DNA from: Escherichia phage vB_Eco_Jura | Length of the DNA stretch: 64,000 nt | Sequence record: LR999871 | Direction: 5' to 3' (one strand) | Shown: piece by piece, positions 1 to 64,000 of the stretch | How positions within the stretch are numbered: the first letter of the stretch is position 1 | How the letters are laid out: each line of letters starts with the position of its first letter | The notes under the pieces: generated by a model | What the model was told of the DNA's origin: nothing | What the model saw: only the letters and a program-made list of their open reading frames with translations | Databases searched by the model: none | Made by a program: the position numbers and the translations under genes

Positions 1-18700: not shown

Positions 18701-20273
18701 CATCACGAATAGTAACTTCTGCTTCTGGTGCTTGAGCCATAGCTTCTTGTGCTGCCTGTGCAACATAGTCATCAGCAACAGGAGATGCTTCTTCATTCTG
18801 CTTCATAACCCGTTCACCACGAGCTACCAAAGTGTTCTTAATAGGAGAAACAACCTTACCTGCTACACTACCAGCAGCTTTAACACCAGCCATTGTGGTA
18901 CGCAATACAGGAGCAGTTGCAGCACCTGCTAAACGAGCAGCACCAGCCGGAGCCTGTACAACACCAGCAGAACCAAAGCCATAAAGAGCACCTAAACCAG
19001 CTTGTGTACCGACACCTTTAAGCAGGTCTTGGTTCTTATCAATGTTTTGTTGCTGTGCAATATTCTGAGCCAGTTGGCCTGTAGCACCCTGAACACCTTC
19101 TTCCACTGTTTCACGGGCAAGGTTCATACCTACAGCACCTAAAGAACCAGCACGGAAAGGAGCCATCTCAAAACGAGATACTAGAGGACCAGTTGCAGCA
19201 GCAATAGGTAATTGAATAGCAGCAGCAGTAAGACCAGTTTCAGATGCAGTCTGACGACGAGCCTGTTCTGGAGACATACCATCTTTAATATGTTGTTGAT
19301 AAACAGGAGACTTCTCTAAGTCTTTAAGACTCATCTTCATAATTTCATCAGCAGTTTGTTGGTATGCACCACCAGCTTCCATTGCACCAACACCAACCAT
19401 ACCTGGTGCAGCTCTGCCTACAGTAGAAGCAATACGAGCCAGTGACTGAGTACCAGTACCTGCATCAATAGCACCAGCCAATGCAGCACTACGAAGAGTA
19501 TTTGCTGGAACAACTGCTTTACCCAGTAAAGATGCACCCCTTAATACAGGACCAGCACCTAATAGAGAACCTACCCCTTCTGCTAACCCATCAGAAATAA
19601 TAGAGTCAGTTTGAGCAGCGTTCTCAATTGAACCTACAAAATCACGTCCAAATTTAGATAAGGAAGCTACTATGTCATTAGTGCCTTCTTTCTTATCTGT
19701 TTGATACTGACGTTCACTCTCTACTTCACTCATTAAGTTACGAGCAGCAAAGAGCTTACGTTTATCTTGTAATGCTTGGCTTTGGGTAGCATGGACAGCA
19801 TCATTAAACTTACTCAATTGTTGAGCAATGACAGCACCTGCATCATCGTTGAGTAAGCCTGCTCCAAGAGCACCAATGCCCCCAAGGGTATTAACAAAAC
19901 CAAGACCAACACCAGTAGCAATATCCCCCAGTTCTTCCCCAGGAGTTCTTGTAGTAATCGAATCATTGAATACTTGGTTCCCTGCATCAGCACGAGCGTT
20001 GATAAGTTGTAAGCCTTGCTCAACACCATACTTATTCATGATTTGCATTGGAGTCAGATTCATAAAATCTGATTGCACTGTCCCTGGTTCAAATGCATTA
20101 GCCCCAACATTACCAGTACGGGCAGCTTGCATTTGATAAGCAGCATCAGGAGAAACAAGAGGAGTAGTGACACCTTGTTCAGCTTTCTTCTGGGCGGTTG
20201 CAGTAGAGACGTCAACTTGCTTTGCATTGGTTACGCTGTCTGCGAACCCAGCCAGTCTATCAAATACTGACAT
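9771..20273 (-). CDS. virion-encapsidated giant RNA polymerase (N4 vRNAP-type), 3500 aa
   Basis: Track start 20291 is TTG inside the SD; first ATG at 20273 follows AGGAAA, giving exactly 3500 aa. Central region has T7-like motifs: EADGVTNGP (motif A-like), RGIAKNPLTITIYGSG (motif B, R-x3-K-x8-YG), IFDGMN (possible motif C). Confidence 0.85.
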   Translation of the reverse strand: MSVFDRLAGFADSVTNAKQVDVSTATAQKKAEQGVTTPLVSPDAAYQMQAARTGNVGANAFEPGTVQSDFMNLTPMQIMNKYGVEQGLQLINARADAGNQVFNDSITTRTPGEELGDIATGVGLGFVNTLGGIGALGAGLLNDDAGAVIAQQLSKFNDAVHATQSQALQDKRKLFAARNLMSEVESERQYQTDKKEGTNDIVASLSKFGRDFVGSIENAAQTDSIISDGLAEGVGSLLGAGPVLRGASLLGKAVVPANTLRSAALAGAIDAGTGTQSLARIASTVGRAAPGMVGVGAMEAGGAYQQTADEIMKMSLKDLEKSPVYQQHIKDGMSPEQARRQTASETGLTAAAIQLPIAAATGPLVSRFEMAPFRAGSLGAVGMNLARETVEEGVQGATGQLAQNIAQQQNIDKNQDLLKGVGTQAGLGALYGFGSAGVVQAPAGAARLAGAATAPVLRTTMAGVKAAGSVAGKVVSPIKNTLVARGERVMKQNEEASPVADDYVAQAAQEAMAQAPEAEVTIRDAVEATDATPEQKVAAHQYVSDLMNATRFNPENYQEAPEHIRNAVAGSTDQVQVIQKLADLVNTLDESNPQALMEAASYMYDAVSEFEQFINRDPAALDSIPKDSPAIELLNRYTNLTANIQNTPKVIGALNVINRMINESAQNGSLDVTEESSPQEMQNVALAAEVAPEKLNPESVNVVLKHAADGRIKLNNRQIAALQNAAAILKGAREYDAEAARLGLRPQDIVSKQIKTDESRTQEGQYSALQHANRIRSAYNSGNFELASAYLNDFMQFAQHMQNKVGALNEHLVTGNADKNKSVHYQALTADREWVRSRTGLGVNPYDTKSVKFAQQVALEAKTVADIANALASAYPELKVSHIKVTPLDSRLNAPAAEVVKAFRQGNRDVASSQQKADSVNQVKETPVTKQEPVTSTVQTKTPVSEPVKTEPTTKESRPQAIKEPVSQSEKRDVNLTNEDNIKQPTESVKETETSAKESTVTEELKEGIDAVYPSLVGTADSKAEGIKNYFKLSFTLPEEQKSRTVGSEAPLKDVAQALSSRARYELFTEKDVANPAFNGEVIKRYKELMEHGEGIADILRSRLAKFLNTKDVGKRFAQGTEANRWVGGKLLNIVEQDGDTFKYNEQLLQTAVLAGLQWRLTATSNTAIKDAKDVAAITGIDQALLPEGLVEQFDTGMTLTEAVSSLAQKIESYWGLSRNPNAPLGYTKGIPTAMAAEILAAFVESTDVVENIVDMSEIDPDNKKTIGLYTITELDSFDPINSFPTAIEEAVLVNPTEKMFFGDDIPPVANTQLRNPAVRNTPEQKAALKAEQATEFYVHTPMVQFYETLGKDRILELMGAGTLNKELLNDNHAKSLEGKNRSVEDSYNQLFSVIEQVRAQSEDISTVPIHYAYNMTRVGRMQMLGKYNPQSAKLVREAILPTKATLDLSNQNNEDFSAFQLGLAQALDIKVHTMTREVMSDELTKLLEGNLKPAIDMMVEFNTTGSLPENAVDVLNTALGDRKSFVALMALMEYSRYLVAEDKSAFVTPLYVEADGVTNGPINAMMLMTGGLFTPDWIRNIAKGGLFIGSPNKTMNEHRSTADNNDLYQASTNALMESLGKLRSNYASNMPIQSQIDSLLSLMDLFLPDINLGENGALELKRGIAKNPLTITIYGSGARGIAGKLVSSVTDAIYERMSDVLKARAKDPNISAAMAMFGKQAASEAHAEELLARFLKDMETLTSTVPVKRKGVLELQSTGAGAKGKINPKTYTIKGEQLKALQENMLHFFVEPLRNGITQTVGESLVYSTEQLQKATQIQSVVLEDMFKQRVQEKLAEKAKDPTWKKGDFLTQKELNDIQASLNNLAPMIETGSQTFYIAGSENAEVANQVLATNLDDRMRVPMSIYAPAQAGVAGIPFMTIGTGDGMMMQTLSTMKGAPKNTLKIFDGMNIGLNDITDASRKANEAVYTSWQGNPIKNVYESYAKFMKNVDFSKLSPEALEAIGKSALEYDQRENATVDDIANAASLIERNLRNIALGVDIRHKVLNKVNLSIDQMAAVGAPYQNNGKIDLSNMTPEQQADELNKLFREELEARKQKVAKAKAEVKEEIVSEKEPVNPDFGMVGREHKASGVRILSATAIRNLAKISNLPSTQAATLAEIQKSLAAKDYKIIYGTPTQVAEYARQKNVTELTSQEMEEAQAGNIYGWTNFDDKTIYLVSPSMETLIHELVHASTFEEVYSFYQGNEVSPTSKQAIENLEGLMEQFRSLDISKDSPEMREAYVDAIATIEGHLSNGFVDPAISKAAALNEFMAWGLANRALAAKQKRTSSLVQMVKDVYQAIKKLIWGRKQAPALGEDMFSNLLFNSAILMRSQPTTQAVAKDGTLFHSKAYGNNERLSQLNQTFDKLVTDYLRTDPVTEVERRGNVANALMSATRLVRDVQSRGFNMTAQEQSVFQMVTAALATEAAIDPHAMARAQELYTHVMKHLTVEHFMADPDSTNPADRYYAQQKYDTISGANLVEVDAKGRTSLLPTFLGLAMVNEELRSIIKEMPVPKADKKLGNDVDTLLTNAGTQVMESLNRRMAGDQKATNVQDSIDALSETIMAAALKRESFYDAVATPTGNFIDRANQYVMDSIERLSETVIEKADKVIANPSNVAAKGVAHLAKLTAAIASEKQGEIVAQGVMTAMNQGKVWQPFHDLVNDIVGRTKTNANVYDLIKLVKSQISQDRQQFREHLPTVIAGKFSRKLTDTEWSAMHTGLGKTDLAVLRETMSMAEIRDLLSSSKKVKDEISTLEKEIQNQAGRNWNLVQKKSKQLAQYMITGEVGNNLLRNAHAISRLLGERITNSPVADVAAIDKLTTLYSLELMNKSDRDLLSELAQSEVEGMEFSIAYMVGQRTEEMRKAKGDNRTLLNHFKGYIPVENQQGVNLIIADDKEFAKLNSQSFTRIGTYQGSTGFRTGSKGYYFSPVAARAPYSQGILQNVRNTAGGVDIGTGFTLGTMVAGRITDKPTVERITKALAKGERGREPLMPIYNSKGQVVAYEQSVDPNMLKHLNQDNHFAKMVGVWRGRQVEEAKAQRFNDILIEQLHAMYEKDIKDSSANKSQYVNLLGKIDDPVLADAINLMNIETRRKAEELFGKDELWVRRDMLNDALGYRAASIGDVWTGNSRWSPSTLDTVKKMFLGAFGNKAYHVVMNAENTIQNLVKDAKTVIVVKSVVVPAVNFLANIYQMIGRGVPVKDIAVNIPRKTSEINQYIKSRLRQIDAEAELRAAEGNPNLVRKLKTEIQSITDSHRRMSIWPLIEAGEFSSIADAGISRDDLLVAEGKIHEYMEKLANKLPEKVRNAGRYALIAKDTALFQGIQKTVEYSDFIAKAIIYDDLVKRKKKSSSEALGQVTEEFVNYDRLPGRFRGYMESMGLMWFYNFKIRSIKVAMSMIRNNPVHSLIATVVPAPAMFGNVGLPIQDNMLTMLAEGRLDYSLGFGQGLRAPTLNPWFNLTH

Positions 20274-20336
20274 AGTAGGTTTCCTATACAAACTTATATC
20301 TATTAGAAATCACACTATACCTAGTGTAAGGACGAG

Positions 20337-20355
20337 AAAAAAGCCCCGAAGGGCT
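20337..20355 (-). terminator. terminator/attenuator upstream of the vRNAP gene
   Basis: Stem AGCCC/GGGCT with loop CGAA, followed on the minus strand by TTTTT; lies between the 20374 stop and the vRNAP start. Confidence 0.5.
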
Positions 20356-20373
20356 TTTGTATTATGGTAGAAA

Positions 20374-22308
20374 TTAACGAGGAAATATATCAGGGATACC
20401 CAATCGACGCCCGGCATCTCTGCCTAAACTTCTCCGGTTTGCCTCGCTCTCTTCCTGTTTAATATTTTGTAGGCTCTTAATATCCAAATTCTGAGGGTCA
20501 GCAGCTACAGCACTACGAGCACCATCAAGAAGACGTTTAGCAGTGTTAACTCGCTCCTGATAGCGAGGTAGTACACTTCTAAGGTTTTCCTGACCGGTTT
20601 GAATACGACGCTGTACTTCACGTAAATCAGCAAGTGCAGTATCTAACGTATTCTGTGCTGCATAGATGTTTGATTGAATTTGTGCAGTAAGCTGATTACG
20701 AGCATTCTGTTCAATAGCAGTACCAGTAGTTGCAAGTTTTGCATTTGCTTCTACGGCTGCTTTATCCAGTTGGTAATCACCACCCAAATCAATAACATCA
20801 GTATCAAAGGCATTTCGAATACCACTAAACCATCCCTCTGGTTTACCAGTGATACTACGTTGAATGATTGCTCCTGCCATAGCGGGAGAAATAGCATTCT
20901 GTTTTGCTACCTCATTGATTTGTCGAACCAGTGCACCTTGGTTAATACCTTTCAATTCGTTGCTATCAATAATACGTTTAGCTACCTGACCAGTCGTAGA
21001 AGGGTCAACAGTAGCTGCTTGGTATTCTGGCAGCAGAGTATTACCAATATTCTGCATATTACGAGTACCAACAGTATTACCAGCAACAGAAGTGAATGCT
21101 TGTTCCTGTAATGGATTAATAGAATTACCTGTTTCTGCTTGAGCAATGTAATCCTTCATTTCATCCCATGACAAGTTCTTATAAGCACCAGGAGTATCAT
21201 CTGGTAAAGCAGCCCATGTACTCTTCAAATTACCATTCTTACGAGCATTAAAAATAGCTTCACCCAGTTTGTCTTGGTTTTCTGGAGACATAGGAATGTT
21301 CTGCCAATCTTCACCAAATACCTTTGGAGCAAAGTCTTTAAGGGTATCTTGGTTAATCTGGTATGCACCAACAGGAGAAGCACCTAGTGTCTTCTTCATA
21401 GTGTCTTGATGCTGAACCACCTCACCTAAGTTCATCTGAGTAATAGGTACATCAGTTGGTGTGAACTTATAGGTAGTGTCATATGCAGAACCATTCCGAG
21501 TACCCTGAGTACCAGGAGGAGATAGAGATGCAGAACCAGTTCCCGGAGTATATGCACCTGGATATGCTCTATCTAACTGAGATAGTGCACGACTTACTGC
21601 TCCTGGTGACATTTGGTCGAACGTACCCTCTGCAAGCATACGAGCATCGTCAGAACTGTATGCACCACGACGAATATTATTCAGTAACTGCATAGCAGCC
21701 TGAGTATCCGCATCGTTACGCATATCAACACCTAAGTCGAATAAGCTACGACGTTGACCAATACCAGCAGTACCCTGTCCTTGAAGGTTGTTCATGTAGT
21801 CCATAACAACACCAGCAGGAAGGGTTTTTAATACATCCCCATACTGAGCCTGTGCTGCCTGAACCTTTCTTGGGTCACCAGATTGATAAGCCAGAGCCAA
21901 TTCCTGTAATGCAGGGGCAGCAGCATCAGTAGCTGCATTTACCTTCATGGTTCTGTCATTACTGTATCGAGTGAAATCCAGATTTTGTTGTTTAGATGCT
22001 TGGTCTAACAGATTGCCAGCACGATTATCTAAGTTCTCCATAGTACGAGAAGAAATTAGAGAAGGGTCATAGCCAGCAAATAATGCTCCAGAAGCTAAGG
22101 CATTACGATACTCATTAGGGTCTTGGTAGCGCATGGCTTCAGCCATAATTGCATCACCAGCTTGCTGTCTTGCAGAGTTTCGAAAATCACCTAATGCATT
22201 ACTCAATCCGGCAGTGGCATTACCCAGCATATTGGAGAAAGTACGAATACTATCCCCAACACCAGAGAAAGAAGGAGCATCAACATTACGCCATGTAATT
22301 TGAGCCAT
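20374..22308 (-). CDS. structural-module protein (644 aa), function unknown
   Basis: ATG preceded by AAGAGG; Gly/Ala/Gln-rich; a GAYQIN segment faintly recalls a transglycosylase motif. Position suggests a virion/internal protein. Confidence 0.6.
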   Translation of the reverse strand: MAQITWRNVDAPSFSGVGDSIRTFSNMLGNATAGLSNALGDFRNSARQQAGDAIMAEAMRYQDPNEYRNALASGALFAGYDPSLISSRTMENLDNRAGNLLDQASKQQNLDFTRYSNDRTMKVNAATDAAAPALQELALAYQSGDPRKVQAAQAQYGDVLKTLPAGVVMDYMNNLQGQGTAGIGQRRSLFDLGVDMRNDADTQAAMQLLNNIRRGAYSSDDARMLAEGTFDQMSPGAVSRALSQLDRAYPGAYTPGTGSASLSPPGTQGTRNGSAYDTTYKFTPTDVPITQMNLGEVVQHQDTMKKTLGASPVGAYQINQDTLKDFAPKVFGEDWQNIPMSPENQDKLGEAIFNARKNGNLKSTWAALPDDTPGAYKNLSWDEMKDYIAQAETGNSINPLQEQAFTSVAGNTVGTRNMQNIGNTLLPEYQAATVDPSTTGQVAKRIIDSNELKGINQGALVRQINEVAKQNAISPAMAGAIIQRSITGKPEGWFSGIRNAFDTDVIDLGGDYQLDKAAVEANAKLATTGTAIEQNARNQLTAQIQSNIYAAQNTLDTALADLREVQRRIQTGQENLRSVLPRYQERVNTAKRLLDGARSAVAADPQNLDIKSLQNIKQEESEANRRSLGRDAGRRLGIPDIFPR

Positions 22309-22318
22309 GTGATACCTC

Positions 22319-22771
22319 TTAACGAGTTAAGCGATTAGCTGCAATGTAAGCATCAGCCGTAGATTGGTCACGATTTTCTGCAACAGCACGACTACGAGCA
22401 CGGTCTTCCAGAGCAGTGTTATAGGACTTAATCTGGTTATTCAGATTAGTGTTAGTAACATCTTTAGCAAAAGAGAACTGATTCTTAGCTAACTTGTTAG
22501 CCTGTAATGCACCATAGATATTACCCAGTGCATTAAGACCACCTAACCCCAACTGGAAGGTAGGAATGTTCAGACCCAGTTGGTCAGTAAGCCCTTGAGT
22601 CTGTCCACCGGTATTCCCTGTAGCACCACCAGTAATGTTCTGAAGCCAGTCATTACTAAGGATGCCGGATTGCATAGGGTTATAGTTCATGGTTGGGGTA
22701 TTAAAGGAACCATATCCATAGCCAAAATTGCTTTGTGCAGATGGGGTTCCAAAAAGGAAATTAGTATCCAT
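22319..22771 (-). CDS. structural-module protein (150 aa), Gly/Asn/Thr-rich
   Basis: ATG preceded by AGGAGAA; low-complexity G/N/T-rich sequence. Confidence 0.6.
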   Translation of the reverse strand: MDTNFLFGTPSAQSNFGYGYGSFNTPTMNYNPMQSGILSNDWLQNITGGATGNTGGQTQGLTDQLGLNIPTFQLGLGGLNALGNIYGALQANKLAKNQFSFAKDVTNTNLNNQIKSYNTALEDRARSRAVAENRDQSTADAYIAANRLTR

Positions 22772-22784
22772 AAGGATTCTCCTG

Positions 22785-25442
22785 TTACGTATCTAAATCA
22801 AGCTGCAACGTTATATCTGCAAAGTTGGTAATCATGTTGTTAGACATATCAGCTATATCATGACCAGTCATAAGAGTACGGCTAAGGAATGAATCCAGTG
22901 GTTCAAATTGTTGGCCTACATTAGTTAGGTTCATTGGGTCAATGTAACCCATGCCCTCAGTGCCAAACATTTCCTCGTACTTTTCCTGAATGGTTTTCAT
23001 CTGGTCACGGTACTCTGCCATAAGTTTCTCTGTCTTTTTGACAGTTTCCATAGCAGAAGCATTGATGTAATCACTTATGCCATTTCCTACAGATGAAGTG
23101 AGTTTAATGATGTTGTCTGCTTTCATCATTTCACCCAGCATCGTAGACATGGATGAACCAGTGGATAAAGCTGTGCCGACATTCATGGCTACCATAGAGG
23201 CAATAGTAGCAACAATGATTCCAATCTTATCCCCAAGTAGACTAACAGAGACTGTTTGAATAATGGACATCAGAATCATAGCTGCAATGGCATTAGCCAC
23301 AGCCCCAACGATAATAGCAGCTAACCCTGCAAAACCTAATGCAGCACCAATAGAAGCAGCAGTACCCATTACCCCAGCACCAGCAGCAGGGGTAAAGAAC
23401 ACAGACACTACTACTGCAACAACAACCACTACTACTTTAAAGATGCCAGACTGATACCATTTCTTCTTAACTTTCTTATATGAGTTAAGAACCAGATAAC
23501 AACATGCTGTAGATAACTGAGTACCATTTACCAAAGACATACTACGGTAAATGTTGTTATGAAGAGGGATGATAAATCCAGACTCTTCATCATCATTTAG
23601 TGCATCTACACCAGAAATGCTTACAGATTTATTCTTGTAAACATTATTGTTATGGTTCAGGCCATAGACAGAAATCTTCCTCCATGAATTATCCCCATCC
23701 TGCCAATACATTGTTATCTTATCTAGCCTGTAGATAGTAAACCCAACTTTGTCATTACCCTTTTCAGAGTACATAACAGCTTTCTGCATAAGGACTACAG
23801 TACCTTCATAAGCAAACTTGAGCTGCCCTTTCTTGGCTCCAGAGAATGCTTTACCTGAACCAACGGACTCTTCAATGAAGTTCCAACTAATAGTCATGTT
23901 GTAACGGTATCCACCGTTAGAACGGATATTAATGGATTTAGAAGGTATTGTTGGGTATACGGGTCTTTTAGGGGGCTTCCCTATGGGAATATCCCTATTA
24001 CCACTACGAGATTCCCACCATTCCTGGTAAGCATCAAAGTCCCTGTTAGCCTGAGCAAAGCCTTCTACCAAAGCATCCATAGTTGGGTAGTTTGGGTCAG
24101 CAGGCATTGACTGATTCACTAACTGGAAGAATCTGTAGATGTACTCTTTAGCTGTATTTTCAGGGCTATTAAGAGAACAACCAAATACAGCATAGATATA
24201 CTGAATATCACCAATATCTTTGTTCTTCTTCAGGTCATCCATAATGTCAGAAATCTTACCCCCTGTAGCCTTCTTAAAGGCTTTCTTACAAAGAGTATAT
24301 GTAGAACCAGAAATCCAGTTCTTATCACTACGGATAGGGATGAATGAATAGAATCTGTTATTGGTCGTCTTATTAATAAACAGAGCATCAAGGACGGCAT
24401 TACCACTGTTCTGTTTATAAATAAACAATTGAGGCATACCACCAGCAGACATAGTAGTAACTACATCTGTATTCTGATAAGACCATGTATAACCTAAAGT
24501 ATCTGTAGTTACTGTAGTAGTTCTGGTTTCAGTAACCCCACCACCTAAATCAATAACTTCAGTGTTTGTAGTGGAACCAGTGGATACAGTGCCAGTCTGT
24601 ACCTGGGTCATTGTAGTCTTACGAATAATGATTAAGCCTACTTCACTTGGTTCACGAAATTCTTTCTCGTAAACATCTGAGAAATTAGTCCAACTAACCT
24701 GTTCTTCTTCAGTATTGGTACTTTCCTCATCAGGTCTGCCATCAGAGAATACACTCTTAATATGAGTAACTGTCTTCAGGGTAGCTGACTTAGGAGTATG
24801 GTTCTGAGATACCTGAGTCCATTCAGAAGTAGAAGGTAAGTCATCAGCAGATGATACAGATACAGCAGGGTGAACCACTGGGTCTGCAACACTAGTAGGC
24901 TGTATGTAGTAATAGTTCACATACAGATACATTGCATCCTGACTGAAATTCTCTGGGTAAAAGGATAACTCACTACCATCAGTAGCAGTGAGTACAATCC
25001 TGTCATCATCCATGATGTCTATTTCAAACTCTTCAGTAATACGGTCTGGATAATTCTCATAGAGGAATTTATCAGCCCATTCCTCAAAATCACCAAATCC
25101 AATCCTACTGCTCTGAACCTGTACCTCATAACCTGCTTTTTGAGGAACTTGCCATTTAACTACTTCAGGGTCTATCTGAGACAGTATTGACAAGTTCCCG
25201 TAAGCAATACCAATTGAAGGGTCATAGTTAGTTGCAGCCCAACCAGGGAATCTACGTAAACGAATACCAGGTCCATTTAAATAAGAGTCAGTGATGGTAT
25301 CACCCATACTAAAGTCAGATTTACTGACGATGTTACCAATCACCGTAGTCTTTAAATAATTTGGACGTTTATGTATATCCCCTGCCAAATTGTAGACAGA
25401 GGATGCTACGTAGATTTTAGTCTTACTGCTAAACAGTCCCAT
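22785..25442 (-). CDS. large virion protein (885 aa) with a cluster of predicted transmembrane helices
   Basis: ATG right after the upstream stop. About 120 residues of consecutive hydrophobic segments (VVVVVAVVVSVFF...AGLAAIIVGAVANAIAAMILMSIIQ...IIVATIASMVAMNVGTAL), as in ejection/channel proteins. Confidence 0.65.
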   Translation of the reverse strand: MGLFSSKTKIYVASSVYNLAGDIHKRPNYLKTTVIGNIVSKSDFSMGDTITDSYLNGPGIRLRRFPGWAATNYDPSIGIAYGNLSILSQIDPEVVKWQVPQKAGYEVQVQSSRIGFGDFEEWADKFLYENYPDRITEEFEIDIMDDDRIVLTATDGSELSFYPENFSQDAMYLYVNYYYIQPTSVADPVVHPAVSVSSADDLPSTSEWTQVSQNHTPKSATLKTVTHIKSVFSDGRPDEESTNTEEEQVSWTNFSDVYEKEFREPSEVGLIIIRKTTMTQVQTGTVSTGSTTNTEVIDLGGGVTETRTTTVTTDTLGYTWSYQNTDVVTTMSAGGMPQLFIYKQNSGNAVLDALFINKTTNNRFYSFIPIRSDKNWISGSTYTLCKKAFKKATGGKISDIMDDLKKNKDIGDIQYIYAVFGCSLNSPENTAKEYIYRFFQLVNQSMPADPNYPTMDALVEGFAQANRDFDAYQEWWESRSGNRDIPIGKPPKRPVYPTIPSKSINIRSNGGYRYNMTISWNFIEESVGSGKAFSGAKKGQLKFAYEGTVVLMQKAVMYSEKGNDKVGFTIYRLDKITMYWQDGDNSWRKISVYGLNHNNNVYKNKSVSISGVDALNDDEESGFIIPLHNNIYRSMSLVNGTQLSTACCYLVLNSYKKVKKKWYQSGIFKVVVVVVAVVVSVFFTPAAGAGVMGTAASIGAALGFAGLAAIIVGAVANAIAAMILMSIIQTVSVSLLGDKIGIIVATIASMVAMNVGTALSTGSSMSTMLGEMMKADNIIKLTSSVGNGISDYINASAMETVKKTEKLMAEYRDQMKTIQEKYEEMFGTEGMGYIDPMNLTNVGQQFEPLDSFLSRTLMTGHDIADMSNNMITNFADITLQLDLDT

Positions 25443-25445
25443 GTA

Positions 25446-26354
<909 letters not shown>

Positions 26355-26424
26355 TCATTGGTTCATTAAAAGAAAACGGCTCACGGTTTTACCCAGTGAG
26401 CCGTGCTGACTTACAGATTAACTC

Positions 26425-27051
26425 TTATTGCGAGTCTACGCTACCAGCAGCAATCTGAGCAGCAGCCAGAGTTTGCAATTCTTCCTTAGTCAGTGGAGGC
26501 AGAACTTCAATGGCAAACTCACGTACCCATGCAGACGTAATATTAGGCTGACCATTCTTACCTTTGGTAACTCGAATGTTCAGGAACTTACGTTCTTTGA
26601 GGAAGTTATAAATACAGTAAGGGATGTGATAGCCCTCATCAGTAGCTTCACCAAATGGAACGAATTTACGAACAGTACCAATATATTCGTTAGCTACTGT
26701 AATAATCTCACCAGGCAGGTCTTTCTTCTTAGGGTCAAGGTTCTGAATACGTACTCGAACCAGCTTTAATTGTTCTAAGCGTTGCTGGTGACGTAAAGAA
26801 GTTGCCGTAGTTACTGTACCTGTAGACAGAGCCAGAGGATTAGGCTGAGGTTCTACTGGTTCCTGAGCTTTATTTTCCTGTGCTGCTTCAATCTTCTTAC
26901 GAAGAGTTTCAGCACTAATATTATTTGAGTATGAAATACCCATCATATTAGCTCGTTGTTTCAGCAGAGAAAGTTCATCAACCTTAACTTCATCAACGGT
27001 GTCATCGTTGCCCTGAGTTAAATCAGCGGTCGGTTTATCGTTAATGCTCAT
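26425..27051 (-). CDS. head-assembly module protein (208 aa)
   Basis: ATG immediately downstream of the post-capsid hairpin; function unknown. Confidence 0.6.
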   Translation of the reverse strand: MSINDKPTADLTQGNDDTVDEVKVDELSLLKQRANMMGISYSNNISAETLRKKIEAAQENKAQEPVEPQPNPLALSTGTVTTATSLRHQQRLEQLKLVRVRIQNLDPKKKDLPGEIITVANEYIGTVRKFVPFGEATDEGYHIPYCIYNFLKERKFLNIRVTKGKNGQPNITSAWVREFAIEVLPPLTKEELQTLAAAQIAAGSVDSQ

Positions 27052-27077
27052 GTGTATATATCCTATTCATAAAGTAA

Positions 27078-27095
27078 GGGGAGGTTTCCCTCCCC
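27078..27095 (-). terminator. hairpin/attenuator just after the major capsid gene
   Basis: Stem GGGGAGG/CCTCCCC with loop TTTC, 18 nt after the capsid gene stop; modest T-rich tail on the minus strand. Confidence 0.4.
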
Positions 27096-27113
27096 CTGAT
27101 GTTAGCCCAACTA

Positions 27114-28319
27114 TTACAGCGGAGCTACAGTTTTAATAAGAGCCAGACGTTCTGGACGTTTAACCAGAATACCGTAGTACCATTTGATGCTGGAGAAGCC
27201 AGTTTCACCATATGGGTCATTACGGTCAGCAGTTTCTTTACCAGGCATCTTAGTCATAACGGTAAATTTAAGTGACTTACCGTCAGTCTGGAAGCCAATG
27301 GAGGTAAAGGAATCATCACCTACTACCAGCATTGGGTAAACGTCATAGTGCTCTTGGCCAGATACCATAGAGGTACGGTAACCAGGGTTAGCTCCAGTAG
27401 CCTGTGCACCAGCACCCGCCCAGTGCAGCATCTCTGGAACCTGAATGATACGGAACTTATCAATAGAACCGACTTCACCATTCATGATAGTACCTGCATC
27501 AGCATAGTGCTGAGTTTCGATAAAGGCTTTATTACCGAACAGGTCTTTCATTGCTTTCAGTTCTGGAACCAGTTCAGAACCTACATACATGACACGAGTA
27601 GCACCGATGACTTTAGTATCAATCATACGGGAACCAGTGATGATGGTAGTCTGAGTAGGAGTACGGTTCTCCGTCAGAATCTGGTCAAGACGCATCAGGT
27701 TCTTATAAGAAACTACAGACGGGGTAGAACCTTCACCAGTGATGGTGGAATCAGAAGTAGCAGCACCAGCATACAGAACAGTACCAGCAGCAGCCAGCAG
27801 GTCTTTTTGCAGTACAGCTTCAGTAATCTGAGTAGCACCATTCATCAGTTCACGGGACAGGTGTTCCATCAGGCCATCATCAGAATCGAAGTCAATAGAT
27901 TCCTGAGTGAACTCATAGAAGAAGCCAAACTTGTGAATAGAACCTTCACGAGCAATACGAGTAAAGCCAACACGGTTAACTCGACCACCGTTTTCAGTCA
28001 GTAGAGGCAGTTTGGAGGTAATGTTACCGATGTCTTTGCTGGAACCATACAGGTTACCGTTAACGATGGTAGCACCACTTGCATCAATACCCTGGTCATT
28101 GATGTTACGGTCATCCAGCAGAGGAACATATTCATATACCTTGATGGTCTTACCGTAATGCTTCGGCATGTTAGTTACAGAGGCCAGTGGCATGAAGTAC
28201 TGCTCTTTACGGGCAGTGATGATTGCTTTCTTCAGCCAGAAGAAGGTTTGCATCTGGTCAGAGTTAGCACCATCAATACTAGATTTCTGACCGTCAATAG
28301 GAGCGTTATAGTTCAACAT
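27114..28319 (-). CDS. major capsid protein candidate (401 aa)
   Basis: ATG preceded by AAGGAA; size, position between scaffold-like and head genes, and the downstream attenuator hairpin fit an abundant capsid protein; no alignment done. Confidence 0.6.
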
Positions 28320-28330
28320 GTCTCAATTCC

Positions 28331-29548
28331 TTATAGGCCGTTCAGCCGAGGTAGTTTCATAAAGTCCTCGTCACTCATTGCAAGAGGATTAACAAGGACT
28401 TCTGTCTTACGCGGTGTAACCCGTGATGGGGATGCCGCTGCTGCCTGTTGAGTATTAGTGATTTCAGACTTAGGAGTTGCAACACGAGTTGCTACTGGCT
28501 GAACCACTGGTTTAGGTTGTTCAACAGGTTTCTGCTTAATCAAATCATTAAAACCACCATTAGCAGCAAGGTAGTTACCGACTTGATTATAAGCATCCAG
28601 GAATGCTGTACCGATTGGGATTTGGCCTAAGATTTTGAGTCGTTCAATTTCAGAAACAATACGGTCGTAAATACCGTTAGCTTTCTGTTCAACGATGGTA
28701 TTAACCAGACCACGATTTTCCAGCAATGCCTGTTTGCTGTGGTCATCCCACGTAGTCGAAATTAACTGAAGAGTAGCTTGTCCTTCTGGAGTGGATTTAG
28801 CATCTTCCAGTTCGGTTGCAAATGCTGCTTCAGCATCTGACACACGGTGATTACCAGCTTGGTATTTAACTTCCTCTTCTGGATTAATATCCAGAACATC
28901 AATACCAGATTCTTTAACCAACTTCTTAATAGCATCAGGATTCCCTTTAACTAAATCGATAGCATAAGAGAGTTGCCCTTCATCTAATAATCCGTTGTTT
29001 TCTAACATCAGGAGATACTTACGATACGGCTGAATCTCCTGCATTTTACGGGTATAGTTAGCTCCCATTTGCATCAGGCTAATGACCTCTTCAGGACTCT
29101 GAGGAGTAATCATTTTGCCGTTAGCTTTAAACGGAGCCATTATCCGTTCATAACCAGCCTTATAGTCGAAGTCAGTTTTCTGGTCTGATACCTGCTTGTC
29201 TTCTTCTACTTTTGCTTGGCCTTGCTCAGTAGTAGAAGGTGCATTATCAGTAGCAGGCTTACTGTTGCTGTCAACCTTATTTGGGTCAACTGTAGCACTA
29301 TCATTACCAGTTGTGAATGCATCTGAATTGCTTTCTGATTCAGAAGTATTTTCTACTTCAGTTGGTTCAGTAGTTACTTCTGGTTCATCAGTTTGTTCAA
29401 CTTCAACAATTGGGTCTGGTTGTGCAGGAGTATTATTTTCTACCGGTTCCGGGTTGTTCTGAATGCTTGATGGACCAGGCATGTTCAGAATCTCTTCATC
29501 CGACATTTTAAAAATGTCGGAAGCTGTTTTTGCAGCTTCCGTAGTCAT
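28331..29548 (-). CDS. acidic low-complexity protein (405 aa), scaffolding-like candidate
   Basis: ATG preceded by GGAG; N-terminal 130 aa are strongly acidic and low-complexity (EPEVTTEPTEVENTSESESNSD...); sits between portal and capsid genes. Confidence 0.5.
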   Translation of the reverse strand: MTTEAAKTASDIFKMSDEEILNMPGPSSIQNNPEPVENNTPAQPDPIVEVEQTDEPEVTTEPTEVENTSESESNSDAFTTGNDSATVDPNKVDSNSKPATDNAPSTTEQGQAKVEEDKQVSDQKTDFDYKAGYERIMAPFKANGKMITPQSPEEVISLMQMGANYTRKMQEIQPYRKYLLMLENNGLLDEGQLSYAIDLVKGNPDAIKKLVKESGIDVLDINPEEEVKYQAGNHRVSDAEAAFATELEDAKSTPEGQATLQLISTTWDDHSKQALLENRGLVNTIVEQKANGIYDRIVSEIERLKILGQIPIGTAFLDAYNQVGNYLAANGGFNDLIKQKPVEQPKPVVQPVATRVATPKSEITNTQQAAAASPSRVTPRKTEVLVNPLAMSDEDFMKLPRLNGL

Positions 29549-29573
29549 GGGAGTATCTCCGAGTTAGGATTAA

Positions 29574-29921
29574 TTAAACTTCTTCAGGTTCACCACGAGC
29601 AACATCCAATGCATTCTCAATATCTGATTGGACACCTACCAGTGTTTCTGCTTTCTGAAGAGTAATTTCCAGGTAACGTTTTAAACAACCAGCAGCTTGA
29701 GCCATAGCAAGAGCATCAGCACGTTGACGGTCTTCAAGCAATGGGTCACAGGATTCTTGTACGTAACGAGCACAGTCTACAGTACAGAATTGCTCAAGAA
29801 TTACTTTACGGAAAAGGGAATTACCCATCAGCTTACGAACATCTTCTGCATAAGCACGAGCAGCTTTAATACCCTTCAGTTGATGTTCCAGTCCTTCAAT
29901 TTCTTTTTCTTTGCTGTACAT
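29574..29921 (-). CDS. hypothetical head-module protein (115 aa)
   Basis: ATG-initiated ORF between the portal gene and the scaffold-like gene. Confidence 0.55.
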   Translation of the reverse strand: MYSKEKEIEGLEHQLKGIKAARAYAEDVRKLMGNSLFRKVILEQFCTVDCARYVQESCDPLLEDRQRADALAMAQAAGCLKRYLEITLQKAETLVGVQSDIENALDVARGEPEEV

Positions 29922-29923
29922 AA

Positions 29924-32707
<2,784 letters not shown>

Positions 32708-32727
<20 letters not shown>

Positions 32728-33334
32728 TACACCTCTCCAGAGGGACATTACCAATACGATTAGCAATCCATCCTGTAGTGTACTCAGGCATATTAAGAGA
32801 TAAATAGTAGTTTAACTGTTTACCATCCAGAGACTTCAAAATGAGCTTACAGGCTTCTACTTTGCCTCGTTTATTCTGAAGGCTTTTATATGCACTTAGA
32901 GTTCCAGAACCGACTTTACCATCAACTTGTATTTTAGGGTAGTCTTTGCCATTTCTGGAGAAAGCATTAAGAGATTCTTGTAACCAACGAGATGGTCTTG
33001 CAGGTCCAGTATTAACACCAGCATCTACTAGTTTTTCTGTTACCGCTGGTGATACATCTGCAAACTTAACAAAGCCAGGCTTCAAGATGTAATCGTTGTA
33101 ATAAATACTTGATGCCATTTCCTGAGTTAAGTTCTTCATTGAACCATCCCAGTTATACATCGACTCTAGTTCTTGCTTATGCTTTTGAGCAACCTGAATA
33201 GTTACACCATGATTAGTTTCACCTCCTGGGTCTTTGGGGTCATTAACGTATCCACCCTCAACAGCAAATACAGCAGCAATGATTGCTGCAATAACCCCTC
33301 CAACACCGCCAACCTTCTTCTTACTTATTGCCAC
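32708..33334 (-). CDS. endolysin, GH108-type N-acetylmuramidase with N-terminal hydrophobic signal-anchor segment
   Basis: Start codon reads as GTG preceded by AGGAGG. N-terminal KKKVGGVGGVIAAIIAAVFAV then EGGYVNDPKDPGGETNHGVT (the GH108 EGGY...D.GG.T.GIT signature); C-terminal part resembles a peptidoglycan-binding module. Confidence 0.7.
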
Positions 33335-33584
33335 ACCAATCCTCCTTTGGTTTCAAACGAACCAGTCGGCAAATAATATTCAGCACAAAGAGTGCTATAG
33401 CAATGTTATTGCCATGTGGAATATCTTTGAGGATATGTTGGGGTAATGCAGAGAAAGAACTGGATAAGACATCCACACAAGAGAAGAACAATATTGCTAA
33501 TGTGCTAATCTGAATAGATGCCCATTTCCAACAACGTTTCCAATTAGGAACCATTTCCACATGTTTGGTTAACTTGCGAACCAT
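33321..33584 (-). CDS. holin candidate (about 87 aa, two TM segments)
   Basis: Track ORF trimmed to the ATG at 33584 (after GGGAG). Two hydrophobic helices (ISTLAILFFSCVDVL, IAIALFVLNIICRLV) and a basic C-terminus, immediately upstream of the endolysin. Confidence 0.4.
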   Translation of the reverse strand: MVRKLTKHVEMVPNWKRCWKWASIQISTLAILFFSCVDVLSSSFSALPQHILKDIPHGNNIAIALFVLNIICRLVRLKPKEDWCGNK

Positions 33585-33901
33585 GCAAAAATCTCCCGTC
33601 TGGCAGCAGCCAGTATACCAATAATGATACCTGCTCCAGCCCATACCCATTTACCAAACAATCCAGCACCAACAACTTTGTGTTTGATGGTAATGAACTC
33701 TTCAATAGTAGGGGCAGACTCAGCCAGAGACTTTTCTACATTCTCTAGTCGAGTGTCCATCTTATTAATAGACAGTTGAAGGTTACGTACAGCATCATCT
33801 AAATCTTGCCGAGATTTAGCATCACGGGCATTATTTTCGAAGAGTGTCTTCATACGTTCCTCCATTCGAGCTAGGAGCACCTCTACGGATTCATGACTCA
33901 T
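33569..33901 (-). CDS. lysis-cassette membrane protein (110 aa; holin/antiholin candidate)
   Basis: ATG preceded by AAGGA; cytoplasmic coiled-coil N-terminus and a single C-terminal TM (GKWVWAGAGIIIGILAAA). Confidence 0.45.
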   Translation of the reverse strand: MSHESVEVLLARMEERMKTLFENNARDAKSRQDLDDAVRNLQLSINKMDTRLENVEKSLAESAPTIEEFITIKHKVVGAGLFGKWVWAGAGIIIGILAAARREIFAWFAS

Positions 33902-33914
33902 GCTAAATCCTTAT

Positions 33915-33938
33915 CGAAAAAGCCGGGTATCCCCGGCT
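33915..33938 (-). terminator. terminator/attenuator upstream of the lysis cassette
   Basis: Stem AGCCGGG/CCCGGCT with loop TATC, followed on the minus strand by TTTTT, 14 nt before the 33901 start. Confidence 0.45.
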
Positions 33939-34004
33939 CTGTTAGTCCTAATGAACAGAGAGTGTGTTTATACACCCGTCAAATAGTACCGATATTTACT
34001 AATA

Positions 34005-35261
<1,257 letters not shown>

Positions 35262-35290
35262 TTAATACCCCCATTGCTGGGGGTTCCTTG

Positions 35291-41864
<6,574 letters not shown>

Positions 41865-43457
41865 TCACACGATATATGAAGAGAGTGGGTTAACACTTCC
41901 AGTATCATCACCATCATCCCACAATGGGTCACCTGATGTATTAACTGGAACCATACCTGCTTGTGGTTTCCACGGGTTCAGGTAGCCAAGCATTGAAATG
42001 GTATCAATACAGTCATCCTTACCTTTAAGACCATTGATAGTGGCTAAACGAATTTGCCCCATAAAGAGTGTCATGATTGGGCTATCTTTCATCTCAGCAG
42101 GAAAATACATCTTACCAGCTTTGAACCAGGGAACCACGAGGTTAAACCTTGATAGCTTACTGGTTACAGGATGAATACCAGGTTGACCTCCACGACTGGA
42201 TGCAAAGTTAAAGAACACATTACGGTTAAGCATTTCCTTCTGAAGAAGACAAATAAAACCACCTTGCTGTCCAGTAGTTTCTACACCAACTTGTTGTGGT
42301 TGATATTCCTGAACCAGACGGAATAAGTCATCAAAGTTCTTATCCATAGTTTGACGGCAAGCAATACCATCTACCCAGAACCAGTCACCGTTAGAACCAT
42401 ATGCCCATACTGATATTACAGAGTAGTCAGATACCTGCTTCTCGCTGGTAGCAAAGTCAGTGGTGATATAGAAGTTATAACAAGAACGTAGACGTAATAG
42501 CTGCGTACGGGAATACCATTTAATCTCTGAATCTTGAATCAGACGTTCATCTTCAGAGCTGATACGTAACATCAATTCCTGATAAAAGGATGCCAGCTTA
42601 CCTGTCTTCAATGCCATCTGGTATTGGTCATTGATGTAGTCATAGGAGAAACGGTCTTCCCAAGCACCTTGAAATTCTTCTCGCGTACATGGGAATTTCT
42701 CACATACAGGCCATACGTTGACATCCCAAGCACCAGATTCAACTGCTTCAATAAGAATATCTTCCTTATTAAAGGGAGTACCATTAAAGATTACCTTACG
42801 TCTTGTTGGGTCAAGAGCATGGTTCACACCCTTATATACCGTGTCTTTAATGGCTTCCATTGATGTACGTGAGCGAGCATCATCATCGCTAACTAAGTCA
42901 TCCAGTACACAAAGAACAGGACGTTTACCAAAAATCTTAGTACCACGAAGACCTGTCTTAGCACCAAACATCTTCACACCAAGACGGTGACCTTCAGCAT
43001 TTACAAACTCAAGGTAGTTATCTGTGAAGGTAGCTTTAGGAATCCATTGTTGTAGGAATGGTGAATTGTTGTATCGAAACTCAATGTTCTTACGGGCAGA
43101 CTTAACACCGTTATCCATAGAGTCAGATACATAAATCATTCCCTCTACTTTACCCAAGCTAGGTAGATGCCCAAACACCGCTAAGAACAGAGTAAAGTAT
43201 TCCATGAACAAAGTTGTCTTTGCTGCACCACGGAAACATAAGTTAGCAATGTACTGATTCTTACTGGTTATCTTATCCAGCATCTTTAAGTGAACAGGAG
43301 GGGTTTTGTTTGATTCCCCCTCCTTACCATTAACCAGCTTAATAAAGTTAGCAAAGGTCAGTGCAAACTCAGTTGGTATATACGTAGGGGTATTCAGAAC
43401 GGAATAGTCCACTTGGTCTAGCCATTCATCCAACTCCTGTTTAATTAGTTCAGACAT
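41865..43457 (-). CDS. terminase large subunit candidate (about 530 aa)
   Basis: Track start 43499 is TTG; first ATG at 43457 follows GAGGA and overlaps the upstream stop (ATGTCTGA). Walker A-like CFRGAAKTT, Walker B-like VLCVLDDLVSDDD, acidic C-terminal nuclease-like region. Confidence 0.65.
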   Translation of the reverse strand: MSELIKQELDEWLDQVDYSVLNTPTYIPTEFALTFANFIKLVNGKEGESNKTPPVHLKMLDKITSKNQYIANLCFRGAAKTTLFMEYFTLFLAVFGHLPSLGKVEGMIYVSDSMDNGVKSARKNIEFRYNNSPFLQQWIPKATFTDNYLEFVNAEGHRLGVKMFGAKTGLRGTKIFGKRPVLCVLDDLVSDDDARSRTSMEAIKDTVYKGVNHALDPTRRKVIFNGTPFNKEDILIEAVESGAWDVNVWPVCEKFPCTREEFQGAWEDRFSYDYINDQYQMALKTGKLASFYQELMLRISSEDERLIQDSEIKWYSRTQLLRLRSCYNFYITTDFATSEKQVSDYSVISVWAYGSNGDWFWVDGIACRQTMDKNFDDLFRLVQEYQPQQVGVETTGQQGGFICLLQKEMLNRNVFFNFASSRGGQPGIHPVTSKLSRFNLVVPWFKAGKMYFPAEMKDSPIMTLFMGQIRLATINGLKGKDDCIDTISMLGYLNPWKPQAGMVPVNTSGDPLWDDGDDTGSVNPLSSYIV

Positions 43458-44142
43458 CAATAATATCCTCGTCTTCTCGAACCAGTGTGGAACCTGCAAT
43501 TACTTTAGTAGGTGTACCGGCTTCAATAGCTGCTTTCTGAGCCTCAGCCAACTGGGTTAGTGTGTTCTTGAGTTCAGTCAATCCAGAGTTTTCTCTCAAA
43601 TCCAGATTGATATTAGTAACAGCATCCTTCGGTTTCTGGAGGTGAGTAAGGATAGAGTTGGCAGCATCACACTGTACCTTCTCACTGGTAGCATTCTTCA
43701 TGAGCCATGCCTGATGGTTCAATGCTTCCTGAAACAAATCCTGATTAACAATCCATACTGGAATCAGTGATTGTTCCATAATGAGGTTTACTAACTTACC
43801 TCTATGGTAAGCAGATACATAAGCAGAGATGTCCTTCTCACTGGTTCCCCTTGCTACTAATTCAGCTTGTCTGTTGGGGAATGTTTTGAAGTAAGCATCT
43901 TTGTTGCTATACCCCATGTGTTTGTAAGTAACATATTGAACAGCATTAAGGTAATCCTGGGTCTTAAACTTCCCATCCTTCATCACCCCAGCATAAGTCA
44001 CAAAGTTATTTCTAATTTGCTCTGCTGCTGTCTGGTCTTGGGTCACATTGTTAATCATGTTTACCAGTTGGTCAGTAACACTGCTTTTAAACTGGGGAGG
44101 CAATGCAGAAACAATGTCTTTCTTCGTCAGTAGTGTGCTCAT
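43450..44142 (-). CDS. terminase small subunit candidate (230 aa)
   Basis: First gene of the minus-strand operon (ATG after AGGAAG), directly upstream of and overlapping the large terminase; by position only. Confidence 0.35.
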   Translation of the reverse strand: MSTLLTKKDIVSALPPQFKSSVTDQLVNMINNVTQDQTAAEQIRNNFVTYAGVMKDGKFKTQDYLNAVQYVTYKHMGYSNKDAYFKTFPNRQAELVARGTSEKDISAYVSAYHRGKLVNLIMEQSLIPVWIVNQDLFQEALNHQAWLMKNATSEKVQCDAANSILTHLQKPKDAVTNINLDLRENSGLTELKNTLTQLAEAQKAAIEAGTPTKVIAGSTLVREDEDIIDV

Positions 44143-44269
44143 AGTCTTCCTACAAATTATCTAGAGTGAAGAGGATTCTTTTCTTGGGGTTAGCACCCCT
44201 TGCAGAAACCTATACATAGATTTAGACTTTAGACTTTCTTTAGTCTCCTTACAATAGTAAGACAGAGAC

Positions 44270-44611
44270 ATGGGGAGCCTATTGCCCAAAGGAACCAGTA
44301 ACATGAGACTATTCTATAGTTTTGACGGTAATGACCAATGGAATGAGATAGACTTCAGTAAAATAGGTGGAGCTATCCCAGTTGGAGGGGCTATGCCAGG
44401 TGACCATATCTTATGTCACGATGAGGAGTCTTTCCATTACATCTCAGGTATGATGTTAATCAATAACGTCACTGGGTTTACTGTCCATAAACCTGCACCA
44501 GTACGTGTCATTACCAAGCCTATCGAGGGTCTTGCATTCTTTACAAGAATACCTCAAAGTATCTCTATCAAACGACAGCGTGACGCCATCGAGATGACCG
44601 TGGTTGCTTGA
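44270..44611 (+). CDS. hypothetical protein (113 aa)
   Basis: ATG-initiated ORF, weak SD; first plus-strand gene after the divergent junction. Confidence 0.4.
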   Translation: MGSLLPKGTSNMRLFYSFDGNDQWNEIDFSKIGGAIPVGGAMPGDHILCHDEESFHYISGMMLINNVTGFTVHKPAPVRVITKPIEGLAFFTRIPQSISIKRQRDAIEMTVVA

Positions 44612-44774
44612 TAAGCCATTGCCCGCCCAGGAGTTGGTGGCGGGAAACAGGGAACTGTTTGAATAACCACTCCAGCTACATTCACCTATCTCCAAGACAC
44701 CTTTGTTATCTGCCATTGGGTGATGAGTAGTATCAGAGAGAACTGATTTAACAAACACACTCGGTATAGGAATT

Positions 44775-44797
44775 GGGAGCCAAATGGCTCCCTTTTT
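44775..44797 (+). terminator. rho-independent terminator
   Basis: Stem GGGAGCC/GGCTCCC with loop AAAT, then TTTTT. Confidence 0.6.
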
Positions 44798-44821
44798 CTT
44801 TTATGAACCAAGGAGTTCTAT

Positions 44822-45187
44822 ATGAACATTCGTCCTAATGAAGTTTATGGTATCAACCTAGAATACACTACAAACAAACCTGCTCTATTTCACTGTGGTT
44901 CCACCAATCTATTCCATGCTATGTGTGGTAATACCAAACCTCTTTACTTACCCGAATCAGACGATACTCATGCCCTACTAGGTAACTGGTTCTTAGAAGG
45001 TAAAGACATTAGTACCATTCTCCTTGAACCAAGGAAGAAAGTAGCAATACCTACTAATGCATGGAATAACGAAGTCATTTACTTCCTCGCACCTGAAGGC
45101 TTTGAACCAGTGATAGAACAGAATCACTTTAATCATGCAGTTACTTTCTACTTCAGAGAGACTTCAAAGTTATCTGCTTATAAATAA
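44822..45187 (+). CDS. hypothetical protein (121 aa)
   Basis: ATG preceded by AAGGAG at optimal spacing. Confidence 0.6.
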   Translation: MNIRPNEVYGINLEYTTNKPALFHCGSTNLFHAMCGNTKPLYLPESDDTHALLGNWFLEGKDISTILLEPRKKVAIPTNAWNNEVIYFLAPEGFEPVIEQNHFNHAVTFYFRETSKLSAYK

Positions 45188-45195
45188 GGAAAGCT

Positions 45196-45324
45196 ATGTG
45201 GTATATAACAGTTAAAGGTTTACCCGAACCAGTGATGATAGATAGCCTGGCATTCGTAGAAGTAGGTCATCCTATTCTTATAGAAGGTAAGTTGTATGAA
45301 GTTGTTAGTATTTATAAGAGATAA
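45196..45324 (+). CDS. candidate small protein (42 aa), absent from the ORF track
   Basis: ATG 4 nt after AAGGAAA; encodes MWYITVKGLPEPVMIDSLAFVEVGHPILIEGKLYEVVSIYKR. Confidence 0.4.
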   Translation: MWYITVKGLPEPVMIDSLAFVEVGHPILIEGKLYEVVSIYKR

Positions 45325-45432
45325 ATAGGAAGTCTATTAGATAGATACCCTATAATTTTTTCTTAGTGAAAATAGTCATAGTTACTTATGAGTTCAGTAT
45401 TTGGTGGGGCTACACCCCTTACACCATAAGCA

Positions 45433-45442
45433 CCCCCCCCCC
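45433..45442. repeat. poly(C) homopolymer tract (10 nt)
   Basis: Uninterrupted run of 10 C in the non-coding stretch 45325-45555, about 50 bp upstream of hairpin motif copy 1. Confidence 0.8.
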
Positions 45443-45491
45443 TGTCTTTACTAGTGTAGCCTTAGCCTACCCCACCTTGTACACGTTACAC

Positions 45492-45510
45492 GTTGCTTCG
45501 CAACTTATGG
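45492..45510 (+). promoter_or_regulatory. hairpin promoter candidate 1 (virion-RNAP type)
   Basis: GTTGC-TTC-GCAAC (5-bp stem, 3-nt loop) then CTTATGG; shares the 16-nt pattern GCT[CT]CGC-NN-CTT[TA]TGG with two other copies. 46 nt upstream of the ATG at 45556. Confidence 0.45.
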
Positions 45511-45555
45511 ACATGTTGTCCGTATCTTATCAATCAACTATTGGAGACTAATACT

Positions 45556-45882
45556 ATGACTACTCAGGCTAACGTTCGTATGACTGTAGGAACTCTGTTG
45601 GGTACTGTTAACGAAGCAGCAACTACTGTAGCTGATACATTCGGTACTGCTACTAAAGCAGTAGGTATGCTTAATCGTTATGTAACTAAACAAGCAGATA
45701 AACAAATCATTCGTGACAAATTAGAAATGCATGAGTTTACCAATAAACTTATTGAAGAAACTGCAATGCAAGAAGCTATTCGTCAGAAACAAATCTTAGA
45801 CTTCTGCAAAGATGAACAAAACAAAGAATTGTTCTCTAATGCCTATGACCGTCTTAGCAAAATCTTAGCAGACTCTAAATAA
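45556..45882 (+). CDS. early protein (108 aa), function unknown
   Basis: Track start 45493 is a TTG inside hairpin copy 1; first ATG at 45556 follows GGAG. Confidence 0.6.
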   Translation: MTTQANVRMTVGTLLGTVNEAATTVADTFGTATKAVGMLNRYVTKQADKQIIRDKLEMHEFTNKLIEETAMQEAIRQKQILDFCKDEQNKELFSNAYDRLSKILADSK

Positions 45883-45894
45883 TAACAAACAAAT

Positions 45895-45918
45895 GGAGGC
45901 TCCTCGGAGTCTCCTTTT
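45895..45918 (+). terminator. rho-independent terminator
   Basis: Stem GGAGGCTC/GAGTCTCC (one G-U) with loop CTCG, then TTTT; 13 nt after the 45882 stop. Confidence 0.5.
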
Positions 45919-45960
45919 ACATAGAACCGATAGTTCAATAACTATCTACTTTAAAGATAA

Positions 45961-45979
45961 GAAGCTCCGCTTCTTTTGG
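45961..45979 (+). promoter_or_regulatory. hairpin promoter candidate 2 (virion-RNAP type)
   Basis: GAAGC-TCC-GCTTC (5-bp stem, 3-nt loop) then CTTTTGG; core GCTCCGC-NN-CTTTTGG identical to copy 3. Confidence 0.45.
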
Positions 45980-46086
45980 ATGAAGTAATGCATCCAATCC
46001 TGTATGAAATCTTAACCTTTTGTCTGGGATTACTTACCGACAAAGTAGTCTCAACTAATCAAAATCAACTATCTGGAGAGTACAAA

Positions 46087-46473
46087 ATGGCTATCACTAC
46101 TTTTGCTAAAACCTTTGGTCAGGCTTCTACTAAAACCGAATCCAACAATGGTTCTCGTCCAAAAGCTCAGTTCTGGATTAACGTTGGCTATGTAGCTAAT
46201 GAAGGCACTGAAGATGAACGTTTCATCTCTCTGCCTACTGGTATTCCACTGGATACTCAGGAGCATCTGCCAACCAATTCCTCTAACGAAGACTTCCGTG
46301 CAATGCGTTGTGCACAGAACGATTTGTTAGACCAACTGATGGAATTTGCTAAGACTCTGGAACCGGGTCAAGAAGGAGTTATCTCACTGCAAGTTCAACT
46401 TCGTCGAGTTAAAGAAGAAGCTCCTGCTATCTCAGCAAGTGAGAATAAATATGCTCGTAAACTGACTTTCTAA
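46087..46473 (+). CDS. early protein (128 aa), function unknown
   Basis: Track start 45976 is the TTG inside the promoter motif; ATG at 46087 has a strong SD (GGAGAG, 7-nt spacing). An alternative ATG at 45988 has a weak SD. Confidence 0.55.
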
Positions 46474-46481
46474 TCTCTATA

Positions 46482-46506
46482 GGACTACCTTCGGGTAGTC
46501 CTTTTT
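46482..46506 (+). terminator. rho-independent terminator (UUCG tetraloop)
   Basis: Stem GGACTACC/GGTAGTCC, loop TTCG, then TTTTT; 9 nt after the 46473 stop. Confidence 0.7.
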
Positions 46507-46615
46507 AATTTTAACTATCTAAATACTAAAGTAGAGATTTTGACCCTTTTCGACGAAGGGATACTAAAAAGTAATGGATAGTTTGAGCAGATGTTTTAGA
46601 AGAAGGAGTATACAG

Positions 46616-46930
46616 ATGCATCCTCTTATAAAACGATTCCTGATGGACTATCAGGAGTGGTTAGATAATGGAGCCAGTGAACCTCATTACCTGTTTGATA
46701 GGGGTAGTGGACTGTGTGTTCAACTAGGCAAATATCTTAGAAGACAGCCAATCAGTGAAGAAACAGTAGATACTCTGTGTAAGAGCTTTACTCATTTACT
46801 TCCTGATAATGATACCAATCTACCATTCAATGTAGATGTTCTCGACTACATGATGGAATGTTCTGATGGAAGATGTCATCTGAACCAAAGTCGAATTAAT
46901 TGGATTAAGAGTCAGTTGGAGAGTAAGTAA
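46616..46930 (+). CDS. early protein (104 aa), function unknown
   Basis: Track ATG at 46574 has no SD; the in-frame ATG at 46616 follows AAGGAG. Confidence 0.55.
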   Translation: MHPLIKRFLMDYQEWLDNGASEPHYLFDRGSGLCVQLGKYLRRQPISEETVDTLCKSFTHLLPDNDTNLPFNVDVLDYMMECSDGRCHLNQSRINWIKSQLESK

Positions 46931-46933
46931 ATT

Positions 46934-47371
46934 ATGTCATATGAAATTGTAAAACATTGGACTTCTAAGGCTGGGCTGAAGGCTTGGGTATTGCTGGTAA
47001 ATGGTGGTAGCCATCATTGTGGTTATGTGGAAATACCAGAAGCATTACTGGATAAAAACTTCTATGACTATATATGTGATGATGAAGAAACACTTCATAT
47101 TACAGTACATGGTGGAGTTACCTATCAAGGTGTTCCTCAGTGGGCTGATGGGATTAAAGTCATAGGTTATGACTGTGCTCATGCAGGGGATAAACTGAAA
47201 TGTCCTAAACAATTCATTGGCTCTCTTAGGGAGAGACTCTATGAGGATTCTTATGGAGTATGGCGAGATGAAGAATACTGCATCAATGAATGTGAAAGCA
47301 TGGCAGACCAGTTAATTAACCTGATACCAAAATTAGGGTTTAACGATGAAATTCAGAACAGTAATGGTTAA
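46934..47371 (+). CDS. early protein (145 aa), His/Cys-rich, function unknown
   Basis: ATG-initiated; contains HHCGYV, VHGG, GYDCAHAGD, suggesting a metal site; no family recognised. Confidence 0.55.
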   Translation: MSYEIVKHWTSKAGLKAWVLLVNGGSHHCGYVEIPEALLDKNFYDYICDDEETLHITVHGGVTYQGVPQWADGIKVIGYDCAHAGDKLKCPKQFIGSLRERLYEDSYGVWRDEEYCINECESMADQLINLIPKLGFNDEIQNSNG

Positions 47372-47543
47372 TGCTCTTGATACCAGGGGTAATGAAATCA
47401 TTAGCTATAAAGTGCAAGGCTTTAAATGGTTCAAATGGAAAACATTAACTAGCTTTAAAGAATTTGAGAAAGATAAAGCTATTAAGTTAACCAAGAAATT
47501 GAACCAACGTAAGAAGATTAAATTAGTTACTGTAATTAAATAA
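47346..47543 (+). CDS. small basic protein candidate (65 aa)
   Basis: ATG inside the 3' end of the upstream gene in another frame; Lys-rich; no clear SD. Confidence 0.3.
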   Translation: MKFRTVMVNALDTRGNEIISYKVQGFKWFKWKTLTSFKEFEKDKAIKLTKKLNQRKKIKLVTVIK

Positions 47544-47553
47544 GGATAAGGCA

Positions 47554-47712
47554 ATGCGTAAATCACTAATCATGGGAACCAAAGAAGACGTTGCTAAGAT
47601 GAAAGCTAAACGTCAGATGAATAAAGCAGTAACGTTTGCAGAACGTTATAGTACGTCTGAACCAGTACGTCGTATTGTTACTTTCAACCATCCAGCTATT
47701 AAGGGTATGTAA
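47554..47712 (+). CDS. candidate small protein (52 aa), absent from the ORF track
   Basis: ATG 7 nt after AAGGA; MRKSLIMGTKEDVAKMKAKRQMNKAVTFAERYSTSEPVRRIVTFNHPAIKGM; its stop overlaps the next ATG (TAATG). Confidence 0.4.
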   Translation: MRKSLIMGTKEDVAKMKAKRQMNKAVTFAERYSTSEPVRRIVTFNHPAIKGM

Positions 47713-47921
47713 TGCAAACTAAAGATAAGAAAGACTTAGAACGTCTTCTCCGTGTATATGGTGATTATGCATTGTTAGCAGAGATAACTAATATTATCGA
47801 AGAAGACTGTCGTAACGGTTATGCCAATAACCCACAAGCAATAATTCATCGTGATGCAGTAGTGCTTAGAGAAGCAGTCAGTAAGATGCAAGCATTACAT
47901 CCATTAAGACAGCGAGCATAA
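47712..47921 (+). CDS. early protein (69 aa)
   Basis: ATG with TAATG overlap; followed by a GC hairpin and T-rich tract. Confidence 0.5.
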   Translation: MQTKDKKDLERLLRVYGDYALLAEITNIIEEDCRNGYANNPQAIIHRDAVVLREAVSKMQALHPLRQRA

Positions 47922-47925
47922 ATAG

Positions 47926-47956
47926 GAGGGGGCTACTAAGCCCTCTTCTTATTTTT
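47926..47956 (+). terminator. terminator candidate
   Basis: GC-rich stem GAGGG/CCCTC around a 10-nt loop, then TTCTTATTTTT. Confidence 0.4.
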
Positions 47957-47994
47957 ATCGTGGTTATTAAGCAACTATCTTAGAGGAAGGAATA

Positions 47995-48210
47995 ATGGAA
48001 CAGTTAAACTACGGTTATAAGATTAAACGCAATCAAGTAAGAGGTTCTTGGTTATTTCTCGTTTATGGTAAACCAATCTATGAATTACATCGTGGAGAGA
48101 AATCCAAGACCTATTACGTAACTCATATTGCTACAGGAAAAACTCCTGCATGTGCAGGATTGCTTCGTGATGCAATTATGAAAGCATGTATGTTAGAAGG
48201 ACTTCTATGA
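47995..48210 (+). CDS. early protein (71 aa)
   Basis: ATG preceded by GAGGAAGGA. Confidence 0.55.
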   Translation: MEQLNYGYKIKRNQVRGSWLFLVYGKPIYELHRGEKSKTYYVTHIATGKTPACAGLLRDAIMKACMLEGLL

Positions 48211-48521
48211 ACCAAATCATTGCTATCCCGCAGCATAAAGCTCGTATTGCTGACAGGAATATTCGTATTCATTATCCAATGCCTTTGAGTAATCCATTTC
48301 AGAAAAATGAGAGAACCACGGATGAAGATATAGCAGCAGCTTATGAGGCATATCTTCGTAACCGTTTGGTAAGTGGTGACAAGCTCATTACGGCTGAAAT
48401 GGAACGAATTGCTAAATTCGTTATAGATGATACTGACAAACCCGTTGGCCTCATTGGTAATGAACTGGAAGTGAATGTAATCCGTAAGATTATTATGGAG
48501 GCTCTTAATGGGAATCAGTGA
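48207..48521 (+). CDS. early protein (104 aa)
   Basis: Track start 48186 trimmed to the ATG at 48207, which follows AGAAGGA and overlaps the upstream stop (ATGA). Confidence 0.55.
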   Translation: MNQIIAIPQHKARIADRNIRIHYPMPLSNPFQKNERTTDEDIAAAYEAYLRNRLVSGDKLITAEMERIAKFVIDDTDKPVGLIGNELEVNVIRKIIMEALNGNQ

Positions 48522-48684
48522 ATCCCAGGCTATGGCTATTAAACAGTTAGCCTTCAACTGCCTTAGTGCTATGAAGGCATTTAATGAAGCAAAAACTTTC
48601 CCTGACCAGAATAAAGCTCGTATTCGACTTTATCAGTCTAAGAAAGATTTTGAAGAATATCTGGAAAGTATTACGGTGAAATAA
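48508..48684 (+). CDS. candidate small protein (58 aa), absent from the ORF track
   Basis: ATG 7 nt after GGAGG; fills the gap between annotated ORFs; stop overlaps the next ATG (TAATG). Confidence 0.45.
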   Translation: MGISESQAMAIKQLAFNCLSAMKAFNEAKTFPDQNKARIRLYQSKKDFEEYLESITVK

Positions 48685-49004
48685 TGAAAACAATATTAAT
48701 TGTTCATGATGCTGATTTTAATGATGTTGATAAAATGATGCGTAATATTGATTATGTAGCTCAGACAACTCCAGCATTTAAAGAAGAATTTACTCTATAT
48801 TGTGATGCTAATTCACCATTAGTTCCCATTCTGAAAGAAGCTGGTTTACCCTTCTCTACAGATAATTTCCCTGAAGAACCTGATTATGTAATTTCATTTA
48901 TTTATGACTTACATGATGGCTCAGAACCAAGTGAATTGACTATGAGTCAATGGAAATCCAGAAGACCTGTATATGCATTTCAGGTAGTTAAATCAAGGAG
49001 TTAA
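48684..49004 (+). CDS. early protein (106 aa)
   Basis: ATG in a TAATG overlap; no motif recognised. Confidence 0.55.
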   Translation: MKTILIVHDADFNDVDKMMRNIDYVAQTTPAFKEEFTLYCDANSPLVPILKEAGLPFSTDNFPEEPDYVISFIYDLHDGSEPSELTMSQWKSRRPVYAFQVVKSRS

Positions 49005-49006
49005 CT

Positions 49007-49375
49007 ATGTTAGGTGATAACACTAATGCTCTGTTTGGAGTGTCAGCCAGACCTATTATCATTGTTAATAAACATCATGGTAAAAAGGGTGAATATATTG
49101 GGCGTGGTTCTCCTCTGGGTAATCCATTCGTTATTGGTAAAGATGGAACCAGAGAAGAAGTAATTGCCAAATATAAAGTATGGCTACAAGAACAGATTGA
49201 TAAAGGTAATCCAGTTGTACTGGATGAATTAAATCGTCTTGGTAATAAAGCCATTGATGAAAAAGGATTAGCTTTACAGTGCTTCTGTTATCCAAAACCT
49301 TGTCATGGCGAGGTTATTAAAGAGAAGTTAGTAAAAGCTATGTATAACTACTTTGTGGAAAATCCTAATGGATAA
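49007..49375 (+). CDS. DUF4326-like protein (GNP motif), 122 aa
   Basis: ATG preceded by AAGGAG; YIGRGSPLGNPF ... QCFCYPKPCHGEV matches the DUF4326 hallmark as I recall it (Gly-Asn-Pro motif plus C-terminal Cys/His cluster). Confidence 0.5.
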   Translation: MLGDNTNALFGVSARPIIIVNKHHGKKGEYIGRGSPLGNPFVIGKDGTREEVIAKYKVWLQEQIDKGNPVVLDELNRLGNKAIDEKGLALQCFCYPKPCHGEVIKEKLVKAMYNYFVENPNG

Positions 49376-49553
49376 ACAATGCAAATGTGGTAAAGGCTAT
49401 GTATCCCAATGGGATGGTAAATGTGGTCATTGTAGAACCAAGAAAGAACAACGTGACCATGAATATGCACTTCAGGAAATGATTGTACCTGTTGAGAATT
49501 TAGGTATGGCTCCACTTGAGGCTTACAAATACATAAGGAGATTATGCAAATGA
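49368..49553 (+). CDS. small zinc-ribbon protein (61 aa)
   Basis: Track TTG start trimmed to the ATG at 49368; MDKQCKCGKGYVSQWDGKCGHCRTKK has a C-x-C ... C-x2-C arrangement. Confidence 0.45.
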   Translation: MDKQCKCGKGYVSQWDGKCGHCRTKKEQRDHEYALQEMIVPVENLGMAPLEAYKYIRRLCK

Positions 49554-49930
49554 AAGAAGTATTCGTATTTGGTTCTAACCTTGCTGGTGTACATGGTGCA
49601 GGTGCTGCAAAGACAGCATATAAGAAACATGGAGCCAGATGGGGTAAAGGGCATGGTCATTATGGTGACAGCTACGCTATTCCCACTAAAGATACCAATA
49701 TCAAAACGATGACTATTGAAGACATTCGTACATTTGTAAACGCCTTCATTGTCTATGCTGCTAATCATCCAGAACTTAACTTTAAAGTTACTCGTGTAGG
49801 TTGTGGATTAGCTGGTATTGATGATTCTGTTATGGCCTCTATGTTTGAAAATGCCACTGATAACTGTTCCTTTGACTTAGCATGGAAAAGTTACTTAGGG
49901 GATGATTTCAACTACTGGGGAACGTTCTAA
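49544..49930 (+). CDS. hypothetical protein with N-terminal glycine-rich loop (128 aa)
   Basis: ATG preceded by AGGAG; N-terminus VFVFGSNLAGVHGAGAAKTA...GDSYAIPTK looks like a beta-strand plus Gly-rich nucleotide-binding loop; family not resolved. Confidence 0.5.
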   Translation: MQMKEVFVFGSNLAGVHGAGAAKTAYKKHGARWGKGHGHYGDSYAIPTKDTNIKTMTIEDIRTFVNAFIVYAANHPELNFKVTRVGCGLAGIDDSVMASMFENATDNCSFDLAWKSYLGDDFNYWGTF

Positions 49931-49947
49931 CTCATACGTTAGGCAAT

Positions 49948-49968
49948 AAGCTGCTCCGCAGCTTTTGG
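49948..49968 (+). promoter_or_regulatory. hairpin promoter candidate 3 (virion-RNAP type), upstream of the RNAP subunit genes
   Basis: AAGCTGC-TCC-GCAGCTT (7-bp stem, 3-nt loop) then TTGG; core GCTCCGC-AG-CTTTTGG; 37 nt before the ATG at 50005. Confidence 0.45.
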
Positions 49969-50004
49969 TAATTAATATGTTTAACCAATTTTGGAGAATA
50001 TGCG

Positions 50005-50817
50005 ATGTCTACTATCGAACATCAGATGCACCTCGAAAAGCTGTACAACAAGAACCAACTGTTACCAAGAATGCGTCAGGAGTTTGAAGAAAACTCTGGT
50101 ATTGATTTCAAAGCCTTCTTTGCACATATAGGCATTGATTACAAATTTGGCATTGATGCAATGGTTCAAATGGCTCTGCATAAGCGAGCTGACCTACCAA
50201 CATTAGTTGGTACATTGCGTCATCATTGCAAATCTGCACAGGAAGTAGCAGACAACCTTTTTAAGATGGCAAGTGAGGATTGCTTTAACTTTGACCCGAC
50301 CATCGACAAGTTCATTGTCATTTATACAATCAGCGATGACGTACAGCATGAACTGGATTCATTTCAATATCCACTACCTATGGTAGTACGTCCTAAGCTG
50401 TTAACTAAGAATTATGGTACTGGGTACTTCACATGTAATAAGAGTGTGATTCTTAAGAAGAACCATACTGACGATGACATCTGCTTAGACCATCTGAACC
50501 GTATGAACAAGATTCCATTGTCTATCAATTGGGATGTAGCTCATATGGTTAAAAATGAATGGGCTAATCTGGATAAACCGAAAGAAGGTGAAACTCGTCA
50601 GGAGTTTGAAAAACGTGTACGTGCATTCCAGAAATATGACCGTACTGCACATGAAGTAATGGGTTTATTGACCCAGGAAGGCAATAAGTTCTATCTGACT
50701 CATCGTCCGGATAAACGTGGTCGTACCTATTGCCAAGGTTATCATGTAACATACCAGGGAACTTCTTGGTGTAAAGCCGTGATTGAACTTGCTGATAAGG
50801 AACTTATCAATGATTAA
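50005..50817 (+). CDS. phage RNA polymerase, small (N-terminal-type) subunit, 270 aa
   Basis: ATG preceded by GGAGAA. Assigned from its pairing with the catalytic-subunit gene downstream and the 270/404-aa sizes I recall for the N4 two-subunit enzyme; no catalytic motif expected here. Confidence 0.55.
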   Translation: MSTIEHQMHLEKLYNKNQLLPRMRQEFEENSGIDFKAFFAHIGIDYKFGIDAMVQMALHKRADLPTLVGTLRHHCKSAQEVADNLFKMASEDCFNFDPTIDKFIVIYTISDDVQHELDSFQYPLPMVVRPKLLTKNYGTGYFTCNKSVILKKNHTDDDICLDHLNRMNKIPLSINWDVAHMVKNEWANLDKPKEGETRQEFEKRVRAFQKYDRTAHEVMGLLTQEGNKFYLTHRPDKRGRTYCQGYHVTYQGTSWCKAVIELADKELIND

Positions 50818-51319
50818 AGACAGAATGCCTATGGGTTACTGGAACAAACCAATAGAAGAATTAGCAATAGCTCACCCAAAAGAAGCTGCTAATAGTGCTA
50901 GTGGTTACATACGTATATCCAGAAACAATAGGATTCATTATTTACATCGTTGGTTGTGGGAACAAAAACATGGTGCTATCCCTGCTGGACACACCATTGA
51001 CCATCTTAATGGAATCCGGACTGATTGCCGTTGGGAAAACATGCGTTGTATCCCTTGGGCAATTAACTTACGTAATAGTACAAAGCGTGCTGATAACACG
51101 TCAGGAGTAACAGGTGTCTCACTATGGAAATCTCCAAAAGGAGTGTTCTGGAGAGCAACTTGTACTGACAACTTAACAGGAAAACAACGATGTAAGGTGT
51201 TTTCCATAAATAAATACGGTTACAACTTTGCATTTGAATTAGCATGTGATGCTCGTGCCGATATGATTGAACGCCTGAACCAACAAGGTGCAGGTTATAC
51301 CGACCGTCACGGTCAATAA
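50810..51319 (+). CDS. HNH homing endonuclease with AP2-like DNA-binding domain
   Basis: Track start 50783 trimmed to the ATG at 50810 (after AAGGA, overlapping the upstream stop). HNH core GHTIDHLNGIRTDCRWENMRCIPWAINLRN; C-terminal SGVTGVSLWKSPKGVFWRA is AP2-like. Confidence 0.75.
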   Translation: MIKDRMPMGYWNKPIEELAIAHPKEAANSASGYIRISRNNRIHYLHRWLWEQKHGAIPAGHTIDHLNGIRTDCRWENMRCIPWAINLRNSTKRADNTSGVTGVSLWKSPKGVFWRATCTDNLTGKQRCKVFSINKYGYNFAFELACDARADMIERLNQQGAGYTDRHGQ

Positions 51320-51331
51320 TCCCTATAAGCA

Positions 51332-51352
51332 GGCTCTCCATAGTGGGGAGCC
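51332..51352 (+). other. 8-bp hairpin in the RNA leader of the catalytic RNAP subunit gene
   Basis: GGCTCTCC/GGGGAGCC (one G-U) with loop ATAGT, followed by an A/G-rich SD region rather than a T tract. Confidence 0.4.
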
Positions 51353-51373
51353 AAGAAGCAAGAGGAATATACA

Positions 51374-52588
51374 ATGCAAACTTTTACTGCCCGTGAATAT
51401 CTGAAAATTGACATTGCTAATAACTATGGTCTGGATAAAGAAGACTGGGATGACCGTATTGCATGGTTCGATAAGAATGAGAACAACCTGCTGAACCTTG
51501 TAAGAGAAGCTGAAGAACCAGCCCTGTTCTATGCTGGTGTTAAAGCATGGATGGACGTTAAGGAAGGTAAGCCAATTGGTTATCCTGTTGCACTGGATGC
51601 TACATCATCTGGTCTACAGATTCTGGCTTGCCTGACTGGTGACCGTAGAGCTGCTGAACTATGTAACGTTGTTAACTATCGTGATGAAAGTGGCAAAGTT
51701 AAACGTCGTGATGCTTATACAGTTATCTACAACAAGATGCTGAACACTCTTGGTAAAGGTGCTCGTATCAAACGTAATGACTGTAAACAAGCAATCATGA
51801 CTGCTCTGTATGGTTCAGAGGCTAAACCAAAGGAAGTATTTGGTGAAGGCATTATGCTCAACGTATTTGAAAGCACAATGAATGTGGAAGCACCTGCTGT
51901 ATGGGAATTGAATAAATTCTGGTTACAGTGTGGTAATCCAGAGGCTTTCGTATATCACTGGGTAATGCCAGATGGCTTTAACGTATATATCAAAGTAATG
52001 GTAAATGAAGTGGAGACTGTCCACTTCTTAGATAAGCCGTATGACTGTGTTCGTAAAGTACAAGGTACTGAAGAGAAGACTCGTATGCTATCTGCCAATA
52101 CCACCCACTCTATTGATGGCCTAGTAGTACGTGAGCTGGTTCGTCGTTGTGACTATGACAAGAACCAGATTGAATACATCAAGGCTCTTTGCAATGGTGA
52201 AGCTGAATATAAGACTTCTGAAAAGAACTATGGCAAAGCAATGGAACTGTGGGGCTACTATGAGAAGACAGGATTCCTGACTGCTCGTATCTTTGATTAT
52301 CTGGATTCTGAAACTATTAAATTAGTAAATACTCAGGACATTCTAGACCTGATTGAATCCATGCCTAAGAAACCATTCCATGTACTCACTGTACATGACT
52401 GCTTCCGTTGCCTGCCTAACTATGGCAATGACATTCGTCGTCAGTACAACAACCTGTTAGCTACTATTGCTAAAGGTGACTTACTATCTTTCATTATGAG
52501 CCAGGTTCTAGGCCAAGAAGTTACTATTGGCAAACTAGACCCGACTCTATGGGAAGATGTATTAGAAACCGAATACGCTCTATCTTAA
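51374..52588 (+). CDS. phage RNA polymerase, catalytic subunit (T7-like palm), 404 aa
   Basis: ATG preceded by AGAGGAA. T7 RNAP-type motifs in order: PVALDATSSGLQ (motif A, D...SG-Q), RNDCKQAIMTALYGS (motif B, R-x3-K-x7-YG), VHDCF (motif C). Confidence 0.8.
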   Translation: MQTFTAREYLKIDIANNYGLDKEDWDDRIAWFDKNENNLLNLVREAEEPALFYAGVKAWMDVKEGKPIGYPVALDATSSGLQILACLTGDRRAAELCNVVNYRDESGKVKRRDAYTVIYNKMLNTLGKGARIKRNDCKQAIMTALYGSEAKPKEVFGEGIMLNVFESTMNVEAPAVWELNKFWLQCGNPEAFVYHWVMPDGFNVYIKVMVNEVETVHFLDKPYDCVRKVQGTEEKTRMLSANTTHSIDGLVVRELVRRCDYDKNQIEYIKALCNGEAEYKTSEKNYGKAMELWGYYEKTGFLTARIFDYLDSETIKLVNTQDILDLIESMPKKPFHVLTVHDCFRCLPNYGNDIRRQYNNLLATIAKGDLLSFIMSQVLGQEVTIGKLDPTLWEDVLETEYALS

Positions 52589-52594
52589 TAACTA

Positions 52595-52627
52595 AGGCTA
52601 TCCCTACGGGGGTAGCCTTTATTTTTT
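52595..52627 (+). terminator. strong rho-independent terminator after the RNAP genes
   Basis: 10-bp stem AGGCTATCCC/GGGGGTAGCCT (one G-U), loop TACG, then TTATTTTTTT. Confidence 0.7.
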
Positions 52628-52672
52628 TAGTAAATCATAATGGATAGGCATTTAACCTATGAGGAAATTAAA

Positions 52673-53512
52673 ATGCCTGTTCTTAAAGTGATGTTCCATA
52701 AAGACACCAACGTAGCTACTGTACTGGATGCCAGTGGTAGCCTTAGTGATGGTTCCGTTGAGGTGGGTACTTTCCATCATCCTGATGAAACCTATCCCGA
52801 TAGTGTAACTATCTATCATGGTGTACGTGACCTGCTGTATAAACGCAGTGCTAAAGACCCATCTCAAACTGCTTCTTACCCAAATAACATTATCAATATG
52901 CAAGTTATCAGTATTGATATGAAGGCAACTCCTCGCCTGATTTTGGGTACTGCATTGCCTCGTGTAATCTCTACTATTGAAGGTAAAGATGTAACCTGGC
53001 ATGTAGATGTTGCTGGTGGTAAAGCACCATTGACTTACAAGTGGCAGTTTAAAGCTAATACTGTAGGTGCTGCTTTCGCTGATATTGATTCCGGAGAGAA
53101 TCCTACAGCTAAAACTGCAACTCTTATTAATCATGCAGTAACTGCTGAATCTGCTGGTACTTATAAAGTCATCGTTACTGATGCTAACGGTACTACTATC
53201 GAGAGTTCTTCTCTGCTGGTTGTAGGAGTTCAGGAACCACCTGAAGTAGCTTCTATTGTTGCTTATCCAAGTCCACTGGCTCTATCAGTAGCTGATGATA
53301 TTACCAATGGTAAAACAGTTAAGTTTTCTTCCCTGCCTGCTGGCTCTTTGATTGGTACTCTGTCCATTAAGACCCAGCCTGACAGTGGTAAAGCTACTGC
53401 TGAGATTAGTGGTAATGTACTGACAGTTAAACCTGTAGCCGCAGGTGACACTACTGTAGTGGTCACCAACGGAACCAAGGAAGTAACTGTTACGGTTAAT
53501 GTTACAGAGTAA
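52673..53512 (+). CDS. Ig-like domain protein, capsid decoration candidate (279 aa)
   Basis: Track ATG at 52640 has no SD; ATG at 52673 follows GAGGAAA. Thr/Val/Ser-rich beta-strand pattern (VTAESAGTYKVIVTDANGTT; VTNGTKEVTVTVNVTE) typical of Ig-like (BIG2-type) domains. Confidence 0.6.
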   Translation: MPVLKVMFHKDTNVATVLDASGSLSDGSVEVGTFHHPDETYPDSVTIYHGVRDLLYKRSAKDPSQTASYPNNIINMQVISIDMKATPRLILGTALPRVISTIEGKDVTWHVDVAGGKAPLTYKWQFKANTVGAAFADIDSGENPTAKTATLINHAVTAESAGTYKVIVTDANGTTIESSSLLVVGVQEPPEVASIVAYPSPLALSVADDITNGKTVKFSSLPAGSLIGTLSIKTQPDSGKATAEISGNVLTVKPVAAGDTTVVVTNGTKEVTVTVNVTE

Positions 53513-53533
53513 TGTGATTGTTTTTATGAATGT

Positions 53534-53556
53534 AGCCCTCCTTGTGAGGGCTTTTT
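53534..53556 (+). terminator. rho-independent terminator
   Basis: Stem AGCCCTC/GAGGGCT, loop CTTGT, then TTTT. Confidence 0.65.
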
Positions 53557-53581
53557 AGTATCTATAGGAGAGTAAATAATT

Positions 53582-53896
53582 ATGGCTAATAAGAACCGTC
53601 TTCGTGTATGGCATATCCCTCAAGTACCCGGCAAAGCCTTCTATGTTGAAGTAGATTCAGTAGAAGAAGGTGTACGTATCATTGATATACTAGCCAACTA
53701 TGACCTATTCCAGTATGAGAACAATATCAAAGGTGATTACTGCAATGTCTCTGGTTTACAGATGTATGATGAACATATCACTGATGATGAAATGGAAGAG
53801 ATGGGTCTGACTGACCGTTGGGTAGACTGGTACTATGAAGATGACCAGAGCTTTTTTGATAACCCGAAAGAGTATTTGAATAATCTCAAGAAGTAA
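53582..53896 (+). CDS. acidic protein (104 aa), function unknown
   Basis: ATG preceded by AGGAGAG; Asp/Glu/Tyr-rich C-terminus. Confidence 0.6.
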   Translation: MANKNRLRVWHIPQVPGKAFYVEVDSVEEGVRIIDILANYDLFQYENNIKGDYCNVSGLQMYDEHITDDEMEEMGLTDRWVDWYYEDDQSFFDNPKEYLNNLKK

Positions 53897-53936
53897 TTTC
53901 TTGGGGTTAATGACCCTTATTAATTCCTTATCCTTT

Positions 53937-53959
53937 GCCCTCCTATGGAGGGCTTTTTT
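53937..53959 (+). terminator. rho-independent terminator
   Basis: Stem GCCCTCC/GGAGGGC, loop TAT, then TTTTTT; the ORF-track start at 53935 lies inside this hairpin and is rejected. Confidence 0.7.
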
Positions 53960-53970
53960 ACGGAGTACAA

Positions 53971-54177
53971 ATGTTTAAGTTCTTAGACCTTATCTGGGCA
54001 GTCATTTTGCTGGTTGCTACAGGCTTTGTATATGGCTTCTTGCTCCCATCAATGATGTCTGCTTTAGACAGCATCATTGTTGTTATGGGCTTGATAGTCT
54101 GTATTGTGTGGCCTCTTATCGTAGGCCGTATCGTTTATCTTACAGTTAAGAAAAGGATGAGAAGAAAACATGTATAA
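53971..54177 (+). CDS. small two-TM membrane protein (68 aa), partner of the SPFH gene
   Basis: ATG preceded by ACGGAG; two hydrophobic helices and a basic C-terminus (KKRMRRKHV); 3' end overlaps the SPFH gene start. Confidence 0.5.
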   Translation: MFKFLDLIWAVILLVATGFVYGFLLPSMMSALDSIIVVMGLIVCIVWPLIVGRIVYLTVKKRMRRKHV

Positions 54178-55006
54178 GTACATTGCAGTAGCAATTGCAG
54201 GGCTAATCATTGCTCTAAGTTTAACGAGCTGCTATGACCGAGTTGAACCAGGTAATGTAGGTATTATCGTTAATCGTCTCGGTGAAGATAAAGGTGTGGA
54301 AAATGAGGTTAAAGGTGTAGGCCGTTACTGGCTCACTTGGAATGAAGAACTTTATACATTCCCGACCTTTAAGCAGATGAAGACCTATGATGGTCTGTTT
54401 TACTTCCAACTGTCTGATGGTACTCAGATAGGCCACCAGATGGCTATCAGCTATAAAGTGAACCCTACTAAGGTAACTAATATCTTCCAGACGTATCGTA
54501 AGGGAGTTAATGAAATTACCGAGCAGGATTTACGACAACGTATTGCTGATGTACTTAACAGACAGGGTAACCTGATTAACACTGATACATTTATTGATGG
54601 TGGTAAATCTAAGCTACTGGATAGTGTCACTGACACAATCCGTAAAGAGATGGAACCAGTAGGGATTGATATTATTGCTATCTCCTGGATTGGTGCTCCT
54701 GAATACCCTGATAATGTTAAACGTGCCATTAATGCCAAAGTAGAAGCTACTCAGAAAACTCTGCAACGTGAGCAAGAGATTCAGCAACGTGTAGCTGAAG
54801 CTAATATGGAACGTGAACAAGCTAAGGGTGTAGCAGATGCTATCCTGATTAAAGCTAAAGCAGAGGCTGATGCTATTCGTTTACGTGGTGAAGCACTCAC
54901 CGAGAACCCAAATGTAATGCAACTGGAAGCCATTAATAAGTGGAATGGTACATTACCTACCACAATGATTCCTGGGGCTACTACACCTTTCGTTAATGTG
55001 AAATAA
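54170..55006 (+). CDS. SPFH/band-7 (stomatin/prohibitin/HflK-C-like) lipoprotein
   Basis: N-terminal lipoprotein signal IAGLIIALSLTSC; SPFH-type core (VEPGNVGIIVNRLGE ... ISYKVNP) followed by an Ala/Glu/Gln-rich coiled coil (QREQEIQQRVAEANMEREQAKGVADAILIKAKAEADAIRLRGEA). Confidence 0.6.
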   Translation: MYKYIAVAIAGLIIALSLTSCYDRVEPGNVGIIVNRLGEDKGVENEVKGVGRYWLTWNEELYTFPTFKQMKTYDGLFYFQLSDGTQIGHQMAISYKVNPTKVTNIFQTYRKGVNEITEQDLRQRIADVLNRQGNLINTDTFIDGGKSKLLDSVTDTIRKEMEPVGIDIIAISWIGAPEYPDNVKRAINAKVEATQKTLQREQEIQQRVAEANMEREQAKGVADAILIKAKAEADAIRLRGEALTENPNVMQLEAINKWNGTLPTTMIPGATTPFVNVK

Positions 55007-55013
55007 CTAAGCA

Positions 55014-55042
55014 AACCCACCATTACGGTGGGTTTATTTTTT
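55014..55042 (+). terminator. rho-independent terminator
   Basis: Stem AACCCACC/GGTGGGTT, loop ATTAC, then TTATTTTTT. Confidence 0.7.
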
Positions 55043-55068
55043 GAAGTTATCTAACACTGGGTATTCCT

Positions 55069-55293
55069 ATGAAAGTAAATATTTTACGCCGTAAGAAAGT
55101 TCCTTTCTTTCAAATCAATTGTGGTTCATGCTTTCAACACGATGATGACTACTATATGAAGTGTAGTTATCAATCCAAAGAACACTTCTATGGTGTGAAT
55201 TTACAAACAGGTCATCTGTTCACATTTGATAATAATGACTTTGTTTATCCTGTGACCTTAGAAGCATGTATTCCTGACCCATTTAATAAATAG
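55069..55293 (+). CDS. hypothetical protein (74 aa)
   Basis: ATG-initiated; weak SD; Cys/His-containing. Confidence 0.45.
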   Translation: MKVNILRRKKVPFFQINCGSCFQHDDDYYMKCSYQSKEHFYGVNLQTGHLFTFDNNDFVYPVTLEACIPDPFNK

Positions 55294-55294
55294 T

Positions 55295-55651
55295 ATGGCT
55301 CAAGAAAAGAATCGTCGTCAGACACTTATCGAACGTATTCAGGCCAGAATCAAATTACAGGACTTAGGCTATACCGTTAATGGTCAGCCTAGTCTCTGTC
55401 ACATCTGGACTGGTTCACATTCAGGTAATGGACGTGGTGGGCAATATGGCAGGATTTCCGTGAATGGAGTTACCTCTGCAACTCACATTATTGCCTATAC
55501 CCATTATCATGGTTATATCCCCAATAAGATGCAAGTAGACCATCTCTGTAATAATCGTCTGTGCTGTAACCCTGAACATCTTGAATTGGTTACTCACCAA
55601 GAGAACCAGAGAAGAAGGGCTAAGCGTTCTAAATCTAAAGGAAATAAATAA
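55295..55651 (+). CDS. HNH endonuclease (second copy)
   Basis: ATG 2 nt after the upstream stop; HIWTGSHSGNGRGGQYGRISVNG ... VDHLCNNRLCCNPEHLELVTHQENQRR is a typical HNH nuclease core with a basic tail. Confidence 0.7.
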   Translation: MAQEKNRRQTLIERIQARIKLQDLGYTVNGQPSLCHIWTGSHSGNGRGGQYGRISVNGVTSATHIIAYTHYHGYIPNKMQVDHLCNNRLCCNPEHLELVTHQENQRRRAKRSKSKGNK

Positions 55652-55822
55652 ATGATTAAAAAACTTATTTGTAAACTTATTGCAGCAATCTTAATTAGTA
55701 TTATTGGTATTGCATGGGTAATTTCTACTCCAGATAACGTTATGCAACAAATTTATTATGCTGTGTATACATCAACCTCTTTTGTTTGGGTTTATGTAAT
55801 GTACCGTATTTGTAGCGACTAA
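55652..55822 (+). CDS. candidate small membrane protein (56 aa), absent from the ORF track
   Basis: ATG right after the HNH stop with AAGGAAA upstream; MIKKLICKLIAAILISIIGIAWVISTPDNVMQQIYYAVYTSTSFVWVYVMYRICSD, two hydrophobic segments. Confidence 0.4.
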   Translation: MIKKLICKLIAAILISIIGIAWVISTPDNVMQQIYYAVYTSTSFVWVYVMYRICSD

Positions 55823-55851
55823 TACTTAATATAGCTTAACTGGAGAGTAAA

Positions 55852-56910
55852 ATGGCTAGTATTGATTCTATTGCCGTATGTAATCCACGGCAGGTACGTA
55901 AATTTGTTGAACACTGTATCCGTTCAGGATTGGTTCCATTTATCACTTCATCTCCTGGTATGGGTAAATCTGCAATTGTTCATCAGATTGCAGAAGATTT
56001 TGGTCTGAAACTGATTGACCATCGTCTGTCTACTTCAGCACCAGAAGACCTGTCAGGTCTGCCTCGTTTTAAAGAAAATGGTCGTGCTGAATTTGCTCCA
56101 TTTGACGAGCTATTCCCACTGGAAGGGGATACTGTACCTGAAGGATTTAATGGCTGGCTCCTTTTTCTCGATGAGTTTAACTCTGCTCGTAAAGAGATTC
56201 AGGCTGCTGCTTATAAACTGGTACTCGACCGTATGACTGGTCAGAAGAAGCTACATCCTTATGTAGCTATCGTATGTGCTGGTAACAAAGCAACTGACCG
56301 TGCCATTACTAATAACCTGTCTACAGCTATGCAATCACGCCTTATTCATCTGGAAATGGAGACTGATTTTGATGTCTTTATGGAAGATGTAGCTATCCCT
56401 AACAAGTGGGATGAACGTGTAATTGCATTCCTGAATGCTAACCCAAATAAACTGAATGATTTTGAACCAGACCATCAAGAGAAGACTTTCTGTTGTTCTC
56501 GTACATGGGAGTTCGTTAACAAGATTGTTTCCATTCTCCCACCGGGACCGATTGATAGTGAAATGACTCTGCTGTTAGCAGGCACTATCACTTCTGGTGT
56601 AGCAACATCATTCGTCCAGTTTACTCAGGTCTATAGCAACATGGTGTCTTTGAATGAGATTTTGGATAATCCTAAGAAAGCTCGTATGCCTGAAGACAAT
56701 AACCTGTTGTGGGCTGTAGTCACTTCACTAATTAACAATACTGACGAAGATAATCATTCGAAAATCTTTGATTACGTTGAACGTATGCCGTTTACGTTCA
56801 AGGTTTTGTACTACCGTTCTGTAGGTAGTTTGGTTCCAGCTTTGGTTAAATTACCAAACTGGCGTGTTGCTGCAATCACATTATCTAAATACGTTCATGG
56901 TTCCAATTAA
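55852..56910 (+). CDS. AAA+ ATPase, MoxR-like
   Basis: ATG preceded by GGAGAG; Walker A SSPGMGKSAIV, Walker B LLFLDEFN, sensor-like VCAGN. Confidence 0.75.
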   Translation: MASIDSIAVCNPRQVRKFVEHCIRSGLVPFITSSPGMGKSAIVHQIAEDFGLKLIDHRLSTSAPEDLSGLPRFKENGRAEFAPFDELFPLEGDTVPEGFNGWLLFLDEFNSARKEIQAAAYKLVLDRMTGQKKLHPYVAIVCAGNKATDRAITNNLSTAMQSRLIHLEMETDFDVFMEDVAIPNKWDERVIAFLNANPNKLNDFEPDHQEKTFCCSRTWEFVNKIVSILPPGPIDSEMTLLLAGTITSGVATSFVQFTQVYSNMVSLNEILDNPKKARMPEDNNLLWAVVTSLINNTDEDNHSKIFDYVERMPFTFKVLYYRSVGSLVPALVKLPNWRVAAITLSKYVHGSN

Positions 56911-57076
56911 CAAGAAAGGAGTTACAGACCTCCTGTATGTTGCTGGCTTTAACGGTGAAGAAATTACCGTATATGCCCCAAGTCTGGCTGCTGCTAAACA
57001 AAAGGCAGTTGAATACTTTCGTCCAAAGAAACGTGTAGCCCATACTATTTGGGTTCATCTCGCAGAGGAAAACTGA
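56864..57076 (+). CDS. questionable small ORF (70 aa by track)
   Basis: Track start is TTG; the only in-frame ATG (56897) lacks an SD and lies inside the ATPase 3' end. Confidence 0.2.
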   Translation: MLLQSHYLNTFMVPINKKGVTDLLYVAGFNGEEITVYAPSLAAAKQKAVEYFRPKKRVAHTIWVHLAEEN

Positions 57077-57077
57077 T

Positions 57078-58220
57078 ATGTCCATGACAGATGCTCAATT
57101 AACCCGTGAATATGACAGATGTCAGGCTAAAGCCTTTATGGGCAAAACTGCTGCATTCTTTGGTTCACTGTTATGTTCTCTGAAGTTCCGTTGGGTAAAA
57201 GATGGCTGTGATACAGCACAAACCGATGGTGAGCATCTCGAATGGAATCCTGATTGGTTTGAGAGTCTATTACCTGAATCTCGTGTAACAGTACTCATGC
57301 ATGAACTATGGCATGTCGGCTTACTGCATTCTGTTCGTATGGGTTCTCGTGACCCAGAAGTATGGAATTATGCCTGTGATATTTATATCAACAATCAGCT
57401 TATTCAGGATGGCTACAGCTTTATAGGAATCGAAAATTGCTGGAAAGACCCTAAGTATGCTGGTTGGGCTGAAGAACAAATCTATGATGACCTCATGAGC
57501 AAACAGATACGTCCTCCTAAAGCATCAGGTGCTTTTGGGACTGGCTCAGGTGGTGACATGAAACCTTCCACTTCGAAGGCTAGTCAGGTGAATATTGTCA
57601 ATAATGTAGTAAGAGCCATGCACCAACAGAAACTATCTGGTGGTTCTTTGCCTGGGGTATTACCTGGAAAAATGGAAGAAGTTATTACTCAATTCCTGAA
57701 ACCAGTAGTACCGTGGCAGGTTTTACTTGAACGCTTCTTCAATGACCTGCAAGAAACTTACTACTCATGGCAACGGCCTAATCGTAGATACCCTGATATG
57801 TACCTACCATCCCCTATGGATGATGACGGTAGACTGGAACATCTGGCTTATTTCCTCGATACATCTGGCTCCATTAAACCTAAAGATGCTTTACGCTTTA
57901 GCTCTGAAGTGGCCTATGTAAAAGAGAAATATCAGCCTCAGAAGATGACTCTAGTTCAGTTCACTACAGAGATTGTAGATGAACAAGTCGTTGAAGATGG
58001 TGATAAGTTTACTGATGTCACTATCAAAGGACGAGGTGGTACTAGTCTGGTTCCTGTACGTGAGTGGATTATTAAGCATAAGCCTACTGCTGCCATTATC
58101 TTTACTGACTTAGAAGTCAGACCGATGGAACCATTGCCATTTGATATTCCTGTCATATGGGTAGTTATTCGTAACCCTGGTGCACAAGTTCCATTTGGGA
58201 AAGTTATTAACATTACATGA
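57078..58220 (+). CDS. vWA-domain protein with N-terminal HExxH metallopeptidase-like motif (MoxR partner)
   Basis: ATG preceded by GAGGAAAA; N-terminal VLMHELWHVGLLH (HExxH); C-terminal vWA MIDAS-like LAYFLDTSGSIKPKD. Confidence 0.7.
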   Translation: MSMTDAQLTREYDRCQAKAFMGKTAAFFGSLLCSLKFRWVKDGCDTAQTDGEHLEWNPDWFESLLPESRVTVLMHELWHVGLLHSVRMGSRDPEVWNYACDIYINNQLIQDGYSFIGIENCWKDPKYAGWAEEQIYDDLMSKQIRPPKASGAFGTGSGGDMKPSTSKASQVNIVNNVVRAMHQQKLSGGSLPGVLPGKMEEVITQFLKPVVPWQVLLERFFNDLQETYYSWQRPNRRYPDMYLPSPMDDDGRLEHLAYFLDTSGSIKPKDALRFSSEVAYVKEKYQPQKMTLVQFTTEIVDEQVVEDGDKFTDVTIKGRGGTSLVPVREWIIKHKPTAAIIFTDLEVRPMEPLPFDIPVIWVVIRNPGAQVPFGKVINIT

Positions 58221-58226
58221 GGTTTT

Positions 58227-58733
58227 ATGGTTGTTAATGGAAAACTATTGTTAGGTGCTATGCCCATTAAAGGCATGGTCAACAGTAAACTCAGTTCAGG
58301 TGAGACTACGTTTGGACTGGGAGAAGCTGGTTATGACATCCGTATTAAACAGGATGTTACCTTCTACCGATTTCTTGGTTTGATTCCCTGCATCAAGATT
58401 AAGGATGAAGGAAAGACCAAGTGGAAGTTTGGCACTTTCACATTAGCTTCTGCAATGGAACGTTTCAATGTACCTGCTGGCCTAGTAGGTATTGTCCATG
58501 ACAAATCTACATGGGCAAGGCGTACATTATCCGTATTCAATACCGTTATTGAACCAGGATGGTCAGGCTATCTGACTTTAGAACTGGTTTATCACGGTCG
58601 TAAAAAACTTCATATCCCTGCTGGTTCAGGTATTGCTCAGGTCATCTTCCATGAGACAGTAGAGAATACTGCTTACAATGGACGATACCAGAACCAGCCT
58701 AATCAACCTGTAGCTGCTAAGTCAGCTCGTTAA
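58227..58733 (+). CDS. dCTP deaminase/dUTPase-superfamily enzyme
   Basis: ATG preceded by GAGG; motifs in order GEAGYDIR, HDKSTWARR, TVIEPGWSGYLTLEL, GSGIAQVIFHE, paralleling the dCTP deaminase/dUTPase conserved boxes. Confidence 0.55.
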   Translation: MVVNGKLLLGAMPIKGMVNSKLSSGETTFGLGEAGYDIRIKQDVTFYRFLGLIPCIKIKDEGKTKWKFGTFTLASAMERFNVPAGLVGIVHDKSTWARRTLSVFNTVIEPGWSGYLTLELVYHGRKKLHIPAGSGIAQVIFHETVENTAYNGRYQNQPNQPVAAKSAR

Positions 58734-58746
58734 TTAAGGAAATATC

Positions 58747-58947
58747 ATGTCTATCTTTACTACTAAGGTTAATGGTCAAAAAGTTACTGTTGTTGCTCGT
58801 AACGTAGCTTACGTTACTGAAAACAGTGAAGGCCGTGGTGTAATTACTTTTACTAACGGCGATTCCATTGATACCCAAGTAGGTTATGACTCTATCCGTC
58901 GTAACGTAGCTAAAGCACTTGATGGTGCTAAAGACATCGCAGAGTAA
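58747..58947 (+). CDS. hypothetical protein (66 aa)
   Basis: ATG preceded by AAGGAAA. Confidence 0.55.
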   Translation: MSIFTTKVNGQKVTVVARNVAYVTENSEGRGVITFTNGDSIDTQVGYDSIRRNVAKALDGAKDIAE

Positions 58948-59022
58948 GGTGTTTACAGTAATGGGGCTATATAGTAGCCCCATTTATGGAAATTCCTTTC
59001 TCCATTGCTTAGTCCCAACTAT

Positions 59023-59045
59023 GCCCACTTTATGTGGGCTTTTTT
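59023..59045 (+). terminator. rho-independent terminator
   Basis: Stem GCCCAC/GTGGGC, loop TTTAT, then TTTTTT; preceded by a second hairpin at 58963-58981. Confidence 0.65.
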
Positions 59046-59060
59046 AATTAGAGACTATGT

Positions 59061-59303
59061 ATGAGCAAACTAGGTATACACGTTTACATAGATGAAGCCG
59101 AGAAGATATACCCCTATACATTATTTAGTTCCAGTGATTTACTTCAGATGAAGGTAAACTCCATCATCGTAAACTACTGGTATAACGATAAGAATTGGGA
59201 TTACTGGGCTGCACGACAGAAGAGTAAGAACAAGAAAGATATATTCAAAAGCAAATCAACTCCACACATGTTTCCTTGGTATCACAGAAACCGGAGATAT
59301 TGA
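59061..59303 (+). CDS. hypothetical protein (80 aa)
   Basis: ATG-initiated; Trp/Tyr/Lys-rich. Confidence 0.5.
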   Translation: MSKLGIHVYIDEAEKIYPYTLFSSSDLLQMKVNSIIVNYWYNDKNWDYWAARQKSKNKKDIFKSKSTPHMFPWYHRNRRY

Positions 59304-59764
59304 TGACAAGAATACCATTTTTAAAACCCAGAAAACGAACACCAAAGCTGTATCAAAAGACTTCAGAAGACGGTTTAGCCTTGAACCAGAAAGCTATTAA
59401 GGCTGTTAGTGCACTGGTTCAAGGTAAACAGGATGCTGTTGCTTTACGTCTTGTTGTTGAGCAAATCTTAGTTGCTCTGACACTGGCTCAAGTAGCTAAA
59501 CAAGAAGGTAAACAAGAAACCTGTAAAACAGCATTAGGTGCTTTGTACTGGTTGTATAAAGACCTTGCTAACAACTTTGAAATGTCTATGGATAAGTGGC
59601 AGGGCATTTCTTGTGTACTTGCTCTTAGAGAAGGGCAGGAATTACTGTCTACTCTACCAAAAGCAGAATTTAAACTAGCCTACACTGGAGCACATAAGAT
59701 TGTTCTTGGTTCCAGTAAGGACATCTTTAACCACCTCAAGCTATTCAAGGCTTTCTATGATTAA
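59303..59764 (+). CDS. hypothetical protein (about 153 aa)
   Basis: Track TTG start trimmed to the ATG at 59303 (after GGAG; TGATG overlap with upstream stop); Ala/Leu-rich helical sequence. Confidence 0.55.
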   Translation: MTRIPFLKPRKRTPKLYQKTSEDGLALNQKAIKAVSALVQGKQDAVALRLVVEQILVALTLAQVAKQEGKQETCKTALGALYWLYKDLANNFEMSMDKWQGISCVLALREGQELLSTLPKAEFKLAYTGAHKIVLGSSKDIFNHLKLFKAFYD

Positions 59765-60698
59765 TGCAAAAATCCTCGCTGATAGTATTACTCTTTCTGG
59801 TGACCGTCTGGTAACAATGGAGCTGGTTTATCCACGTTTCATTCATTCAGAATTTATGACTCACCGAGCACTTAATCGTAATGCTTCTAGTAGTCGTGCT
59901 ATTCCTACCCAACGCCTTATTGAGCAAGTTCGTAATGAACCAGTAATGCCAGTACATTGGGGTAAGAACCAGAAAGGAATGCAGGCAAGTGAAGAACTCA
60001 CTCCTATGGAAATTAAGGATGCCGAGTTCATCTGGGAAAATGCTGCCTCTGCTGCTGCTGTGTATGCTGAACAACTTCGTCGTGGACAAGTACATAAGCA
60101 GATTGTGAATCGTATTCTGGAACCATTCACGCATATCCGTGTAGTAGTGACAGCTACTCAATGGAATAACTTCTTTGGTTTACGCATTCATCCCGATGCT
60201 CAACCAGAGATTTGTGAATTGGCTACTAAGATGAAGGAACAGTATGACCAATCAAAACCCCGTACCTTGTTGGCTGGGGAATGGCATTTGCCGTACATTA
60301 CTAATAGTGATTACCTCGATGCTTACGATTATTGCAAACATCAACGAATTACTCGTGATGAACCAAGTAGTGATGAGATTAATTGCCTGTTAGTAAAAAT
60401 CTCTGCTGCTCGTTGTGCCCGTGCTTCCTATAACAACTTTAAAGGTACTCCTTCTACTATCGAAGAAGACCTGCGTTTGTTCTCTAAATTGGTTGAAAGT
60501 AAGCCTGTTCACGCAAGCCCTACTGAACATCAAGCAACTCCTCAGCATGTAATGAGTAAAGGCTTAAATGAGCCTACTGACCCATCTACATGGGAAAATG
60601 GCATTAGCCACATGGACAGAGATTTACGTTTATACTCAGGTAATCTGTGTGGCTGGATTCAATTCCGTAAGCTGCTTGCAGATGAATGCATCCACTAA
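59757..60698 (+). CDS. thyX: flavin-dependent thymidylate synthase (ThyX-like)
   Basis: Track TTG start trimmed to the ATG at 59757 (ATGATTAA overlap). ThyX-like signature FMTHRALNRNASSSRAIP (compare R-H-R-x7-S-x-R) and a second Arg/His-rich block. Confidence 0.5.
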   Translation: MINAKILADSITLSGDRLVTMELVYPRFIHSEFMTHRALNRNASSSRAIPTQRLIEQVRNEPVMPVHWGKNQKGMQASEELTPMEIKDAEFIWENAASAAAVYAEQLRRGQVHKQIVNRILEPFTHIRVVVTATQWNNFFGLRIHPDAQPEICELATKMKEQYDQSKPRTLLAGEWHLPYITNSDYLDAYDYCKHQRITRDEPSSDEINCLLVKISAARCARASYNNFKGTPSTIEEDLRLFSKLVESKPVHASPTEHQATPQHVMSKGLNEPTDPSTWENGISHMDRDLRLYSGNLCGWIQFRKLLADECIH

Positions 60699-60743
60699 GT
60701 AGGTCTTTTGTGGGTGTAGACCACTCATAATAAACTCCGCTAT

Positions 60744-60771
60744 TTGCCTCCTACATGGAGGCAATTTTTTT
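60744..60771 (+). terminator. rho-independent terminator
   Basis: Stem TTGCCTCC/GGAGGCAA, loop TACAT, then TTTTTTT. Confidence 0.7.
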
Positions 60772-60795
60772 GATTCCATGTACATAGGAGGCTAT

Positions 60796-61029
60796 ATGGC
60801 TAAACCACGTAAATTCCGTATTAAGGATAAGCCTGTAATGGGTAGTGCTGCTGGTCAGTCACATGAGAAAGGAGACATTGTTTATGAATGCCTTCAGTAT
60901 GATTACGGCGTTGCTCATGATGACACTCGTGCTACTGGTGTCCCACATACCTCAGTAACTCTTGAGGAAGATGGTAGTTACCCATTCTTCACTGTTCCTA
61001 CTCATAACCTGGAAGAAATTCATGATTGA
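60796..61029 (+). CDS. hypothetical protein (77 aa)
   Basis: Track start trimmed to the ATG at 60796, which follows ATAGGAGG. Confidence 0.55.
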   Translation: MAKPRKFRIKDKPVMGSAAGQSHEKGDIVYECLQYDYGVAHDDTRATGVPHTSVTLEEDGSYPFFTVPTHNLEEIHD

Positions 61030-61348
61030 CCCAAATATCATCCATGCCAAAACAGGCGAATCCCATAAGCTGTCTGAATATTCCAAAGTAGAAGATATTG
61101 CAGTTTGTCCTGCAAATATTGCTTCTCTTTGTATCTGTATTGCAGAGCTATCTAAAGAACGCCAACTATGGTTATCTCCTAATAAAACAATGGTTCAGGC
61201 AGGTCTGGCAGAAGTACAACGTATGCTGGATGAATGGTCTGAAGACCAGATGTTCATTGATGGCAATGCAGAAGCAATAACCGATGACATGGCCTCTGAT
61301 ATGGCTGTGTTTGTATTACAAGCAATGGCTGAAAAGCGTAGTAGTTAA
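61022..61348 (+). CDS. hypothetical protein (108 aa)
   Basis: Track TTG start trimmed to the ATG at 61022 (after GGAAGAAA; ATGATTGA overlap with upstream stop). Confidence 0.5.
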   Translation: MIDPNIIHAKTGESHKLSEYSKVEDIAVCPANIASLCICIAELSKERQLWLSPNKTMVQAGLAEVQRMLDEWSEDQMFIDGNAEAITDDMASDMAVFVLQAMAEKRSS

Positions 61349-61373
61349 TTAATAATTTACTGGAGAAAATTCG

Positions 61374-63899
61374 ATGCAAGTAGCTGACTCTACTGAACTG
61401 ACCACATCAGCAACGTTGGGTGCTCAAGATGCTATGGCCTTCGGTATTTCTGAAGACCCAGCATTCTTCCAAATACTCAGTGCTAACCTCTATTCTAATC
61501 AGAAACTGGCAATGGTACGTGAGACATTGTGCAATAGCTGGGATGCTCATATTGAGGGGAATAAAACAGATATTCCTATTCGTGTAACCATTGATAAAGA
61601 TGGTTTTCTTATCTTCCGTGACTATGGTTCTGGTATTCCTAAAGATAAGATTCAAGAAGTCTATGGGGTATATGGTGCATCTACCAAGAAAGCTAATACT
61701 GCTTCCACTGGTGGCTTTGGCTTAGGATGTAAATCCCCTATGGCCTATACAGACAGTTTTACTGTCACATCTATGTGTGACGGAACCAAGACTGTTTATC
61801 ACATTGCTAAATCTTCTGTTGAGACTAACGGTAAACCAGGGATTATTCCTATCGTTAGCGTACCTACTGAAGAATCAGGGCTTGAAGTTAAAATTCAGCT
61901 TCAGTCAGAAGATATTTTAGAAATTGATTCATACATTCGAGCCATTGTATTACATGGTGAGATTAAATGTATTTACTGCAATCAGTATACAGGACCAAAT
62001 ACAGTAGAATTACTGCCTGTACTGGGTATGTCTTTTGAACCAGGTAGCTATAACCTAGACCATAGCACATGGCATAAATATTACATGGGCAGTCATTCAA
62101 TATTTATCCGTTATGGTAATGTTATGTACCCTGCTTTGGATACCCCTGCTACACATGAAGCATTAAAACTGGTTAAACAGTTTATGCAGGTTATTAACTG
62201 TAGCCGTATCGTTGTTCAAGCTGCCCCATCATCACTAGCTGTAGCACCTAGCCGTGAAACACTGTCATCTCAAAAAATGACCGAAGACGGTATCGTAAAT
62301 TTGGCTGTAGCTTTAGTAGATAAAATGGAAGCAGATATTAAAGCTCGTCTTCCAAATGCTATTGAATATATTGGAAAAGCTATTAAAGAATATAGCCCTC
62401 ACCGTTTTGAGGTAAATAGTTATTTGCCTTACACCAATTTAGTGCCTGATGTTATTGTCAGTCGTTATATGTCCTCTACTTTATTCAGTAAGCAATATGC
62501 TCACCTGTGTAAGAAATGGGGGAATATGGAGATTGACCGTCAACTTGAACATCCTGCACTGGCTCATTTCTCTGGTTCTCAAAAAGCCCATCTCCGTAAG
62601 CATTTAAAGAGGGCTAAGGATTTACGTAATTACAGGGAATTAACTAAAGTATTTACTGATATGGCTATTAAGCCGATGTTCAAAACCTTTGCTAAATTAG
62701 GGATTACTAAAGGTATTTCTCTATTTCACTATCAATATGGTGTTGAACTGTGGCGTAATAATATTGTTAATAGTGTCCGTAGAATACACTCATTAAACTT
62801 CATGACTTATAGTTCTAAGAAGTGCCGTGTATTTGTTACCCCACGTATTACCAATATTGAAGATAGTCTGGTTGGGTATCCAGAGTTTGATAATCTTTCT
62901 ACTGAGACACTGGTGAAATATAACTCAATCATTGTCAAAGTTGGAACCAAGAAAGGTGAAGCAGAAGCTATGACTAATCTGCTCACTAAAGCAGGATACG
63001 AAGTCATTAATATGGCTGAATATCATGAGTGGGATTGTATAGCTCGTAGACGTAAAGAGGAACAAGAGGCTAAATTAGCCATTTCCAAATTACAAGCTAA
63101 GAAAGCTACTAATAAGAAAAAGGTTAGTCCTAATCGTCTTATTAGTATGAATATCCTTGAAATACCAAAAGAGCATCGTAGCTATTCGAGTGAAGTATGT
63201 GGTTCTCACTACGCTTCTCGTTCTCATGACCGAATGGTTGATGTAGATACTCCCCAGTATTACATCATACAGGAAGATATTAATAACTACACAGGAAGAC
63301 TTGGTGTTCTTTCTATGTGGCAATTAACCCCTGCTACCATTAAAGATGTGACTGTTGTTTGTCGTAATAAAATTGAACGTAATAAAGCTATTAAGCGAGG
63401 TGCTGTTCATTTGGATGAATGGACTGCTCCGTATATTGCTTCAGTTCTTACATCCAAACAATTCATTAAGTATGTCACTAAAGAACGTCAGAAAACGTTA
63501 AGTGATATTGGTATTTACTCCAAACACCTCAGATTACTGAGAAAACTAGATATTACATATGCCCCATTGAAAGGTCTGCGTTATGACCCAGAACTGGAGA
63601 ATGCTTATCTCTTCTTACAAAGTAGTAGCTACCCTAAGCTACGTGCATTGTTAGGGAAGGGTCTGATTACTGAAGAAGAGTATCACTTCCTCAGTGATGT
63701 TGATGTGCATTGCAAGACTTTCAGTAAGTACTCGGAACTTCGTAGGATACCGAAGATGTTCCTTGATATTGATGCTGGGGGTTATATGTTGGCTGCATGT
63801 ACTGTAGACACATTGCTTCGTGAAATCGAACAATTCCCTGAATCAATCCCTGCAATCAAACTGCTTGTAAAAGCTGCTCTTAAACGGAATACAGACTGA
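61374..63899 (+). CDS. rIIA-like protein with N-terminal GHKL (Bergerat-fold) ATPase domain, 841 aa
   Basis: ATG preceded by GGAGAAA. N-box MVRETLCNSWDA (E-x3-N-x2-DA), G1 box RDYGSGIP (D-x-G-x-G), G2 box TGGFGLGCK; size and N-terminal GHKL domain fit T4 rIIA-type proteins. Confidence 0.6.
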   Translation: MQVADSTELTTSATLGAQDAMAFGISEDPAFFQILSANLYSNQKLAMVRETLCNSWDAHIEGNKTDIPIRVTIDKDGFLIFRDYGSGIPKDKIQEVYGVYGASTKKANTASTGGFGLGCKSPMAYTDSFTVTSMCDGTKTVYHIAKSSVETNGKPGIIPIVSVPTEESGLEVKIQLQSEDILEIDSYIRAIVLHGEIKCIYCNQYTGPNTVELLPVLGMSFEPGSYNLDHSTWHKYYMGSHSIFIRYGNVMYPALDTPATHEALKLVKQFMQVINCSRIVVQAAPSSLAVAPSRETLSSQKMTEDGIVNLAVALVDKMEADIKARLPNAIEYIGKAIKEYSPHRFEVNSYLPYTNLVPDVIVSRYMSSTLFSKQYAHLCKKWGNMEIDRQLEHPALAHFSGSQKAHLRKHLKRAKDLRNYRELTKVFTDMAIKPMFKTFAKLGITKGISLFHYQYGVELWRNNIVNSVRRIHSLNFMTYSSKKCRVFVTPRITNIEDSLVGYPEFDNLSTETLVKYNSIIVKVGTKKGEAEAMTNLLTKAGYEVINMAEYHEWDCIARRRKEEQEAKLAISKLQAKKATNKKKVSPNRLISMNILEIPKEHRSYSSEVCGSHYASRSHDRMVDVDTPQYYIIQEDINNYTGRLGVLSMWQLTPATIKDVTVVCRNKIERNKAIKRGAVHLDEWTAPYIASVLTSKQFIKYVTKERQKTLSDIGIYSKHLRLLRKLDITYAPLKGLRYDPELENAYLFLQSSSYPKLRALLGKGLITEEEYHFLSDVDVHCKTFSKYSELRRIPKMFLDIDAGGYMLAACTVDTLLREIEQFPESIPAIKLLVKAALKRNTD

Positions 63900-64000
63900 T
63901 GAAACGAAATTATCTCGCCATTATTGCCCTGTCAGTAGACAGCCGTAACCTCACCTTATGGCAACCAGATGGTTCTACTATGGTCATCCCCCAAGGGGAT
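63899..64000 (+). CDS. 5' fragment of next gene (possibly rIIB-like), continues beyond window
   Basis: ATG in a TGATG overlap with the rIIA-like stop; frame MKRNYLAIIALSVDSRNLTLWQPDGSTMVIPQGD is open to the window edge. rIIB call is by gene order only. Confidence 0.35.
   Translation, partial: MKRNYLAIIALSVDSRNLTLWQPDGSTMVIPQGD

Follow-up and report, generated by a model that had tools for sequence, protein, structure and literature searches.

A conserved hydrophobic block in gp53, the probable tail plug of Escherichia phage vB_Eco_Jura

In the 64,000-nt stretch of Escherichia phage vB_Eco_Jura DNA analysed here (record LR999871; hereafter the window), positions 22785-25442 encode an 885-aa protein that is soluble in character over most of its length and carries one long hydrophobic block. 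Such a block raises the question of whether the protein enters the host envelope or acts on the phage particle itself. The original prediction, made from the sequence of the window, favored the envelope: it held that this is a virion protein ejected during infection, whose transmembrane (TM)-like helices form the translocation channel for DNA and for a 3500-aa polymerase. Here, we analyzed the identity of the gene, the properties and conservation of the block and the published structures of related tails, and weighed the roles that the block may play.

Identification of the gene and its neighbours

In the ORF listing of the window, the 885-aa ORF at 22785-25442 lies on the minus strand and begins with an ATG, and the corresponding frame of the plus strand is full of stops. 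The original prediction named no strand for this interval. The gene shares 99.5% DNA identity with Escherichia phage PMBT57 and 98.0% with coliphage N4, whose record annotates it merely as 'gp53'. A sequence search against the PDB matched residues 1-885 to chain FA of entry 9yft ('Gp53', 885 aa, 1986 bits). The Jura protein differs from N4 Gp53 by 7 substitutions in 885 residues (at about positions 90, 164, 166, 278, 318, 331 and 875), none of which falls in the hydrophobic block or in the 29-56 segment of the knot described below. The match to PHROG 2220 was also full-length (residues 1-884, 1043 bits). In addition, chain M of 9ze4, the 'N4 gp53-like protein' of Pseudomonas phage DEV, was matched, with its best stretch (query residues 623-881) including the hydrophobic block, and the globular core fold is common to Jura gp53 and a solved tail plug. 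These data indicate that the product of 22785-25442 is very probably the tail plug of an N4-like podovirus, the ortholog of N4 gp53 and DEV gp74, with the plug role itself taken from Bellis et al. (2026). From the ~99% protein identity to N4, we infer that a single copy per virion occludes the tail tube in Jura as well.

Searches of Pfam with the full protein and with residues 623-885 (E up to 10) gave no meaningful family, the TgpA_N match at E 3.5 being noise, and NCBIfam (E up to 1) likewise gave no meaningful family for gp53, with GWxTD and VraH far under their cut-offs. Structural matches in BFVD to maturation proteins of ssRNA phages (E 1e-5 to 1e-3) were dismissed, with a TM-score of about 0.1.

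The surrounding genes, gp50 (the virion RNA polymerase, vRNAP) through gp51, gp52, gp53, gp54, gp55, gp56, gp57, gp58 and gp59, are all on the minus strand in the same order as in N4, with gp56 being the major capsid protein and gp59 the portal. Immediately upstream of gp53, the stop codon of gp54 (25446-26345, minus strand) lies 3 nt ahead of the gp53 ATG; gp54 matches 'Gp54' in PDB 9lc0, 9yf4, 9yf5 and 9yft (E 1.7e-191), corresponds to the DEV gp75 tail tube, and is the dodecameric tail tube whose distal opening gp53 plugs. Downstream of gp53 lie gp52 (22319-22771, minus strand; '16.5 kDa protein' of PDB 9yf4, E 3.9e-95), a 16.5-kDa ejection protein that is kept behind the plug in the lumen of the tail, and gp51 (20374-22308, minus strand), the 66-kDa ejection protein, which matches residues 1-359 of the '66 kDa protein' in PDB 11mn (E 9.6e-233). 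The next gene, gp50, is listed as an ORF of 3506 codons at 9771-20291 with a TTG start, and its translation begins LYRKPTMSVF with a Met at codon 7. The true start is likely the ATG six codons downstream of the TTG, which gives a polymerase of 3500 aa (9771-20273, minus strand), the length of the N4 vRNAP.

Properties of the hydrophobic block

The block comprises ~105 residues (~666-770; codons 667-770 at 23133-23444, minus strand) and was delimited by hydropathy, charge-free runs, helix prediction and conservation. Kyte-Doolittle windows of 19 residues with a value of at least 1.6 cover residues 661-760, and two charge-free runs span 670-737 (68 aa) and 740-770 (31 aa), the whole being preceded by the basic motif KKVKKK at 656-661. 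Alanine (21), valine (18), isoleucine (14) and glycine (12) dominate the 115 residues from 667 to 781. Mean hydropathy is +1.53 in the block versus -0.47 in the remainder of gp53, and outside the block the 19-residue window value never exceeds 1.04. In 5000 shuffles of gp53 itself, the best 100-residue window averaged 0.43 +/- 0.14 with a maximum of 1.13, compared with 1.73 in the real protein, and the longest charge-free run reached at most 57 residues, compared with 68. The block is thus far beyond chance. These results confirm the predicted 885-aa ORF and its V/A/I/G-rich block, which is nevertheless ~105 rather than 120 residues long and is located in the C-terminal quarter of the protein (75-87% of its length), not in its center.

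By sequence criteria, the block appears membrane-competent. Simple sums on the Hessa scale, without position or length terms, were +0.26 kcal/mol for residues 666-684, -0.79 for 710-728 and +2.3 for 740-758, and by the same sum the Gly-rich stretch 688-706 was insertion-incompetent. In the published N4 virion structure, the block contributes to a knot of protein and does not lie in a bilayer. The hydrophobic moments of the TM-like segments are low. Strong and extended TM-like segments occur in no protein of gp50-gp59 other than gp53; the C-terminal domain of gp50 has a single marginal one. The maxima of the 19-residue Kyte-Doolittle windows of gp51 and gp52, both of which are membrane-active in experiments, are just 0.65 and 0.90, respectively.

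Structure of gp53 in the tail

The function and structure of gp53, including its hydrophobic knot, are already known, having been published in 2025-2026 with deposited structures. PDB 9YFT is the asymmetric tail-gating complex of N4 (Bellis et al., Nat Commun 2026, PMC13434306), in which one copy of gp53 closes the dodecameric gp54 tube. Outside the tube lie the globular core of gp53 and a 'feather-shaped beta-sheet protrusion'. The core is gripped by domains D9-D10 of gp65, from one subunit of the receptor-binding sheath, in a 12:6:1 symmetry mismatch (PMC13434306). Residues 670-716 and 29-56 together form a 'hydrophobic knot' of six short alpha helices in the tube lumen (PMC13434306). The built model spans residues 9-724, and cryo-EM accounts for just about half of the block; the remaining part and the ~115 C-terminal residues run further up the tail lumen, beyond the built model (PMC13434306). 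The plug role is backed by an independent study (Structure 2025) and by the work on DEV. The prediction of a virion protein was correct: gp53 was found in N4 virions by LC-MS and cryo-EM (PMC13434306), and mass spectrometry in 2010 revealed its LIT1 ortholog, gp74, in virions. In 2008, gp53 had gone unidentified in the N4 particle, consistent with its presence in one copy.

We also modelled gp53 with AlphaFold2 on an alignment of 33 sequences (mean pLDDT 69.7). The core, residues 9-658, was modelled confidently and folds without the block. In the block, helices were predicted at 666-682, 695-701, 707-736 and 738-758 and beta strands nowhere, at a pLDDT of just 25-48, so that the model cannot place the block or the C-terminal tail and is informative on helix propensity alone. 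Together with the short alpha helices seen by cryo-EM at 670-716, these helices agree with the predicted helical nature of the block rather than with a buried beta core. The other elements of the plug could also be assigned. The N-terminal segment that joins 670-716 in the knot (codons 29-56 at 25275-25358, minus strand) is conserved and carries predicted helices at 29-40 and 46-55. The beta-feather (codons 209-332 at 24447-24818, minus strand) consists of four long strands at 209-232, 239-264, 270-300 and 303-332, predicted with a pLDDT of 85-90. The C-terminal tail (codons 771-885 at 22788-23132, minus strand), which would lie in the tail lumen, is predicted to be helical at 789-826, 849-856 and 860-879 with low pLDDT.

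Conservation across the family

A word-indexed search returned 341 family members, and an exhaustive search returned 1857 cluster representatives, 643 of them at an E-value of 1e-30 or below. All 33 aligned homologs, down to 36% identity, show a charge-free run at the same place; it is 42 residues or longer throughout and measures 55-75 residues in 32 of them. Across 252 homologs (605-1016 aa), all except one contain a 100-residue window with a mean hydropathy of at least 1.2, and the distance from the end of the block to the C-terminus is 120 +/- 6 residues, which makes the tail nearly constant in length across the family. Identity over the whole protein was 0.43. By region, it was 0.64 for residues 1-60, 0.67 for 621-665, ~0.56 for the block and 0.30 for the feather, the lowest of all. 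The most conserved 30-residue window, 699-728, reached 0.75. These values show that the parts of gp53 that enter the tube are its most conserved parts.

The invariant residues of the block are F668, G699, G703, A709, G713, N717, A720, G737 and G741, which are mainly small; the invariant Gly and Ala together with the polar N717 suggest tight, specific helix-helix packing. In the C-terminal tail, E847, F852, R855, T856 and G860 are invariant. A shorter form of 700-780 aa accounts for about 28 of the 252 homologs; like DEV gp74, these align just from about residue 300-338 onward. The beta-feather is an insertion that varies within the family, and DEV gp74 and the homologs of ~725-770 aa lack it. 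Since the role of gp53 and its hydrophobic knot are already published, finding the block in Jura brings no new biology. What the present analysis adds is that the block and the ~120-residue C-terminal tail make up a nearly invariant module in the 252 homologs examined, that conservation is highest in the lumen-inserted parts, and that strong, extended TM-like segments are peculiar to gp53 within the virion and ejection module of N4.

Possible roles of the hydrophobic block

The best-supported account of Jura gp53 is the published one, carried over on the near-identity of the two proteins. According to it, the knot corks the tail tube and holds in the DNA and the ejection proteins. The authors propose that the binding of gp65 to the receptor NfrA would displace the plug sideways, and that the displaced plug would stay tethered to gp65 while gp52, gp51, the gp50 polymerase and DNA are released. 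Judging from the pattern of conservation, the hydrophobicity of the block and its many small residues may serve its tight packing on itself and with segment 29-56 inside a narrow, water-filled lumen of ~35 A rather than insertion across a bilayer. In this account, gp53 is a gate through which phages of a widespread family couple receptor binding to the exit of their DNA and of a 380-kDa polymerase. Three other accounts of the block were considered.

The strongest of these, which we consider unlikely overall, keeps gp53 as a plug and adds a second step: once pulled out of the tube by the receptor-binding event, the ~100 hydrophobic residues might insert, perhaps transiently, in the outer membrane next to the receptor, where they could anchor the tail tip or seed the gp52/gp51 pore. 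Two to three segments of gp53 have the length and energetics of TM helices, low hydrophobic moments and the flanking KKVKKK motif, a combination that, leaving aside the marginal gp50 segment, no other protein of gp50-gp59 offers, and this membrane-like character is kept in 251 of the 252 homologs. Once unplugged, the ~100 hydrophobic residues would probably also face water in the immediate vicinity of the membrane. A precedent is documented in phi29, where the gp9 L-loops occupy the tube of the tail knob in the virion and, after DNA release, leave it to form a membrane-active barrel of helices with a hydrophobic exterior and about the height of a bilayer (PMC6542822). If true, the insertion of gp53 would be the single-copy counterpart of this L-loop mechanism. 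Against it, gp53 is present in one copy, compared with six in phi29; the conservation of residues 699-728 extends beyond hydrophobicity to the sequence itself, which fits a specific protein-protein fold; and the published model works without a membrane step. Moreover, the plug was retained and re-seated on particles after DNA release (PMC13434306), although these empty particles had lost their DNA in vitro and not into a cell, and the authors note that retention and re-corking may not mirror infection (PMC13434306). If such insertion occurs, the inserted part might include the half of the block beyond the built model. The ~120-residue C-terminal tail could serve as a lumenal tether or as a sensor contacting gp52.

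Far less probable is the role originally predicted, in which gp53 itself is ejected and contributes its TM helices to a channel across the envelope through which DNA and the 3500-aa polymerase pass. This reading draws on the TM-like block, on the position of the protein in the virion and on the automatic annotation of homologs as 'TMhelix containing protein'. Indeed, gp53 does lie on the exit path of the DNA and the polymerase, but as a gate rather than as a translocation channel, being a single-copy plug with its block inside the gp54 tube and its large globular core outside it. The about four helices of a single gp53 molecule cannot form the wall of a ~35 A conduit through which a 3500-residue polymerase passes. 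Bellis et al. instead attribute the envelope channel to gp52, gp51 and the gp50 N-terminal domain (PMC13434306); in lipid bilayers, gp51 and gp52 gave rise to heterogeneous channels, and the ejection cassette conserved in Schitoviridae consists of gp50-gp51-gp52 and excludes gp53 (PMC13434306). Ejection into the envelope is likewise at odds with the published data, as gp53 was still on the particle after DNA release. Podovirus ejection proteins that build such a channel are expected to be stored in multiple copies inside the capsid or tail and to be gone from the particle once the genome is released, features that gp53 does not show. In practice, the channel role is already contradicted. Least credible of all is a block that forms the buried beta-sheet core of a globular domain, for although the beta-branched run at 670-683 (VVVVVVAVVVSVFF) would favor strands in a soluble context, residues 670-716 are short alpha helices that lie in the lumen of the tube, away from the core (PDB 9YFT), and AlphaFold2 predicts helices throughout 666-758 and a core that folds with confidence in their absence.

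Comparison with known systems

N4 gp53 (9YFT, PMC13434306) is practically the same protein as Jura gp53: the two share every residue of the hydrophobic block, and the order of the surrounding genes does not differ. DEV gp74 (PDB 9ZE4; mBio 2026, PMC12892993) is shorter (740 aa), lacking the beta-feather, and is held by the receptor-binding fibre gp56-gp55-gp54, whereas N4 gp53 is held by the gp65 sheath; the receptors are LptD for DEV and NfrA for N4. Phi29 gp9 is a functional analog in that its hydrophobic helical segments also fill the distal lumen of the tail tube, but it acts in six copies, its loops belong to the tube-forming protein and not to a separate plug, and its host is Gram-positive. 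No sequence or fold relationship between gp53 and phi29 gp9 was detected.

The proteins that leave the virion and build a trans-envelope channel, the DNA ejectosome, are gp14, gp15 and gp16 in T7 and gp52, gp51 and the gp50 N-terminal domain in N4. In contrast, gp53 is a single-copy protein outside the capsid and the tube, is kept on spent particles and does not belong to the gp50-gp51-gp52 cassette. The tail needles of P22 (gp26) and Sf6 are also distal plugs that seal the tail channel after packaging and are displaced at infection. The needles are trimeric coiled-coil fibres that lack a hydrophobic knot and are believed to be expelled, whereas gp53 is a monomeric globular protein that is proposed to stay tethered to the tail.

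Hydrophobic segments in the ejection proteins

The proposed N4 envelope channel consists of gp52, gp51 and the N-terminal domain of gp50, the virion RNA polymerase (vRNAP). Experiments have shown membrane-protein behavior and pore formation for the 66-kDa gp51 (20374-22308, minus strand) and the 16.5-kDa gp52 (22319-22771, minus strand). This contrasts with the absence of classical hydrophobic segments from both proteins in Kyte-Doolittle profiles over 19-residue windows, where the maxima were 0.65 and 0.90, respectively. The same profile of gp50 (9771-20291, minus strand) contained a single marginal segment at residues ~3216-3237 of the C-terminal domain, outside the N-terminal domain that is proposed for the inner-membrane complex. 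The assignments of gp51 and gp52 conflict between two places within the published model (PMC13434306): the abstract assigns gp51 to the outer-membrane complex and gp52 to the periplasmic tunnel, whereas the legend of its Fig. 8 has gp52 implanted as the outer-membrane complex and gp51 forming the tunnel. This discrepancy has no bearing on the tail plug protein gp53.

The mechanically called vRNAP ORF starts with TTG and comprises 3506 codons, the first six of which occupy 20274-20291 (minus strand). Six codons 3' of this TTG lies an ATG (translation ...LYRKPT-MSVFDRL), which is likely the true start, because the resulting 3500 aa equal the length reported for N4 vRNAP.

Annotation of gp53 homologs and neighboring genes

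Some gp53 homologs in BFVD (from Vibrio phages 1.152.O and 1.261.O and Podoviridae sp. entries) carry the automated names 'TMhelix containing protein', 'Solute carrier family 12 protein' and 'Secretion system effector C-like'. The hydrophobic block evidently misled the pipelines. In addition, one Burkholderia phage homolog is named 'baseplate wedge protein' in NCBI.

The 405-aa gp57 homolog (28331-29548, minus strand) matched PHROG 2120 (E 4e-140), which is labeled 'tail length tape measure protein'. Such a label is odd for a short-tailed phage, given that the portal-side genes lie on one side of this gene and the major capsid gene on the other. The label is probably a mis-annotation carried over, and a scaffold-like role seems more plausible. 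A faint match in Pfam linked the 208-aa gp55 (26425-27051, minus strand) to the adenovirus core protein VII family (E 0.0049); its 17.8 bits fall below the cut-off of 21.2, and basic composition alone may account for it.

Two antisense ORFs on the plus strand overlap the ends of gp53, one of 83 codons (22580-22831) and the other of 124 codons (25371-25745). Both are most likely chance ORFs rather than genes.

Follow-up and report, generated by a model that had tools for sequence, protein, structure and literature searches.

The stretch 44143–45555 of the window (the whole 64-kb stretch of vB_Eco_Jura DNA that was analysed) is very probably, at roughly 85%, the genome-end junction of coliphage N4, with both genome ends, a conserved block and the early promoter P1 brought together in a permuted record that holds one copy of the terminal repeat. 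The right end of the N4 genome would here run directly into the left end, the terminal repeat being collapsed to that single copy. Reading rightward, the order would be the beginning of the late operon, which runs leftward (gp69 followed by the terminase gene gp68), a divergent control region, gp70 to gp72, a spacer and finally the left end. The ends, the terminal repeat and P1 are already known, as published N4 biology of 1985–1988. Compared with the N4 reference, the record described here is permuted, carries one repeat copy and has a C tract one base longer, with no difference in kind.

Identity of the window and layout of the record

By megablast of positions 43400–46600, the Escherichia phage vB_Eco_Jura window is 99.6% identical to vB_Eco_AL25, 99.1% to PMBT57 and 98.2% to reference coliphage N4 (EF056009). 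Aligned over 7.65 kb around the junction, the nucleotide identity to N4 was 98.1–98.4%, and an additional 9 kb of the window gave 99.6% to AL25 and 98.5–99.3% to the other N4-species isolates listed. The species criterion for N4 is at least 95% nucleotide identity over the genome, and identity is above this value on the stretches of about 7.65 kb and 9 kb that we compared. On nucleotide identity the window is assigned to an isolate of coliphage N4, species Enquatrovirus N4, so that the N4-type genome proposed from the sequence-only reading is N4 itself. Position 1 of the window coincides with position 1 of AL25 and of PMBT57, and corresponds to about N4 coordinate 24,880. This bears out the earlier suggestion of a permuted or circularised record and, judged from these coordinates, the window holds the opening 64 kb of an N4-species record whose start was set midway along the genetic map.

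Physical ends and the terminal repeat

When both ends of the N4 reference record are aligned to the window, its last base falls at 45401 and its first at 45402. This break lies inside the non-coding stretch between gp72 and gp1, 31 nt before a run of ten C residues, and homology to more distant genera also begins at or near 45402 (megablast). Termini of related phages point to the same place. The most frequent read starts of IME11 are GTGGCTGGGGCTACACCC and neighbours 1–2 nt off (PMC3896407, Table 3), and these pile-ups (GTGGCTGGGGCTACAC) are homologous to position 1 of N4, TGGTGGGGCTACACCCC. The KP8 record has an exact 404-bp prefix/suffix repeat that starts with ATTGGTGGGGCTACAC, and KPYAP-1, a close relative of KP8, has a 404-bp repeat as determined by PhageTerm. 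The annotated terminal repeat of G7C is an exact repeat of 1160 bp starting with TGACAGGGGCTACAC. Although they come from different sources, the N4 record start and the termini of IME11, KP8 and G7C each lie 4–7 nt before an invariant GGGGCTACAC. From the linear form of the N4 record and its agreement with IME11, KP8 and G7C, we infer that its position 1 is the mapped left end. The physical ends thus very probably fall inside the stretch, where the sequence-only reading had put them.

The 70,153-bp sequence of N4 is described as having direct terminal repeats of 390–440 bp (PMC3715699), and work by Ohmori, Haynes and Rothman-Denes (1988), as cited in PMC3715699 and PMC3896407, is credited with one unique left end but multiple right ends. 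No second repeat copy was found within the 64-kb window, and the N4 record has no repeat shared between its two ends. The far edge of the KP8 repeat is at …TTCTGCAAAGAT| and that of IME11 at …TTCTGCAAAGATT|, the motif lying inside gp1; TTCTGCAAAGAT is present in the window at 45802–45813. This far-edge motif leads to a predicted direct terminal repeat at 45402–45813, present here in one copy, with its left end at N4 position 1 and its right edge set by homology to KP8 and IME11. The predicted length of 412 bp falls in the published N4 range, which corresponds to ends at 45791–45841. By homology, the termini of this isolate are therefore placed at about 45402 and about 45813. The predicted repeat runs rightward from 45402 into gp1 and does not straddle the stretch.

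The arrangement is like that of T7-type ends in its fixed-sequence left end, in a repeat of a few hundred bp and in the single copy expected at concatemer junctions, as well as in the short sequence repeats within the repeat and in rightward transcription towards the junction from a putative promoter near the right end. It is unlike T7-type ends in that the right end of N4 is reported to be heterogeneous and the IME11 termini lie 1–2 nt apart; in addition, terminase and signals are unrelated in sequence. The ends of N4 DNA reportedly carry 3′ overhangs. To our knowledge, neither a pause site nor a hairpin intermediate has been shown for N4.

A conserved block at the left end

The last bases of the unique right end before the terminal repeat form a 77-nt AT-rich spacer (45325–45401, 26% GC), of which roughly the final 45 nt show moderate conservation when Gamaleyavirus and Kaypoctavirus phages are aligned. 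At 45402 the GC content switches from 26% to 48% (45402–45555). The description of the entire non-coding stretch 45325–45555 as AT-rich therefore suits the spacer only, since overall its GC content of 40.7% is close to the window mean of 41.4%.

The spacer is followed on the plus strand by a conserved terminal block (45402–45491) that contains GGGGCTACAC (45406–45415), copies of TACAC, the C10 run and CCTACCCCACC (45466–45476). The block was aligned across 19 phages of Enquatrovirus, Gamaleyavirus and Kaypoctavirus, together with further relatives from IMG/VR. TACAC occurs at 45411, 45420, 45480 and 45487, with an inverted GTGTA at 45454; four copies in 94 nt compare with 0.057 expected, and this is the sole such cluster in the window. 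The last two copies belong to the tandem TACACGT duplication noted previously, which lies at 45480–45493. No other 90-nt segment of the window has as strong an excess of C over G as this block (38 C versus 10 G). Across the alignment an invariant or near-invariant series is seen, consisting of GGGGCTACA-CCC-TACAC at the end, the C tract, CCTACCCCACCT, TACAC-NN-TACAC, P1 and TATGGACATGTYGTCC. The C tract, the TACAC repeats and the P1 hairpin keep their position in at least 19 related phages, and this conservation is not due to chance.

The run of ten C residues was read and counted at 45433–45442, as described before. It is the only homopolymer of at least 8 nt in the 64 kb, where the next longest run of G or C is 5. 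A C tract is present in every relative examined. Isolates of the N4 species have 8, 9, 10 or 12 C residues, most other genera have 7, and the overall range is 6–13. The tract had been suspected of being prone to slippage, which invariance among relatives would have refuted; its length varies. Local inverted repeats around the C tract, GGCTACAC/GTGTAGCC and GGTGGGG/CCCCACC, were considered as a terminal hairpin and rejected, there being no covariation and the second arm, GTGTAGCC in the former pair, being missing from G7C and KP8. Because this arm is missing and moderate conservation also extends to about 45 nt on the left side of the cut, no specific structure is supported.

Alternative readings of the junction

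Could 45401/45402 be merely the arbitrary start of the N4 GenBank record, with the true ends elsewhere? The records of AL25, PMBT57, BEU and AlfredRasser do open at arbitrary places, and that of N4 has no second repeat copy. However, the IME11 pile-ups, the exact KP8 repeat and the annotated G7C repeat all map to the homologous motif, and composition and conservation break at the same base, which makes an arbitrary start very improbable. We consider it just as improbable that the C10 run arose as an artefact of sequencing or assembly. Errors are common in homopolymer lengths, and counts vary between near-identical isolates, yet a run of at least 6 C residues occupies this position in all of the more than 25 relatives, which were assembled independently and belong to three genera; the tract is thus real, and the doubt concerns just its exact length in this isolate. 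Its polymorphism also bears on the proposal that 45366–45551 encodes a small protein, as annotated in the AlfredRasser record (bas69_0081). An ORF of 61 aa, initiated at GTG, is indeed present in the window and is annotated in that one record. Against this, the ORF crosses the physical end of the genome and includes the C tract, whose lengths of 8, 9, 10 and 12 in the isolates differ by non-multiples of three and would shift the frame. The 61-aa product matches no Pfam or PHROG family, and in other genera the DNA motifs of this region are kept, with indels. As it spans the physical end and would be frameshifted by the C-tract polymorphism, this ORF is rejected, and we regard a protein-coding role as extremely unlikely. 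The view that 45325–45555 is non-coding was upheld, as no credible gene was found within it.

The block flanking the cut on both sides, with GGGGCTACAC, TACAC, the C tract and CCTACCCCACC, is a candidate terminase recognition and cleavage signal. A weaker alternative is that the C-rich, G-poor 45402–45491 acts chiefly on RNA as a Rho-loading (rut-like) site. Such a site would stop gp70–gp72 transcripts made by the host polymerase from crossing the concatemer junction into the early genes. The extreme C-over-G skew of these 90 nt, their untranslated state and their location directly after gp72 are in keeping with Rho loading, as is the lack of any predicted intrinsic terminator from gp72 to gp1. 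Against it, more than C-richness is conserved, namely exact motifs and their spacing (GGGGCTACAC, CCTACCCCACC and the TACAC repeats), and the block begins exactly at the DNA end. We thus judge both the Rho-loading role and the transcript-stopping function that would go with it to be rather improbable, and retain the terminase signal as the preferred reading of the block.

The early promoter P1

The block is followed by a hairpin with a 5-bp stem and a 3-nt loop, GTTGC-TTC-GCAAC (45492–45504). It had been put at the very end of the stretch as the first copy of a hairpin motif; the hairpin is there, but 50 nt before the stretch ends, and it corresponds to a known promoter rather than to a motif of unknown nature. 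The N4 promoters P1–P3 (Haynes and Rothman-Denes 1985; Glucksmann 1992; reviewed in PMC4496689) lie in the leftmost part of the genome and have stems of 5–7 bp and 3-nt loops. Promoters of the N4 virion RNA polymerase (vRNAP) have a hairpin centred at −11 and are read through template A or G at −11, G at −10, G at −8 and C at +1 (PMC4496689). In the window, GCTYCGC has three plus-strand copies, at 45495, 45964 and 49953, and these belong to P1 (45492–45509), P2 (45960–45978, with its start at 45978, outside the terminal repeat) and P3 (49948–49967), all on the plus strand and all with the same vRNAP determinants. Each of the three has a stem of 5–7 bp and a 3-nt loop that reads TYC on the non-template strand (template G-R-A). 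A C occupies non-template −8, and +1/+2 are GG, placed exactly 11 nt from the loop centre. For P1, TTC in the non-template loop corresponds to template G(−10), A(−11) and A(−12); the C at −8 is 45501 and the +1 G is 45509. Compared with the published vRNAP promoters, P1 shows the loop variant with A at −11 (TTC), which the determinants allow, and otherwise no difference.

The stem itself is conserved as a structure. All five inner stem pairs are kept in the 8 promoters compared, and in IME11, pSb-1, Bp4 and a metagenomic contig GTTGC/GCAAC is replaced by CATGC/GCATG, with two fully compensated pairs. The stems of P2 and P3 differ from that of P1 yet pair. In the KP8 record an "early promoter" is annotated at the site homologous to P1, and the P1 sequence found here is identical to that of N4, for which a transcription start at P1 is documented in vivo and, on denatured DNA, in vitro (PMC4496689). 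By this identity the hairpin is the N4 vRNAP early promoter P1, with a predicted start at 45509.

The start of P1 is 108 nt from the left end, inside the terminal repeat. Its leader (45509–45558) carries a hairpin GGACATGTTGTCC from +1 (45509–45521), a Shine-Dalgarno GGAG (45543–45546) and the ATG of gp1 at 45556. The first 500 bp or so of N4 DNA enter the cell first (PMC4496689), which fits P1 as the first available promoter. The conserved C-rich block and then P1 would make up the first 107 nt of the repeat. Following entry of these roughly 500 bp, gyrase-driven supercoiling would extrude the template-strand P1 hairpin, which E. coli SSB would stabilise, and the injected virion RNA polymerase would start at the G located 11 nt past the loop centre and transcribe into gp1. 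Since P1 is inside the repeat, a second P1 is to be expected at the right end of virion DNA, where it would give a run-off transcript of only about 300 nt.

Genes of the right end

A 230-aa minus-strand ORF opens at 44142, as the sequence-only reading had it for the start of the leftward late operon. This is gp69 (43450–44142), by N4 annotation the first gene of that operon, which falls into PHROG 2109, a family without assigned function. It is listed among the core genes of N4-like phages (PMC4193335), and the KP8 record labels its gp69 homologue as the small terminase subunit.

Three small genes are transcribed rightward. A plus-strand ORF does open at 44270, about where the plus-strand units were said to begin, but the PHROG 7213 profile matches it from residue 12 only, and by this profile and by the N4 and AL25 annotation gp70 starts at 44303 (44303–44611, 102 aa). 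An exhaustive search found only 11 relatives of gp70 among 1.84 billion representatives, and a word-indexed search found N4 itself only. With gp70 there was no Pfam family and, using a profile, no sequence match in the PDB; a single-sequence AlphaFold model has a pLDDT of 40. After gp70 a terminator scan picked out an intrinsic-terminator-like hairpin, GGGAGCCAAATGGCTCCC, with a T run on the plus strand (44775–44802), where AL25 also annotates a terminator. It is followed by gp71 (44822–45187) and gp72 (45196–45324), which by N4 annotation are small rightward genes of the unique right end.

The term late-to-early junction, which had been used for the stretch, is a simplification, since gp70–gp72 and the terminator-like hairpin separate the late operon from the right end. 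In LUZ7 the small genes furthest to the right are expressed in the middle stage of transcription (PMC9163698), which makes the term too simple for N4 gp70–gp72. The gene layouts of LUZ7 and N4 are alike, although LUZ7 lacks the element described below.

A conserved non-coding element upstream of gp70

In the divergent region between gp69 and gp70 we find a conserved non-coding element that occurs once in the window, here called E70 (44223–44284, plus strand), delimited by cross-subfamily identity and alignments. Its boxes are TAGACTTTAG (44223–44232), a second TTTAG 11 nt later (44239–44243), nACAAT (44250–44255) and CCTATTG (44278–44284). A promoter scan reports a σ70-like promoter, TTTAGA-16-TACAAT, at 44228–44255 on the plus strand, and a local palindrome, GTCTC-CTTAC/GTAAG-GAGAC, covers 44243–44269. 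In a distant blastn of 44080–44330, positions 44222–44298 had 86–92% nucleotide identity to Pseudomonas phage inbricus and Achromobacter phages JWAlpha and phiAxp-3. These phages come from another subfamily, and the stretches fetched from them are 54% GC; their protein identity to N4 is 62–74% for gp69, 26–37% for gp70 and, in the two Achromobacter phages, 76% for the large terminase.

A scan of IMG/VR anchored on gp69 returned 80 loci. By motif scan, 30 of them carry the arrangement TAGACTTTAG … CCTATTG with variable spacing, a few of these matches being weak or doubtful. In alignments the clearer copies add the second TTTAG (+11 nt), nACAAT 16–17 nt after the first TTTAG, and TAAG.AGAG. The element ends 15–52 nt before the ATG of the gp70 homologue in all 20 loci that have both, and some loci have E70 without a recognisable gp70. 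It always lies where the leftward late operon gives way to the rightward genes of the right end. A separate scan of IMG/VR for exact 15-mers of E70 gave 51 loci, of which the non-N4-like ones were set aside as chance matches. One recurrent group of 15-mer loci shows third-position variation and has a protein-coding look.

A structured non-coding RNA was considered for E70 and rejected. An Rfam scan of 43900–46300 at E ≤ 1 returned nothing, and RNAalifold predicted no pairs on 15 diverse copies; on four close copies it gave a hairpin without covariation. Given the lack of an Rfam match and of a consensus RNA structure, the signal in E70 is one of primary DNA sequence.

The σ70-like site has 9 of 12 matches and is the only decent plus-strand site of its kind upstream of gp70. 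E70 resembles σ70 promoters with operator boxes in the geometry of TTTAGA-16-TACAAT, in a spacing of 16–17 nt across diverse relatives and in its location directly upstream of a gene. It differs from them in that the invariant bases are not the σ70 consensus bases. Although the −35/−10 spacing is kept, inbricus has lost T6 of the −10 and JWAlpha has only a poor hexamer. The −10 of the Pseudomonas and Achromobacter phages has decayed to TACAAC or GCAAAT, with the other boxes invariant, and the element is single-copy. As rough weights, we give not far short of an even chance to E70 being the promoter/operator of the gp70–gp72 unit. A late-operon or bidirectional promoter seems unlikely, and so, to the same degree, does the group of remaining roles (origin of replication, pac site or other); a promoter for RNAPII we hold to be slightly less likely than these. 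For a pac role the distance from E70 to the repeat is relevant, as it varies from 1.1 kb in N4 through 1.5 kb in G7C to 3.0 kb in KP8, which argues against it. Middle promoters of N4 may carry AAGACCTG. This motif is enriched (8 occurrences versus 2.45 expected), but by eye most occurrences look like in-frame Lys-Asp-Leu codons, and it was left unused as a promoter motif.

Implications for N4-like phages

The only thing that the record itself adds to published N4 biology is a C tract that differs by one base. N4-species records that open in mid-genome (this one, AL25, PMBT57 and the BEU series) should be re-opened at the equivalent of 45402 and given a terminal repeat of about 412 bp. No gene should be annotated on the ORF that spans the junction, and in short-read or nanopore assemblies the length of the C tract should not be relied on.

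The terminal block and E70 amount to modest leads and not to discoveries. In the phage literature searched, outside which most subscription journals lie, no description of a role was found for either, and their motifs were not found quoted save in the IME11 read table. We suggest only tentatively that both are functional signals, E70 as a family-wide switch, a promoter for a phage-specific factor or a replication origin, and not an ordinary host promoter, and the block of GGGGCTACAC, C tract, CCTACCCCACC and TACAC as an N4-type terminase recognition site that includes a hypervariable C tract. The packaging signal of N4-like phages is still undefined, and the comparison supplies a precise and testable candidate for it. 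E70, conserved across subfamilies, forms together with gp70–gp72 the least understood corner of the N4 map.

Sequence duplication and repeated motifs

A perfect 127-nt tandem duplication occupies positions 7389-7642 of the window, directly upstream of a cluster of four plus-strand tRNA genes (Asn-GTT, Ser-TGA, Thr-TGT and Pro-TGG; 7700-8378). When window positions 1-9000 were compared with isolates AL25, PMBT57 and SPSP, 8873 bases aligned in each, exactly 127 fewer, and in the other isolates listed the matching stretch was similarly shorter and fell into two pieces. By these comparisons, the extra copy looks specific to the LR999871 record: either the stretch was truly duplicated in recent times, or the assembly created the second copy in error.

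We also scored the motif AAGACCTG, which occurs eight times in the window compared to an expectation of 2.45, a count reached in none of 100 shuffles. Four of the eight sites lie at 19023, 26716, 48962 and 60466. Judged by eye, most copies seem to lie in frame on the coding strand, where they specify Lys-Asp-Leu. Codon or peptide effects, and not a signal, probably account for the excess.

Terminal region in related records

Positions 1-228 of the vB_Eco_F22 record (OP870143) repeat the P1/terminal region in inverted orientation, ahead of the true terminal motif, and include N's. The genome end looks misassembled in this record. Two IMG/VR contigs also differ here. One (L023) carries a C13 tract, and the sequence separating that tract from the terminal motif has been replaced. 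In the other (L037) the terminal block is kept, and after TACACATTACAC unrelated sequence replaces P1.

Hairpins in non-coding and transcript-start regions

The 210-nt gap between the small rightward genes gp70 and gp71 (44612-44821) is non-coding. It holds a GC-rich hairpin (CCCGCC, 44622-44627; GGCGGG, 44639-44644), with an intrinsic terminator at 44775-44792, well downstream of that hairpin (44622-44644). Upstream of gp69, the first late gene, lies the hairpin GGGGT-TAGC-ACCCC (44186-44200), preceded by TTCTTTTCTT. Its G7C counterpart has the same stem and another loop (GGGGT-GAGAT-ACCCC), and conservation of 44150-44232 in Gamaleyavirus is about 80%. The intergenic region between the gp69-like gene and ORF87 of LUZ7 (NC_013691, 2631-2698) is only 68 nt long and lacks the conserved non-coding element E70. 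It contains a small hairpin, TAGGT-TGA-ACCTA, of the type reported for LUZ7 middle promoters.

Transcripts from the early promoters P1 and P2 both open with a small hairpin that starts exactly at +1: GGACA-TGT-TGTCC (45509-45521) for P1 and GGATG-…-CATCC (45978-45995) for P2. The GGAC/GTCC stem of the P1 hairpin shows no variation over three genera. The P1 hairpin may serve in stabilisation of the 5' end or may be part of the initiation signal.

Follow-up and report, generated by a model that had tools for sequence, protein, structure and literature searches.

The window, a 64,000-nt stretch of Escherichia phage vB_Eco_Jura (LR999871), is a coliphage N4-type genome that is 98-99.5% identical to AL25, PMBT57 and N4 and, from the N4 annotation, keeps the N4 gene order, with position ~45403 corresponding to N4 coordinate 1. 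The + strand of the early and middle region is read by phage single-subunit polymerases, vRNAP from the hairpin promoters P1-P3 and then RNAPII (PMC4496689; PMC13492108), and sigma-70-like promoters are under-represented in the terminator region (27 versus 51.5 expected). A loose scan of positions 44000-62000 gave 29 terminator-like sites, whereas shuffled sequence gave 10.9 +/- 3.7; all of the 11 top-ranking sites were on the + strand. With strict thresholds (a perfectly paired stem of 5 bp or more, dG of -10 kcal/mol or lower, adjoining T-tract), we obtained 11 sites on the + strand and 0 on the - strand, where 0.15 per strand are expected from 100 dinucleotide shuffles. The eleventh strict call, at 61286 (+), falls inside an open reading frame and its tail is poor; it was left out of the count. 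The ten strong + strand sites between 44775 and 60771 are all intergenic, 3-164 nt past a stop codon and 18-114 nt ahead of the next start, bearing out the claim of the sequence-only reading that at least ten hairpin and T-tract terminators punctuate this strand. Sites 8825 and 9745 were also real by scan and fold, and the terminators formed the predicted single hairpins upon folding, with z-scores of -2.6 to -5.1 overall and -2.6 to -4.9 for the ten. In the list, the terminators from 45895 to 60744 and that at 8825 rest on scan and fold.

44775-44802, +: terminator in the gap separating the right-end genes gp70 and gp71 (names from the N4 annotation); GGGAGCC AAAT GGCTCCC then TTTTTCTTTT; z -4.85; dG, extension included, -19.4 kcal/mol
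45492-45504, +: vRNAP hairpin promoter P1, starting the gp1 unit; GTTGC TTC GCAAC, +1 G (recognition determinants from PMC4496689)
45895-45918, +: early terminator after gp1; GGAGGCTC CTCG GAGTCTCC then TTTT
45959-45975, +: vRNAP hairpin promoter P2, starting the gp2 unit; AAGAAGC TCC GCTTCTT then TTGG, matching the published P2 oligonucleotide (PMC13492108)
46481-46506, +: early terminator after gp2; AGGACTACC TTCG GGTAGTCCT then TTTT
47924-47957, +: terminator after gp7; AGGAGGGGGCT ACTA AGCCCTCTTCT then TATTTTTA
49948-49964, +: vRNAP hairpin promoter P3, upstream of RNAP1; AAGCTGC TCC GCAGCTT then TTGG, by promoter pattern match
52594-52629, +: terminator after gp16 (RNAP2), ending the early P3-gp15-gp16 unit; AAGGCTATCCC TACG GGGGTAGCCTT then TATTTTTTTA
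53534-53556, +: middle terminator after gp17; AGCCCTC CTTGT GAGGGCT then TTTT
53937-53959, +: middle terminator after gp18; GCCCTCC TAT GGAGGGC then TTTTTT
55013-55042, +: middle terminator after gp20; AAACCCACC ATTAC GGTGGGTTT then ATTTTTT
59023-59045, +: middle terminator after gp27; GCCCAC TTTAT GTGGGC then TTTTTT
60744-60771, +: middle terminator after gp30; TTGCCTCC TACAT GGAGGCAA then TTTTTTT
8825-8860, +: middle terminator 3' of the tRNA cluster, before gp48; AGAAGCCTCCGG TTAATC CTGGAGGCTTTT then TTATTT
9745-9769, both strands: bidirectional terminator between the + strand middle genes and the - strand vRNAP gene; GCCCCTC TAGT GAGGGGC (scan, fold and N4 annotation)

Consecutive members of the ten sites are separated by 1, 1, 5, ~10, 1, 1, 2, 7 and 3 genes; a spacing of one terminator per gene or gene pair, as had been supposed, fits only some one in two of the intervals, the others holding up to ~10 genes. 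Past 60771, the + strand genes (~19 kb) have only three strong terminators, at N4 20915 and at 8825 and 9745 of the window, and the late region has ~3-4 strict sites in 34 kb.

The vRNAP promoters share this region with the terminators and likewise are short GC hairpins; P2 and P3 run into TTTTGG and so resemble weak terminators. They have features of their own, namely a 3-nt TYC loop (template-strand purine at -11), fixed GC...GC closing and a +1 G at a fixed distance, and these features fit only 45492, 45959 and 49948, the terminators instead having loops of 3-6 nt of other sequence and true T-runs. The hairpin at 49948 was rejected as a terminator and assigned to P3, given the pattern match, its retention upstream of RNAP1 in 8 relatives and a weak RNA fold (z -1.38). 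The window has exactly three promoter-pattern hairpins, one each ahead of gp1, gp2 and RNAP1, a layout that agrees with previous descriptions (PMC13492108; PMC13434306).

Conservation of the sites and of a shared stem core

Across Schitoviridae, the terminators keep their positions and their structures, with covariation. In 80 Schitoviridae loci, we counted 351 strict sites on the + strand and 107 on the - strand. A hairpin and T-tract follows the RNAP2 stop within 150 nt in 47 of the 80, down to 40% protein identity and with unrelated stems; in this terminator, both partners are substituted in 7 of 11 pairs, with 93.6% of cells paired, neither value being reached in any of 500 shuffles. Its tail motif, (T)0-4 A T6, is kept family-wide (17/44 versus 2-7% at other terminators). 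Single sites vary as well: orthologues of 45895 have a G.U to A-U change, the 5' arm of 47924 has A instead of G in N4 (again G.U to A-U), and the PhAPEC7 orthologue of 46481, an annotated terminator, shows a compensatory A-U to C-G pair. At 53534, relatives have the identical stem or a replacement, GACCTCCC...GGGAGGTC; the GCCCAC/GTGGGC stem of 59023 is kept before gp28; and orthologues of 60744 read AAGACCTCC..GGAGGTCTT and GACCCGC..GTGGGTC. Such stop signals are already known from N4 relatives, PhAPEC7 having ARNold-annotated terminators after gp2, RNAP2 and gp17 and before gp28 and gp31; only the shared stem vocabulary and the consistent middle-region arm orientation described below are mildly new.

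That several stems share a CCTCC/GGAGG-type core was confirmed. The arms of 45895, 47924, 53937, 60744 and 8825 contain CCTCC/GGAGG, and those of 47924, 53534, 53937 and 9745 contain CCCTC/GAGGG; the commonest shared 5-mer is found in 5 of 13 stems (P = 0.0014-0.0022 with base pairs shuffled within stems). The core is a real habit restricted to Enquatrovirinae, where 19 of 51 stems from the middle region have it; inheritance at orthologous sites accounts for part of this, and the core recurs in PhAPEC7. It is found in just 1 of 100 middle-region stems in more distant Schitoviridae and therefore is no family-wide signal.

Termination and its known counterparts

We read the hairpins as canonical RNA-hairpin and U-tract terminators, probably leaky stops that partition the early and middle genes of the + strand, with a subfamily-restricted core (probability roughly 0.8). 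In bacterial terminology they are intrinsic terminators, and in that of T7 RNA polymerase class I. Since the region is transcribed by vRNAP and RNAPII, these signals must stop phage polymerases. Between ~45.4 and 52.6 kb the hairpins are met by injected vRNAP, launched at P1, P2 and P3, and past 52.6 kb by the heterodimeric T7-like RNAPII, the middle-region transcription-unit boundaries being assumed. The short GC-rich hairpin would fold in the nascent RNA leaving the polymerase, just 5' of a weak rU:dA hybrid, with release of the transcript; 3' ends are predicted from the sequence to form at the hairpins. The terminators are probably leaky because gp3-gp14 lack a vRNAP promoter of their own, the three promoters leaving these genes in need of read-through or RNAPII. 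Partial stops would give nested, overlapping transcripts and graded expression. N4 middle RNAs have been reported to form a series of overlapping transcripts (PMC4496689), and LUZ7 shows extensive read-through that shifts with time of infection (PMC9163698).

The sites resemble bacterial Rho-independent terminators in their GC-rich stems of 6-12 bp, loops of 3-6 nt (UUCG, GNRA-like), directly 3' U-tract and location just past stop codons, one being bidirectional at a convergent gene pair, and the bacterial predictor ARNold calls the PhAPEC7 orthologues. They differ in being met by single-subunit phage polymerases rather than host RNAP, in the consistently C-rich 5' arms of the middle stems, unlike an E. 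coli sample, and in several tails that start T-A-T6 instead of an unbroken U-run. The T7 class I terminator T-phi likewise is a hairpin and U-run acting on a T7-family polymerase, and its stem base (ACCCCTT...GAGGGGT then TTTTTTG) is similar to 9745 (GCCCCTC..GAGGGGC) and 53534. However, T-phi is one long imperfect stem present once per genome, compared with a dozen short perfect stems in N4, the flanks are without homology, and vRNAP and RNAPII need SSB-type cofactors. Terminators predicted or mapped in other N4-like phages (the PhAPEC7 record, LIT1/LUZ7/PEV2, Pectobacterium CB1 and LUZ7 ONT-cappable-seq) are the same kind of element in the same architecture, those of PhAPEC7 being orthologous to five sites in the window, but stem sequences differ from those in the window, with the CCTCC habit found only in Enquatrovirinae. 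LUZ7 terminators are active in a terminator trap that reports on host RNAP, and their read-through changes during infection (PMC9163698).

The density and relatedness of the stems had been taken to indicate signals tuned to phage polymerases rather than generic host terminators. The first part stands in the sense that vRNAP and RNAPII transcribe the strand, with a hint from arm orientation; the second does not hold for the form of the elements, with GC stems, UUCG/GNRA-type loops and adjoining U-tract, ARNold calls and activity on host RNAP in LUZ7, nor does the core qualify as a recognition element across the family, given its rarity in distant stems, its location at orthologous sites and its inversion in early terminators.

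Arm orientation and alternative readings

We surveyed arm orientation in the 80 Schitoviridae loci, counting every orthologous site in related phages and ignoring kinship in the statistics. C-rich outnumber G-rich 5' arms 86:18 in the middle region, compared with 42:48 on the early side (Fisher p = 1.6e-7), 44:30 in the late region (p = 0.001) and 10:14 in E. coli (p = 1e-4), a 150-kb control in which some hairpins, for instance within rRNA, are not terminators. The middle-region excess persists by locus majority (45 versus 8), reaches 65:0 in Enquatrovirinae and is seen in the window (7 of 8 middle stems, with one tie, and 2 of 6 late stems); the signed pyrimidine index is +0.47 versus -0.07 in E. 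coli. Purely generic signals would be expected to have randomly oriented arms, the pattern of the E. coli sample and of the early side, and the 86:18 ratio counts against this; it hints at tuning, with kinship ignored.

These ratios are what would be expected if RNAPII terminators require a 5' arm rich in C/pyrimidine and a 3' arm rich in G/purine. Speculatively, a pyrimidine-rich RNA arm in a weak RNA:DNA hybrid could be free to fold on the SSB-assisted, partly single-stranded templates of these polymerases. We consider such a requirement possible but tentative, as related phages contribute orthologous sites to the counts, the control is small and impure, late terminators of the closest relatives also are mostly C-rich (12/13, from only 2-3 sites), and a T7 test yielded one homologous family only.

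It is doubtful that the core itself is recognised by, or optimised for, phage polymerases. Its over-representation (P ~0.002), its recurrence in PhAPEC7 and other Enquatrovirinae, the CCCCTT...GAGGGG base of the T-phi family and the consistent orientation of middle stems would fit such a role. Yet distant Schitoviridae with homologous polymerases nearly lack the core (1/75 and 0/25 middle stems), it sits in the opposite arm of early terminators 45895 and 47924, unrelated stems replace it at orthologous sites (GACCCGC at gp30/31 in L008), host RNAP is halted by LUZ7 terminators in vivo, and ARNold, which detects orthologues, was trained on bacterial terminators.

A dual function, in which GC hairpin and AT-rich tail end the upstream transcript and are or overlap an RNAPII middle promoter of the following gene, would follow the precedent of LUZ7. 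There, GC-rich hairpins with 6 bp or more of stem and a loop of 3-4 nt act as middle promoters, ~15 bp ahead of the start site (PMC9163698). The minimal promoter of N4 RNAPII (-7 to +2, AT-rich, T start), the location of most downstream start codons only 18-54 nt past the hairpins and the conserved RNAP2 terminator tail are compatible with this arrangement, which nevertheless seems unlikely: a motif search downstream of 12 hairpins found nothing common beyond the T-run, published accounts call the N4 middle promoters sequence-specific, unlike LUZ7 hairpins, and the best visible LUZ7 promoter-like hairpin (L003, 18106) lacks a T-tract. Stable 3' hairpins protect mRNAs and some LUZ7 3' ends may stem from processing (PMC9163698), but it is highly improbable that the hairpins are stabilising or RNase-processing stem-loops instead of termination sites, since a T-tract, which a stabiliser does not need, directly adjoins every one, all are strictly intergenic and co-oriented, and strong hairpins without T-tracts are placed differently.

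The stem vocabulary may also reflect palindrome avoidance. GATC is absent from the window genome (~198 expected), none of eight common 6-bp palindromes is present and GGNCC is depleted. Segregated purine and pyrimidine arms would give GC-rich, palindrome-free stems, and the core may be favoured thereby in a genome avoiding restriction-type palindromes. Palindrome avoidance accounts for segregated arms, not for which arm stands first.

Predicted hairpin terminators of the early and middle region

The window is an Enquatrovirus genome in circularly permuted form. Its 44000-62000 region is 99.2-99.5% identical to Escherichia phages vB_Eco_AL25 and PMBT57 and 98.3% identical to N4, and position ~45403 corresponds to N4 coordinate 1, with the following layout:

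45403-64000: early genes gp1-gp16, then middle genes (N4 1-18.6 kb)
1-10000, plus strand: end of the middle region
10000-44000, minus strand: late region
44000-45400: right-end genes gp70-72

The N4 GenBank record carries CDS features only, without promoters or terminators. A loose scan of 44000-62000 returned 29 terminator-like sites, versus 10.9 ± 3.7 in shuffled sequences, and the 11 best were all on the plus strand. A strict scan (perfect stem ≥5 bp with three or more GC pairs, dG ≤ -10 kcal/mol, adjoining T-tract) returned 11 sites on the plus strand and 0 on the minus strand, versus 0.15 expected per strand from 100 dinucleotide shuffles. The strict call at 61286, located within an ORF and poor in its tail, was dropped, leaving ten solid sites that match exactly the range in which the sequence-only reading had placed hairpin terminators (44775-60771):

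44775, plus strand, hairpin terminator
45895, plus strand, hairpin terminator
46481, plus strand, hairpin terminator
47924, plus strand, hairpin terminator
52594, plus strand, hairpin terminator
53534, plus strand, hairpin terminator
53937, plus strand, hairpin terminator
55013, plus strand, hairpin terminator
59023, plus strand, hairpin terminator
60744, plus strand, hairpin terminator

The sites lie on the coding strand throughout and outside coding sequence, 3-164 nt past a stop codon and 18-114 nt ahead of the next start, and the ten fold as single hairpins (z -2.6 to -4.9). The terminator excess is real, correctly located and not a product of chance. Across the other ~19 kb of plus-strand genes, only three strong sites were found, at N4 20915 (outside the window), 8825 and 9745. 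The latter two are of equal quality to the ten solid sites, and 9745 is bidirectional, at the meeting point of the plus-strand genes and the vRNAP gene. For all 12 window sites, dG is -11.7 to -20.1 kcal/mol (z -2.6 to -5.1), and each has a tract of 4-7 T beginning 0-2 nt from the stem, preceded at four sites by a single A. The 34 kb late region has 3-4 strict sites. Terminators do follow single genes or gene pairs in places, as had been proposed as the usual pattern, but their density is uneven, with 1, 1, 5, ~10, 1, 1, 2, 7 and 3 genes per interval.

In stem, U-run, placement and structural conservation, the sites have the properties of intrinsic, or class I, hairpin-U-tract terminators, and they resemble those annotated as Rho-independent in the record of phage PhAPEC7. 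Such terminators are routine in N4-like genomes, with "at least ten" reported for LIT1/LUZ7/PEV2 (PMC3715699) and 17-18 for CB1-like phages (PMC6027278). The termination properties of vRNAP have been characterized biochemically (PMC4496689). Both the kind of element and the phage are already known. The practical value here is modest, a clean coordinate list for annotation of N4-type genomes. An Rfam search of the window matched four tRNAs only, and the hairpins overlap no known RNA family. These tRNA genes (Asn, Ser, Thr, Pro; 7700-8378) lie directly downstream of a 127-bp perfect tandem duplication (7389-7642) with a strong 44-nt hairpin in each copy; duplication and tRNA cluster both lie in the gp47-gp48 gap, which is otherwise free of genes.

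Hairpin promoters and the early transcription units

Hairpins also form the promoters of the virion polymerase vRNAP, a class defined by a 5-7 bp stem, a 3-nt loop with a central template-strand purine, and -10G, -8G and +1C at fixed distance. We searched for the corresponding frame, a stem and TYC loop with a closing GC and with +1 G eight bases past -8, and found exactly three matches in the whole window, ahead of gp1, gp2 and RNAP1:

45492-45504, plus strand, vRNAP promoter P1
45959-45975, plus strand, vRNAP promoter P2
49948-49964, plus strand, vRNAP promoter P3

The 45959 hairpin is identical to the published P2 oligonucleotide (PMC13492108), and frames are present at equivalent places in eight Enquatrovirinae relatives. 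The 49948 hairpin, AAGCTGC TCC GCAGCTT followed by TTGG, passes a loose terminator filter, but it has the full promoter frame (loop TCC, GC..GC, TTTTGG, +1 G) and therefore is P3 rather than a terminator, a warning for annotators. The frame matches 0/10 of the terminators; the only 3-nt loop among them, at 53937, is TAT (template ATA), and that hairpin has no GC..GC frame. The hairpin at 46545 was considered as P3 and rejected, since the promoter frame is missing there; P3 is the 49948 hairpin.

Transcription of gp1, gp2, gp15 and gp16 by vRNAP from P1-P3 has been documented (PMC13434306; PMC13492108). Together, the three promoters and the terminators give an early layout of P1-gp1-terminator, P2-gp2-terminator and P3-gp15-(HNH gene)-gp16-terminator. 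No vRNAP promoter is dedicated to gp3-gp14, and transcription of these genes therefore requires either readthrough of the 46481 and 47924 terminators or RNAPII, the heterodimeric middle polymerase. These promoterless genes are the main sequence-based reason to think that the terminators are leaky. Leakiness also fits with the description of N4 middle RNAs as an overlapping transcript series (PMC4496689) and with the extensive, time-dependent readthrough in the N4-like phage LUZ7 (PMC9163698), a relative in which such terminators were mapped experimentally and are real but leaky (PMC9163698). The result mainly confirms the textbook architecture of N4, a well-studied phage: three promoters of the hairpin type, early units that are short and each end in a hairpin terminator, and middle operons split by leaky terminators.

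We also considered overlap between terminators and middle promoters. LUZ7 middle promoters have been reported as GC-rich hairpins (stem of at least 6 bp, loop of 3-4 nt) located ~15 bp ahead of the start site (PMC9163698), the criterion being a hairpin at this distance ahead of a primary 5´ end that starts with G. N4 middle promoters have been described as AT-rich (-7 to +2), sequence-specific and starting at T (PMC4496689; PMC9163698). Several window stems would match the LUZ7 type in geometry, and most hairpins lie 18-54 nt from the downstream gene, a spacing that makes terminator/promoter overlap geometrically possible.

Several other features of this region were noted. An element at 46545-46566, CTTT(T/A)(C/G)GACGAAGRG..TACT, lies ~45 nt past the gp2 terminator and upstream of gp3, and is kept at the same place in Enquatrovirinae (collected Schitoviridae loci L008, L014, L015, L017, L019 and L067); it may serve as a regulatory site or middle promoter, and it is not a vRNAP promoter. 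A 178-aa ORF between RNAP1 and RNAP2 (50783-51319, plus strand) encodes HNH_3 (E 8e-17) and AP2 domains. The N4 type record lacks this ORF, with 48 bp between RNAP1 and RNAP2, and the ORF probably is a homing endonuclease insertion that splits the RNAPII operon. Sigma-70-type promoter-like sites are fewer than expected both in 44000-62000 (27 versus 51.5 ± 7.5) and in 1-20000 (10 versus 40.5 ± 7.6).

Conservation of the hairpins and of the stem core

In PhAPEC7 (genus Gamaleyavirus; ~77% DNA identity over the alignable parts), ARNold annotation places terminators after gp2, RNAP2 and gp17 and before gp28 and gp31, with stems that are related to those of the window but altered:

Stems in the window and in PhAPEC7
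After gp2: window GGACTACC/GGTAGTCC; PhAPEC7 GGACTCCC/GGGAGTC; A-U to C-G
gp27/28: window GCCCAC/GTGGGC; PhAPEC7 identical; stem retained
gp30/31: window GCCTCC; PhAPEC7 GACCTCC; one base pair added

Among 80 Schitoviridae loci around RNAP2, strict sites numbered 351 on the gene strand versus 107 on the opposite strand. Locus L004, a poorly annotated Klebsiella phage record covering another genome region, was left out of the analysis. In 47 of the 80 loci, the RNAP2 stop has a strong hairpin and T-tract no more than 150 nt away; such hairpins persist as protein identity falls to 40%, and their stems are unrelated. When ten RNAP2 terminators from Enquatrovirinae were aligned, both partners varied in 7 of 11 pairs and 93.6% of cells were paired, a covariation reached by 0/500 shuffles; pairing fell to 38-55% when partner columns were slid. 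This covariation indicates that the structure is under selection.

The proposal that several stems share a core was correct: CCTCC/GGAGG occurs in 5 of 13 stems (CCCTC/GAGGG in 4 of 13), and the probability of any 5-mer being so widely shared by chance is 0.0014-0.0022 when pairs are shuffled within stems. Judged from the stems compared, the core is a habit of one subfamily, the Enquatrovirinae, where the 5´ arm contains CCTCC in 19 of 51 stems of the middle region, versus 1/75 and 0/25 in more distant Schitoviridae. It recurs at orthologous positions (the gp17 and gp30/31 sites and one ~1.45 kb past the start of RNAP2) and is replaceable there, the gp30/31 stem of L008 being GACCCGC. In the early terminators 45895 and 47924, the core is reversed, with GGAGG in the 5´ arm.

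The window also avoids palindromes to an extreme degree. GATC is absent (0 versus ~198 expected), as are the EcoRI, HindIII, PstI, EcoRV, PvuII, KpnI, StuI and SphI sites (GAATTC, AAGCTT, CTGCAG, GATATC, CAGCTG, GGTACC, AGGCCT and GCATGC). CTAG is at 0.35 and GGCC at 0.6 of expectation, GGGCC and GGCCC do not occur, and GGTCC and GGACC are few. No palindrome can arise in a pyrimidine-only arm, which makes arms of the CCTCC type a safe design for a GC stem, and palindrome avoidance may be one contributor to the CCTCC stem vocabulary.

Stem-arm orientation and the phage polymerases

The sequence-only reading had taken the density and sequence relatedness of the hairpins to suggest tuning for the phage polymerases. 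That idea is only partly supported, and by the orientation of the stem arms rather than by the CCTCC core that had been put forward. We counted unique strict sites, excluding those inside long ORFs, by whether the 5´ arm is C-rich or G-rich; the counts are not independent, since related phages have orthologous sites in common.

Orientation of the 5´ stem arm (C-rich : G-rich; Fisher p versus the middle side)
Middle side (from the RNAP2 stop onward), 86 : 18
Early side, 42 : 48, p = 1.6e-7
Late region, 80 loci around the capsid gene, 44 : 30, p = 0.001
E. coli K-12, 150 kb (small sample, some non-terminators among the sites), 10 : 14, p = 1e-4

Counting each locus by its majority gave 45 C-rich versus 8 G-rich on the middle side and 21 versus 23 on the early side, and a signed pyrimidine index agreed. 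The Enquatrovirinae middle side was 65:0. Among the window stems, the five on the early side are G-rich or near neutral, and the eight middle stems are C-rich, bar one tie at 8825.

Against any tuning, the terminator form is fully generic, and the orthologues were called by ARNold, a bacterial predictor. T7-family enzymes, too, stop at hairpin plus U-run signals (T7 class I termination). Additionally, LUZ7 terminators stop host RNAP in a reporter trap (PMC9163698). A terminator grammar specific to RNAPII is a live but unproven explanation for the 86 : 18 bias of the middle side. Late terminators of the closest relatives, however, also are mostly C-rich, at only 2-3 sites. In a check on T7-like phages, all 80 capsid-gene loci had one homologous T-phi; its 5´ arm is C-rich, but it counts as a single event.

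One position-specific signal was found: a tail of the form (T)0-4 A T6 (for example TATTTTTTTA at 52620-52629) follows the RNAP2 hairpin in 17 of 44 distinct Schitoviridae cases (loci L007-L081). The corresponding frequencies are 6-7% among the remaining gene-strand terminators and 2% among late terminators. This boundary signature could be a polymerase-specific stop, or a combined terminator and first middle promoter. We give a probability of roughly one in four to an N4-family RNAPII terminator grammar, unneeded by host RNAP, that would consist of a C/pyrimidine-rich 5´ arm, a G/purine-rich 3´ arm and, after RNAP2, a family-wide hairpin-(T)0-4-A-T6. If functional, the orientation bias would provide the first sequence-level handle on RNAPII termination and a simple terminator-design rule for N4-type and perhaps other T7-family polymerases.

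Downstream of the hairpins, no common motif was found beyond the T-run: k-mer enumeration in the 70 nt past the 12 sites gave only random segments, and matches to AACTATCT with one mismatch were at chance level (81 versus 84). The T7 class II signal ATCTGTT (then a U-run, hairpin-free) is not enriched in the window (19 versus 13.7 ± 3.6), with one match on the plus strand of 44-62 kb, at 55214, away from gene ends. Exact AACTATCT has six of its seven copies on the plus strand of the early/middle region (45940, 46067, 46513, 47973, 52807 and 57631), and three exact copies are 11-26 nt past early terminators. The sequence CATAAT-N3-TAGGCA (52636-52650) lies directly past the T-run of the RNAP2 terminator, upstream of gp17 (32-kDa virion protein), and is kept at the equivalent place in L008, L014 and L015.

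Follow-up and report, generated by a model that had tools for sequence, protein, structure and literature searches.

Do four short open reading frames lying between longer genes of Escherichia phage vB_Eco_Jura (record LR999871), and absent from a program-made listing of its open reading frames, encode proteins, and what might those proteins do? A preliminary description of the 64-kb stretch of DNA analyzed here (hereafter, the window) had interpreted them as real small phage genes, and the coordinates it gave for them (Table 1) are exact, each frame starting with ATG and spanning a multiple of three. The window, which shows 98-99% identity to N4 and to close relatives of that phage, is a genome of the coliphage N4 type (Enquatrovirus), and the four frames are N4 gp72, gp6, gp10 and gp23, with gene boundaries that coincide base for base. 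Compared with the N4 reference (GenBank EF056009, RefSeq NC_008720; YP_950550 for gp72, YP_950484 for gp6, YP_950488 for gp10 and YP_950501 for gp23), genome-relative coordinates, lengths, neighbours and junctions are alike and amino acid identity is 96-100%. The only differences are one or two substitutions per protein: P10 here for S in N4 gp72 (97.6% identity), A24 and K58 for V and R in gp10 (96.6%) and I24 and I34 for V and L in gp23 (96.4%), the gp6 protein being 100% identical.

The exact sequences of the four proteins already stand under NCBI and UniProt accessions, and the genes also appear in PHROGs and BFVD; the four genes are already known and none is lacking from public annotation. 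Their absence from the ORF track has a single cause, the default minimum of 60 aa applied by the listing program, and the main lesson of the case is that a 60-codon cut-off conceals a real fraction of phage genes. As a discovery the four genes matter little; their residual value is that of a pointer to uncharacterised genes. Each protein matches its PHROG profile over all or nearly all of its length (gp72, E = 3e-31, residues 1-42; gp6, E = 1.6e-26, residues 1-50; gp10, E = 4e-45, residues 1-58; gp23, E = 3.9e-37, residues 1-56), and PHROG assigns all four families to 'unknown function'. Searches of Pfam, NCBIfam and PDB with the four proteins gave no meaningful match, the Pfam and NCBIfam results for gp10 amounting to sub-threshold noise (DUF7230, E = 0.088; NifT, E = 0.078).

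Table 1. Coordinates in the window of the four small genes, their Shine-Dalgarno (SD) sites and associated features
Feature	Position	Strand	Remarks
gp72, 42 aa	45196..45324	+	N4 gp72, 69948-70076; phrog_19797
gp72 SD, AAGGA	45186-45190	+	5 nt before ATG; overlaps gp71 stop codon (45185-45187); duplex -6.2 kcal/mol
Early (virion RNA polymerase) promoter hairpin, GAAGC-TCC-GCTTC	45961..45973	+	inferred P2; gp6 and gp10 have no closer upstream promoter of this kind
gp6 SD, AAGGA	47542-47546	+	7 nt before ATG; overlaps gp5 stop (47541-47543); duplex -6.0 kcal/mol
gp6, 52 aa	47554..47712	+	identical to N4 gp6, 2152-2310; phrog_7648
Intrinsic terminator after gp7	47924..47949	+	stem of 11 pairs, then T-run; closes the gp3-gp7 unit containing gp6
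gp10 SD, GGAGG	48497-48501	+	6 nt before ATG; inside gp9 3' end; duplex -9.3 kcal/mol
gp10, 58 aa	48508..48684	+	N4 gp10, 3106-3282; phrog_35919; overlaps gp9 by 14 nt
gp22, HNH endonuclease	55295..55651	+	N4 gp22; directly upstream of gp23; Pfam HNH_3, E = 8.6e-20
gp23 SD, AAGGA	55638-55642	+	9 nt before ATG; inside gp22 3' end (gp22 stop 55649-55651); duplex -5.6 kcal/mol
gp23, 56 aa	55652..55822	+	N4 gp23, 9738-9908; phrog_23946

The four frames are almost certainly expressed genes. All of them are intact in roughly 13-15 close Enquatrovirus records, all have full-length homologues in other genera at 40-85% identity, and they stay full-length in phages that have diverged to 51-75% nucleotide identity. 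Among the homologues dN/dS ranges from 0.23 to 0.52 and every indel is in frame. By this comparison, each of the four proteins is shown to be maintained by purifying selection in related phages, and the conservation that the preliminary description had proposed as a test of its interpretation is borne out. Codon usage favours the proposed frame over the other five in all four cases; in bits per codon, the log-odds are +0.09 (gp72), +0.68 (gp6), +0.49 (gp10) and +0.41 (gp23), while the mean for off-frame readings is -0.96. It could be argued that these are chance ORFs in the spacer DNA between real genes, devoid of a functional translation product. In the literature that could be searched, neither ribosome profiling nor proteomics of N4-infected cells was found, nor anything relevant on these gene products or on N4 omics or anti-defence. 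The gp72 frame, moreover, does not exceed the length expected by chance in a gap of 369 nt (P = 0.20, from 20,000 gap shuffles), and its codon usage scores close to zero; the case for gp72 therefore depends on conservation. Against this reading, the same shuffling yields P of about 0.005 for each of gp6, gp10 and gp23, the SD signals of the four genes fall in the top 1-9% of the window, and gp72 is folded by AlphaFold2 at a pLDDT of 91.6 from essentially one sequence. Together with the persistence of the frames in diverged phages, their high amino acid conservation and a dN/dS below 0.55, these results make chance ORFs highly improbable.

Conservation might also reflect nucleic-acid elements, such as promoters, terminators or structured RNA, that happen to lie within open frames, and the invariant ends of gp6 would be the likeliest place for them. 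Signals for transcription are indeed dense in the region, which has three promoter hairpins as well as eight terminators, and the protein encoded by gp6 shows no variation over its first 13 codons. The four frames contain none of these hairpins or terminators, however, and an Rfam search produced no match over the frames even at E = 1, nor does any tRNA overlap them. Third codon positions vary freely within the invariant motifs of gp6 (AAA/AAG, CTA/TTA, GGA/GGT, ACC/ACT/ACG, CCA/CCG/CCT), and closer comparisons show substitutions concentrated at codon position 3. The probability that nucleic-acid elements account for the conservation is hence close to negligible. The best explanation, and a highly probable one, is that the frames are the real protein-coding N4 genes gp72, gp6, gp10 and gp23.

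The initiation signals of the four genes are equal to those of long genes. Ranked by anti-SD duplex energy among the 1271 + strand ATGs of the window, gp10 falls in the best 1%, gp72 in the best 5%, gp6 in the best 7% and gp23 in the best 9%; the corresponding median over 38 long ORFs, each taken at its first ATG, is -5.9 kcal/mol. The strong SD sequence that had been claimed for every frame is thus a property of gp10, whereas gp72, gp6 and gp23 are average in this respect. The stop/start overlaps at the junctions, on the other hand, are as described: the gp6 stop and the gp7 start have one base in common (TAATG, 47712), as do the gp10 stop and the gp11 start (48684), and the gp22 stop abuts the gp23 ATG (55651/55652). 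The frames had also been said to fill gaps between genes, but gp72 does not: it occupies 129 of 369 nt, the remainder being taken up by the genome-end junction and the early promoter P1. The gp6 homologue begins 8-19 nt inside the upstream gene in five of the six relatives examined, whatever that gene may be. Since each gene has its own SD in or directly after the end of the upstream gene, ribosomes finishing that gene could re-initiate, and translation of the two would be coupled.

Each of the four genes is shown to lie within a same-strand multi-gene unit bounded by terminators. None of the eight + strand terminators of the region (44775, 45895, 46481, 47924, 52594, 53534, 53937 and 55013) separates gp72, gp6, gp10 or gp23 from its respective upstream gene (gp71, gp5, gp9 and gp22), and in phage AL25 a terminator is annotated at the position matching the one after gp7. 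Three early promoter hairpins have been described for N4 (PMC4496689). Hairpins of the form NNNGC-NNN-GCNNN occur just three times in the 64 kb, at 45492, 45961 and 49950, preceding gp1, gp2 and gp15; on this distribution a P3 promoter upstream of gp3, of which gp6 would have been a direct product, was rejected. The terminator after gp2 (46481) falls between P2 and gp6, and early expression would therefore require either read-through or a middle promoter. Because the neighbours of these small genes are early accessory genes, including gp8 with its inhibitor of host DNA replication, it is most likely that their products are made early and bind host proteins.

The largest and most distinctive family is that of gp6, which spans 89 schitovirus records, restricted to phages of Escherichia, Klebsiella and Shigella, and comprises 77 protein clusters of 42-72 aa; dN/dS for gp6 is 0.24-0.44. 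The protein is strongly basic (pI 10.7, 12 K/R in 52 aa), and an invariant N-terminus (MRKSLI.GTK.DV) and C-terminus (IVTFNH) flank a hypervariable linker, both motifs being present in all 28 aligned members and varying in their synonymous codons. Its structural model is of low confidence (pLDDT 69), with a helix at residues 10-33 and extended ends, and offers no fold to search. We tentatively suggest that gp6 would bind a host protein via its two short invariant end motifs, joined by the basic helix. A bolder version, which we consider unlikely as it stands, is that gp6 may represent a new kind of host-takeover peptide, basic and 42-72 aa long, in which a 13-residue N-terminal and a 7-8-residue C-terminal docking motif would clamp one conserved protein of Escherichia, Klebsiella and Shigella around a freely evolving linker. 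Alternatively, gp6 could be a cofactor of phage middle transcription, for instance the protein 'X' responsible for opening AT-rich middle promoters to gp2 and RNA polymerase II, a promoter-melting factor that a review gives as unknown (PMC4496689). The very basic character of gp6 is in line with such a function, and so is the location of its homologues directly upstream of a gp2-like gene in phage Pollock and, in KpCHEMY26, one gene ahead of what is annotated as a DNA-binding protein and may be a gp2 homologue. Yet the model predicts one helix, floppy at either end, and no DNA-binding fold, and gp2 is found in 202 phage records from many host genera (Achromobacter, Erwinia, Rhizobium, Pseudomonas, Salmonella and others), a broader range than the 89 records of gp6, even if a 52-aa query is less sensitive. 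This narrower distribution disfavours gp6 as a universal middle-transcription cofactor, and we regard the cofactor reading as improbable. With its breadth and its invariant ends around a hypervariable linker, gp6 is a reasonable candidate for a host-interaction screen.

No further + strand gene separates gp72 from the right genome end, and gp72 is likewise terminal in the linear records for N4, St11Ph5, 24-32N and PE007; in pSb-1 (a circular record) and HK2, + strand genes come after the gp72 homologue in the record. Homologues of 44-45 aa, also terminal, are found in Gamaleyavirus, with a dN/dS of 0.31-0.52. The AlphaFold2 model (mean pLDDT 91.6) contains four strands, and gp72 is confidently predicted to be a folded all-beta miniprotein; that it would work as such is, like our other functional proposals, a tentative suggestion. 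A structure-based function was sought for gp72 and abandoned, the confident model notwithstanding, for want of an informative match: Foldseek found nothing in the PDB (best E = 2.9), and its BFVD matches were limited to N4 Gp72 and a single uncharacterised protein. In a large protein database, both gp72 and gp23 retrieve near-identical clusters only.

The gp10 family is rare, with only three further small relatives found among 1.84 billion representatives. An unannotated homologue in Klebsiella phage MY01 (L016:1504-1680) is 40% identical, has a dN/dS of 0.37 and also overlaps its downstream gene. Functional coupling between gp10 and that downstream gene was discarded, the gene in MY01 being SLOG/GTP-binding-like (phrog_289) and unrelated to N4 gp11 (phrog_7827; BLASTP E = 25 or no alignment). 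Residues 1-29 of gp10 give a weak summed match (E = 7.6e-5) to the repeats of a 1058-aa TPR protein; assignment as a TPR repeat was rejected, with no Pfam TPR match and room for at most one hairpin. From its sequence, gp10 is probably a rare helical hairpin, and it is possible, if doubtful, that it would act in that capacity.

As had been pointed out, gp23 adjoins an HNH gene, the HNH_3 endonuclease gp22, and its place between this gene and that of an ATPase (gp24) is kept: in Klebsiella phages KP8 and BaqKoxi, 61-aa homologues (dN/dS 0.23-0.51) lie between HNH and ATPase genes. The preliminary description saw gp23 as a hydrophobic peptide of two segments. The first of these, at residues 5-24, is a clear membrane helix (Kyte-Doolittle 15-residue mean of 2.85); the second, at about residues 33-53, is aromatic and has a mild hydrophobicity (about 1.0) that does not reach the threshold usual for a membrane helix. 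We accordingly take gp23 to be a small membrane protein with one strong predicted membrane helix. It would insert into the inner membrane in the middle phase and would alter the infected cell envelope, for example by excluding further phage, rather than cause lysis, a role that we put forward only tentatively. The rival role lies in lysis, with gp23 as a class II holin, pinholin or antiholin contributing to the delayed lysis of N4. In favour of this role are the small size of gp23, the presence of a second hydrophobic segment beyond its N-terminal membrane helix and the annotation of the KP8 homologue as a protein with two transmembrane helical domains. The second segment, though, falls below the hydropathy usual for a membrane helix, and gp23 sits on the + strand at 9.7 kb of N4, outside the lysis cassette gp60-63; a holin or pinholin would be expected in that cassette, next to endolysin and spanin genes, and to be expressed late. 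In addition, lysis and lysis inhibition in N4 are attributed to gp60/60a (spanins), gp61 (SAR endolysin), gp62 (holin) and gp63 (pinholin), in a study that makes no mention of gp23 (bioRxiv 10.1101/2025.11.12.688109). A lysis function for gp23 is, on balance, distinctly improbable, and alteration of the envelope continues to be the favoured role.

Although gp23 has no sequence similarity to any named family in PHROG, Pfam or NCBIfam, it may resemble, in its size and in having a further hydrophobic stretch behind the N-terminal membrane helix, both class II holins or pinholins and the small phage membrane proteins responsible for superinfection exclusion or immunity, of which T4 Imm is an example. 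The predicted fold of gp72 recurs in a 43-aa uncharacterised protein of Escherichia phage flopper (A0A6B9WY99; TM-score 0.91, 40% identity, E = 8e-5), nearly equal in size and yet from a different phage family, the Chaseviridae. For gp6 and gp10, the model is gp8, a small phage product with a single host protein as its binding partner, reportedly the clamp loader according to what Yano and Rothman-Denes are said to have found in 2011. N4 gp8 (71 aa, + strand) shares their left-end block, at a distance of 283 nt from gp6, which lies upstream, and of 298 nt from gp10, which lies downstream, and matches PF25713, the N4 DNA replication inhibitor family (E = 1.1e-18). The likeness is one of analogy only, for unlike gp8 the four proteins show no match to PF25713 or any other Pfam family (scan to E 1). 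In N4, a classic model phage, gp8 is the only small accessory protein of the region to have been characterised. If the bolder proposal for gp6 were true, its takeover logic would be analogous to the inhibition of host DNA replication by gp8, with a target of its own that might be essential.

The four small frames that the preliminary description had picked out in the window are genes gp72, gp6, gp10 and gp23 of coliphage N4 themselves, with 0-2 substitutions each; they add no new members to their families, and the finding is already known. With 45000-56000 as query, megablast against the phage collection returns 14 matches of near-full length (98.4-99.4% identity). They are all from Enquatrovirus and include the type phage N4 (EF056009 / NC_008720), AL25, PMBT57 and AlfredRasser. 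Up to gene 15, N4 coordinates convert to window coordinates by adding 45402, with N4 position 0 at window 45402. The two ends of the N4 record (70153 on the right, position 1 on the left) meet at window 45401/45402, and therefore the window is an N4-like genome assembly that is circularly permuted, of the concatemer type or with a collapsed terminal repeat. Ten consecutive C residues are found at 45433-45442, 31 nt inside the left end. The four genes are annotated in AL25 and further relatives as well, and their exact protein sequences are already held in NCBI and UniProt (e.g. 'gp72 [Escherichia phage N4]', 'Gp6'). Each protein also has an end-to-end PHROG match (gp72, phrog_19797; gp6, phrog_7648; gp10, phrog_35919; gp23, phrog_23946), to families that are all labelled 'unknown function', and no function is assigned to any of the four in the databases and literature searched.

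Small N4 genes and promoter-type hairpins located in the window
Feature	Window	N4	Strand	SD	SD spacing	Remark
gp72	45196-45324	69948-70076	+	AAGGA	5 nt to ATG 45196	matches annotated N4 gene
gp6	47554-47712	2152-2310	+	AAGGA	7 nt to ATG 47554	matches annotated N4 gene
gp10	48508-48684	3106-3282	+	GGAGG	6 nt to ATG 48508	matches annotated N4 gene
gp23	55652-55822	9738-9908	+	AAGGA	9 nt to ATG 55652	matches annotated N4 gene
promoter-type hairpin	45492-45504		+			before gp1; one of only three in the window
promoter-type hairpin	45961-45973		+			before gp2; one of only three in the window
promoter-type hairpin	49950-49962		+			before gp15; one of only three in the window

The original account of these frames as real small phage genes is well supported. 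They lie exactly where it had placed them, in frame from an ATG and with the stop/start arrangements it described, and they are indeed absent from the ORF track, if only because the listing default is 60 aa. Its claim of strong SD sequences holds for gp10 only, the remaining three being good but not strong as judged by anti-SD duplex energies (gp72 -6.2, gp6 -6.0, gp10 -9.3 and gp23 -5.6 kcal/mol). These values are close to the -5.9 median for first ATGs across 38 long ORFs, and they rank in the best 5%, 7%, 1% and 9%, respectively, of the 1271 + strand ATGs. Frame length is improbable by chance for gp6, gp10 and gp23 (P about 0.005 when each gap is shuffled 20,000 times) and within chance for the 42 codons of gp72 (P = 0.20). 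Codon-usage log-odds, with the 27 ORFs of 200 aa or more as training set, peak in the proposed frame in all four cases, at +0.09 (gp72), +0.68 (gp6), +0.49 (gp10) and +0.41 (gp23) bits per codon, as against averages of +0.54 for true 50-codon segments and -0.96 for off-frames.

Conservation in related phages, the check that had been put forward for these frames, points the same way. Intact homologues were retrieved by tblastn from 22 phage records for gp72 (down to 61% identity, in Gamaleyavirus), 89 for gp6 (down to 40%), 15 for gp10 (Enquatrovirus and, at 40% identity, Klebsiella phage MY01) and 25 for gp23 (Enquatrovirus and KP8-like Klebsiella phages). In 16 fetched loci the orthologous ORFs are all open, start with ATG and are preceded by an SD-like sequence, and their differences in length with respect to the window are in-frame without exception. 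The corresponding dN/dS values are 0.31-0.52 for gp72, 0.24-0.44 for gp6, 0.37 for gp10 and 0.23-0.51 for gp23. Third-codon positions vary within the invariant motifs of gp6, and the constraint therefore acts on the protein rather than on a nucleic-acid element; searches for Rfam families (E up to 1) and tRNAs gave no hit over any of the four frames. Our analysis thus shows gp72, gp6, gp10 and gp23 to be selected, SD-led and tightly packed genes. Two homologues are intact ORFs that their GenBank records leave unannotated: that of gp10 in MY01 (locus L016:1504-1680; PP056534.1 40656-40832) and that of gp72 in Escherichia phage 24-32N (locus L007:801-935).

Strong + strand intrinsic terminators, several of them annotated in AL25, follow gp70, gp1, gp2, gp7, gp16, gp17, gp18 and gp20, and their positions place each small gene inside one same-strand unit (gp71-gp72, gp3-gp7, gp8-gp16 and gp21-gp24 onward). 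In 44000-57000, sigma-70-like promoters are fewer than expected (22 found, 39.5 +/- 6.1 expected from shuffles), which fits what a phage with its own polymerases in the region would show. Intrinsic-terminator-like sites are enriched in the same interval (23 against 7.4 +/- 2.6 in shuffles). A scan of the whole 64 kb for G:C-closed hairpins with a 5-bp stem and a 3-nt loop (NNNGC-NNN-GCNNN) yields the three sites in the table, which by inference probably correspond to P1, P2 and P3, the early promoters of the virion RNA polymerase; the hairpins before gp2 and gp15 share the flanks ATAA...TTTTGG. Since gp6 and gp10 are located between putative P2 and P3, they would be early genes, through terminator read-through, or early-middle genes. 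The gp23 gene (9.7 kb) falls within the region that N4 RNA polymerase II transcribes (PMC4496689).

Other genes of the window also drew attention. A 169-aa HNH_3 + AP2 homing endonuclease gene (50810-51319, +) sits between the RNA polymerase II subunit genes gp15 (50005-50817), whose stop its ATG overlaps, and gp16 (51374-52588); this insert of roughly 512 bp is lacking in N4 and in all 14 close Enquatrovirus records. Its closest copies (77.5% aa) adjoin the RNAP1/RNAP2 genes of Gamaleyavirus phages UE-M3, UE-S5a and UE-M6; Burkholderia phage HN03 carries a 58.7% copy next to RNAP1. Sub-threshold Pfam matches link gp9 (48207-48521) to DUF4326 (E = 2.9e-4), the family given by RefSeq for gp12, and gp21 (55069-55293) to the zinc finger zf-UBP (E = 9.8e-4).

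For gp72 (4.8 kDa), the predicted fold is the sole lead. Its AlphaFold2 prediction has four strands (mean pLDDT 91.6) and finds no Foldseek match in the PDB; its BFVD matches are limited to N4 Gp72 and one 43-aa protein, from Escherichia phage flopper, a member of a different family (Chaseviridae). The flopper protein is predicted to share the gp72 fold (TM-score 0.91, 40% identity) and goes undetected by gp72 tblastn at E up to 1e-3. The 6.5-kDa gp23 has a clear membrane helix at its N-terminus, followed by a conserved P.N.MQQIY.AV stretch and an aromatic, weakly hydrophobic segment, and its place between HNH and ATPase genes is kept in KP8 and BaqKoxi. It would sit in the inner membrane, and a role in lysis is unlikely, since both lysis and lysis inhibition of N4 have been mapped to gp60-63 (bioRxiv 10.1101/2025.11.12.688109). 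From its sequence, gp10 (6.7 kDa) looks like a pair of helices with a TFPDQN turn between them, and IKQLAF.C and F.(E/Q)YLESI are its conserved parts. An exhaustive HMMER search of 1.84 billion representatives recovers only three other small relatives; a match to a TPR-repeat protein was judged spurious.

The architecture of gp6 (6.0 kDa, pI 10.7) is the only feature that merits specialist follow-up. The large protein database holds 77 gp6 clusters of 42-72 aa, on contigs of at most 70-74 kb, and an alignment of 28 of them reveals invariant residues at both the N-terminus (M1 R2 K3 S4 L5 I6 G8 T9 K10 D12 V13) and the C-terminus (I41 T43 F44 N45 H46), separated by 15-50 residues that vary in sequence and length. 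The AlphaFold2 model, of modest confidence (pLDDT 69), places a helix at 10-33 between extended ends, and the two invariant ends would be putative docking motifs joined by a flexible basic spacer. The gp6 start codon overlaps whichever gene lies upstream in five of the six relatives examined. The homologue in Escherichia phage Pollock (Humphriesvirinae; locus L010:601-759) is 84.6% identical to N4 gp6, as opposed to 40-65% in the other genera examined, N4's own subfamily included, and lies directly upstream of the gp2-like gene, so a recent exchange is possible. The tblastn matches of gp6 come only from Enquatrovirinae and Humphriesvirinae on Escherichia, Klebsiella and Shigella, a narrower range than that of the RNA polymerase II cofactor gp2 (202 records from many host genera), and, within the limits that a short gp6 query sets on this comparison, this argues for a host-specific target over a core transcription role. 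The neighbouring gp8 matches the Pfam family to which the N4 inhibitor of host DNA replication belongs, and exemplifies what small genes in the gp6/gp10 block can do; by analogy with it, host proteins are the most likely binding partners of gp6 and gp10.

Follow-up and report, generated by a model that had tools for sequence, protein, structure and literature searches.

We report that three short hairpins in the genome of Escherichia phage vB_Eco_Jura (sequence record LR999871; the 64,000-nucleotide stretch analysed here is called the window) are almost certainly the early promoters P1, P2 and P3 of an N4-species coliphage, which serve the T7-like, single-subunit RNA polymerase carried in its virion (vRNAP, gp50). 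Their identity is based on the sequences and hairpins themselves, on their register and on identity with phage N4; relatives conserve the elements with covarying stems, the genome holds no further copy, and the cognate polymerase is intact. Initiation activity in this phage, and its dependence on gyrase as well as on single-stranded DNA-binding protein (SSB), are predicted from the N4 literature. An earlier reading of the letters alone, the first-pass annotation, had proposed the elements as candidate virion-RNAP promoters. The promoter class it chose is right, in that the sites are identical to N4 P1-P3, carry the template determinants and are accompanied by an intact cognate vRNAP, but the word ‘candidate’ is not, since these are established promoters of this phage species.

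All three elements lie on the plus strand and share the sequence GCT[CT]CGC-NN-CTT[TA]TGG in the same register, at the places where they had been noticed at first pass. P1 (45492-45510, positions -17 to +2) reads GTTGC-TTC-GCAAC-TTATGG, with a 5-bp stem (GTTGC/GCAAC) and the loop TTC. On the template (minus) strand its loop is 5′-GAA-3′, with A at -11; the loop centre lies at 45498 and +1 at 45509 (N4 nt 107), from which transcription is predicted to run rightward into gp1. P2 (45959-45979, plus strand) contains GAAGC-TCC-GCTTC-TTTTGG at 45961-45979, and its 5-bp core stem (GAAGC/GCTTC), which encloses the loop TCC, can be extended to 7 bp (AAGAAGC/GCTTCTT, 45959-45975). Its template loop is 5′-GGA-3′, with G at -11, and TTTT occupies -4 to -1 (AAAA on the template); the loop centre is at 45967 and +1 at 45978 (N4 nt 576), upstream of gp2. 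P3 (49948-49968, plus strand), AAGCTGC-TCC-GCAGCTT-TTGG, has a 7-bp stem (AAGCTGC/GCAGCTT) and again the loop TCC (5′-GGA-3′ on the template), with its centre at 49956 and +1 at 49967 (N4 nt 4565), and the start codon of gp15, which encodes a subunit of the phage polymerase RNAPII, is found 38 nt downstream. The structural scan described below gives stems of 5 bp, 7 bp (with the 5-bp core) and 7 bp, and so bears out the earlier description of a 5-7 bp stem and a 3-nt loop in each element. The notation ‘GCAAC/CTTATGG’ used for P1 at first pass counts the last C of the stem twice, a trivial slip.

The GCTYCGC heptamer is centred on 45498, 45967 and 49956, within exact plus-strand matches to GCTYCGC-NN-CTTWTGG at 45495-45510, 45964-45979 and 49953-49968, and GG stands at +11/+12 relative to that centre. 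The first G of the GG is therefore 11 nt past the loop centre in all three elements (45509, 45978 and 49967), as had been observed before, and this G is the predicted +1. In promoter numbering, the template strand carries -13G, -12A, -11A (P1) or -11G (P2 and P3), -10G, -9C, -8G, +1C and +2C at every site.

These features are confined to the three sites. The degenerate 16-mer GCTYCGCNNCTTWTGG has three exact matches in the window against 0.00 in 100 dinucleotide-preserving shuffles, a post hoc statistic, since the pattern was taken from the same three sites. With up to two mismatches, four matches were found where 0.58 would be expected. The extra one is a minus-strand site (61047-61062), which was rejected as an additional promoter, as neither the strict nor the relaxed structural scan detects a hairpin there. 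The strict, structure-first scan (stems of at least 5 bp, both strands) found 119 perfect hairpins with a 3-nt loop per strand, or 238 listings, since each palindromic site appears from both strands; nine have GG at +11/+12, and GCTYCGC occurs in P1-P3 only. When one stem mismatch was tolerated and GG was allowed at +10 to +12, a T[CT]C loop was still restricted to P1-P3 on both strands of the window. The same relaxed scan of N4 17800-25000, about 7 kb that are absent from the window, found no T[CT]C-loop hairpin with GG at +10 to +12. The search for further copies of the 16-mer that the first-pass annotation had suggested was thus carried out, and gave exactly three in the window and none in N4 17800-25000. 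A scan of the whole window with Rfam at gathering thresholds identified four tRNAs only and nothing at the three hairpins. These tRNA genes (Asn-GTT, Ser-TGA, Thr-TGT and Pro-TGG), detected by both ARAGORN and Rfam, lie at 7700-8378 on the plus strand, in an otherwise ORF-poor gap (7242-8880).

Folding of single-stranded DNA predicts the hairpin as the minimum-free-energy structure of the template strand at P1, P2 and P3. The hairpin forms on either strand, and the template-strand versions are marginally stabler than those of the plus strand. Their energies are -3.7 (P1), -5.3 (P2) and -6.7 (P3) kcal/mol, with z-scores of -2.6, -3.6 and -4.1; these are modest nearest-neighbour values, calculated with parameters that miss the special loop stability described in a review of the N4 system (PMC4496689). 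At first pass the hairpins had been assigned to the plus strand. The elements are indeed located there, but vRNAP reads the hairpin formed by the minus strand, which is the template (PMC4496689).

The window is approximately 98-99% identical to Escherichia phage N4, and 98-99.8% to N4-species phages. A 901-bp query around P1 and P2 is 99.0% identical to N4 (EF056009 / NC_008720), and its identity to other isolates of the N4 species, vB_Eco_AL25 for example, reaches 99.8%. When the ends of the N4 record were aligned by BLAST, N4 nt 68300-70153 corresponded to 43548-45401 of the window, and N4 nt 1-5400 to 45402-50802. The right end of the N4 record (nt 70153) therefore meets its left end (nt 1) at the junction 45401|45402, and, judged from this arrangement, the window comes from an assembly that was closed into a circle or permuted, with the physical left end of the genome at 45402. 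Just inside this end is a poly-C tract (45434-45443) with 10 C, where the N4 record has 9. The +1 of P1 is 107 nt inside the left end, and the three +1 sites fall at 0.15%, 0.82% and 6.5% of the N4 genome (70,153 nt), each on the coding strand of its downstream gene (gp1, gp2 and gp15). The hairpins of P1, P2 and P3 are identical in sequence to N4 positions 90-108, 559-577 and 4546-4566, and the region from -25 to +8 is the same as in N4 at all three sites, except for one substitution at -20 of P2. The two phages thus agree in the left-end positions of the promoters, the sequence from -19 to +8, stem and loop, the heptamer at -11, the determinants, the downstream genes and the polymerase. Essentially no difference exists in the promoters: the phage in the window departs from N4 at about 1-2% of bases, and the -20 position of P2 is outside the recognised region.

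The corresponding sites of N4 have been characterized in detail. [quoted passage not shown] Positions -17 to +1 are conserved and include, between inverted repeats, a GC-rich heptamer with its centre at -11; the non-conserved stem bases can be changed if the hairpin is kept (PMC4496689). Extrusion and stability of the hairpin need a G:C loop-closing pair and, in the loop, a 3′ A and a 5′ G, while vRNAP specifically reads -11A/G, -10G, -8G and +1C (PMC4496689). All template determinants listed in this review are present at P1, P2 and P3. In the complex of P2 with mini-vRNAP, a sheared pair joins -10G to -12A, residues D901 and R904 recognise -9C/-10G and -8G, the junction falls at -5/-4, and the start site comes after four A's (PMC4496689); the P2 template in the window, with -12A, -11G, -10G, -9C, -8G and four A's, matches this crystal description. 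For P1, the DNA used in a 2025 cryo-EM preprint is 5′-TGCCTCCCAGGCAGTCAAAAGTTGCGAAGCAAC-3′ (PMC12633501), and the 13-nt hairpin within it, GTTGCGAAGCAAC, is the exact reverse complement of 45492-45504. The match of P2 and P3 to the published promoters rests on the base-by-base description in the review and on the coordinates of the N4 record. A full-text search with the P2 template 13-mer returned papers that, by their titles and abstracts, concern only unrelated topics (mercury detection; yeast template switching). In N4, rifampicin-resistant initiation at +1 has been reported in vivo, as has specific initiation by vRNAP on single-stranded templates or on supercoiled templates with SSB (PMC4496689, PMC12633501).

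The polymerase itself is encoded in the window. The vRNAP gene (gp50, 9771-20291, minus strand) is an ORF of 3506 aa from the first TTG, and the N4 numbering, which places the start at 20273, gives 3500 aa, the size stated at first pass. The mini-vRNAP domain (13965-17282), the central 1106 residues, gives a near-identical, end-to-end alignment with PDB entries 3q0a, 3c2p and 2po4, and, in full-length structures (9pnr among them), aligns with residues 998-2103. The promoter-contact residues (K114, R119, W129, K267, K268, K849, K850, D901 and R904) and those that handle the initiating nucleotide (K437, R440 and E557) are intact, so that all 12 residues named in the review (PMC4496689) are preserved.

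In N4, vRNAP transcribes gp1, gp2, gp15 and gp16 (PMC12633501), and these are the genes downstream of the three sites in the window. The proposed placement upstream of early genes is thus confirmed by the N4 annotation of gp1, gp2 and gp15. The early gene gp1 (45556-45882, plus strand; 154-480 in the N4 annotation, offset 45402) encodes a cofactor of RNAPII (PMC4496689, PMC12633501), and its leader, counted from the P1 +1, is 47 nt. The gene after P2, gp2, extends over 45988-46473 (plus strand) as annotated in N4. Its annotated ATG (45988) is 10 nt past the P2 +1 and lacks a Shine-Dalgarno sequence; further inside the frame, an ATG at 46087 has a conserved GGAGAG ahead of it. The 33-codon N-terminal extension between them is open, with in-frame length changes, in phages KP8, U1G and PhAPEC5, and 45988-46089 shows the best DNA-level conservation across genera in the early region (84% to Klebsiella phages). 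These observations suggest that gp2 may be made as a near-leaderless long form, a short form or both. P3 is followed first by gp15 (50005-50817, plus strand), annotated ‘RNAP1’, the small subunit of N4 RNAPII, and its transcription unit includes gp16 (51374-52588, plus strand), annotated ‘RNAP2’, the large subunit.

Between gp15 and gp16, an insertion of about 560 bp relative to N4 (about 50803-51361) replaces N4 5400-5448. It is associated with a 178-aa ORF (50783-51319, plus strand) in which an HNH_3 endonuclease domain was recognised (E = 8e-17), together with an AP2 domain below threshold. This additional HNH ORF distinguishes the phage in the window from N4, and it looks like a homing endonuclease that is absent from N4 at that spot, inside the P3 transcription unit. 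A Pfam search with gp1, gp2 and two ORFs to the left of the terminus gave no matches.

We also compared early regions from nine further Schitoviridae, which were retrieved by way of the gp15 homologue. Plus-strand hairpins with a GC-TCC-GC core and a 3-nt loop occur in the early regions of N4, KP8, U1G, PhAPEC5, JWAlpha and RiverRider, and all of them have GG at +11/+12. There are four in KP8, four in U1G, three in PhAPEC5, one in JWAlpha and two in RiverRider, and the four in KP8 coincide with the depositors' annotation ‘early promoter’. Among the other GC-NNN-GC hairpins listed for these early regions, GG is found at +11/+12 in one only (U1G position 83, minus strand). The early promoters predicted or annotated in these relatives, which belong to the Enquatrovirinae and to more distant Schitoviridae, thus have in common with those of the window the GC-TCC-GC core, a stem of 5-7 bp with covarying outer pairs, GG at +11/+12 from the loop centre and a position upstream of gp1-, gp2- and gp15-like genes. 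They differ in the outer stem and in the spacer at -4 to -1 (TTAT, TTTT, CTAT, GT, AA and others), and in number, with four per genome in KP8 and U1G but three in the phage of the window. In addition, the P1 loop of the window is TTC (-11A), whereas its KP8 counterpart is TCC (-11G).

An alignment was made of 19 promoters from seven phages (16 distinct sequences), which takes in two GC-TGC-GC sites of Pseudomonas phage Ebordelon. In this alignment, G8, C9, T10, C12, G13 and C14 and the GG are invariant, and none of the 16 distinct sequences breaks any of the five inner pairs of the stem (100% paired). Double-sided changes (AU, CG, UA and GC) number 8 at pair 6/16 and 7 at pair 7/15. The covariation score is 0.477, compared with 0.110 +/- 0.036 in shuffles, and none of the 500 shuffles reaches the observed value. 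In slid controls the covariation is at most 0.10, and moving the 3′ arm by 1-3 columns leaves only 19-47% pairing. Covariation is good evidence for structural selection here because paralogous promoters within one genome are independent enough. We therefore have good evidence, from the alignment, that the stem is probably selected as structure and the core as sequence, a behaviour that agrees with experimental reports on N4.

The tails of the hairpins raise the question of a function as RNA. On the coding strand, the 5-7 bp stems of P2 and P3 run into TTTT, read-through RNA from P1 would fold the P2 and P3 hairpins and then present U4, and P2 comes after gp1 as P3 does after gp14. It is conceivable, although rather unlikely, that the P2 and P3 hairpins have a dual role, in which the RNA form (stem and U4) attenuates or terminates read-through. 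If this were true, promoter strength would be coupled to insulation between early units, and the identity of the elements would be unchanged. That the hairpins are instead simply intrinsic (rho-independent) terminators, which end transcripts arriving from upstream, is very improbable. A terminator scan of 44000-52000 calls none of P1, P2 and P3; it looks for a GC-rich stem of at least 5 pairs and a T tract (at least 5 T in 8), and the tails TTATGG, TTTTGG and TTGG fall short of this. The scan calls four other plus-strand hairpins instead. One of these (called at 45895-45914, within a terminator-like element at 45895-45922; 8 pairs, a 4-nt loop and then TTTT) lies between gp1 and P2, so a terminator candidate for gp1 already exists just upstream of P2; the others are at 44775-44792, 46481-46502 (after gp2) and 47924-47949. 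As a group, the four have stems of 7-11 bp, 4-nt loops and longer T tracts, a form distinct from that of the promoter hairpins, and on these features they are likely to be early-transcript terminators. P1, moreover, is approximately 100 nt from the physical left end with no gene upstream, and is followed by TTATGG. A GG fixed at +11/+12, a GC-TYC-GC core that does not vary and an outer stem that varies freely fit an element that is read by a protein, not a terminator. With the scan calling other, longer tetraloop hairpins, we rejected termination as the primary function, and the first-pass argument that the elements are not generic terminators holds.

Even less probable, and in our view barely worth entertaining, is a site for another system (RNAPII middle promoters, host sigma-70 promoters, or replication or packaging at the genome end): the sites are near the left physical terminus, and all three are intergenic and upstream of genes, but N4 RNAPII promoters have a minimal AT-rich element at -7 to +2 and a preferred T start (PMC4496689; PMC9163698), whereas P1-P3 are hairpins with a GC core that start with G. 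Sigma-70-like sites are scarcer in the region than expected (13 against 25), and none of them overlaps P1, P2 or P3. P3 is 4.5 kb from the terminus, which does not fit a terminus-specific function, and it is exactly these hairpins that were used in the published complexes of vRNAP with P1 and with P2 (PMC12633501, PMC4496689).

With P1-P3 taken as vRNAP promoters, the N4 literature provides a mechanism that would apply to the phage in the window. The vRNAP would enter the cell with the left end of the genome, and host DNA gyrase would supercoil the incoming DNA, such that the short inverted repeats extrude as cruciforms. Escherichia coli SSB would then melt the non-template hairpin, which is on the plus strand of the window (EcoSSB melts the plus-strand, non-template hairpin of N4; PMC4496689), while the unusually stable template-strand hairpin would survive and be bound by vRNAP. 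In the complex, W129 is expected to stack on the -11 purine at the centre of the 3-nt loop, K114 and R119 to form hydrogen bonds with -10G and -11G, and the beta-intercalating hairpin to set the boundary at which double-stranded DNA becomes single-stranded, at -5/-4. The bases at -4 to -1, which are not recognised, would serve as a ruler, so that synthesis begins with GTP opposite +1C and +2C. Rightward transcripts are accordingly predicted to start at G45509 (gp1), G45978 (gp2) and G49967 (gp15/gp16, RNAPII), and the genes downstream of P1-P3 would supply the machinery of middle transcription.

Promoters of this kind can be compared with two other systems. T7 RNA polymerase is a homologous single-subunit enzyme, with a specificity loop, a beta-intercalating hairpin and an upstream recognition element in common with vRNAP, and the promoters of both span about -17 to +1 and beyond and start with G (PMC4496689). 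However, T7 promoters are read as double-stranded sequence from -17 to +6, whereas those of the N4 type are read as a single-stranded template hairpin and need supercoiling and SSB in vivo. The N4-like Pseudomonas phage LUZ7, for which transcript ends were mapped by ONT-cappable-seq, also has virion-RNAP hairpins with a stem of at least 4 bp, a conserved 3-nt loop and a preferred G start (PMC9163698). LUZ7 differs in that transcription starts 13-14 nt past the hairpin centre, in place of 11 here, and in having nine early start sites (PMC9163698).

Several hairpins in other phages depart from the N4 pattern. In Ebordelon, the two hairpins that precede gp1- and gp2-like genes (98 and 768, sequence L007) carry a TGC loop in place of TCC or TTC, and their template -11 is therefore C, a pyrimidine. 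In a MAFFT alignment that is gappy there, the Ebordelon vRNAP (L013, 12610-23022) shows R, K and T where the residues that read -11 and -10 stand (K114, R119 and W129), while JWAlpha, with a TCC loop, keeps K114, R119 and W129. This gives only a hint that the loop and the ‘-11 recognition element’ of vRNAP may co-evolve across the Schitoviridae; if they do, the identity of P1-P3 is unchanged. Salmonella phage S5 has hairpins at 610, 2631 and 2683 with a C-TTC-G core, stems of 5-7 bp and GG at +11/+12, without the flanking G/C of the N4 heptamer, and these may be a variant class of early promoters in the Humphriesvirinae. In Pseudomonas phage LIT1, which is related to LUZ7, two identical hairpins with a 7-bp stem (AGCGTAC-TCC-GTACGCT) are found at 9225 and 12022, in the middle-gene region, and resemble the GC-rich hairpin ‘middle promoters’ of LUZ7 (PMC9163698).

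P1-P3 are already known and well-studied promoters, and nothing here is biologically new for N4, where mapping and mutagenesis of the promoters have been followed by structures of their complexes with the polymerase. The primary papers on mapping and structure are reportedly those of Haynes and Rothman-Denes (1985), Glucksmann (1992), Dai (1997/1998) and Gleghorn (2008). The value of the present result is that of a positive control: a sequence-only reading can recover DNA-hairpin promoters read by an injected polymerase, a class that is among the most unusual known, with the correct register and start. For the family, the hairpin scan found the N4-type core to be absent from the early regions of LIT1 and a Dinoroseobacter phage, and transcription in LUZ7 starts 13-14 nt from the centre; the exact motif is therefore clade-specific and not universal in the family, while the hairpin principle is family-wide. 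The comparative pattern in seven phages (an invariant GC-TYC-GC core, a free complementary outer stem and GG at +11), together with the variant cores in Ebordelon and Salmonella phage S5 that the same comparison shows, may be of modest practical use for annotating early promoters in the Schitoviridae.

What the first reader, a model, noticed from the sequence alone, without database searches (positions are those of the whole stretch)
49007..49930. Three adjacent early genes of accessory type: DUF4326-like, zinc-ribbon and Gly-loop protein
Overlapping genes just upstream of hairpin motif copy 3 encode a DUF4326-like protein (GNP motif plus Cys/His cluster), a 61-aa zinc ribbon and a protein whose N-terminus (FGSNLAGVHGAGAA ... 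YAIPT) looks like a nucleotide-binding glycine loop. None has an assigned role. Early accessory genes with nucleotide-binding signatures are prime candidates for host-takeover or anti-defence functions (for example sequestering or modifying signalling nucleotides or NAD-derived molecules).
Basis: inference. Interest (0 to 1): 0.5.

Follow-up and report, generated by a model that had tools for sequence, protein, structure and literature searches.

The report
Phage N4 early macrodomain gene trio
These are the known but uncharacterised early genes gp12, gp13 and gp14 of coliphage N4: a phosphatase-like DUF4326 protein, a small zinc ribbon and a compact macrodomain that most likely removes ADP-ribose marks, so they are plausible anti-defence genes but not a new kind of system.

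Summary
The window is an N4-type coliphage (98-99% identity to N4), and 49007-49930 holds three overlapping genes, N4 gp12, gp13 and gp14.

- **gp13:** a 61-aa protein with an invariant CxC...CxxC zinc-ribbon motif. In N4 relatives it always sits directly before gp14.

gp14-type domains are found fused to DUF4326, SLOG, NADAR and ADP-ribosylglycohydrolase domains.

The best reading is an early ADP-ribose eraser (gp14) with a phosphate-processing partner (gp12). The substrate is unknown, and no DarT, ART or other recurrent partner gene was found next to it.

The genes are already catalogued (NCBIfam A1S_2505; "macrodomain" in some records). I rate this a new member of a known kind, of moderate interest.

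The parts
49007..49375 (+). gp12: DUF4326 protein (122 aa). It keeps all the invariant family residues. The predicted fold is closest to RapZ-CTD and PTP-like phosphatases.
49368..49553 (+). gp13: 61-aa zinc-ribbon protein (C5, C7, C19, C22). It overlaps gp12 by 8 nt and gp14 by 4-10 nt.
   Evidence: phrog_13804 E 7e-36. The motif CxCGKGY..WD..CxxCRT is invariant in 10 homologues, each directly upstream of a gp14-type gene. The N-terminal ribbon also occurs in T7-like phages.
49544..49930 (+). gp14: compact macrodomain of the A1S_2505 / 'N4 gp14-like' family. The probable true start is 49550.
48186..48521 (+). gp9: a degenerate second DUF4326 paralogue that lacks the Cys/His cluster and R33. 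Probably non-catalytic.
   Evidence: phrog_464 E 1.7e-20. Custom DUF4326 HMM E 2.6e-13. Residue comparison.
49948..49964 (+). Context only.
   Evidence: Sequence. Unique in the window at up to 3 mismatches. It was not called as an intrinsic terminator by the scan.

Best explanation
The region encodes the phage N4 early genes gp12-gp13-gp14.

gp14 is a minimal macrodomain of the TARG1/DarG type. It binds ADP-ribose through its two glycine-rich loops (GxHGxGAA and GCGLAG). Using a conserved Asn (N12) and Lys (K49), it most likely hydrolyses ADP-ribose off a modified macromolecule early in infection. In other words, it is an eraser of host-imposed ADP-ribosylation. DarT2-type ADP-ribosylated single-stranded DNA is the single most likely substrate, by analogy with phage AdfM.

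gp12 is a catalytically intact DUF4326 enzyme with a phosphatase-like, phosphate-binding fold. It recurrently accompanies this macrodomain and probably processes a ribose-linked phosphate on the same ADP-ribose-derived substrate or product.

gp13 is a small zinc ribbon that is translationally coupled to gp14 and may act as its adaptor.

Shown: the gene identities, the folds, the motif conservation and the domain associations. Inferred: the hydrolase activity, the substrate, the anti-defence role and any gp12-gp13-gp14 cooperation.
For: - **Identity:** 98-99% to N4 gp11-gp15.
- **gp14 active site:** a family profile aligns 100 columns with phiKZ AdfM at E 5.7e-4. [quoted passage not shown] A profile alignment to TARG1 puts K49 on K84.
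- **gp14 conservation:** in 156 domains from the query and 150 cluster representatives, N12 is kept in 153, H17 in 154, T48 in 151, K49 in 137 and N107 in 150. That pattern fits an enzyme.
- **Domain fusions of gp14-type domains:** SLOG/YAcAr, NADAR, DUF4326, ADP_ribosyl_GH and DUF1810.
- **The DUF4326-macro link:** fusions in P0310 and L145. DUF4326 lies upstream on the same strand within 4 kb in 16 of 80 viral loci.
- **Precedent:** phage macrodomains that counter DarTG2, namely phiKZ gp104 and T4 Tk.4 (PMC13309987; bioRxiv 10.1101/2025.11.20.689424).
- **Timing:** the gp14 homologue in PEV2 is annotated as early-transcribed.
Against: - There is no biochemical or genetic data for N4 gp12-14.
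- gp14 does not reach the Pfam Macro model.
- Sequence profiles against PDB give only E 0.2-0.4.
- It is not detectably related to T4 AdfM (hhalign probability 0.9%).
- The match to phiKZ AdfM is a pairwise E-value with only 29% HH probability.
- The TARG1 co-catalytic Asp125 is Ala in gp14.
- K49 is replaced in 12% of the family domains.
- gp14 has no DarT-binding domain, and among the 110 genes immediately next to a gp14-type gene in bacterial loci no conserved partner of any kind recurred.
- The fusion partners (SLOG, NADAR, ARH) fit small-molecule ADPr processing as well as macromolecule erasure.
- DUF4326 adjacency is absent in PEV2, DSS3phi2 and MIJ3. The 16 of 80 figure is inflated by shared ancestry among N4-like contigs.
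- In T4-like phages DUF4326 is NrdA.1, next to ribonucleotide reductase genes.
Confidence: 0.55

Rival explanations
1. gp14 and gp12 act on small diffusible ADP-ribose derivatives, not on modified macromolecules. Candidates are ADPr-1''-phosphate as for Poa1p, O-acetyl-ADPr, and cyclic or histidine-linked ADPr immune signals. The macrodomain would hydrolyse or hold the ADPr moiety and DUF4326 would remove a ribose-linked phosphate. The result would be to blunt Thoeris-like signalling or to feed NAD+ salvage.
For: - Fusion partners are SLOG, NADAR, ADP_ribosyl_GH and DUF4326. The literature assigns these to low-molecular-weight ADPr networks (PMC9503650, section 3.7.4).
- The gp12 fold resembles phosphate-binding and phosphatase domains.
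Against: - The nearest folds and the conserved Asn/Lys pair are those of the TARG1/DarG macromolecule erasers.
- The phage already carries a Tad2-like sponge for gcADPR at 9251-9736.
- There is no direct evidence for any ligand.
Confidence: 0.25
2. gp14 is a non-catalytic ADP-ribose reader or sponge. It would sequester an ADPr-containing signal or dock onto an ADP-ribosylated host protein without hydrolysing it.
For: Many macrodomains are binders only. The TARG1 Asp125 equivalent is Ala. The protein is small (126-128 aa) and abundant in phages.
Against: Polar residues at the catalytic positions are almost invariant: N12 in 153 of 156 domains, H17 in 154, and K49 in 137. N12 and K49 coincide with the active-site residues assigned to DarG and AdfM (PMC13309987). 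Fusion to hydrolases (ARH, NADAR) suggests an enzymatic pathway.
Confidence: 0.08
3. The genes serve nucleotide or DNA metabolism of the phage, not conflict with the host. For example, DUF4326 might act on a phosphorylated nucleotide or sugar intermediate linked to ribonucleotide reduction, with gp14 clearing an ADPr-type by-product.
For: DUF4326 is the NrdA.1 gene next to nrdA/nrdB in T4-like phages and is often mis-named "NrdA-like". In roseophage DSS3phi2 the gp14 homologue lies three genes before ribonucleotide reductase.
Against: In N4 and its relatives the genes sit in the early block before RNAP II, not with the replication genes. The domain fusions point to ADPr networks. Neither gene was reported as core or essential in the papers read.
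Confidence: 0.07
4. gp14 is the eraser for an ADP-ribosyltransferase encoded by the phage itself. It would limit or time the phage's own ADP-ribosylation of host targets.
For: The literature names an 'N4-like' family of viral ARTs, often packaged in virions (PMC9503650, section 3.7.1). Writer-eraser pairs are common.
Against: No Pfam ART domain was found in 48 other window proteins. The 'ADP-ribosyltransferase' labels on Rhodobacter phage homologues are just the stand-alone macrodomain. No ART is fused to or next to gp14-type genes in the loci examined. The window lacks about 7 kb of the genome and the vRNAP was not scanned, so this is not excluded.
Confidence: 0.05

Closest known systems
AdfM (anti-DarT factor macro; phiKZ gp104, T4 Tk.4) and the DarG2 antitoxin macrodomain
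   Same: - Loop 1 is N-x2-G-V-x-G-A-G-x-A, with a PTKD motif and a GC-x2-G-G loop 2.
- N12 and K49 align with AdfM N23 and K78.
- It is a stand-alone phage protein with no toxin partner.
   Different: - gp14 is about 35 residues shorter.
- It has an invariant His (H17) where AdfM has Met.
- It is missed by Pfam Macro, which does detect T4 Tk.4.
- It shows no significant sequence relation to T4 AdfM.
- It has no DarT-binding C-terminal domain.
- Activity on T-ADPr DNA is untested.
TARG1/OARD1 (human terminal ADP-ribose glycohydrolase) and Bacteroides BT1257
   Same: - Best Foldseek matches, E about 7e-4, TM 0.5-0.65.
- The profile alignment places AIPTK on YLITK (catalytic K84) and RIGCGLAG on RIGCGLDR.
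   Different: - Asp125 of TARG1 is Ala90 in gp14.
- The sequence E-value is only 0.37.
- TARG1 acts on Glu/Asp-linked protein ADPr and on OAADPr. The gp14 substrate is unknown.
NCBIfam NF049995, 'A1S_2505 family phage non-structural protein' N-terminal domain (also 'N4 gp14-like protein', phrog_2072)
   Same: gp14 is a full-length member: E 1.4e-45, 154 bits against a cut-off of 45. phrog_2072 E 2.4e-57.
   Different: Nothing structural. The family itself has no assigned function, so membership names the protein but does not explain it.
DUF4326 (PF14216; T4-type NrdA.1), predicted to be a rhodanese-phosphatase clade of NAD+/ADPr networks
   Same: gp12 matches over the whole domain and keeps every invariant residue. 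As the literature describes, it is found fused to or next to Macro and SLOG domains (PMC9503650, PMC7824862).

Membership tests
Macrodomain superfamily | Three-layer alpha/beta/alpha macro fold | tested here: met
   [not shown]
Macrodomain superfamily | Significant match to the Pfam Macro (PF01661) or related sequence models | tested here: not met
   No Macro hit at E up to 0.1. Profile searches against PDB sequences give TARG1 at only E 0.37, and no macrodomain with the broader profile.
Macrodomain superfamily | Two glycine-rich ADP-ribose-binding loops (loop 1 after beta-strand 1/2, loop 2 G-x-G before a helix) | tested here: met
   SNLAGVHGAGAA (residues 11-22) and VGCGLAG (85-91) are nearly invariant in the family. 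They align with the AdfM and TARG1 loops.
Macrodomain superfamily | Binding of ADP-ribose or a derivative | not testable with these tools
   Needs ITC, DSF or a co-crystal.
TARG1/DarG/AdfM-type ADP-ribosyl hydrolases | Catalytic lysine (TARG1 K84, DarG K80, AdfM K78) | tested here: met
   K49 aligns with K84 and with K78. It is conserved in 137 of 156 family domains.
TARG1/DarG/AdfM-type ADP-ribosyl hydrolases | Active-site asparagine in loop 1 (DarG N22, AdfM N23) | tested here: met
   N12 aligns with N23. It is conserved in 153 of 156 domains.
TARG1/DarG/AdfM-type ADP-ribosyl hydrolases | TARG1 Asp125 after GCGL | tested here: not met
   The position is Ala90 in gp14, and Ala in 145 of 156 family domains. 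AdfM has Asn here, so this residue is not general to the group.
TARG1/DarG/AdfM-type ADP-ribosyl hydrolases | Removal of ADP-ribose from thymidine in ssDNA, or rescue from DarT2 | not testable with these tools
   Needs an enzyme assay, or plaque assays on DarTG2 hosts.
DarTG toxin-antitoxin system (DarG antitoxin) | Adjacent DarT toxin gene and a C-terminal DarT-binding domain | tested here: not met
   gp14 is a single 126-128-aa domain. The list of families recurring among 110 immediate neighbours in bacterial loci shows no DarT or ART. Only the 25 most frequent of 94 families were displayed. None was seen in the phage loci viewed.
NCBIfam NF049995 (A1S_2505 family, N-terminal domain) | Score above the curated cut-off over the full model | tested here: met
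   154 bits against a cut-off of 45, model positions 1-109 of 109.
DUF4326 (PF14216) | Score above the gathering threshold, with the invariant GRGS-x2-GNP and C-x-C-x-P-x2-CHG[DE] motifs | tested here: met
   81.1 bits against 25. All invariant residues are present, with D102 replaced by E.
Rhodanese / PTP phosphatase superfamily (for gp12) | Rossmannoid fold with a strand-P-loop-helix active site | tested here: inconclusive
   [not shown]
Rhodanese / PTP phosphatase superfamily (for gp12) | Canonical C-X5-R catalytic motif | tested here: not met
   The sequence is C92-F-C94-Y-P-K-P-C99-H100-G-E. There is no Arg six residues after any of the Cys. The invariant Arg (R33) is in a different loop.
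Zinc ribbon (for gp13) | Two Cys pairs (CxC / CxxC) conserved across homologues | tested here: met
   C5, C7, C19 and C22 are invariant in 10 homologues.

The most novel reading that the evidence does not exclude
gp12, gp13 and gp14 form one early repair module suited to N4's unusual dependence on single-stranded DNA. N4 uses hairpin promoters for its virion RNA polymerase and single-stranded templates for RNAP II. In this reading the zinc ribbon gp13 brings the gp14 macrodomain to ADP-ribosylated ssDNA or RNA, gp14 removes the mark, and the DUF4326 enzyme gp12 clears a phosphorylated ribose remnant. That would give DUF4326 its first biochemical role and define a new class of anti-DarT or anti-CmdT counter-defence that is conserved across Schitoviridae.
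Probability: 0.07. Interest if true: 0.75.

Novelty: new member of a known kind. Interest (0 to 1): 0.38.

Why it matters
- **Scale:** gp14-type macrodomains form a large family. It has 4235 clusters at 50% identity and homologues in 401 sequenced phages, across Schitoviridae of many hosts and some jumbo phages. No member has been tested.
- **DUF4326:** it occurs in about 900 phage genomes, including as NrdA.1 in T4-like phages, and no activity has been shown for it.
- **If gp14 is an ADP-ribose eraser:** N4-like phages, several of which are therapy candidates, would carry a built-in counter to ADP-ribosylating defences such as DarTG or CmdTAC.
- **If gp12 cooperates with it:** the recurrent pairing and fusion with DUF4326 would point to a first substrate class for that domain.
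- **Testability:** N4 is genetically tractable, and assays for DarT-modified DNA already exist.

Tried and rejected
- **Sequence routes to the macrodomain assignment.** phmmer and two family profiles against PDB sequences found nothing significant. TARG1 reached E 0.37, and the broader profile lost it. Pfam gave no Macro hit. The assignment therefore rests on predicted structure plus motif alignment.
- **gp14 compared with T4 AdfM (Tk.4).** hhalign probability 0.9%. I rejected any claim of close kinship with T4 AdfM.
- **PADLOC defence models.** No hits for any of five proteins.
- **A DarT, ART or other recurrent partner next to gp14-type genes.** None among 110 immediate neighbours in 58 bacterial loci. 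None in the phage regions viewed.
- **An ART elsewhere in the window.** No Pfam ART domain in 48 other proteins.
- **gp11 as a degenerate SLOG domain.** This would have completed a SLOG-DUF4326-Macro triad. hhalign probability was 1.3%, so it is not supported.
- **The published 'anti-signalling hot spot' of N4-like phages.** It lies between the primase and the vRNAP gene, not here, so it does not explain these genes.
- **Things I could not do.** The afdb50 fold library was unavailable. The Burroughs and Aravind 2023 rhodanese-phosphatase paper is not held. The supplements of PMC9503650 are not held.
- **A first homologue search for gp12.** It returned only homologues at 89% identity or more. 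I replaced it with a search seeded from the DUF4326 half of the fusion protein P0310.

Full report
**What the window is.** The 1.5 kb around the finding is 98-99% identical to Escherichia phage N4 and its closest relatives. In the N4 record the three ORFs are gp12, gp13 and gp14. They lie after gp11 and directly before the two subunits of the phage RNA polymerase II, gp15 and gp16. Terminator-like hairpins at 47924-47949 and 52594-52619 bracket the block gp8 to gp16. A hairpin AAGCTGC-TCC-GCAGCTT lies between gp14 and gp15 at 49948-49964.

**Observation check.** All three ORFs exist where stated.
- gp12 is 49007-49375.
- gp13 starts at the ATG at 49368 and overlaps the end of gp12 by 8 nt.
- gp14 is drawn from 49544. 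The second ATG at 49550 has the better-spaced Shine-Dalgarno (AAGGAG at 49535-49540), matches the N4 annotation, and matches the N-termini of homologues.

Family matches leave no doubt that these are genes. gp12 hits DUF4326 at E 9.4e-23. The PHROG hits are at E 2.5e-39, 7e-36 and 2e-57. gp14 hits NCBIfam NF049995 at E 1.4e-45.

**gp14 is a macrodomain.**
- No Pfam model hits it, and sequence searches of PDB chains are not significant.
- An AlphaFold2 model built on 38 homologues is confident: pLDDT 93.7, pTM 0.88.
- Foldseek agrees independently and narrows the choice. BT1257, TARG1 and DarG lead, with E 7e-4 to 1e-2 and TM 0.5-0.65.
VGCGLAG (residues 85-91) is loop 2.

**gp14 active site.** I translated the phiKZ gp104 (AdfM) sequence printed in the methods of PMC13309987. 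The gp14 family profile aligns with it over 100 columns (hhalign E 5.7e-4, 25% identity). The alignment places N12 on N23, K49 on K78 and GCGLAG on GCANGG. [quoted passage not shown] The weak profile alignment to TARG1 likewise puts K49 on the catalytic K84, but Ala90 on Asp125. I scored 156 domains, taken from the query and the 150 listed cluster representatives. In these, S11 and N12 are kept in 153, H17 in 154, T48 in 151, K49 in 137 and N107 in 150. This is the pattern of an enzyme. It also shows that H17 is a family-specific feature with no counterpart in AdfM, which has Met there. gp14 is not detectably related to the other published AdfM, T4 Tk.4, although Pfam Macro does recognise that protein.

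**Distribution of gp14.** The family is large. It has 4235 clusters at 50% identity with E up to 1e-3, and at least 8000 clusters at 90% identity. It occurs in 401 phage records: Schitoviridae infecting Escherichia, Klebsiella, Pseudomonas, Achromobacter, Erwinia, rhizobia and roseobacters, some jumbo phages, and Rhodobacter phages. It has long been listed as "N4 gp14-like protein" of unknown function (PMC2784036). Database names vary. They include "macrodomain protein", "ADP-ribosylglycohydrolase", "Macro domain_Poa1p family" and a mistaken "ADP-ribosyltransferase".

**Domain context of gp14.**
- Among the longer representatives, the domain is fused to SLOG/YAcAr (4), NADAR (2), WYL_2 (2) and DUF4326 (1).
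- In bacterial genomes it is fused to ADP_ribosyl_GH (3), YAcAr (2), DUF1810, DUF4326 and WYL_2.
- P0310 is DUF4326 (residues 2-89) followed by the macrodomain (97-225), the same order as gp12 then gp14.
- A second fusion occurs in a Lysobacter contig, L145.
- DUF4326 itself is fused to a weak DprA-type (SLOG-superfamily) match 1.3 kb upstream of a gp14-type gene in L019.
- In 16 of 80 IMG/VR loci with a gp14-type gene, a DUF4326 gene lies upstream on the same strand within 4 kb. These are mostly N4-like contigs, so the events are not independent.
- The pairing is absent in PEV2, DSS3phi2 and MIJ3.
- Among 110 genes immediately next to a gp14-type gene in bacteria, no conserved partner gene of any kind recurred.

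**gp13.** The motif CxCGKGY-x-S-x-WD-x2-C-x2-CRT is invariant in ten homologues. In every one of them the gene ends at or overlaps the start of the gp14-type gene. The same holds in Klebsiella N4-like phages at 46% identity. The N-terminal ribbon alone recurs in T7-like and Vectrevirus phages. The function is unknown. The conserved coupling suggests, but does not show, a role with gp14.

**Most likely mechanism.** gp14 is an early-made ADP-ribose hydrolase of the TARG1/DarG type that erases ADP-ribose placed on a macromolecule by the host.
- The best single guess is DarT2-type thymidine-ADPr on ssDNA. Two unrelated phage macrodomains are reported to counter DarTG2, and for phiKZ gp104 removal of the mark from DNA was assayed in vitro (PMC13309987; bioRxiv 10.1101/2025.11.20.689424).
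- From general knowledge, N4 exposes much single-stranded DNA: hairpin promoters and ssDNA templates for RNAP II. This step is inference.
- gp12 probably handles a phosphate on the same ADPr-derived molecule.
- The main rival is action on small ADPr derivatives. The fusion partners fit it equally well.
- A sponge role is less likely given the conserved catalytic-type residues.
- An own-ART eraser role lacks an ART in the window.

**Verdict.** The genes are ordinary members of catalogued families, and their function is still untested. What this analysis adds:
- a firm fold assignment for both larger proteins;
- the Asn/Lys correspondence between gp14 and AdfM/DarG;
- direct evidence of DUF4326-macro fusion and linkage;
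- the strict gp13-gp14 coupling.

I rate the interest as moderate and the novelty as a new member of a known kind.

Noticed in passing
window 50783-51319 (+): An HNH_3 + AP2 homing-endonuclease ORF sits between the RNAP II subunit genes gp15 and gp16. N4, AL25 and AlfredRasser have only a short gap there (47 nt in N4 and AlfredRasser). No record among 50,697 phage genomes carries this insert. Identity of the flanking gp15/gp16 ends falls to about 89-90%, against 98-99% nearby, which looks like a co-conversion tract.
   Followed up: partly
window 9251-9736 (+): A 161-aa protein has a Tad2-like (Thoeris anti-defence 2) domain, Pfam E 8e-24. It lies next to the virion RNA polymerase gene (9771-20291, minus strand). 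This is the 'anti-signalling hot spot' region described for N4-like phages (bioRxiv 10.64898/2026.06.04.730250).
   Followed up: partly
window 48186-48521 (+), gp9: A second, degenerate DUF4326 paralogue lies three genes upstream of gp12. It lacks R33, C92, C94, C99 and H100, so it is probably not catalytic. It is conserved as gp9 in N4 and Bp4.
   Followed up: partly
window 48684-49004 (+), gp11: gp11 (106 aa, phrog_7827) accompanies gp12 directly upstream across Enquatrovirinae-type loci. Its N-terminus looks like a beta-alpha-beta Rossmannoid start. A test against SLOG/YAcAr domains was not significant (hhalign probability 1.3%).
   Followed up: yes
window 49948-49964 (+): A hairpin with a 7-bp stem and 3-nt loop (AAGCTGC-TCC-GCAGCTT, then TTGG) lies between gp14 and gp15. 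It is unique in the window at up to 3 mismatches and was not called as an intrinsic terminator. I could not decide whether it is a virion-RNAP promoter hairpin or a terminator.
   Followed up: partly
L089 2001-2369 and L090 1971-2360 (Rhodobacter phages RcMrWorf, RcZahn): Stand-alone gp14-type macrodomains are annotated as 'ADP-ribosyltransferase' in these records. This is almost certainly a mis-annotation (eraser or reader fold, not a writer).
   Followed up: yes
bacterial loci L091-L170 (neighbours of gp14-type genes): DUF7666 proteins were the only recurrent unrelated neighbour family, in 4 of 110 neighbours. The meaning is unknown.
   Followed up: no

What the first reader, a model, noticed from the sequence alone, without database searches (positions are those of the whole stretch)
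49948..50005. Third hairpin motif copy sits directly in front of the two-subunit RNA polymerase genes
The 7-bp-stem copy lies 37 nt upstream of the first RNAP subunit gene. That wiring would have the injected virion RNAP transcribe the genes for the middle-phase polymerase, giving a self-contained cascade independent of host sigma factors.
Basis: inference. Interest (0 to 1): 0.6.

Follow-up and report, generated by a model that had tools for sequence, protein, structure and literature searches.

The report
Known phage N4 early promoter P3
The hairpin is real, but it is base-for-base the well-studied third early promoter (P3) of coliphage N4, which the injected virion RNA polymerase uses to transcribe the genes for the phage's second RNA polymerase, so the finding is correct and already textbook knowledge.

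Summary
The window is a circularly permuted genome of a phage 98-99% identical to coliphage N4. The N4 left end lies at about window 45403.

At 49948-49964 (+) sits a perfect 7-bp-stem, 3-nt-loop hairpin, AAGCTGC-TCC-GCAGCTT, followed by TT and GG. It is identical to N4 4546-4562.

**It matches every published promoter determinant.** On the template (-) strand it has the GGA loop, -11G, -10G, -12A, -9C:-13G closing pair, -8G, the AAAA spacer, and +1C/+2C. The predicted start is G49967, 38 nt before the gp15 ATG at 50005.

**It is far from chance.** Exactly three sites in 64 kb on both strands fit the rule (loop centres 45498, 45967, 49956). Shuffles give 0.0155 on average. N4 itself has the same three, matching the three mapped promoters P1-P3 in its leftmost 10%.

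**It is conserved.** All eight Enquatrovirinae relatives checked keep the hairpin upstream of the RNAPII small-subunit gene, with compensatory stem changes.

**The cascade reading is correct and long published.** It overstates host independence: promoter use needs host gyrase and SSB, and late genes need host sigma-70 RNA polymerase.

The only new item is incidental. An HNH-AP2 homing endonuclease gene is inserted between gp15 and gp16, inside the P3 operon.

Verdict: already known; low interest.

The parts
49948..49964 (+). Early promoter P3 hairpin: inverted repeat AAGCTGC / GCAGCTT around loop TCC. The functional hairpin forms on the template (-) strand, which reads AAGCTGC-GGA-GCAGCTT; it covers template positions -3 to -19.
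   Evidence: Identical to N4 EF056009 4546-4562. One of only three sites in the window that fit the rule.
49963..49966 (+). TTTT run, which is template AAAA at -4 to -1. This is the 'molecular ruler' between the recognised stem and the start site. The first two T are also the outer two stem pairs.
   Evidence: Sequence. The role of the four A's is described for P2 in PMC4496689. The same CCAAAAG layout is in the published P2 oligo.
49967..49968 (+). Predicted transcription start: GG, which is template +1C and +2C. It lies 11 nt 3' of the loop centre at 49956.
   Evidence: Spacing rule from PMC4496689 and the P2 oligo. GG at this spacing is invariant in all 12 aligned promoters. The start is inferred here, not measured.
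49993..49996 (+). GGAG ribosome-binding site, 8 nt before the gp15 ATG.
   Evidence: Sequence. Conserved in the relatives' leaders.
50005..50817 (+). gp15 / RNAP1, the small subunit of the heterodimeric middle RNA polymerase (RNAPII).
   Evidence: 97% amino-acid identity to N4 RNAP1. N4 annotation.
50810..51319 (+). Inserted HNH_3 + AP2 homing-endonuclease gene inside the P3 operon. It is absent from N4.
   Evidence: Pfam PF13392 at 8e-17 and an AP2 match below the curated cut-off. Insertion boundaries against N4. Relatives sit at the same junction in Gamaleyavirus UE-M3.
51374..52588 (+). gp16 / RNAP2, the large catalytic subunit of RNAPII.
   Evidence: Pfam RNA_pol PF00940 at 3.6e-14. About 98% nucleotide identity to the N4 region annotated RNAP2.
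52594..52619 (+). Intrinsic-terminator-like hairpin (11 bp, tetraloop) followed by TATTTTTTT. This is the likely 3' end of the P3 transcription unit.
   Evidence: RNA fold -19.8 kcal/mol, z = -4.5. Its function is inferred.
45492..45510 (+). Early promoter P1: GTTGC-TTC-GCAAC, then TTAT, then GG (+1 at 45509). It lies upstream of gp1.
   Evidence: The same site is in N4 with its centre at 96.
45959..45979 (+). Early promoter P2: AAGAAGC-TCC-GCTTCTT, then TT, then GG (+1 at 45978). It lies upstream of gp2.
   Evidence: Matches the core of the published P2 oligo, CCAAAAGAAGCGGAGCTTC. N4 centre at 565.
9771..20291 (-). Virion RNA polymerase (gp50 homologue, about 3500 aa), the enzyme that reads the hairpin promoters.
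   Evidence: Its polymerase domain is near-identical to N4 mini-vRNAP in PDB 3q0a/2po4 and full-length 9pnr. The promoter-contact residues K114, R119, W129, K267, K268, K849, K850, D901 and R904 are all present.

Best explanation
The element is the N4 early promoter P3, and the mechanism is the one established for N4.

1. The left end of the linear genome enters the cell together with the virion RNA polymerase (vRNAP, encoded at 9771-20291 on the - strand).
2. [quoted passage not shown] This extrudes the small hairpin on the template (-) strand at 49948-49964, and E. coli SSB stabilises that template-strand hairpin.
3. vRNAP binds the hairpin through base-specific contacts to the GGA loop (-10G, -11G), to -9C and to -8G in the stem, and melts the two outer A:T pairs. 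The four template A's act as a spacer.
4. vRNAP initiates with GTP opposite template C at 49967.
5. The transcript carries a 38-nt leader with a GGAG ribosome-binding site. It runs through gp15 (50005-50817), the HNH homing-endonuclease gene inserted in this isolate (50810-51319), and gp16 (51374-52588), to the intrinsic-type terminator at 52594-52619.
6. gp15 and gp16 assemble into RNAPII, which with gp1 and gp2 (made from P1 and P2) transcribes the middle genes.

Shown here: sequence identity to N4, fit to all published determinants, non-random occurrence, conservation with covariation, and identity of the flanking genes and of vRNAP.

Taken from the literature: the mechanism and the existence of three mapped promoters.

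Inferred: that this particular site is the one named P3 (by elimination), the exact +1, and the 3' end of the transcription unit.
For: 1. The window is 98.2% identical to N4 and 99.1% to N4-type phages over 49000-53000. The gp14-gp15 intergenic region, hairpin included, is identical to N4 4478-4620 apart from one base inside gp14.

2. The template strand reads 5'-CCAAAAGCTGCGGAGCAGCTT-3'. This is the same layout as the published P2 template oligo...CCAAAAGAAGCGGAGCTTC... (PMC13492108). It satisfies the published determinants: -11A/G, -10G, -8G, +1C, the loop-closing G:C pair, the loop's 5'G and 3'A, and a start 8 nt downstream of -8 (PMC4496689).

3. Exactly three sites fit the rule in the window (shuffle mean 0.0155; 0 of 2000 shuffles with more than one site). 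The same three occur in N4 1-11409, at 96, 565 and 4554. N4 position 4565 is 6.5% of 70,153 bp. [quoted passage not shown]

4. The literature states that vRNAP transcribes gp15 and gp16 (PMC13434306; PMC4496689).

5. All eight Enquatrovirinae relatives examined carry the hairpin upstream of the RNAP1 gene: U1G, EC1-UPM, PhAPEC5, Bp4, PGN829.1, G7C, KP8 and BaqKoxi. In seven it is 27-30 nt before the ATG. In KP8 one small ORF intervenes, and the site is annotated 'early promoter' in the record (PMC6950046).

6. Across 12 promoters, the two variable stem pairs show only compensatory changes (4 and 3 pair types, none unpaired). The three contacted pairs, the loop and the GG are invariant or nearly so. 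The covariation score is 0.465 against 0.123 in shuffles (0 of 500 as high).

7. The window's vRNAP retains every promoter-contacting residue.

8. No sigma-70-like promoter was called in this intergenic region.
Against: 1. I could not read the primary mapping papers (Haynes & Rothman-Denes 1985; Glucksmann et al. 1992; Willis et al. 2002, PMC135322) because they are not held. The GenBank N4 record annotates no promoters. The equation 'this site = the published P3' therefore rests on elimination (three reported, three found) and on the consensus description, not on a printed P3 sequence.

2. No transcript 5' ends are available for this isolate.

3. The sequences used for covariation were found by a scan that required a perfect inner stem. 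Pairing of the inner pairs is therefore partly by construction.

4. More distant schitoviruses (JWAlpha, Axy11, Ea9-2, Zuri, HN02, Piffle) have no such hairpin within 700 nt upstream of the RNAP1 gene. A dedicated promoter at this position is not universal in the family.
Confidence: 0.95

Rival explanations
1. The hairpin mainly acts at the RNA level as an intrinsic terminator or attenuator. It would stop transcripts coming from the upstream genes gp8-gp14 before they enter the RNAPII genes.
For: Transcribed from upstream, the sequence gives a 7-bp RNA hairpin (-10.6 kcal/mol) whose 3' arm runs into UUUU. It lies directly after the gp14 stop codon.
Against: - The terminator scan did not call it, yet it called five much stronger hairpins on the same strand.
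- Its RNA fold is only z = -1.8, against -4.3 and -4.5 for the neighbouring terminators. Its U-run is 4 nt, two of them inside the stem.
- A terminator role does not explain the invariant loop TCC, the invariant GC...GC, or the invariant GG at a fixed 11-nt spacing.
- It also does not explain the presence of the same motif upstream of gp1 at the genome end, where nothing can be terminated.

A minor secondary attenuating effect is not excluded.
Confidence: 0.03
2. It is a palindromic operator for a dimeric DNA-binding protein, phage or host, that regulates gp15/gp16 expression from another promoter.
For: It is a 17-bp near-perfect inverted repeat in an intergenic region just upstream of a gene.
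Against: - Stem positions covary to keep pairing rather than to keep sequence, which is not how operators evolve.
- The conserved parts are asymmetric: the loop TCC and a downstream TTNTGG on one side only.
- No sigma-70-type promoter overlaps it.
- The published biochemistry accounts fully for the motif.
Confidence: 0.01
3. It is a chance inverted repeat with no function.
For: Short hairpins are common: there are 119 hairpins with a 3-nt loop and a stem of at least 5 bp per strand in the window.
Against: Only three sites carry the full determinant set, against 0.0155 expected. The site is conserved at the orthologous position in eight relatives whose gp15 is 64-74% identical in amino-acid sequence.
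Confidence: 0.01

Closest known systems
Coliphage N4 early promoter P3 (vRNAP hairpin promoter; Haynes & Rothman-Denes 1985 and Glucksmann et al. 1992, as cited in PMC4496689)
   Same: The hairpin, spacer, start site and leader are identical base for base to N4 4546-4602. The position is the same, directly upstream of gp15/RNAP1, at 6.5% of the genome. The cognate vRNAP is the same, with all contact residues present.
   Different: Nothing differs in the promoter itself. Downstream, this isolate carries a roughly 0.5-kb HNH homing-endonuclease insertion between gp15 and gp16, which N4 lacks. The predicted P3 transcript is therefore about 2.66 kb instead of about 2.15 kb.
N4 early promoters P1 and P2 (the same phage; window 45492-45510 and 45959-45979)
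   Same: They share the architecture and invariants: GC-TYC-GC heptamer, at least a 5-bp stem, TTNT spacer and GG start. They are read by the same enzyme.
   Different: P1 has a GAA loop on the template (-11A) and a 5-bp stem. GGA-loop promoters are reported to bind mini-vRNAP with high affinity, KD about 2 nM (PMC13037366). P2 and P3 share the GGA loop and a 7-bp stem but differ at the two variable stem pairs. P1 and P2 drive the RNAPII cofactor genes gp1 and gp2; P3 drives the RNAPII subunits.
Predicted or annotated vRNAP promoters of other Enquatrovirinae (KP8 P1-P4, PMC6950046; G7C and other Gamaleyavirus)
   Same: The consensus is the same, and one copy sits ahead of the RNAP1 gene.
   Different: Stem sequences differ by compensatory changes (CTG/CAG, CAG/CTG, GTG/CAC) and stem length ranges from 5 to 7 bp. 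In KP8 a small ORF lies between the promoter and RNAP1, and four promoters are predicted rather than three.
Pseudomonas phage LUZ7 early promoters (ONT-cappable-seq, PMC9163698)
   Same: They are hairpin promoters with a 3-nt loop used by an injected vRNAP, they prefer a G start, and RNAPII is among the early gene products.
   Different: Nine early start sites were mapped, stems are 4 bp or longer, and the start lies 13-14 nt from the hairpin centre rather than 11. The strongest promoters drive Drc, the cofactor, rather than the polymerase subunits.

Membership tests
N4 vRNAP early (hairpin) promoter | Template-strand hairpin with a 5-7 bp stem and a 3-nt loop | tested here: met
   Perfect 7-bp stem with a 3-nt loop. 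The DNA fold of the template strand is -7.3 kcal/mol, z = -3.0.
N4 vRNAP early (hairpin) promoter | Loop 5'-G(-10) R(-11) A(-12)-3' on the template strand, with a purine at -11 (G for high affinity) | tested here: met
   The template loop is GGA (the + strand reads TCC). The requirement is described in PMC4496689 and PMC13037366.
N4 vRNAP early (hairpin) promoter | Loop-closing -9C:-13G pair and -8G in the stem (specificity-loop contacts) | tested here: met
   The template reads ...G(-8)C(-9)-GGA-G(-13)C(-14)... These positions are invariant in all 12 aligned promoters.
N4 vRNAP early (hairpin) promoter | +1C on the template, 8 nt downstream of -8 (11 nt from the loop centre), preceded by an A-rich spacer | tested here: met
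   The template has AAAA at -4 to -1 and CC at +1/+2, which places +1 at window 49967. The layout is the same as the published P2 oligo.
N4 vRNAP early (hairpin) promoter | Located in the first-injected left end of the genome (leftmost roughly 10%), directing rightward transcription of early genes | tested here: met
   The site corresponds to N4 4546-4565 of 70,153 bp, or 6.5%. It is on the same strand as gp1-gp16.
N4 vRNAP early (hairpin) promoter | The cognate vRNAP, with its promoter-recognition residues, is encoded by the same genome | tested here: met
   The ORF at 9771-20291 (-) has a polymerase domain near-identical to N4 mini-vRNAP. K114, R119, W129, K267, K268, K849, K850, D901 and R904 are all present.
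N4 vRNAP early (hairpin) promoter | Rifampicin-resistant initiation at the site in vivo, and on single-stranded template in vitro | not testable with these tools
   This is published for N4's three promoters (cited in PMC4496689). There are no data for this isolate, and the primary papers are not held.
N4 vRNAP early (hairpin) promoter | Dependence on supercoiling (host gyrase) and E. coli SSB for hairpin extrusion and stabilisation | not testable with these tools
   Literature only (PMC4496689).
Rho-independent (intrinsic) terminator | A stable GC-rich RNA hairpin followed immediately by a U-tract of roughly 5 or more | tested here: not met
   The consensus scan did not call it. The U-run is 4 nt and overlaps the stem. 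The RNA fold has z = -1.8, against -4.3 and -4.5 for neighbouring terminators.

The most novel reading that the evidence does not exclude
The P3 hairpin could be bifunctional. As DNA it is the vRNAP promoter. As RNA (7-bp stem plus UUUU), in transcripts reading through from P2 and gp8-gp14, it could act as a weak attenuator. That would insulate the RNAPII operon so that its dosage is set by P3 alone. The shared TTTT 'ruler' of all vRNAP promoters would then have a second function. Nothing here supports this beyond the shape of the sequence.
Probability: 0.08. Interest if true: 0.35.

Novelty: already known. Interest (0 to 1): 0.08.

Why it matters
It matters little as a discovery. The hairpin-promoter mechanism and the vRNAP-to-RNAPII cascade of N4 have been worked out genetically, biochemically and structurally over four decades, and this site is identical to the N4 one.

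Its practical value is for annotation. It lets P1, P2 and P3, their start sites (45509, 45978, 49967) and the P3 operon boundaries be placed on this genome.

The comparative result has modest interest for how early-gene wiring evolves in Schitoviridae. A dedicated hairpin promoter before the RNAPII genes was found in every Enquatrovirinae phage checked, but in none of the six more distant schitoviruses checked, at least in the form scanned for.

Tried and rejected
1. **Primary papers.** I tried to read those that print the P1-P3 sequences or the gp15/16 region: PMC2639713, PMC1855362, PMC135322 and PMC317147. None is held.

2. **Full-text sequence search.** Searching for the hairpin sequence found only the KP8 paper and an unrelated paper.

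3. **N4 transcript-start maps.** Text searches for an N4 map of transcription start sites found none; only LUZ7 has one.

4. **GenBank features.** The N4 record carries no promoter features.

5. **Relatives from viral contigs.** The search for related loci with gp15 returned only three loci. I collected relatives through tblastn against the phage collection instead.

6. **Locus L018 (K57alpha1.2).** The gene annotation of this record was not usable for locating the RNAPII genes, so I dropped it.

7. **The 3-mismatch palindrome at 36158-36174 (AAGCTGTTTAGCAGCTT).** It lacks the GC...GC heptamer and sits inside the long ORF 35291-39439 (- strand). I treated it as chance.

8. **GCTCCGC at 27119-27125 (-).** It has the heptamer but no stem and is not a promoter candidate.

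9. **Sigma-70 promoter in the gp14-gp15 spacer.** None was called.

10. **RNAPII (middle) promoter in the AT-rich leader.** I know its consensus only from memory and did not test it, so I make no claim about it.

Full report
**What the window is.** A megablast of 49000-53000 against the phage collection gives 98.2% identity to Escherichia phage N4 (EF056009 / NC_008720). It gives up to 99.1% identity to N4-type isolates such as vB_Eco_SPSP and vB_Eco_AL25. The coordinates are offset by 45,402 from N4, so the window is a circularly permuted copy whose N4 left end lies at about 45403. A gp50-like ORF of about 3500 aa lies at 9771-20291 on the - strand. Its polymerase domain is almost identical to the crystallised N4 mini-vRNAP.

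**The observation.** 49948-49964 reads AAGCTGC-TCC-GCAGCTT, a perfect 7-bp stem with a 3-nt loop, followed by TT and then GG at 49967-49968.
- The stop codon of gp14 ends at 49930, and the ATG of the next gene is at 50005.
- As single-stranded DNA both strands fold into the hairpin: template strand -7.3 kcal/mol (z = -3.0), non-template strand -8.4 kcal/mol (z = -3.3).
- The downstream ORF 50005-50817 is 97% identical to N4 RNAP1/gp15.
- ORF 51374-52588 hits Pfam RNA_pol and aligns to the N4 region annotated RNAP2/gp16.

**Is it more than chance?** I took the promoter rule from the literature before scanning:
- a template hairpin of at least 5 bp with a 3-nt loop;
- a purine at -11;
- -10G, -8G and the closing -9C:-13G pair;
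- +1C on the template, 11 nt from the loop centre (PMC4496689).

On the non-template strand this reads GC-T[C/T]C-GC inside a stem of at least 5 bp, with G at +11. The whole window, both strands, contains exactly three such sites, with centres at 45498, 45967 and 49956. All are on the + strand within 4.5 kb, and each sits in front of a gene. In 2000 dinucleotide-preserving shuffles the mean was 0.0155, and no shuffle gave more than one site.

**What it is.** The gp14-gp15 intergenic region is identical to N4 4478-4620 apart from one base inside gp14. On the template (-) strand the site reads 5'-CCAAAAGCTGCGGAGCAGCTT-3'. The P2 template oligonucleotide used for the 2026 cryo-EM structure reads ...CCAAAAGAAGCGGAGCTTC... 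(PMC13492108). The two share the same CC start, the same four A's, the same GC-GGA-GC core and the same register.

Numbering from that register gives +1C at 49967, -8G, -9C, -10G, -11G, -12A and -13G. Every position that vRNAP is reported to contact or require is present. The GGA loop is the type reported to bind mini-vRNAP with high affinity (PMC13037366).

The literature reports three vRNAP start sites, P1-P3, within the leftmost 10% (or about 8 kb) of N4. They are conserved from -17 to +1, with a GC-rich heptamer centred at -11 flanked by inverted repeats. N4 1-11409 contains exactly three sites that fit, at 96, 565 and 4554. The one at 565 matches the core of the published P2 oligo. The one at 96 has the GAA loop and precedes gp1. 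The remaining site, 6.5% into the genome, is the homologue of the site under review. By elimination it is P3. I could not read the primary papers to see the P3 sequence in print, and this is the one gap in the identification.

**How it works.** This is the published N4 mechanism, applied here.
1. The left end of the genome enters first, together with vRNAP.
2. Host gyrase supercoils the DNA and the hairpin extrudes.
3. E. coli SSB melts the non-template hairpin but leaves the template hairpin in place.
4. vRNAP binds the template hairpin through W129 and R119 (-11G), K114 (-10G), D901 and R904 (-9C/-10G and -8G) and K849/K850 (phosphate backbone between -12 and -13). It melts the two outer pairs of a 7-bp stem with K267/K268.
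5. It starts 8 nt downstream of -8.

All of these residues are present in the window's vRNAP.

The predicted transcript starts at G49967 and has a 38-nt leader with GGAG 8 nt before the ATG. There is no terminator-like element until the strong hairpin plus T-run at 52594-52619 (RNA fold -19.8 kcal/mol). The P3 unit therefore covers gp15, the inserted endonuclease gene and gp16. That vRNAP transcribes gp15 and gp16, and that these form the heterodimeric RNAPII which transcribes the middle genes with gp1 and gp2, is stated in PMC4496689 and PMC13434306.

**Comparative evidence.** I fetched the region upstream of the RNAP1 homologue from 14 other schitoviruses.

All eight Enquatrovirinae carry a hairpin with the TCC loop, the GC...GC heptamer and GG at +11/+12 upstream of the gene. 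These were Gamaleyavirus U1G, EC1-UPM, PhAPEC5, Bp4, PGN829.1 and G7C, Kaypoctavirus KP8, and BaqKoxi. In seven of them it lies 27-30 nt before the ATG. In KP8 a small ORF intervenes, the record annotates the site as 'early promoter', and the paper lists it as P4.

The stems differ by compensatory changes: N4 GCTGC/GCAGC, KP8 GCAGC/GCTGC, G7C GGTGC/GCACC. In an alignment of 12 promoters, the two variable pairs show 4 and 3 pair types with no unpaired cell. The three contacted pairs never vary. The covariation score is 0.465, against 0.123 in shuffles (0 of 500 as high) and at most 0.135 in slid registers. This mirrors the published finding that non-conserved stem bases only need to pair. One caveat applies: the sequences were found by a scan that required a perfect inner stem, so pairing is partly by construction.

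Six more distant phages have no such hairpin within 700 nt of the gene: JWAlpha, Axy11, Ea9-2, Zuri, HN02 and Piffle. JWAlpha-type genomes do have one at the extreme left end, GACGC-TCC-GCGTC then ttNtGG. A dedicated promoter in front of the RNAPII genes therefore looks like a feature of Enquatrovirinae rather than of the whole family.

**Rivals.**
- *Terminator or attenuator.* This reading is weak. The scan did not call the hairpin, the RNA fold is -10.6 kcal/mol (z = -1.8), and only four U's follow. The loop and GG invariants, and the copy at the genome end, are unexplained by termination.
- *Double-stranded operator.* This is contradicted by stem covariation and by the asymmetry of the conserved bases.
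- *Chance.* This is excluded.

Both the observation and the interpretation are right, including the predicted start at about 49967. The interpretation re-derives known N4 biology. The phrase 'self-contained' and 'independent of host sigma factors' is accurate for the early and middle stages only. Promoter activation needs host gyrase and SSB, and late transcription uses host sigma-70 RNA polymerase with N4SSB. The proposed rifampicin and time-course tests correspond to what is already published for N4: RNA synthesis right after infection persists with host RNAP inhibited by rifampicin, and most later phage transcription needs early gene products.

**Incidental.** Compared with N4 and the other 14 Enquatrovirus records, the window carries about 0.5 kb extra between gp15 and gp16; all of those records align over only 86% of the query. 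The insert encodes an HNH_3 + AP2 homing endonuclease. Its likely ATG at 50810 overlaps the gp15 stop codon. The last roughly 60 nt of gp15 are recoded relative to N4. The closest relatives, at 77.5% amino-acid identity, sit at the same RNAP1/RNAP2 junction in Gamaleyavirus UE-M3, UE-S5a and UE-M6. A 58.7% relative lies next to RNAP1 in Burkholderia phage HN03, and G7C and PGN829.1 carry an HNH gene annotated as ORF 15.1 at the same junction.

**Verdict.** This is a real feature, correctly read and already known (N4 early promoter P3). Interest is low.

Noticed in passing
window 50810-51319 (+); ORF listed as 50783-51319: An HNH_3 + AP2 homing-endonuclease gene is inserted between the two RNAPII subunit genes, inside the P3 operon. 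It is absent from N4 and from all 15 N4-genus records in the phage collection. The closest relatives (77.5% aa) occupy the same gp15/gp16 junction in Gamaleyavirus UE-M3, UE-S5a and UE-M6. A 58.7% relative lies next to RNAP1 in Burkholderia phage HN03, and G7C and PGN829.1 carry an HNH gene (ORF 15.1) at the same junction. The split point of the heterodimeric polymerase looks like a recurrent homing site.
   Followed up: partly
window about 50758-50817 (+): The last roughly 60 nt of gp15 are heavily recoded relative to N4 while the protein changes little (QGTSWCKAVIELADKELIND against QGTSWNKAVLEFAEKEVID). This is what co-conversion or target-site change next to a homing-endonuclease insertion would produce.
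   Followed up: partly
window 45895-45914, 46481-46502, 47924-47949, 52594-52619, 53534-53552 (+): Five strong intrinsic-terminator-like hairpins with T-runs punctuate the early region on the + strand, after gp1, gp2, gp7, gp16 and gp17. Twelve were found on both strands of 45300-53600, against 4.6 expected. They probably define the early transcription units. None lies between gp7 and P3, so the source of gp8-gp14 transcription (read-through or middle promoters) was not resolved.
   Followed up: no
L003 51-73 and L004 77-99 (JWAlpha-type Achromobacter phages): These distant schitoviruses keep an N4-type hairpin (GACGC-TCC-GCGTC, then ttNtGG) at the extreme left end of the genome. They have none within 700 nt upstream of their RNAPII small-subunit gene. 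The promoter consensus is therefore conserved more widely than the P3 position.
   Followed up: partly
window 45978-45990 (+): The predicted P2 start (45978) lies only 10 nt before the gp2 ATG (45988, from the N4 annotation), so this leader has very little room for a ribosome-binding site. A short ATG-AAG-TAA mini-ORF lies at 45980-45988. The mechanical ORF list instead starts this gene at TTG 45976, upstream of the transcript start.
   Followed up: no
window 45435-45446 (+): A run of about 11 C residues (caccccccccccctg) lies about 35 nt inside the N4 left end, within the region of the terminal repeat and just upstream of P1.
   Followed up: no

Follow-up and report, generated by a model that had tools for sequence, protein, structure and literature searches.

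Organization of the RNA polymerase II locus

The window, the whole stretch of 64,000 nucleotides analysed here from Escherichia phage vB_Eco_Jura (LR999871), carries the genes of an N4-type RNA polymerase II on its + strand. RNAP1, the homologue of the small N4 subunit gp15, is encoded at 50005-50817 (270 aa) and matched PHROG 2166, 'N4-like RNA polymerase', with E=1.4e-117. RNAP2, the homologue of the catalytic subunit gp16, is encoded at 51374-52588 (404 aa) and matched the Pfam family RNA_pol with E=3.6e-14; direct reading of the protein located motifs A (ALDATSSGLQ), B (KRNDCKQAIMTALYG) and C (VHDCF). Between the two, on the same strand, Pfam and PHROG matches identified a gene for a free-standing HNH(N)-AP2 endonuclease of 169 aa at 50810-51319. 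The ORF was intact, running from ATG 50810 to TAA 51317-51319 with its own start and stop. Its ATG and the RNAP1 stop codon (TAA 50815-50817) were found in an 8-nt overlap, ...ATC A ATG A TT AA, and 54 nt separated its end from the start of RNAP2.

No terminator-like site was found on the + strand from 50005 to 52588. The first one, a hairpin followed by a T-run at 52594-52619 (+), was located 3' of RNAP2, where it ends the RNAP1-endonuclease-RNAP2 transcription unit, and terminators are annotated at the homologous place in the related phage vB_Eco_AL25. The initial annotation had described an HNH/AP2 gene lodged between a 270-aa subunit and a catalytic subunit with motifs A, B and C, an ATG placed on the upstream stop, and three genes running on with no terminator between them; all of these points were confirmed.

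The endonuclease

The reading frame of the endonuclease is open further 5', to TTG 50783 in the ORF listing, and the start was assigned to ATG 50810 because the homologues begin with MK(D/E)RMPMGYWN. A Shine-Dalgarno-like AAGGA at 50797-50801 (+), embedded in the RNAP1 codons for K-E and 8 nt 5' of the ATG, may be the ribosome-binding site of the gene. The motif is absent from N4, which reads GAAAAAGAAGTA at this position.

The HNH_3 catalytic module was encoded at 50936-51070 (+; residues 43-87) and includes D64-H65, N77, N86 and N89. The Pfam match extended over profile positions 1-45 of 46, with 61.2 bits (E=7.3e-17) compared to a curated cut-off of 24.8 bits. The second match, to AP2 (residues 112-153, E=4.5e-07), scored 30.5 bits, slightly below its cut-off of 33.3 bits. 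The corresponding AP2-type DNA-binding domain was assigned to 51101-51283 (+; approximately residues 98-158), where three strands are followed by a long helix, and the sequence match together with the modelled fold supports the presence of a C-terminal AP2 domain. The protein also belonged to PHROG 99, 'HNH endonuclease' (E=6e-30). An AlphaFold2 model built from the family alignment had a pLDDT of 87, and the predicted fold resembled that of a solved HNH homing endonuclease. A search of the PDB with the protein sequence returned nothing at E<=1.

The enzyme is an H-N-N variant of the HNH class in which the catalytic DH...N...N residues were retained. Among 33 homologues, D64, N77 and N89 were invariant, and H65 and N86 were conserved in at least 90%. 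Comparison with the copy in L027, a Moovirus-like contig, gave a dN/dS of 0.08, a value that is only approximate because dS (0.98) was close to saturation; by this measure the gene is evidently maintained under purifying selection.

A search of Rfam with 49900-52700 yielded neither an intron nor a member of any other RNA family at E<=1. The absence of an intron-like RNA, and the fact that N4, which lacks the endonuclease gene, also encodes the two polymerase subunits in separate genes, indicated that the endonuclease gene is free-standing and ruled out an intron- or intein-encoded enzyme.

A foreign patch at a site that is empty in close relatives

The window belongs to Enquatrovirus, the N4 species group. 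Its alignment with AL25 spanned 64 kb at 99.4-99.7% identity, with 336 mismatches in approximately 63.4 kb (0.53%), and the two genomes had just two length differences, the endonuclease segment and a 127-bp sequence duplicated perfectly in tandem at 7389-7643. The endonuclease gene was absent from all 15 public Enquatrovirus genomes (95-99% identical), N4 included. When a 2.8-kb segment around the ORF was used as the query, 15 Enquatrovirus records (N4, PMBT57, AL25, SPSP, OLB145, 3HA13, VEc25, AlfredRasser and the BEU phages) matched with 97.7-98.8% identity, and each match was split in two with approximately 512 nt skipped. The empty site, as seen in the gene order of N4 and SPSP, consists of RNAP1, a 47-nt spacer and RNAP2.

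The segment that differed from AL25 was larger than the gene. A patch of 630 nt (50732-51361), the only foreign segment in the 64 kb when compared to AL25, had taken the place of 118 nt of AL25 sequence and consisted of 78 nt of the RNAP1 3' end, the endonuclease gene and an intergenic hairpin of the Gamaleyavirus type. The 100-nt bin 50700-50799 had 20 mismatches to AL25, and the runner-up bin had 8. The 20 fell in the left co-conversion tract, 50732-50809 (+), where 20 of 78 nt were mismatched (Poisson P ~6e-27 at the 0.53% background). The tract was 89.5% identical to the endonuclease-carrying contigs L026 and L027 and approximately 72% identical to N4 and AL25 (72.5% for N4). The preceding part of RNAP1, 50005-50731, had the opposite affinity, with 99.45% identity to AL25 and SPSP and approximately 70% to L027. 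The endonuclease gene itself was 82.7% identical at the nucleotide level to its closest copy, that of L026/L027.

On the right side, the spacer 5' of RNAP2 was replaced, hairpin included. This flank of the cassette (51320-51373, +) is an intergenic region of the Gamaleyavirus type with a hairpin at 51332-51352 (dG -17.7 kcal/mol, z=-2.9). Its 54 nt were 96% identical to the RNAP2-proximal spacer of PhAPEC5 and PhAPEC7, 94% to that of pSb-1 and 92% to that of HK2, and were unlike the N4 spacer. The alignment with AL25 resumed at 51362, the first base of the RNAP2 Shine-Dalgarno GAGGA (51362-51366). RNAP2, which was 99.9% identical to AL25 and SPSP, was untouched by the insertion in both its coding sequence and its Shine-Dalgarno.

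The C-terminal 28 residues of RNAP1 read CQGYHVTYQGTSWCKAVIELADKELIND in the window, CQGYHITYQGTSWCKAVIEFADKELIDD in L027 and SQGYHVNYQGTSWNKAVLEFAEKEVID in N4. From these comparisons RNAP1 is evidently chimeric, with a body of the Enquatrovirus type and a last 28 codons of the donor type. The affinities of the two flanks point to an unsampled Gamaleyavirus/Moovirus-like donor as the origin of the patch.

Two further sequencing runs had cassettes identical to that of the window (L007 and L008), set in an Enquatrovirus background that differed slightly. The zone free of mismatches between the window and L007 extended from 50683 to 52213 (P ~0.008, Poisson estimate), too weak a signal to be claimed as a separate transfer event within Enquatrovirus.

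Homologues at the same junction and signs of mobility

Homologues with 56-85% amino acid identity were found directly after RNAP1, starting on its stop codon, in at least eight further N4-like phages. They include the Gamaleyavirus phages UE-M3, UE-S5a and UE-M6, Burkholderia phage HN03, L013 from IMG/VR, and the contigs L026, L027, L028-L030, L031 and L032 from Logan, ENA and JGI. RNAP2 either came next or followed after a few small ORFs. From E. coli phages to Burkholderia phages, the start of the HNH-AP2 lineage was always located on the RNAP1 stop codon.

The distribution of the gene was patchy, with none in the 15 public Enquatrovirus genomes and three in approximately 30 public Gamaleyavirus records. 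Presence and absence were also seen between close relatives: the gene was present in the window and two Logan contigs and absent from the 15 Enquatrovirus genomes, and it was present in L027 and absent from Shigella virus Moo19.

In all of the divergent pairs compared, the endonuclease proteins (56-85% identical) resembled each other more closely than did the RNAP1 and RNAP2 subunits on either side (42-76%); between the window and L032, for instance, the endonuclease was 69% identical and the flanking subunits 52% and 53%. A non-nuclease occupant of the same junction, gp17 of PhAPEC5, PhAPEC7, ECBP1 and IME11, served as a control and was never more conserved than both flanks (0/6 pairs); it fell below both in four pairs, and in the remaining two its value was intermediate between those of RNAP1 and RNAP2.

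Three cases of co-conversion of flanking markers were found. In addition to the window and AL25, the metagenomic phages L026 and L027 encoded identical endonuclease proteins in backbones that were mostly 55-90% identical. Their common block of approximately 900 nt, centred on the gene, was 100% identical save for a dip to 84% at L026 2161-2210 and reached from ~330 nt before the end of RNAP1, through the gene and the spacer, to ~25 nt into RNAP2. In the third case, L027 and Moo19 were 97-98% identical over most of RNAP1 and approximately 60% identical in its last ~120 nt, and at the junction Moo19 had a 95-aa ORF (gp26) where L027 has the endonuclease gene. Moo19 gp26 was considered as a truncated endonuclease and rejected, since the two are unrelated. 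In all three cases conversion extended further into RNAP1 (78 to ~330 nt) than towards RNAP2 (~40-65 nt). These comparisons give three independent transfer signatures and, together with the protein identities and the gp17 control, indicate that the endonuclease gene itself has moved horizontally. The initial annotation had regarded the gene as cargo resembling a mobile element and had proposed a survey of N4-like relatives for presence or absence, expecting a conserved orthologue with no empty site if it were wrong. Empty sites were found in the 15 Enquatrovirus genomes, and the mobile-element reading was further supported by the sharply bounded conversion patch, the recurrence of the family at the same junction in other genera, the block shared by L026 and L027 and the purifying selection on the gene. 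Nuclease activity of the protein, and the marker exclusion between related phages suggested by the annotation, are plausible predictions.

The RNAP1-RNAP2 junction was also variable in many Enquatrovirinae without nuclease genes, where it held small ORFs of 36-98 aa. The occupants include the 53-aa gp17 (PhAPEC5, PhAPEC7, ECBP1 and IME11), the 95-aa gp26 of Moo19 and two ORFs in VLCpiP4b and E20, and pSb-1 and HK2 carried a 204-aa EndoVII-like gene assigned to 'endonuclease VII' by PHROGs. Neither the small junction ORFs nor the 204-aa protein of pSb-1 had a match in Pfam, and PhAPEC5 gp17, considered as kin of the latter, proved to be unrelated. The variability of the junction where there is no nuclease gene indicates that ordinary recombination operates at RNAP1-RNAP2 as well.

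Proposed mechanism and alternative explanations

The gene is likely to be an active free-standing homing endonuclease gene that spread by break-induced gene conversion into a genome of the N4 species, a reading that draws on the comparative patterns in the sequences, which match those of the intronless homing of T4 Seg and MobE (PMC2988022, PMC2790892) and of HNH-AP2 genes found at exchange boundaries in other phages (PMC2248197, PMC10448857). An unsampled Gamaleyavirus/Moovirus-like relative would have been the donor and an Enquatrovirus genome the recipient. The gene would share the transcript of the early RNAP1-RNAP2 unit and would probably be coupled to it in translation, so that the enzyme would be made early in infection. 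During co-infection the enzyme would introduce a nick or a cut into the allele that is without the gene, and the break would be repaired from the endonuclease-carrying genome, with the gene and the adjacent markers copied in the pattern seen in the alignments. The outcome would be an RNAP1 that is chimeric but functional.

The most likely place for the cut would be the terminal ~80 nt of RNAP1 or the spacer, a region corresponding to 5330-5459 of N4 (EF056009), and the longer converted tracts on the RNAP1 side favor a cut on that side. Homing endonucleases of this kind tend to target conserved coding sequence, and the position of the tract fits this tendency: the foreign sequence starts right after the codons of the conserved PDKRGRTY, a T/DxxGR-type motif located in RNAP1 by direct reading.

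The imported RNAP1 tail, with its 20 changes in 78 nt, probably gives the carrier immunity to its own enzyme, and the changes include a recoding of the serine codon of the G-T-S-W/Y motif, from the AGT found in N4 to the TCT of the window. With E20 set aside, this codon was AGT or AGC in each of the nine genomes examined that have no endonuclease gene (N4, AL25, Moo19, PhAPEC5, PhAPEC7, ECBP1, IME11, VLCpiP4b and CU10EC), and it was TCN or a non-serine codon in all 11 endonuclease-bearing genomes, nine with the HNH gene and two with the EndoVII-like gene. The exception to the split was E20, where the codon was TCA although an endonuclease gene is lacking. The RNAP1 tail of E20 resembled that of the endonuclease-bearing L013, so E20 may be a resistant allele left behind after gene loss. 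We hypothesize that the serine codon is a candidate target determinant, a correlation that is to be read across few independent lineages and with one exception.

Three other explanations were weighed against homing. In the first, the junction is a recombination hot spot into which the gene was swapped by ordinary homologous recombination, the enzyme being inactive or acting elsewhere. The many unrelated small ORFs in the same junction lend this some weight, since they show that exchange happens without an endonuclease gene. However, sweeps were seen in endonuclease cassettes only, as in the ~900-nt block of L026 and L027 and in the protein identity that exceeds that of the flanks, and the gp17 control was never more conserved than both of its neighbours. 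Moreover, the catalytic residues were intact, dN/dS was low (0.08) and the patch was the sole foreign segment in 64 kb. Passive exchange is accordingly considered unlikely.

In the second, the endonuclease is a weapon against the N4-type RNA polymerase II gene of a rival, or a domesticated factor, and its own spread is secondary. Several observations agree with such a role, since the gene is located in an early operon without a terminator, where early expression is expected, the sequence that it probably targets belongs to an essential polymerase gene, and it is under strong purifying selection. There is also a precedent in PhiPA3 gp210, an HNH enzyme that nicks the RNA polymerase gene of a rival and confers a competitive advantage (PMC11620839). 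From the sequence alone, however, a weapon would be compatible with plain homing and indistinguishable from it, and the patchy distribution (0/15 Enquatrovirus, 3/~30 Gamaleyavirus) is unlike that of a fixed beneficial gene. We judge a primary role in competition to be distinctly improbable.

Homing endonuclease genes are often lost, yet the third explanation, an ancestral gene of Enquatrovirus deleted in N4, AL25 and other relatives, had nothing specific in its favor and is effectively refuted by the mosaic of the flanks, which excludes mere deletion in the relatives: a deletion would yield neither 20 substitutions in 78 nt nor a spacer of the Gamaleyavirus type, the tract was 89.5% identical to the Moovirus-like contig and 72% to N4 in an RNAP1 that is otherwise 99% N4-type, and tblastn of empty or otherwise occupied junctions for decayed endonuclease remnants found none at E<=1.

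A further suggestion concerns the more distant past and is compatible in kind with the 'genes in pieces' event of MobE in the nrdA gene of an Aeromonas phage, to which it can be likened. In N4-like phages the T7-like middle RNA polymerase is encoded by two genes, RNAP1 and RNAP2, and this split might be a scar left when an endonuclease gene invaded long ago, with the present HNH-AP2 lineage as a descendant or successor of the invading element, although we regard this as very doubtful.

Significance of the proposed homing locus

Reports of HNH endonuclease genes in N4-like phages are routine (PMC3670811, PMC6027278), and one of these papers describes N4 as lacking selfish elements (PMC3670811). 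The family itself was already known, as it is annotated at the RNAP1/RNAP2 junction in UE-M3 and HN03. What is new is its occurrence in the N4 species group, Enquatrovirus, where none was known, and, on the evidence of the alignments, the mapping of the conversion tract to which RNAP1 owes its chimeric structure and signs of recent transfers.

N4 is the model for phage transcription by three polymerases, and the window and AL25 are a near-isogenic natural pair (99.5%) that differ by one cassette, which makes them convenient for measuring homing, co-conversion and phage-phage exclusion. The comparison supplies a specific candidate for the target, within an essential polymerase gene, and shows that the essential subunit RNAP1 tolerates exchange of its C-terminal 28 residues. 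It also singles out the RNAP1-RNAP2 junction as variable, which matters for both the taxonomy and the engineering of N4-like therapeutic phages. The conceptual gain is small because the kind of element is well known; this would be clear but ordinary homing and no surprise to specialists.

Comparison with known systems

The closest known relatives are those of UE-M3 (UEM3_067), UE-S5a and UE-M6, which belong to the same family with 77.5% amino acid identity over the full length and have the same position and domain order, and ORF16 of Burkholderia phage vB_BpP_HN03, with 59% identity over the full length and, again, the same position and domain order. UE-M3 and HN03 differ from the window in genus and host. 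Moreover, the spacer hairpin of UE-M3 is N4-type, unlike that of the window, and in HN03 three additional small ORFs precede RNAP2. In the published papers on the UE phages and HN03 the junction gene is present as an annotation and is not discussed.

A similar architecture, an N-terminal HNH without Cys dyads and a C-terminal AP2, is found in the HNN-AP2 or 'IPA-HNH' genes of the Xanthomonas phages Xp10, OP1 and Xop411 (PMC2248197) and of vibriophage ICP1 and other phages (PMC10448857). These genes are free-standing, variable among close relatives, located near essential genes and associated with exchange boundaries (PMC2248197, PMC10448857). They differ from the endonuclease of the window in their distant sequence and in their sites, at DNA polymerase, RNR, terminase and other genes, and the N4-like RNA polymerase II junction is not among the sites described for them (PMC2248197, PMC10448857). 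I-HmuI of Bacillus phage SPO1 (PDB 1U3E) is intron-encoded, in a DNA polymerase gene, and has a helix-turn-helix in place of AP2; its identity to the endonuclease of the window was just 14-18%, with no match to the PDB at the sequence level.

The T4 enzymes SegA-G and MobE (PMC2988022, PMC2790892) are similar in that they are free-standing between essential genes and spread by break repair with co-conversion. In the intronless homing of T4, cleavage takes place in the conserved gene next to the endonuclease gene and not at the insertion point (PMC2988022, PMC2790892). The Seg proteins are GIY-YIG enzymes and MobE is an HNH enzyme without AP2, and their activity has been demonstrated, whereas that of the window's endonuclease is inferred from comparative patterns. 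Finally, PhiPA3 gp210 is an HNH enzyme that, during co-infection, nicks the gene for an RNA polymerase subunit of the related phage PhiKZ, and its target is protected by silent recoding (PMC11620839). It differs in being intron-encoded, in a jumbo phage, with a multisubunit virion RNA polymerase as its target and a competitive effect that has been measured.

Occupants of the RNAP1-RNAP2 junction

The junction between RNAP1 and RNAP2, the homologues of N4 gp15 and gp16, is a spot of plasticity throughout the Enquatrovirinae. Among the junctions compared (L009, L010, L011, L012, L033 and L034-L038), that of N4 was empty, those of PhAPEC5/7 and ECBP1 held gp17 (53 aa), and IME11 had an additional 79-aa ORF beside the 53-aa gp17. 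Moo19 carried gp26 (95 aa), VLCpiP4b and E20 two ORFs each, and CU10EC a 36-aa ORF. The occupant in pSb-1 and HK2 was an EndoVII-like endonuclease of 204 aa (phrog_1035) and, judged from annotation, PGN829.1 appears to have the same type of enzyme at this position.

The RNAP1 tail of Escherichia phage E20 (L037 700-822) was nearly identical to that of the endonuclease-bearing IMG/VR contig L013, including the TCA serine codon near the 3' end of the gene. Despite this tail, the E20 junction had no endonuclease gene, and the tail may be a resistant allele that remained after the endonuclease gene was lost. In the metagenomic phage L026, a second HNH_3+AP2 gene (1080-1556, 158 aa) was located directly upstream of RNAP1, so that RNAP1 is flanked on both sides by endonuclease genes.

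A hairpin was present just 5' of the RNAP2 Shine-Dalgarno sequence in every lineage (window 51332-51352; homologous spacers in L001, L003 and L027), although its sequence differed: AGCC-AAUA-GGCU in N4, GAGCC-AAAU-GGCUC in UE-M3, GGGC-UUAA-GCCC in the Moovirus-like contig L027, and a 9-bp stem in the window and most Gamaleyaviruses. The hairpins are not intrinsic terminators, because none of those in the window, N4, UE-M3, L027 and the Gamaleyavirus spacers was followed by a T-run. They could instead influence the processing or stability of the RNA, or control translation.

Differences from AL25 outside the junction

The flank of the endonuclease gene had 20 differences per 100 nt from AL25, far above the 8, 7 and 6 per 100 nt of the next densest clusters (36400-36499, 37700-37799 and 47000-47099, respectively), which were located in a gp65-like structural gene and an early gene. 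Over the 64 kb compared, the only length difference besides the endonuclease patch (50732-51361) was a tandem duplication at 7389-7643 (127-bp unit, 2.0 copies, 100% match), the unit of which was present as a single copy in AL25. The duplication was followed closely by clustered tRNA genes (Asn 7700, Ser 7780, Thr 7874 and Pro 8302).

Other HNH genes

In AL25, a different HNH homing endonuclease gene, at 70160-70705, interrupted the DNA polymerase gene (locus L006 25054-25977, corresponding to 70054-70977 of the AL25 record). According to its annotation, PMBT57 has the same polymerase split by an HNH gene, and the N4 polymerase gene has no such insertion. The genome of the window probably has a second endonuclease gene just beyond the window edge, since the window opens (1-521) within the polymerase fragment downstream of the position of the AL25-type HNH gene.

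The homologue of N4 gp22 (55295-55651, 118 aa) matched HNH_3 (E=8.6e-20) and zf-His_Me_endon, and a domain search found no additional DNA-binding domain in it. This gp22-type protein is also kept in AL25. N4 was reported to be without such elements (PMC3670811), yet the HNH_3 protein gp22 is conserved in N4 itself.
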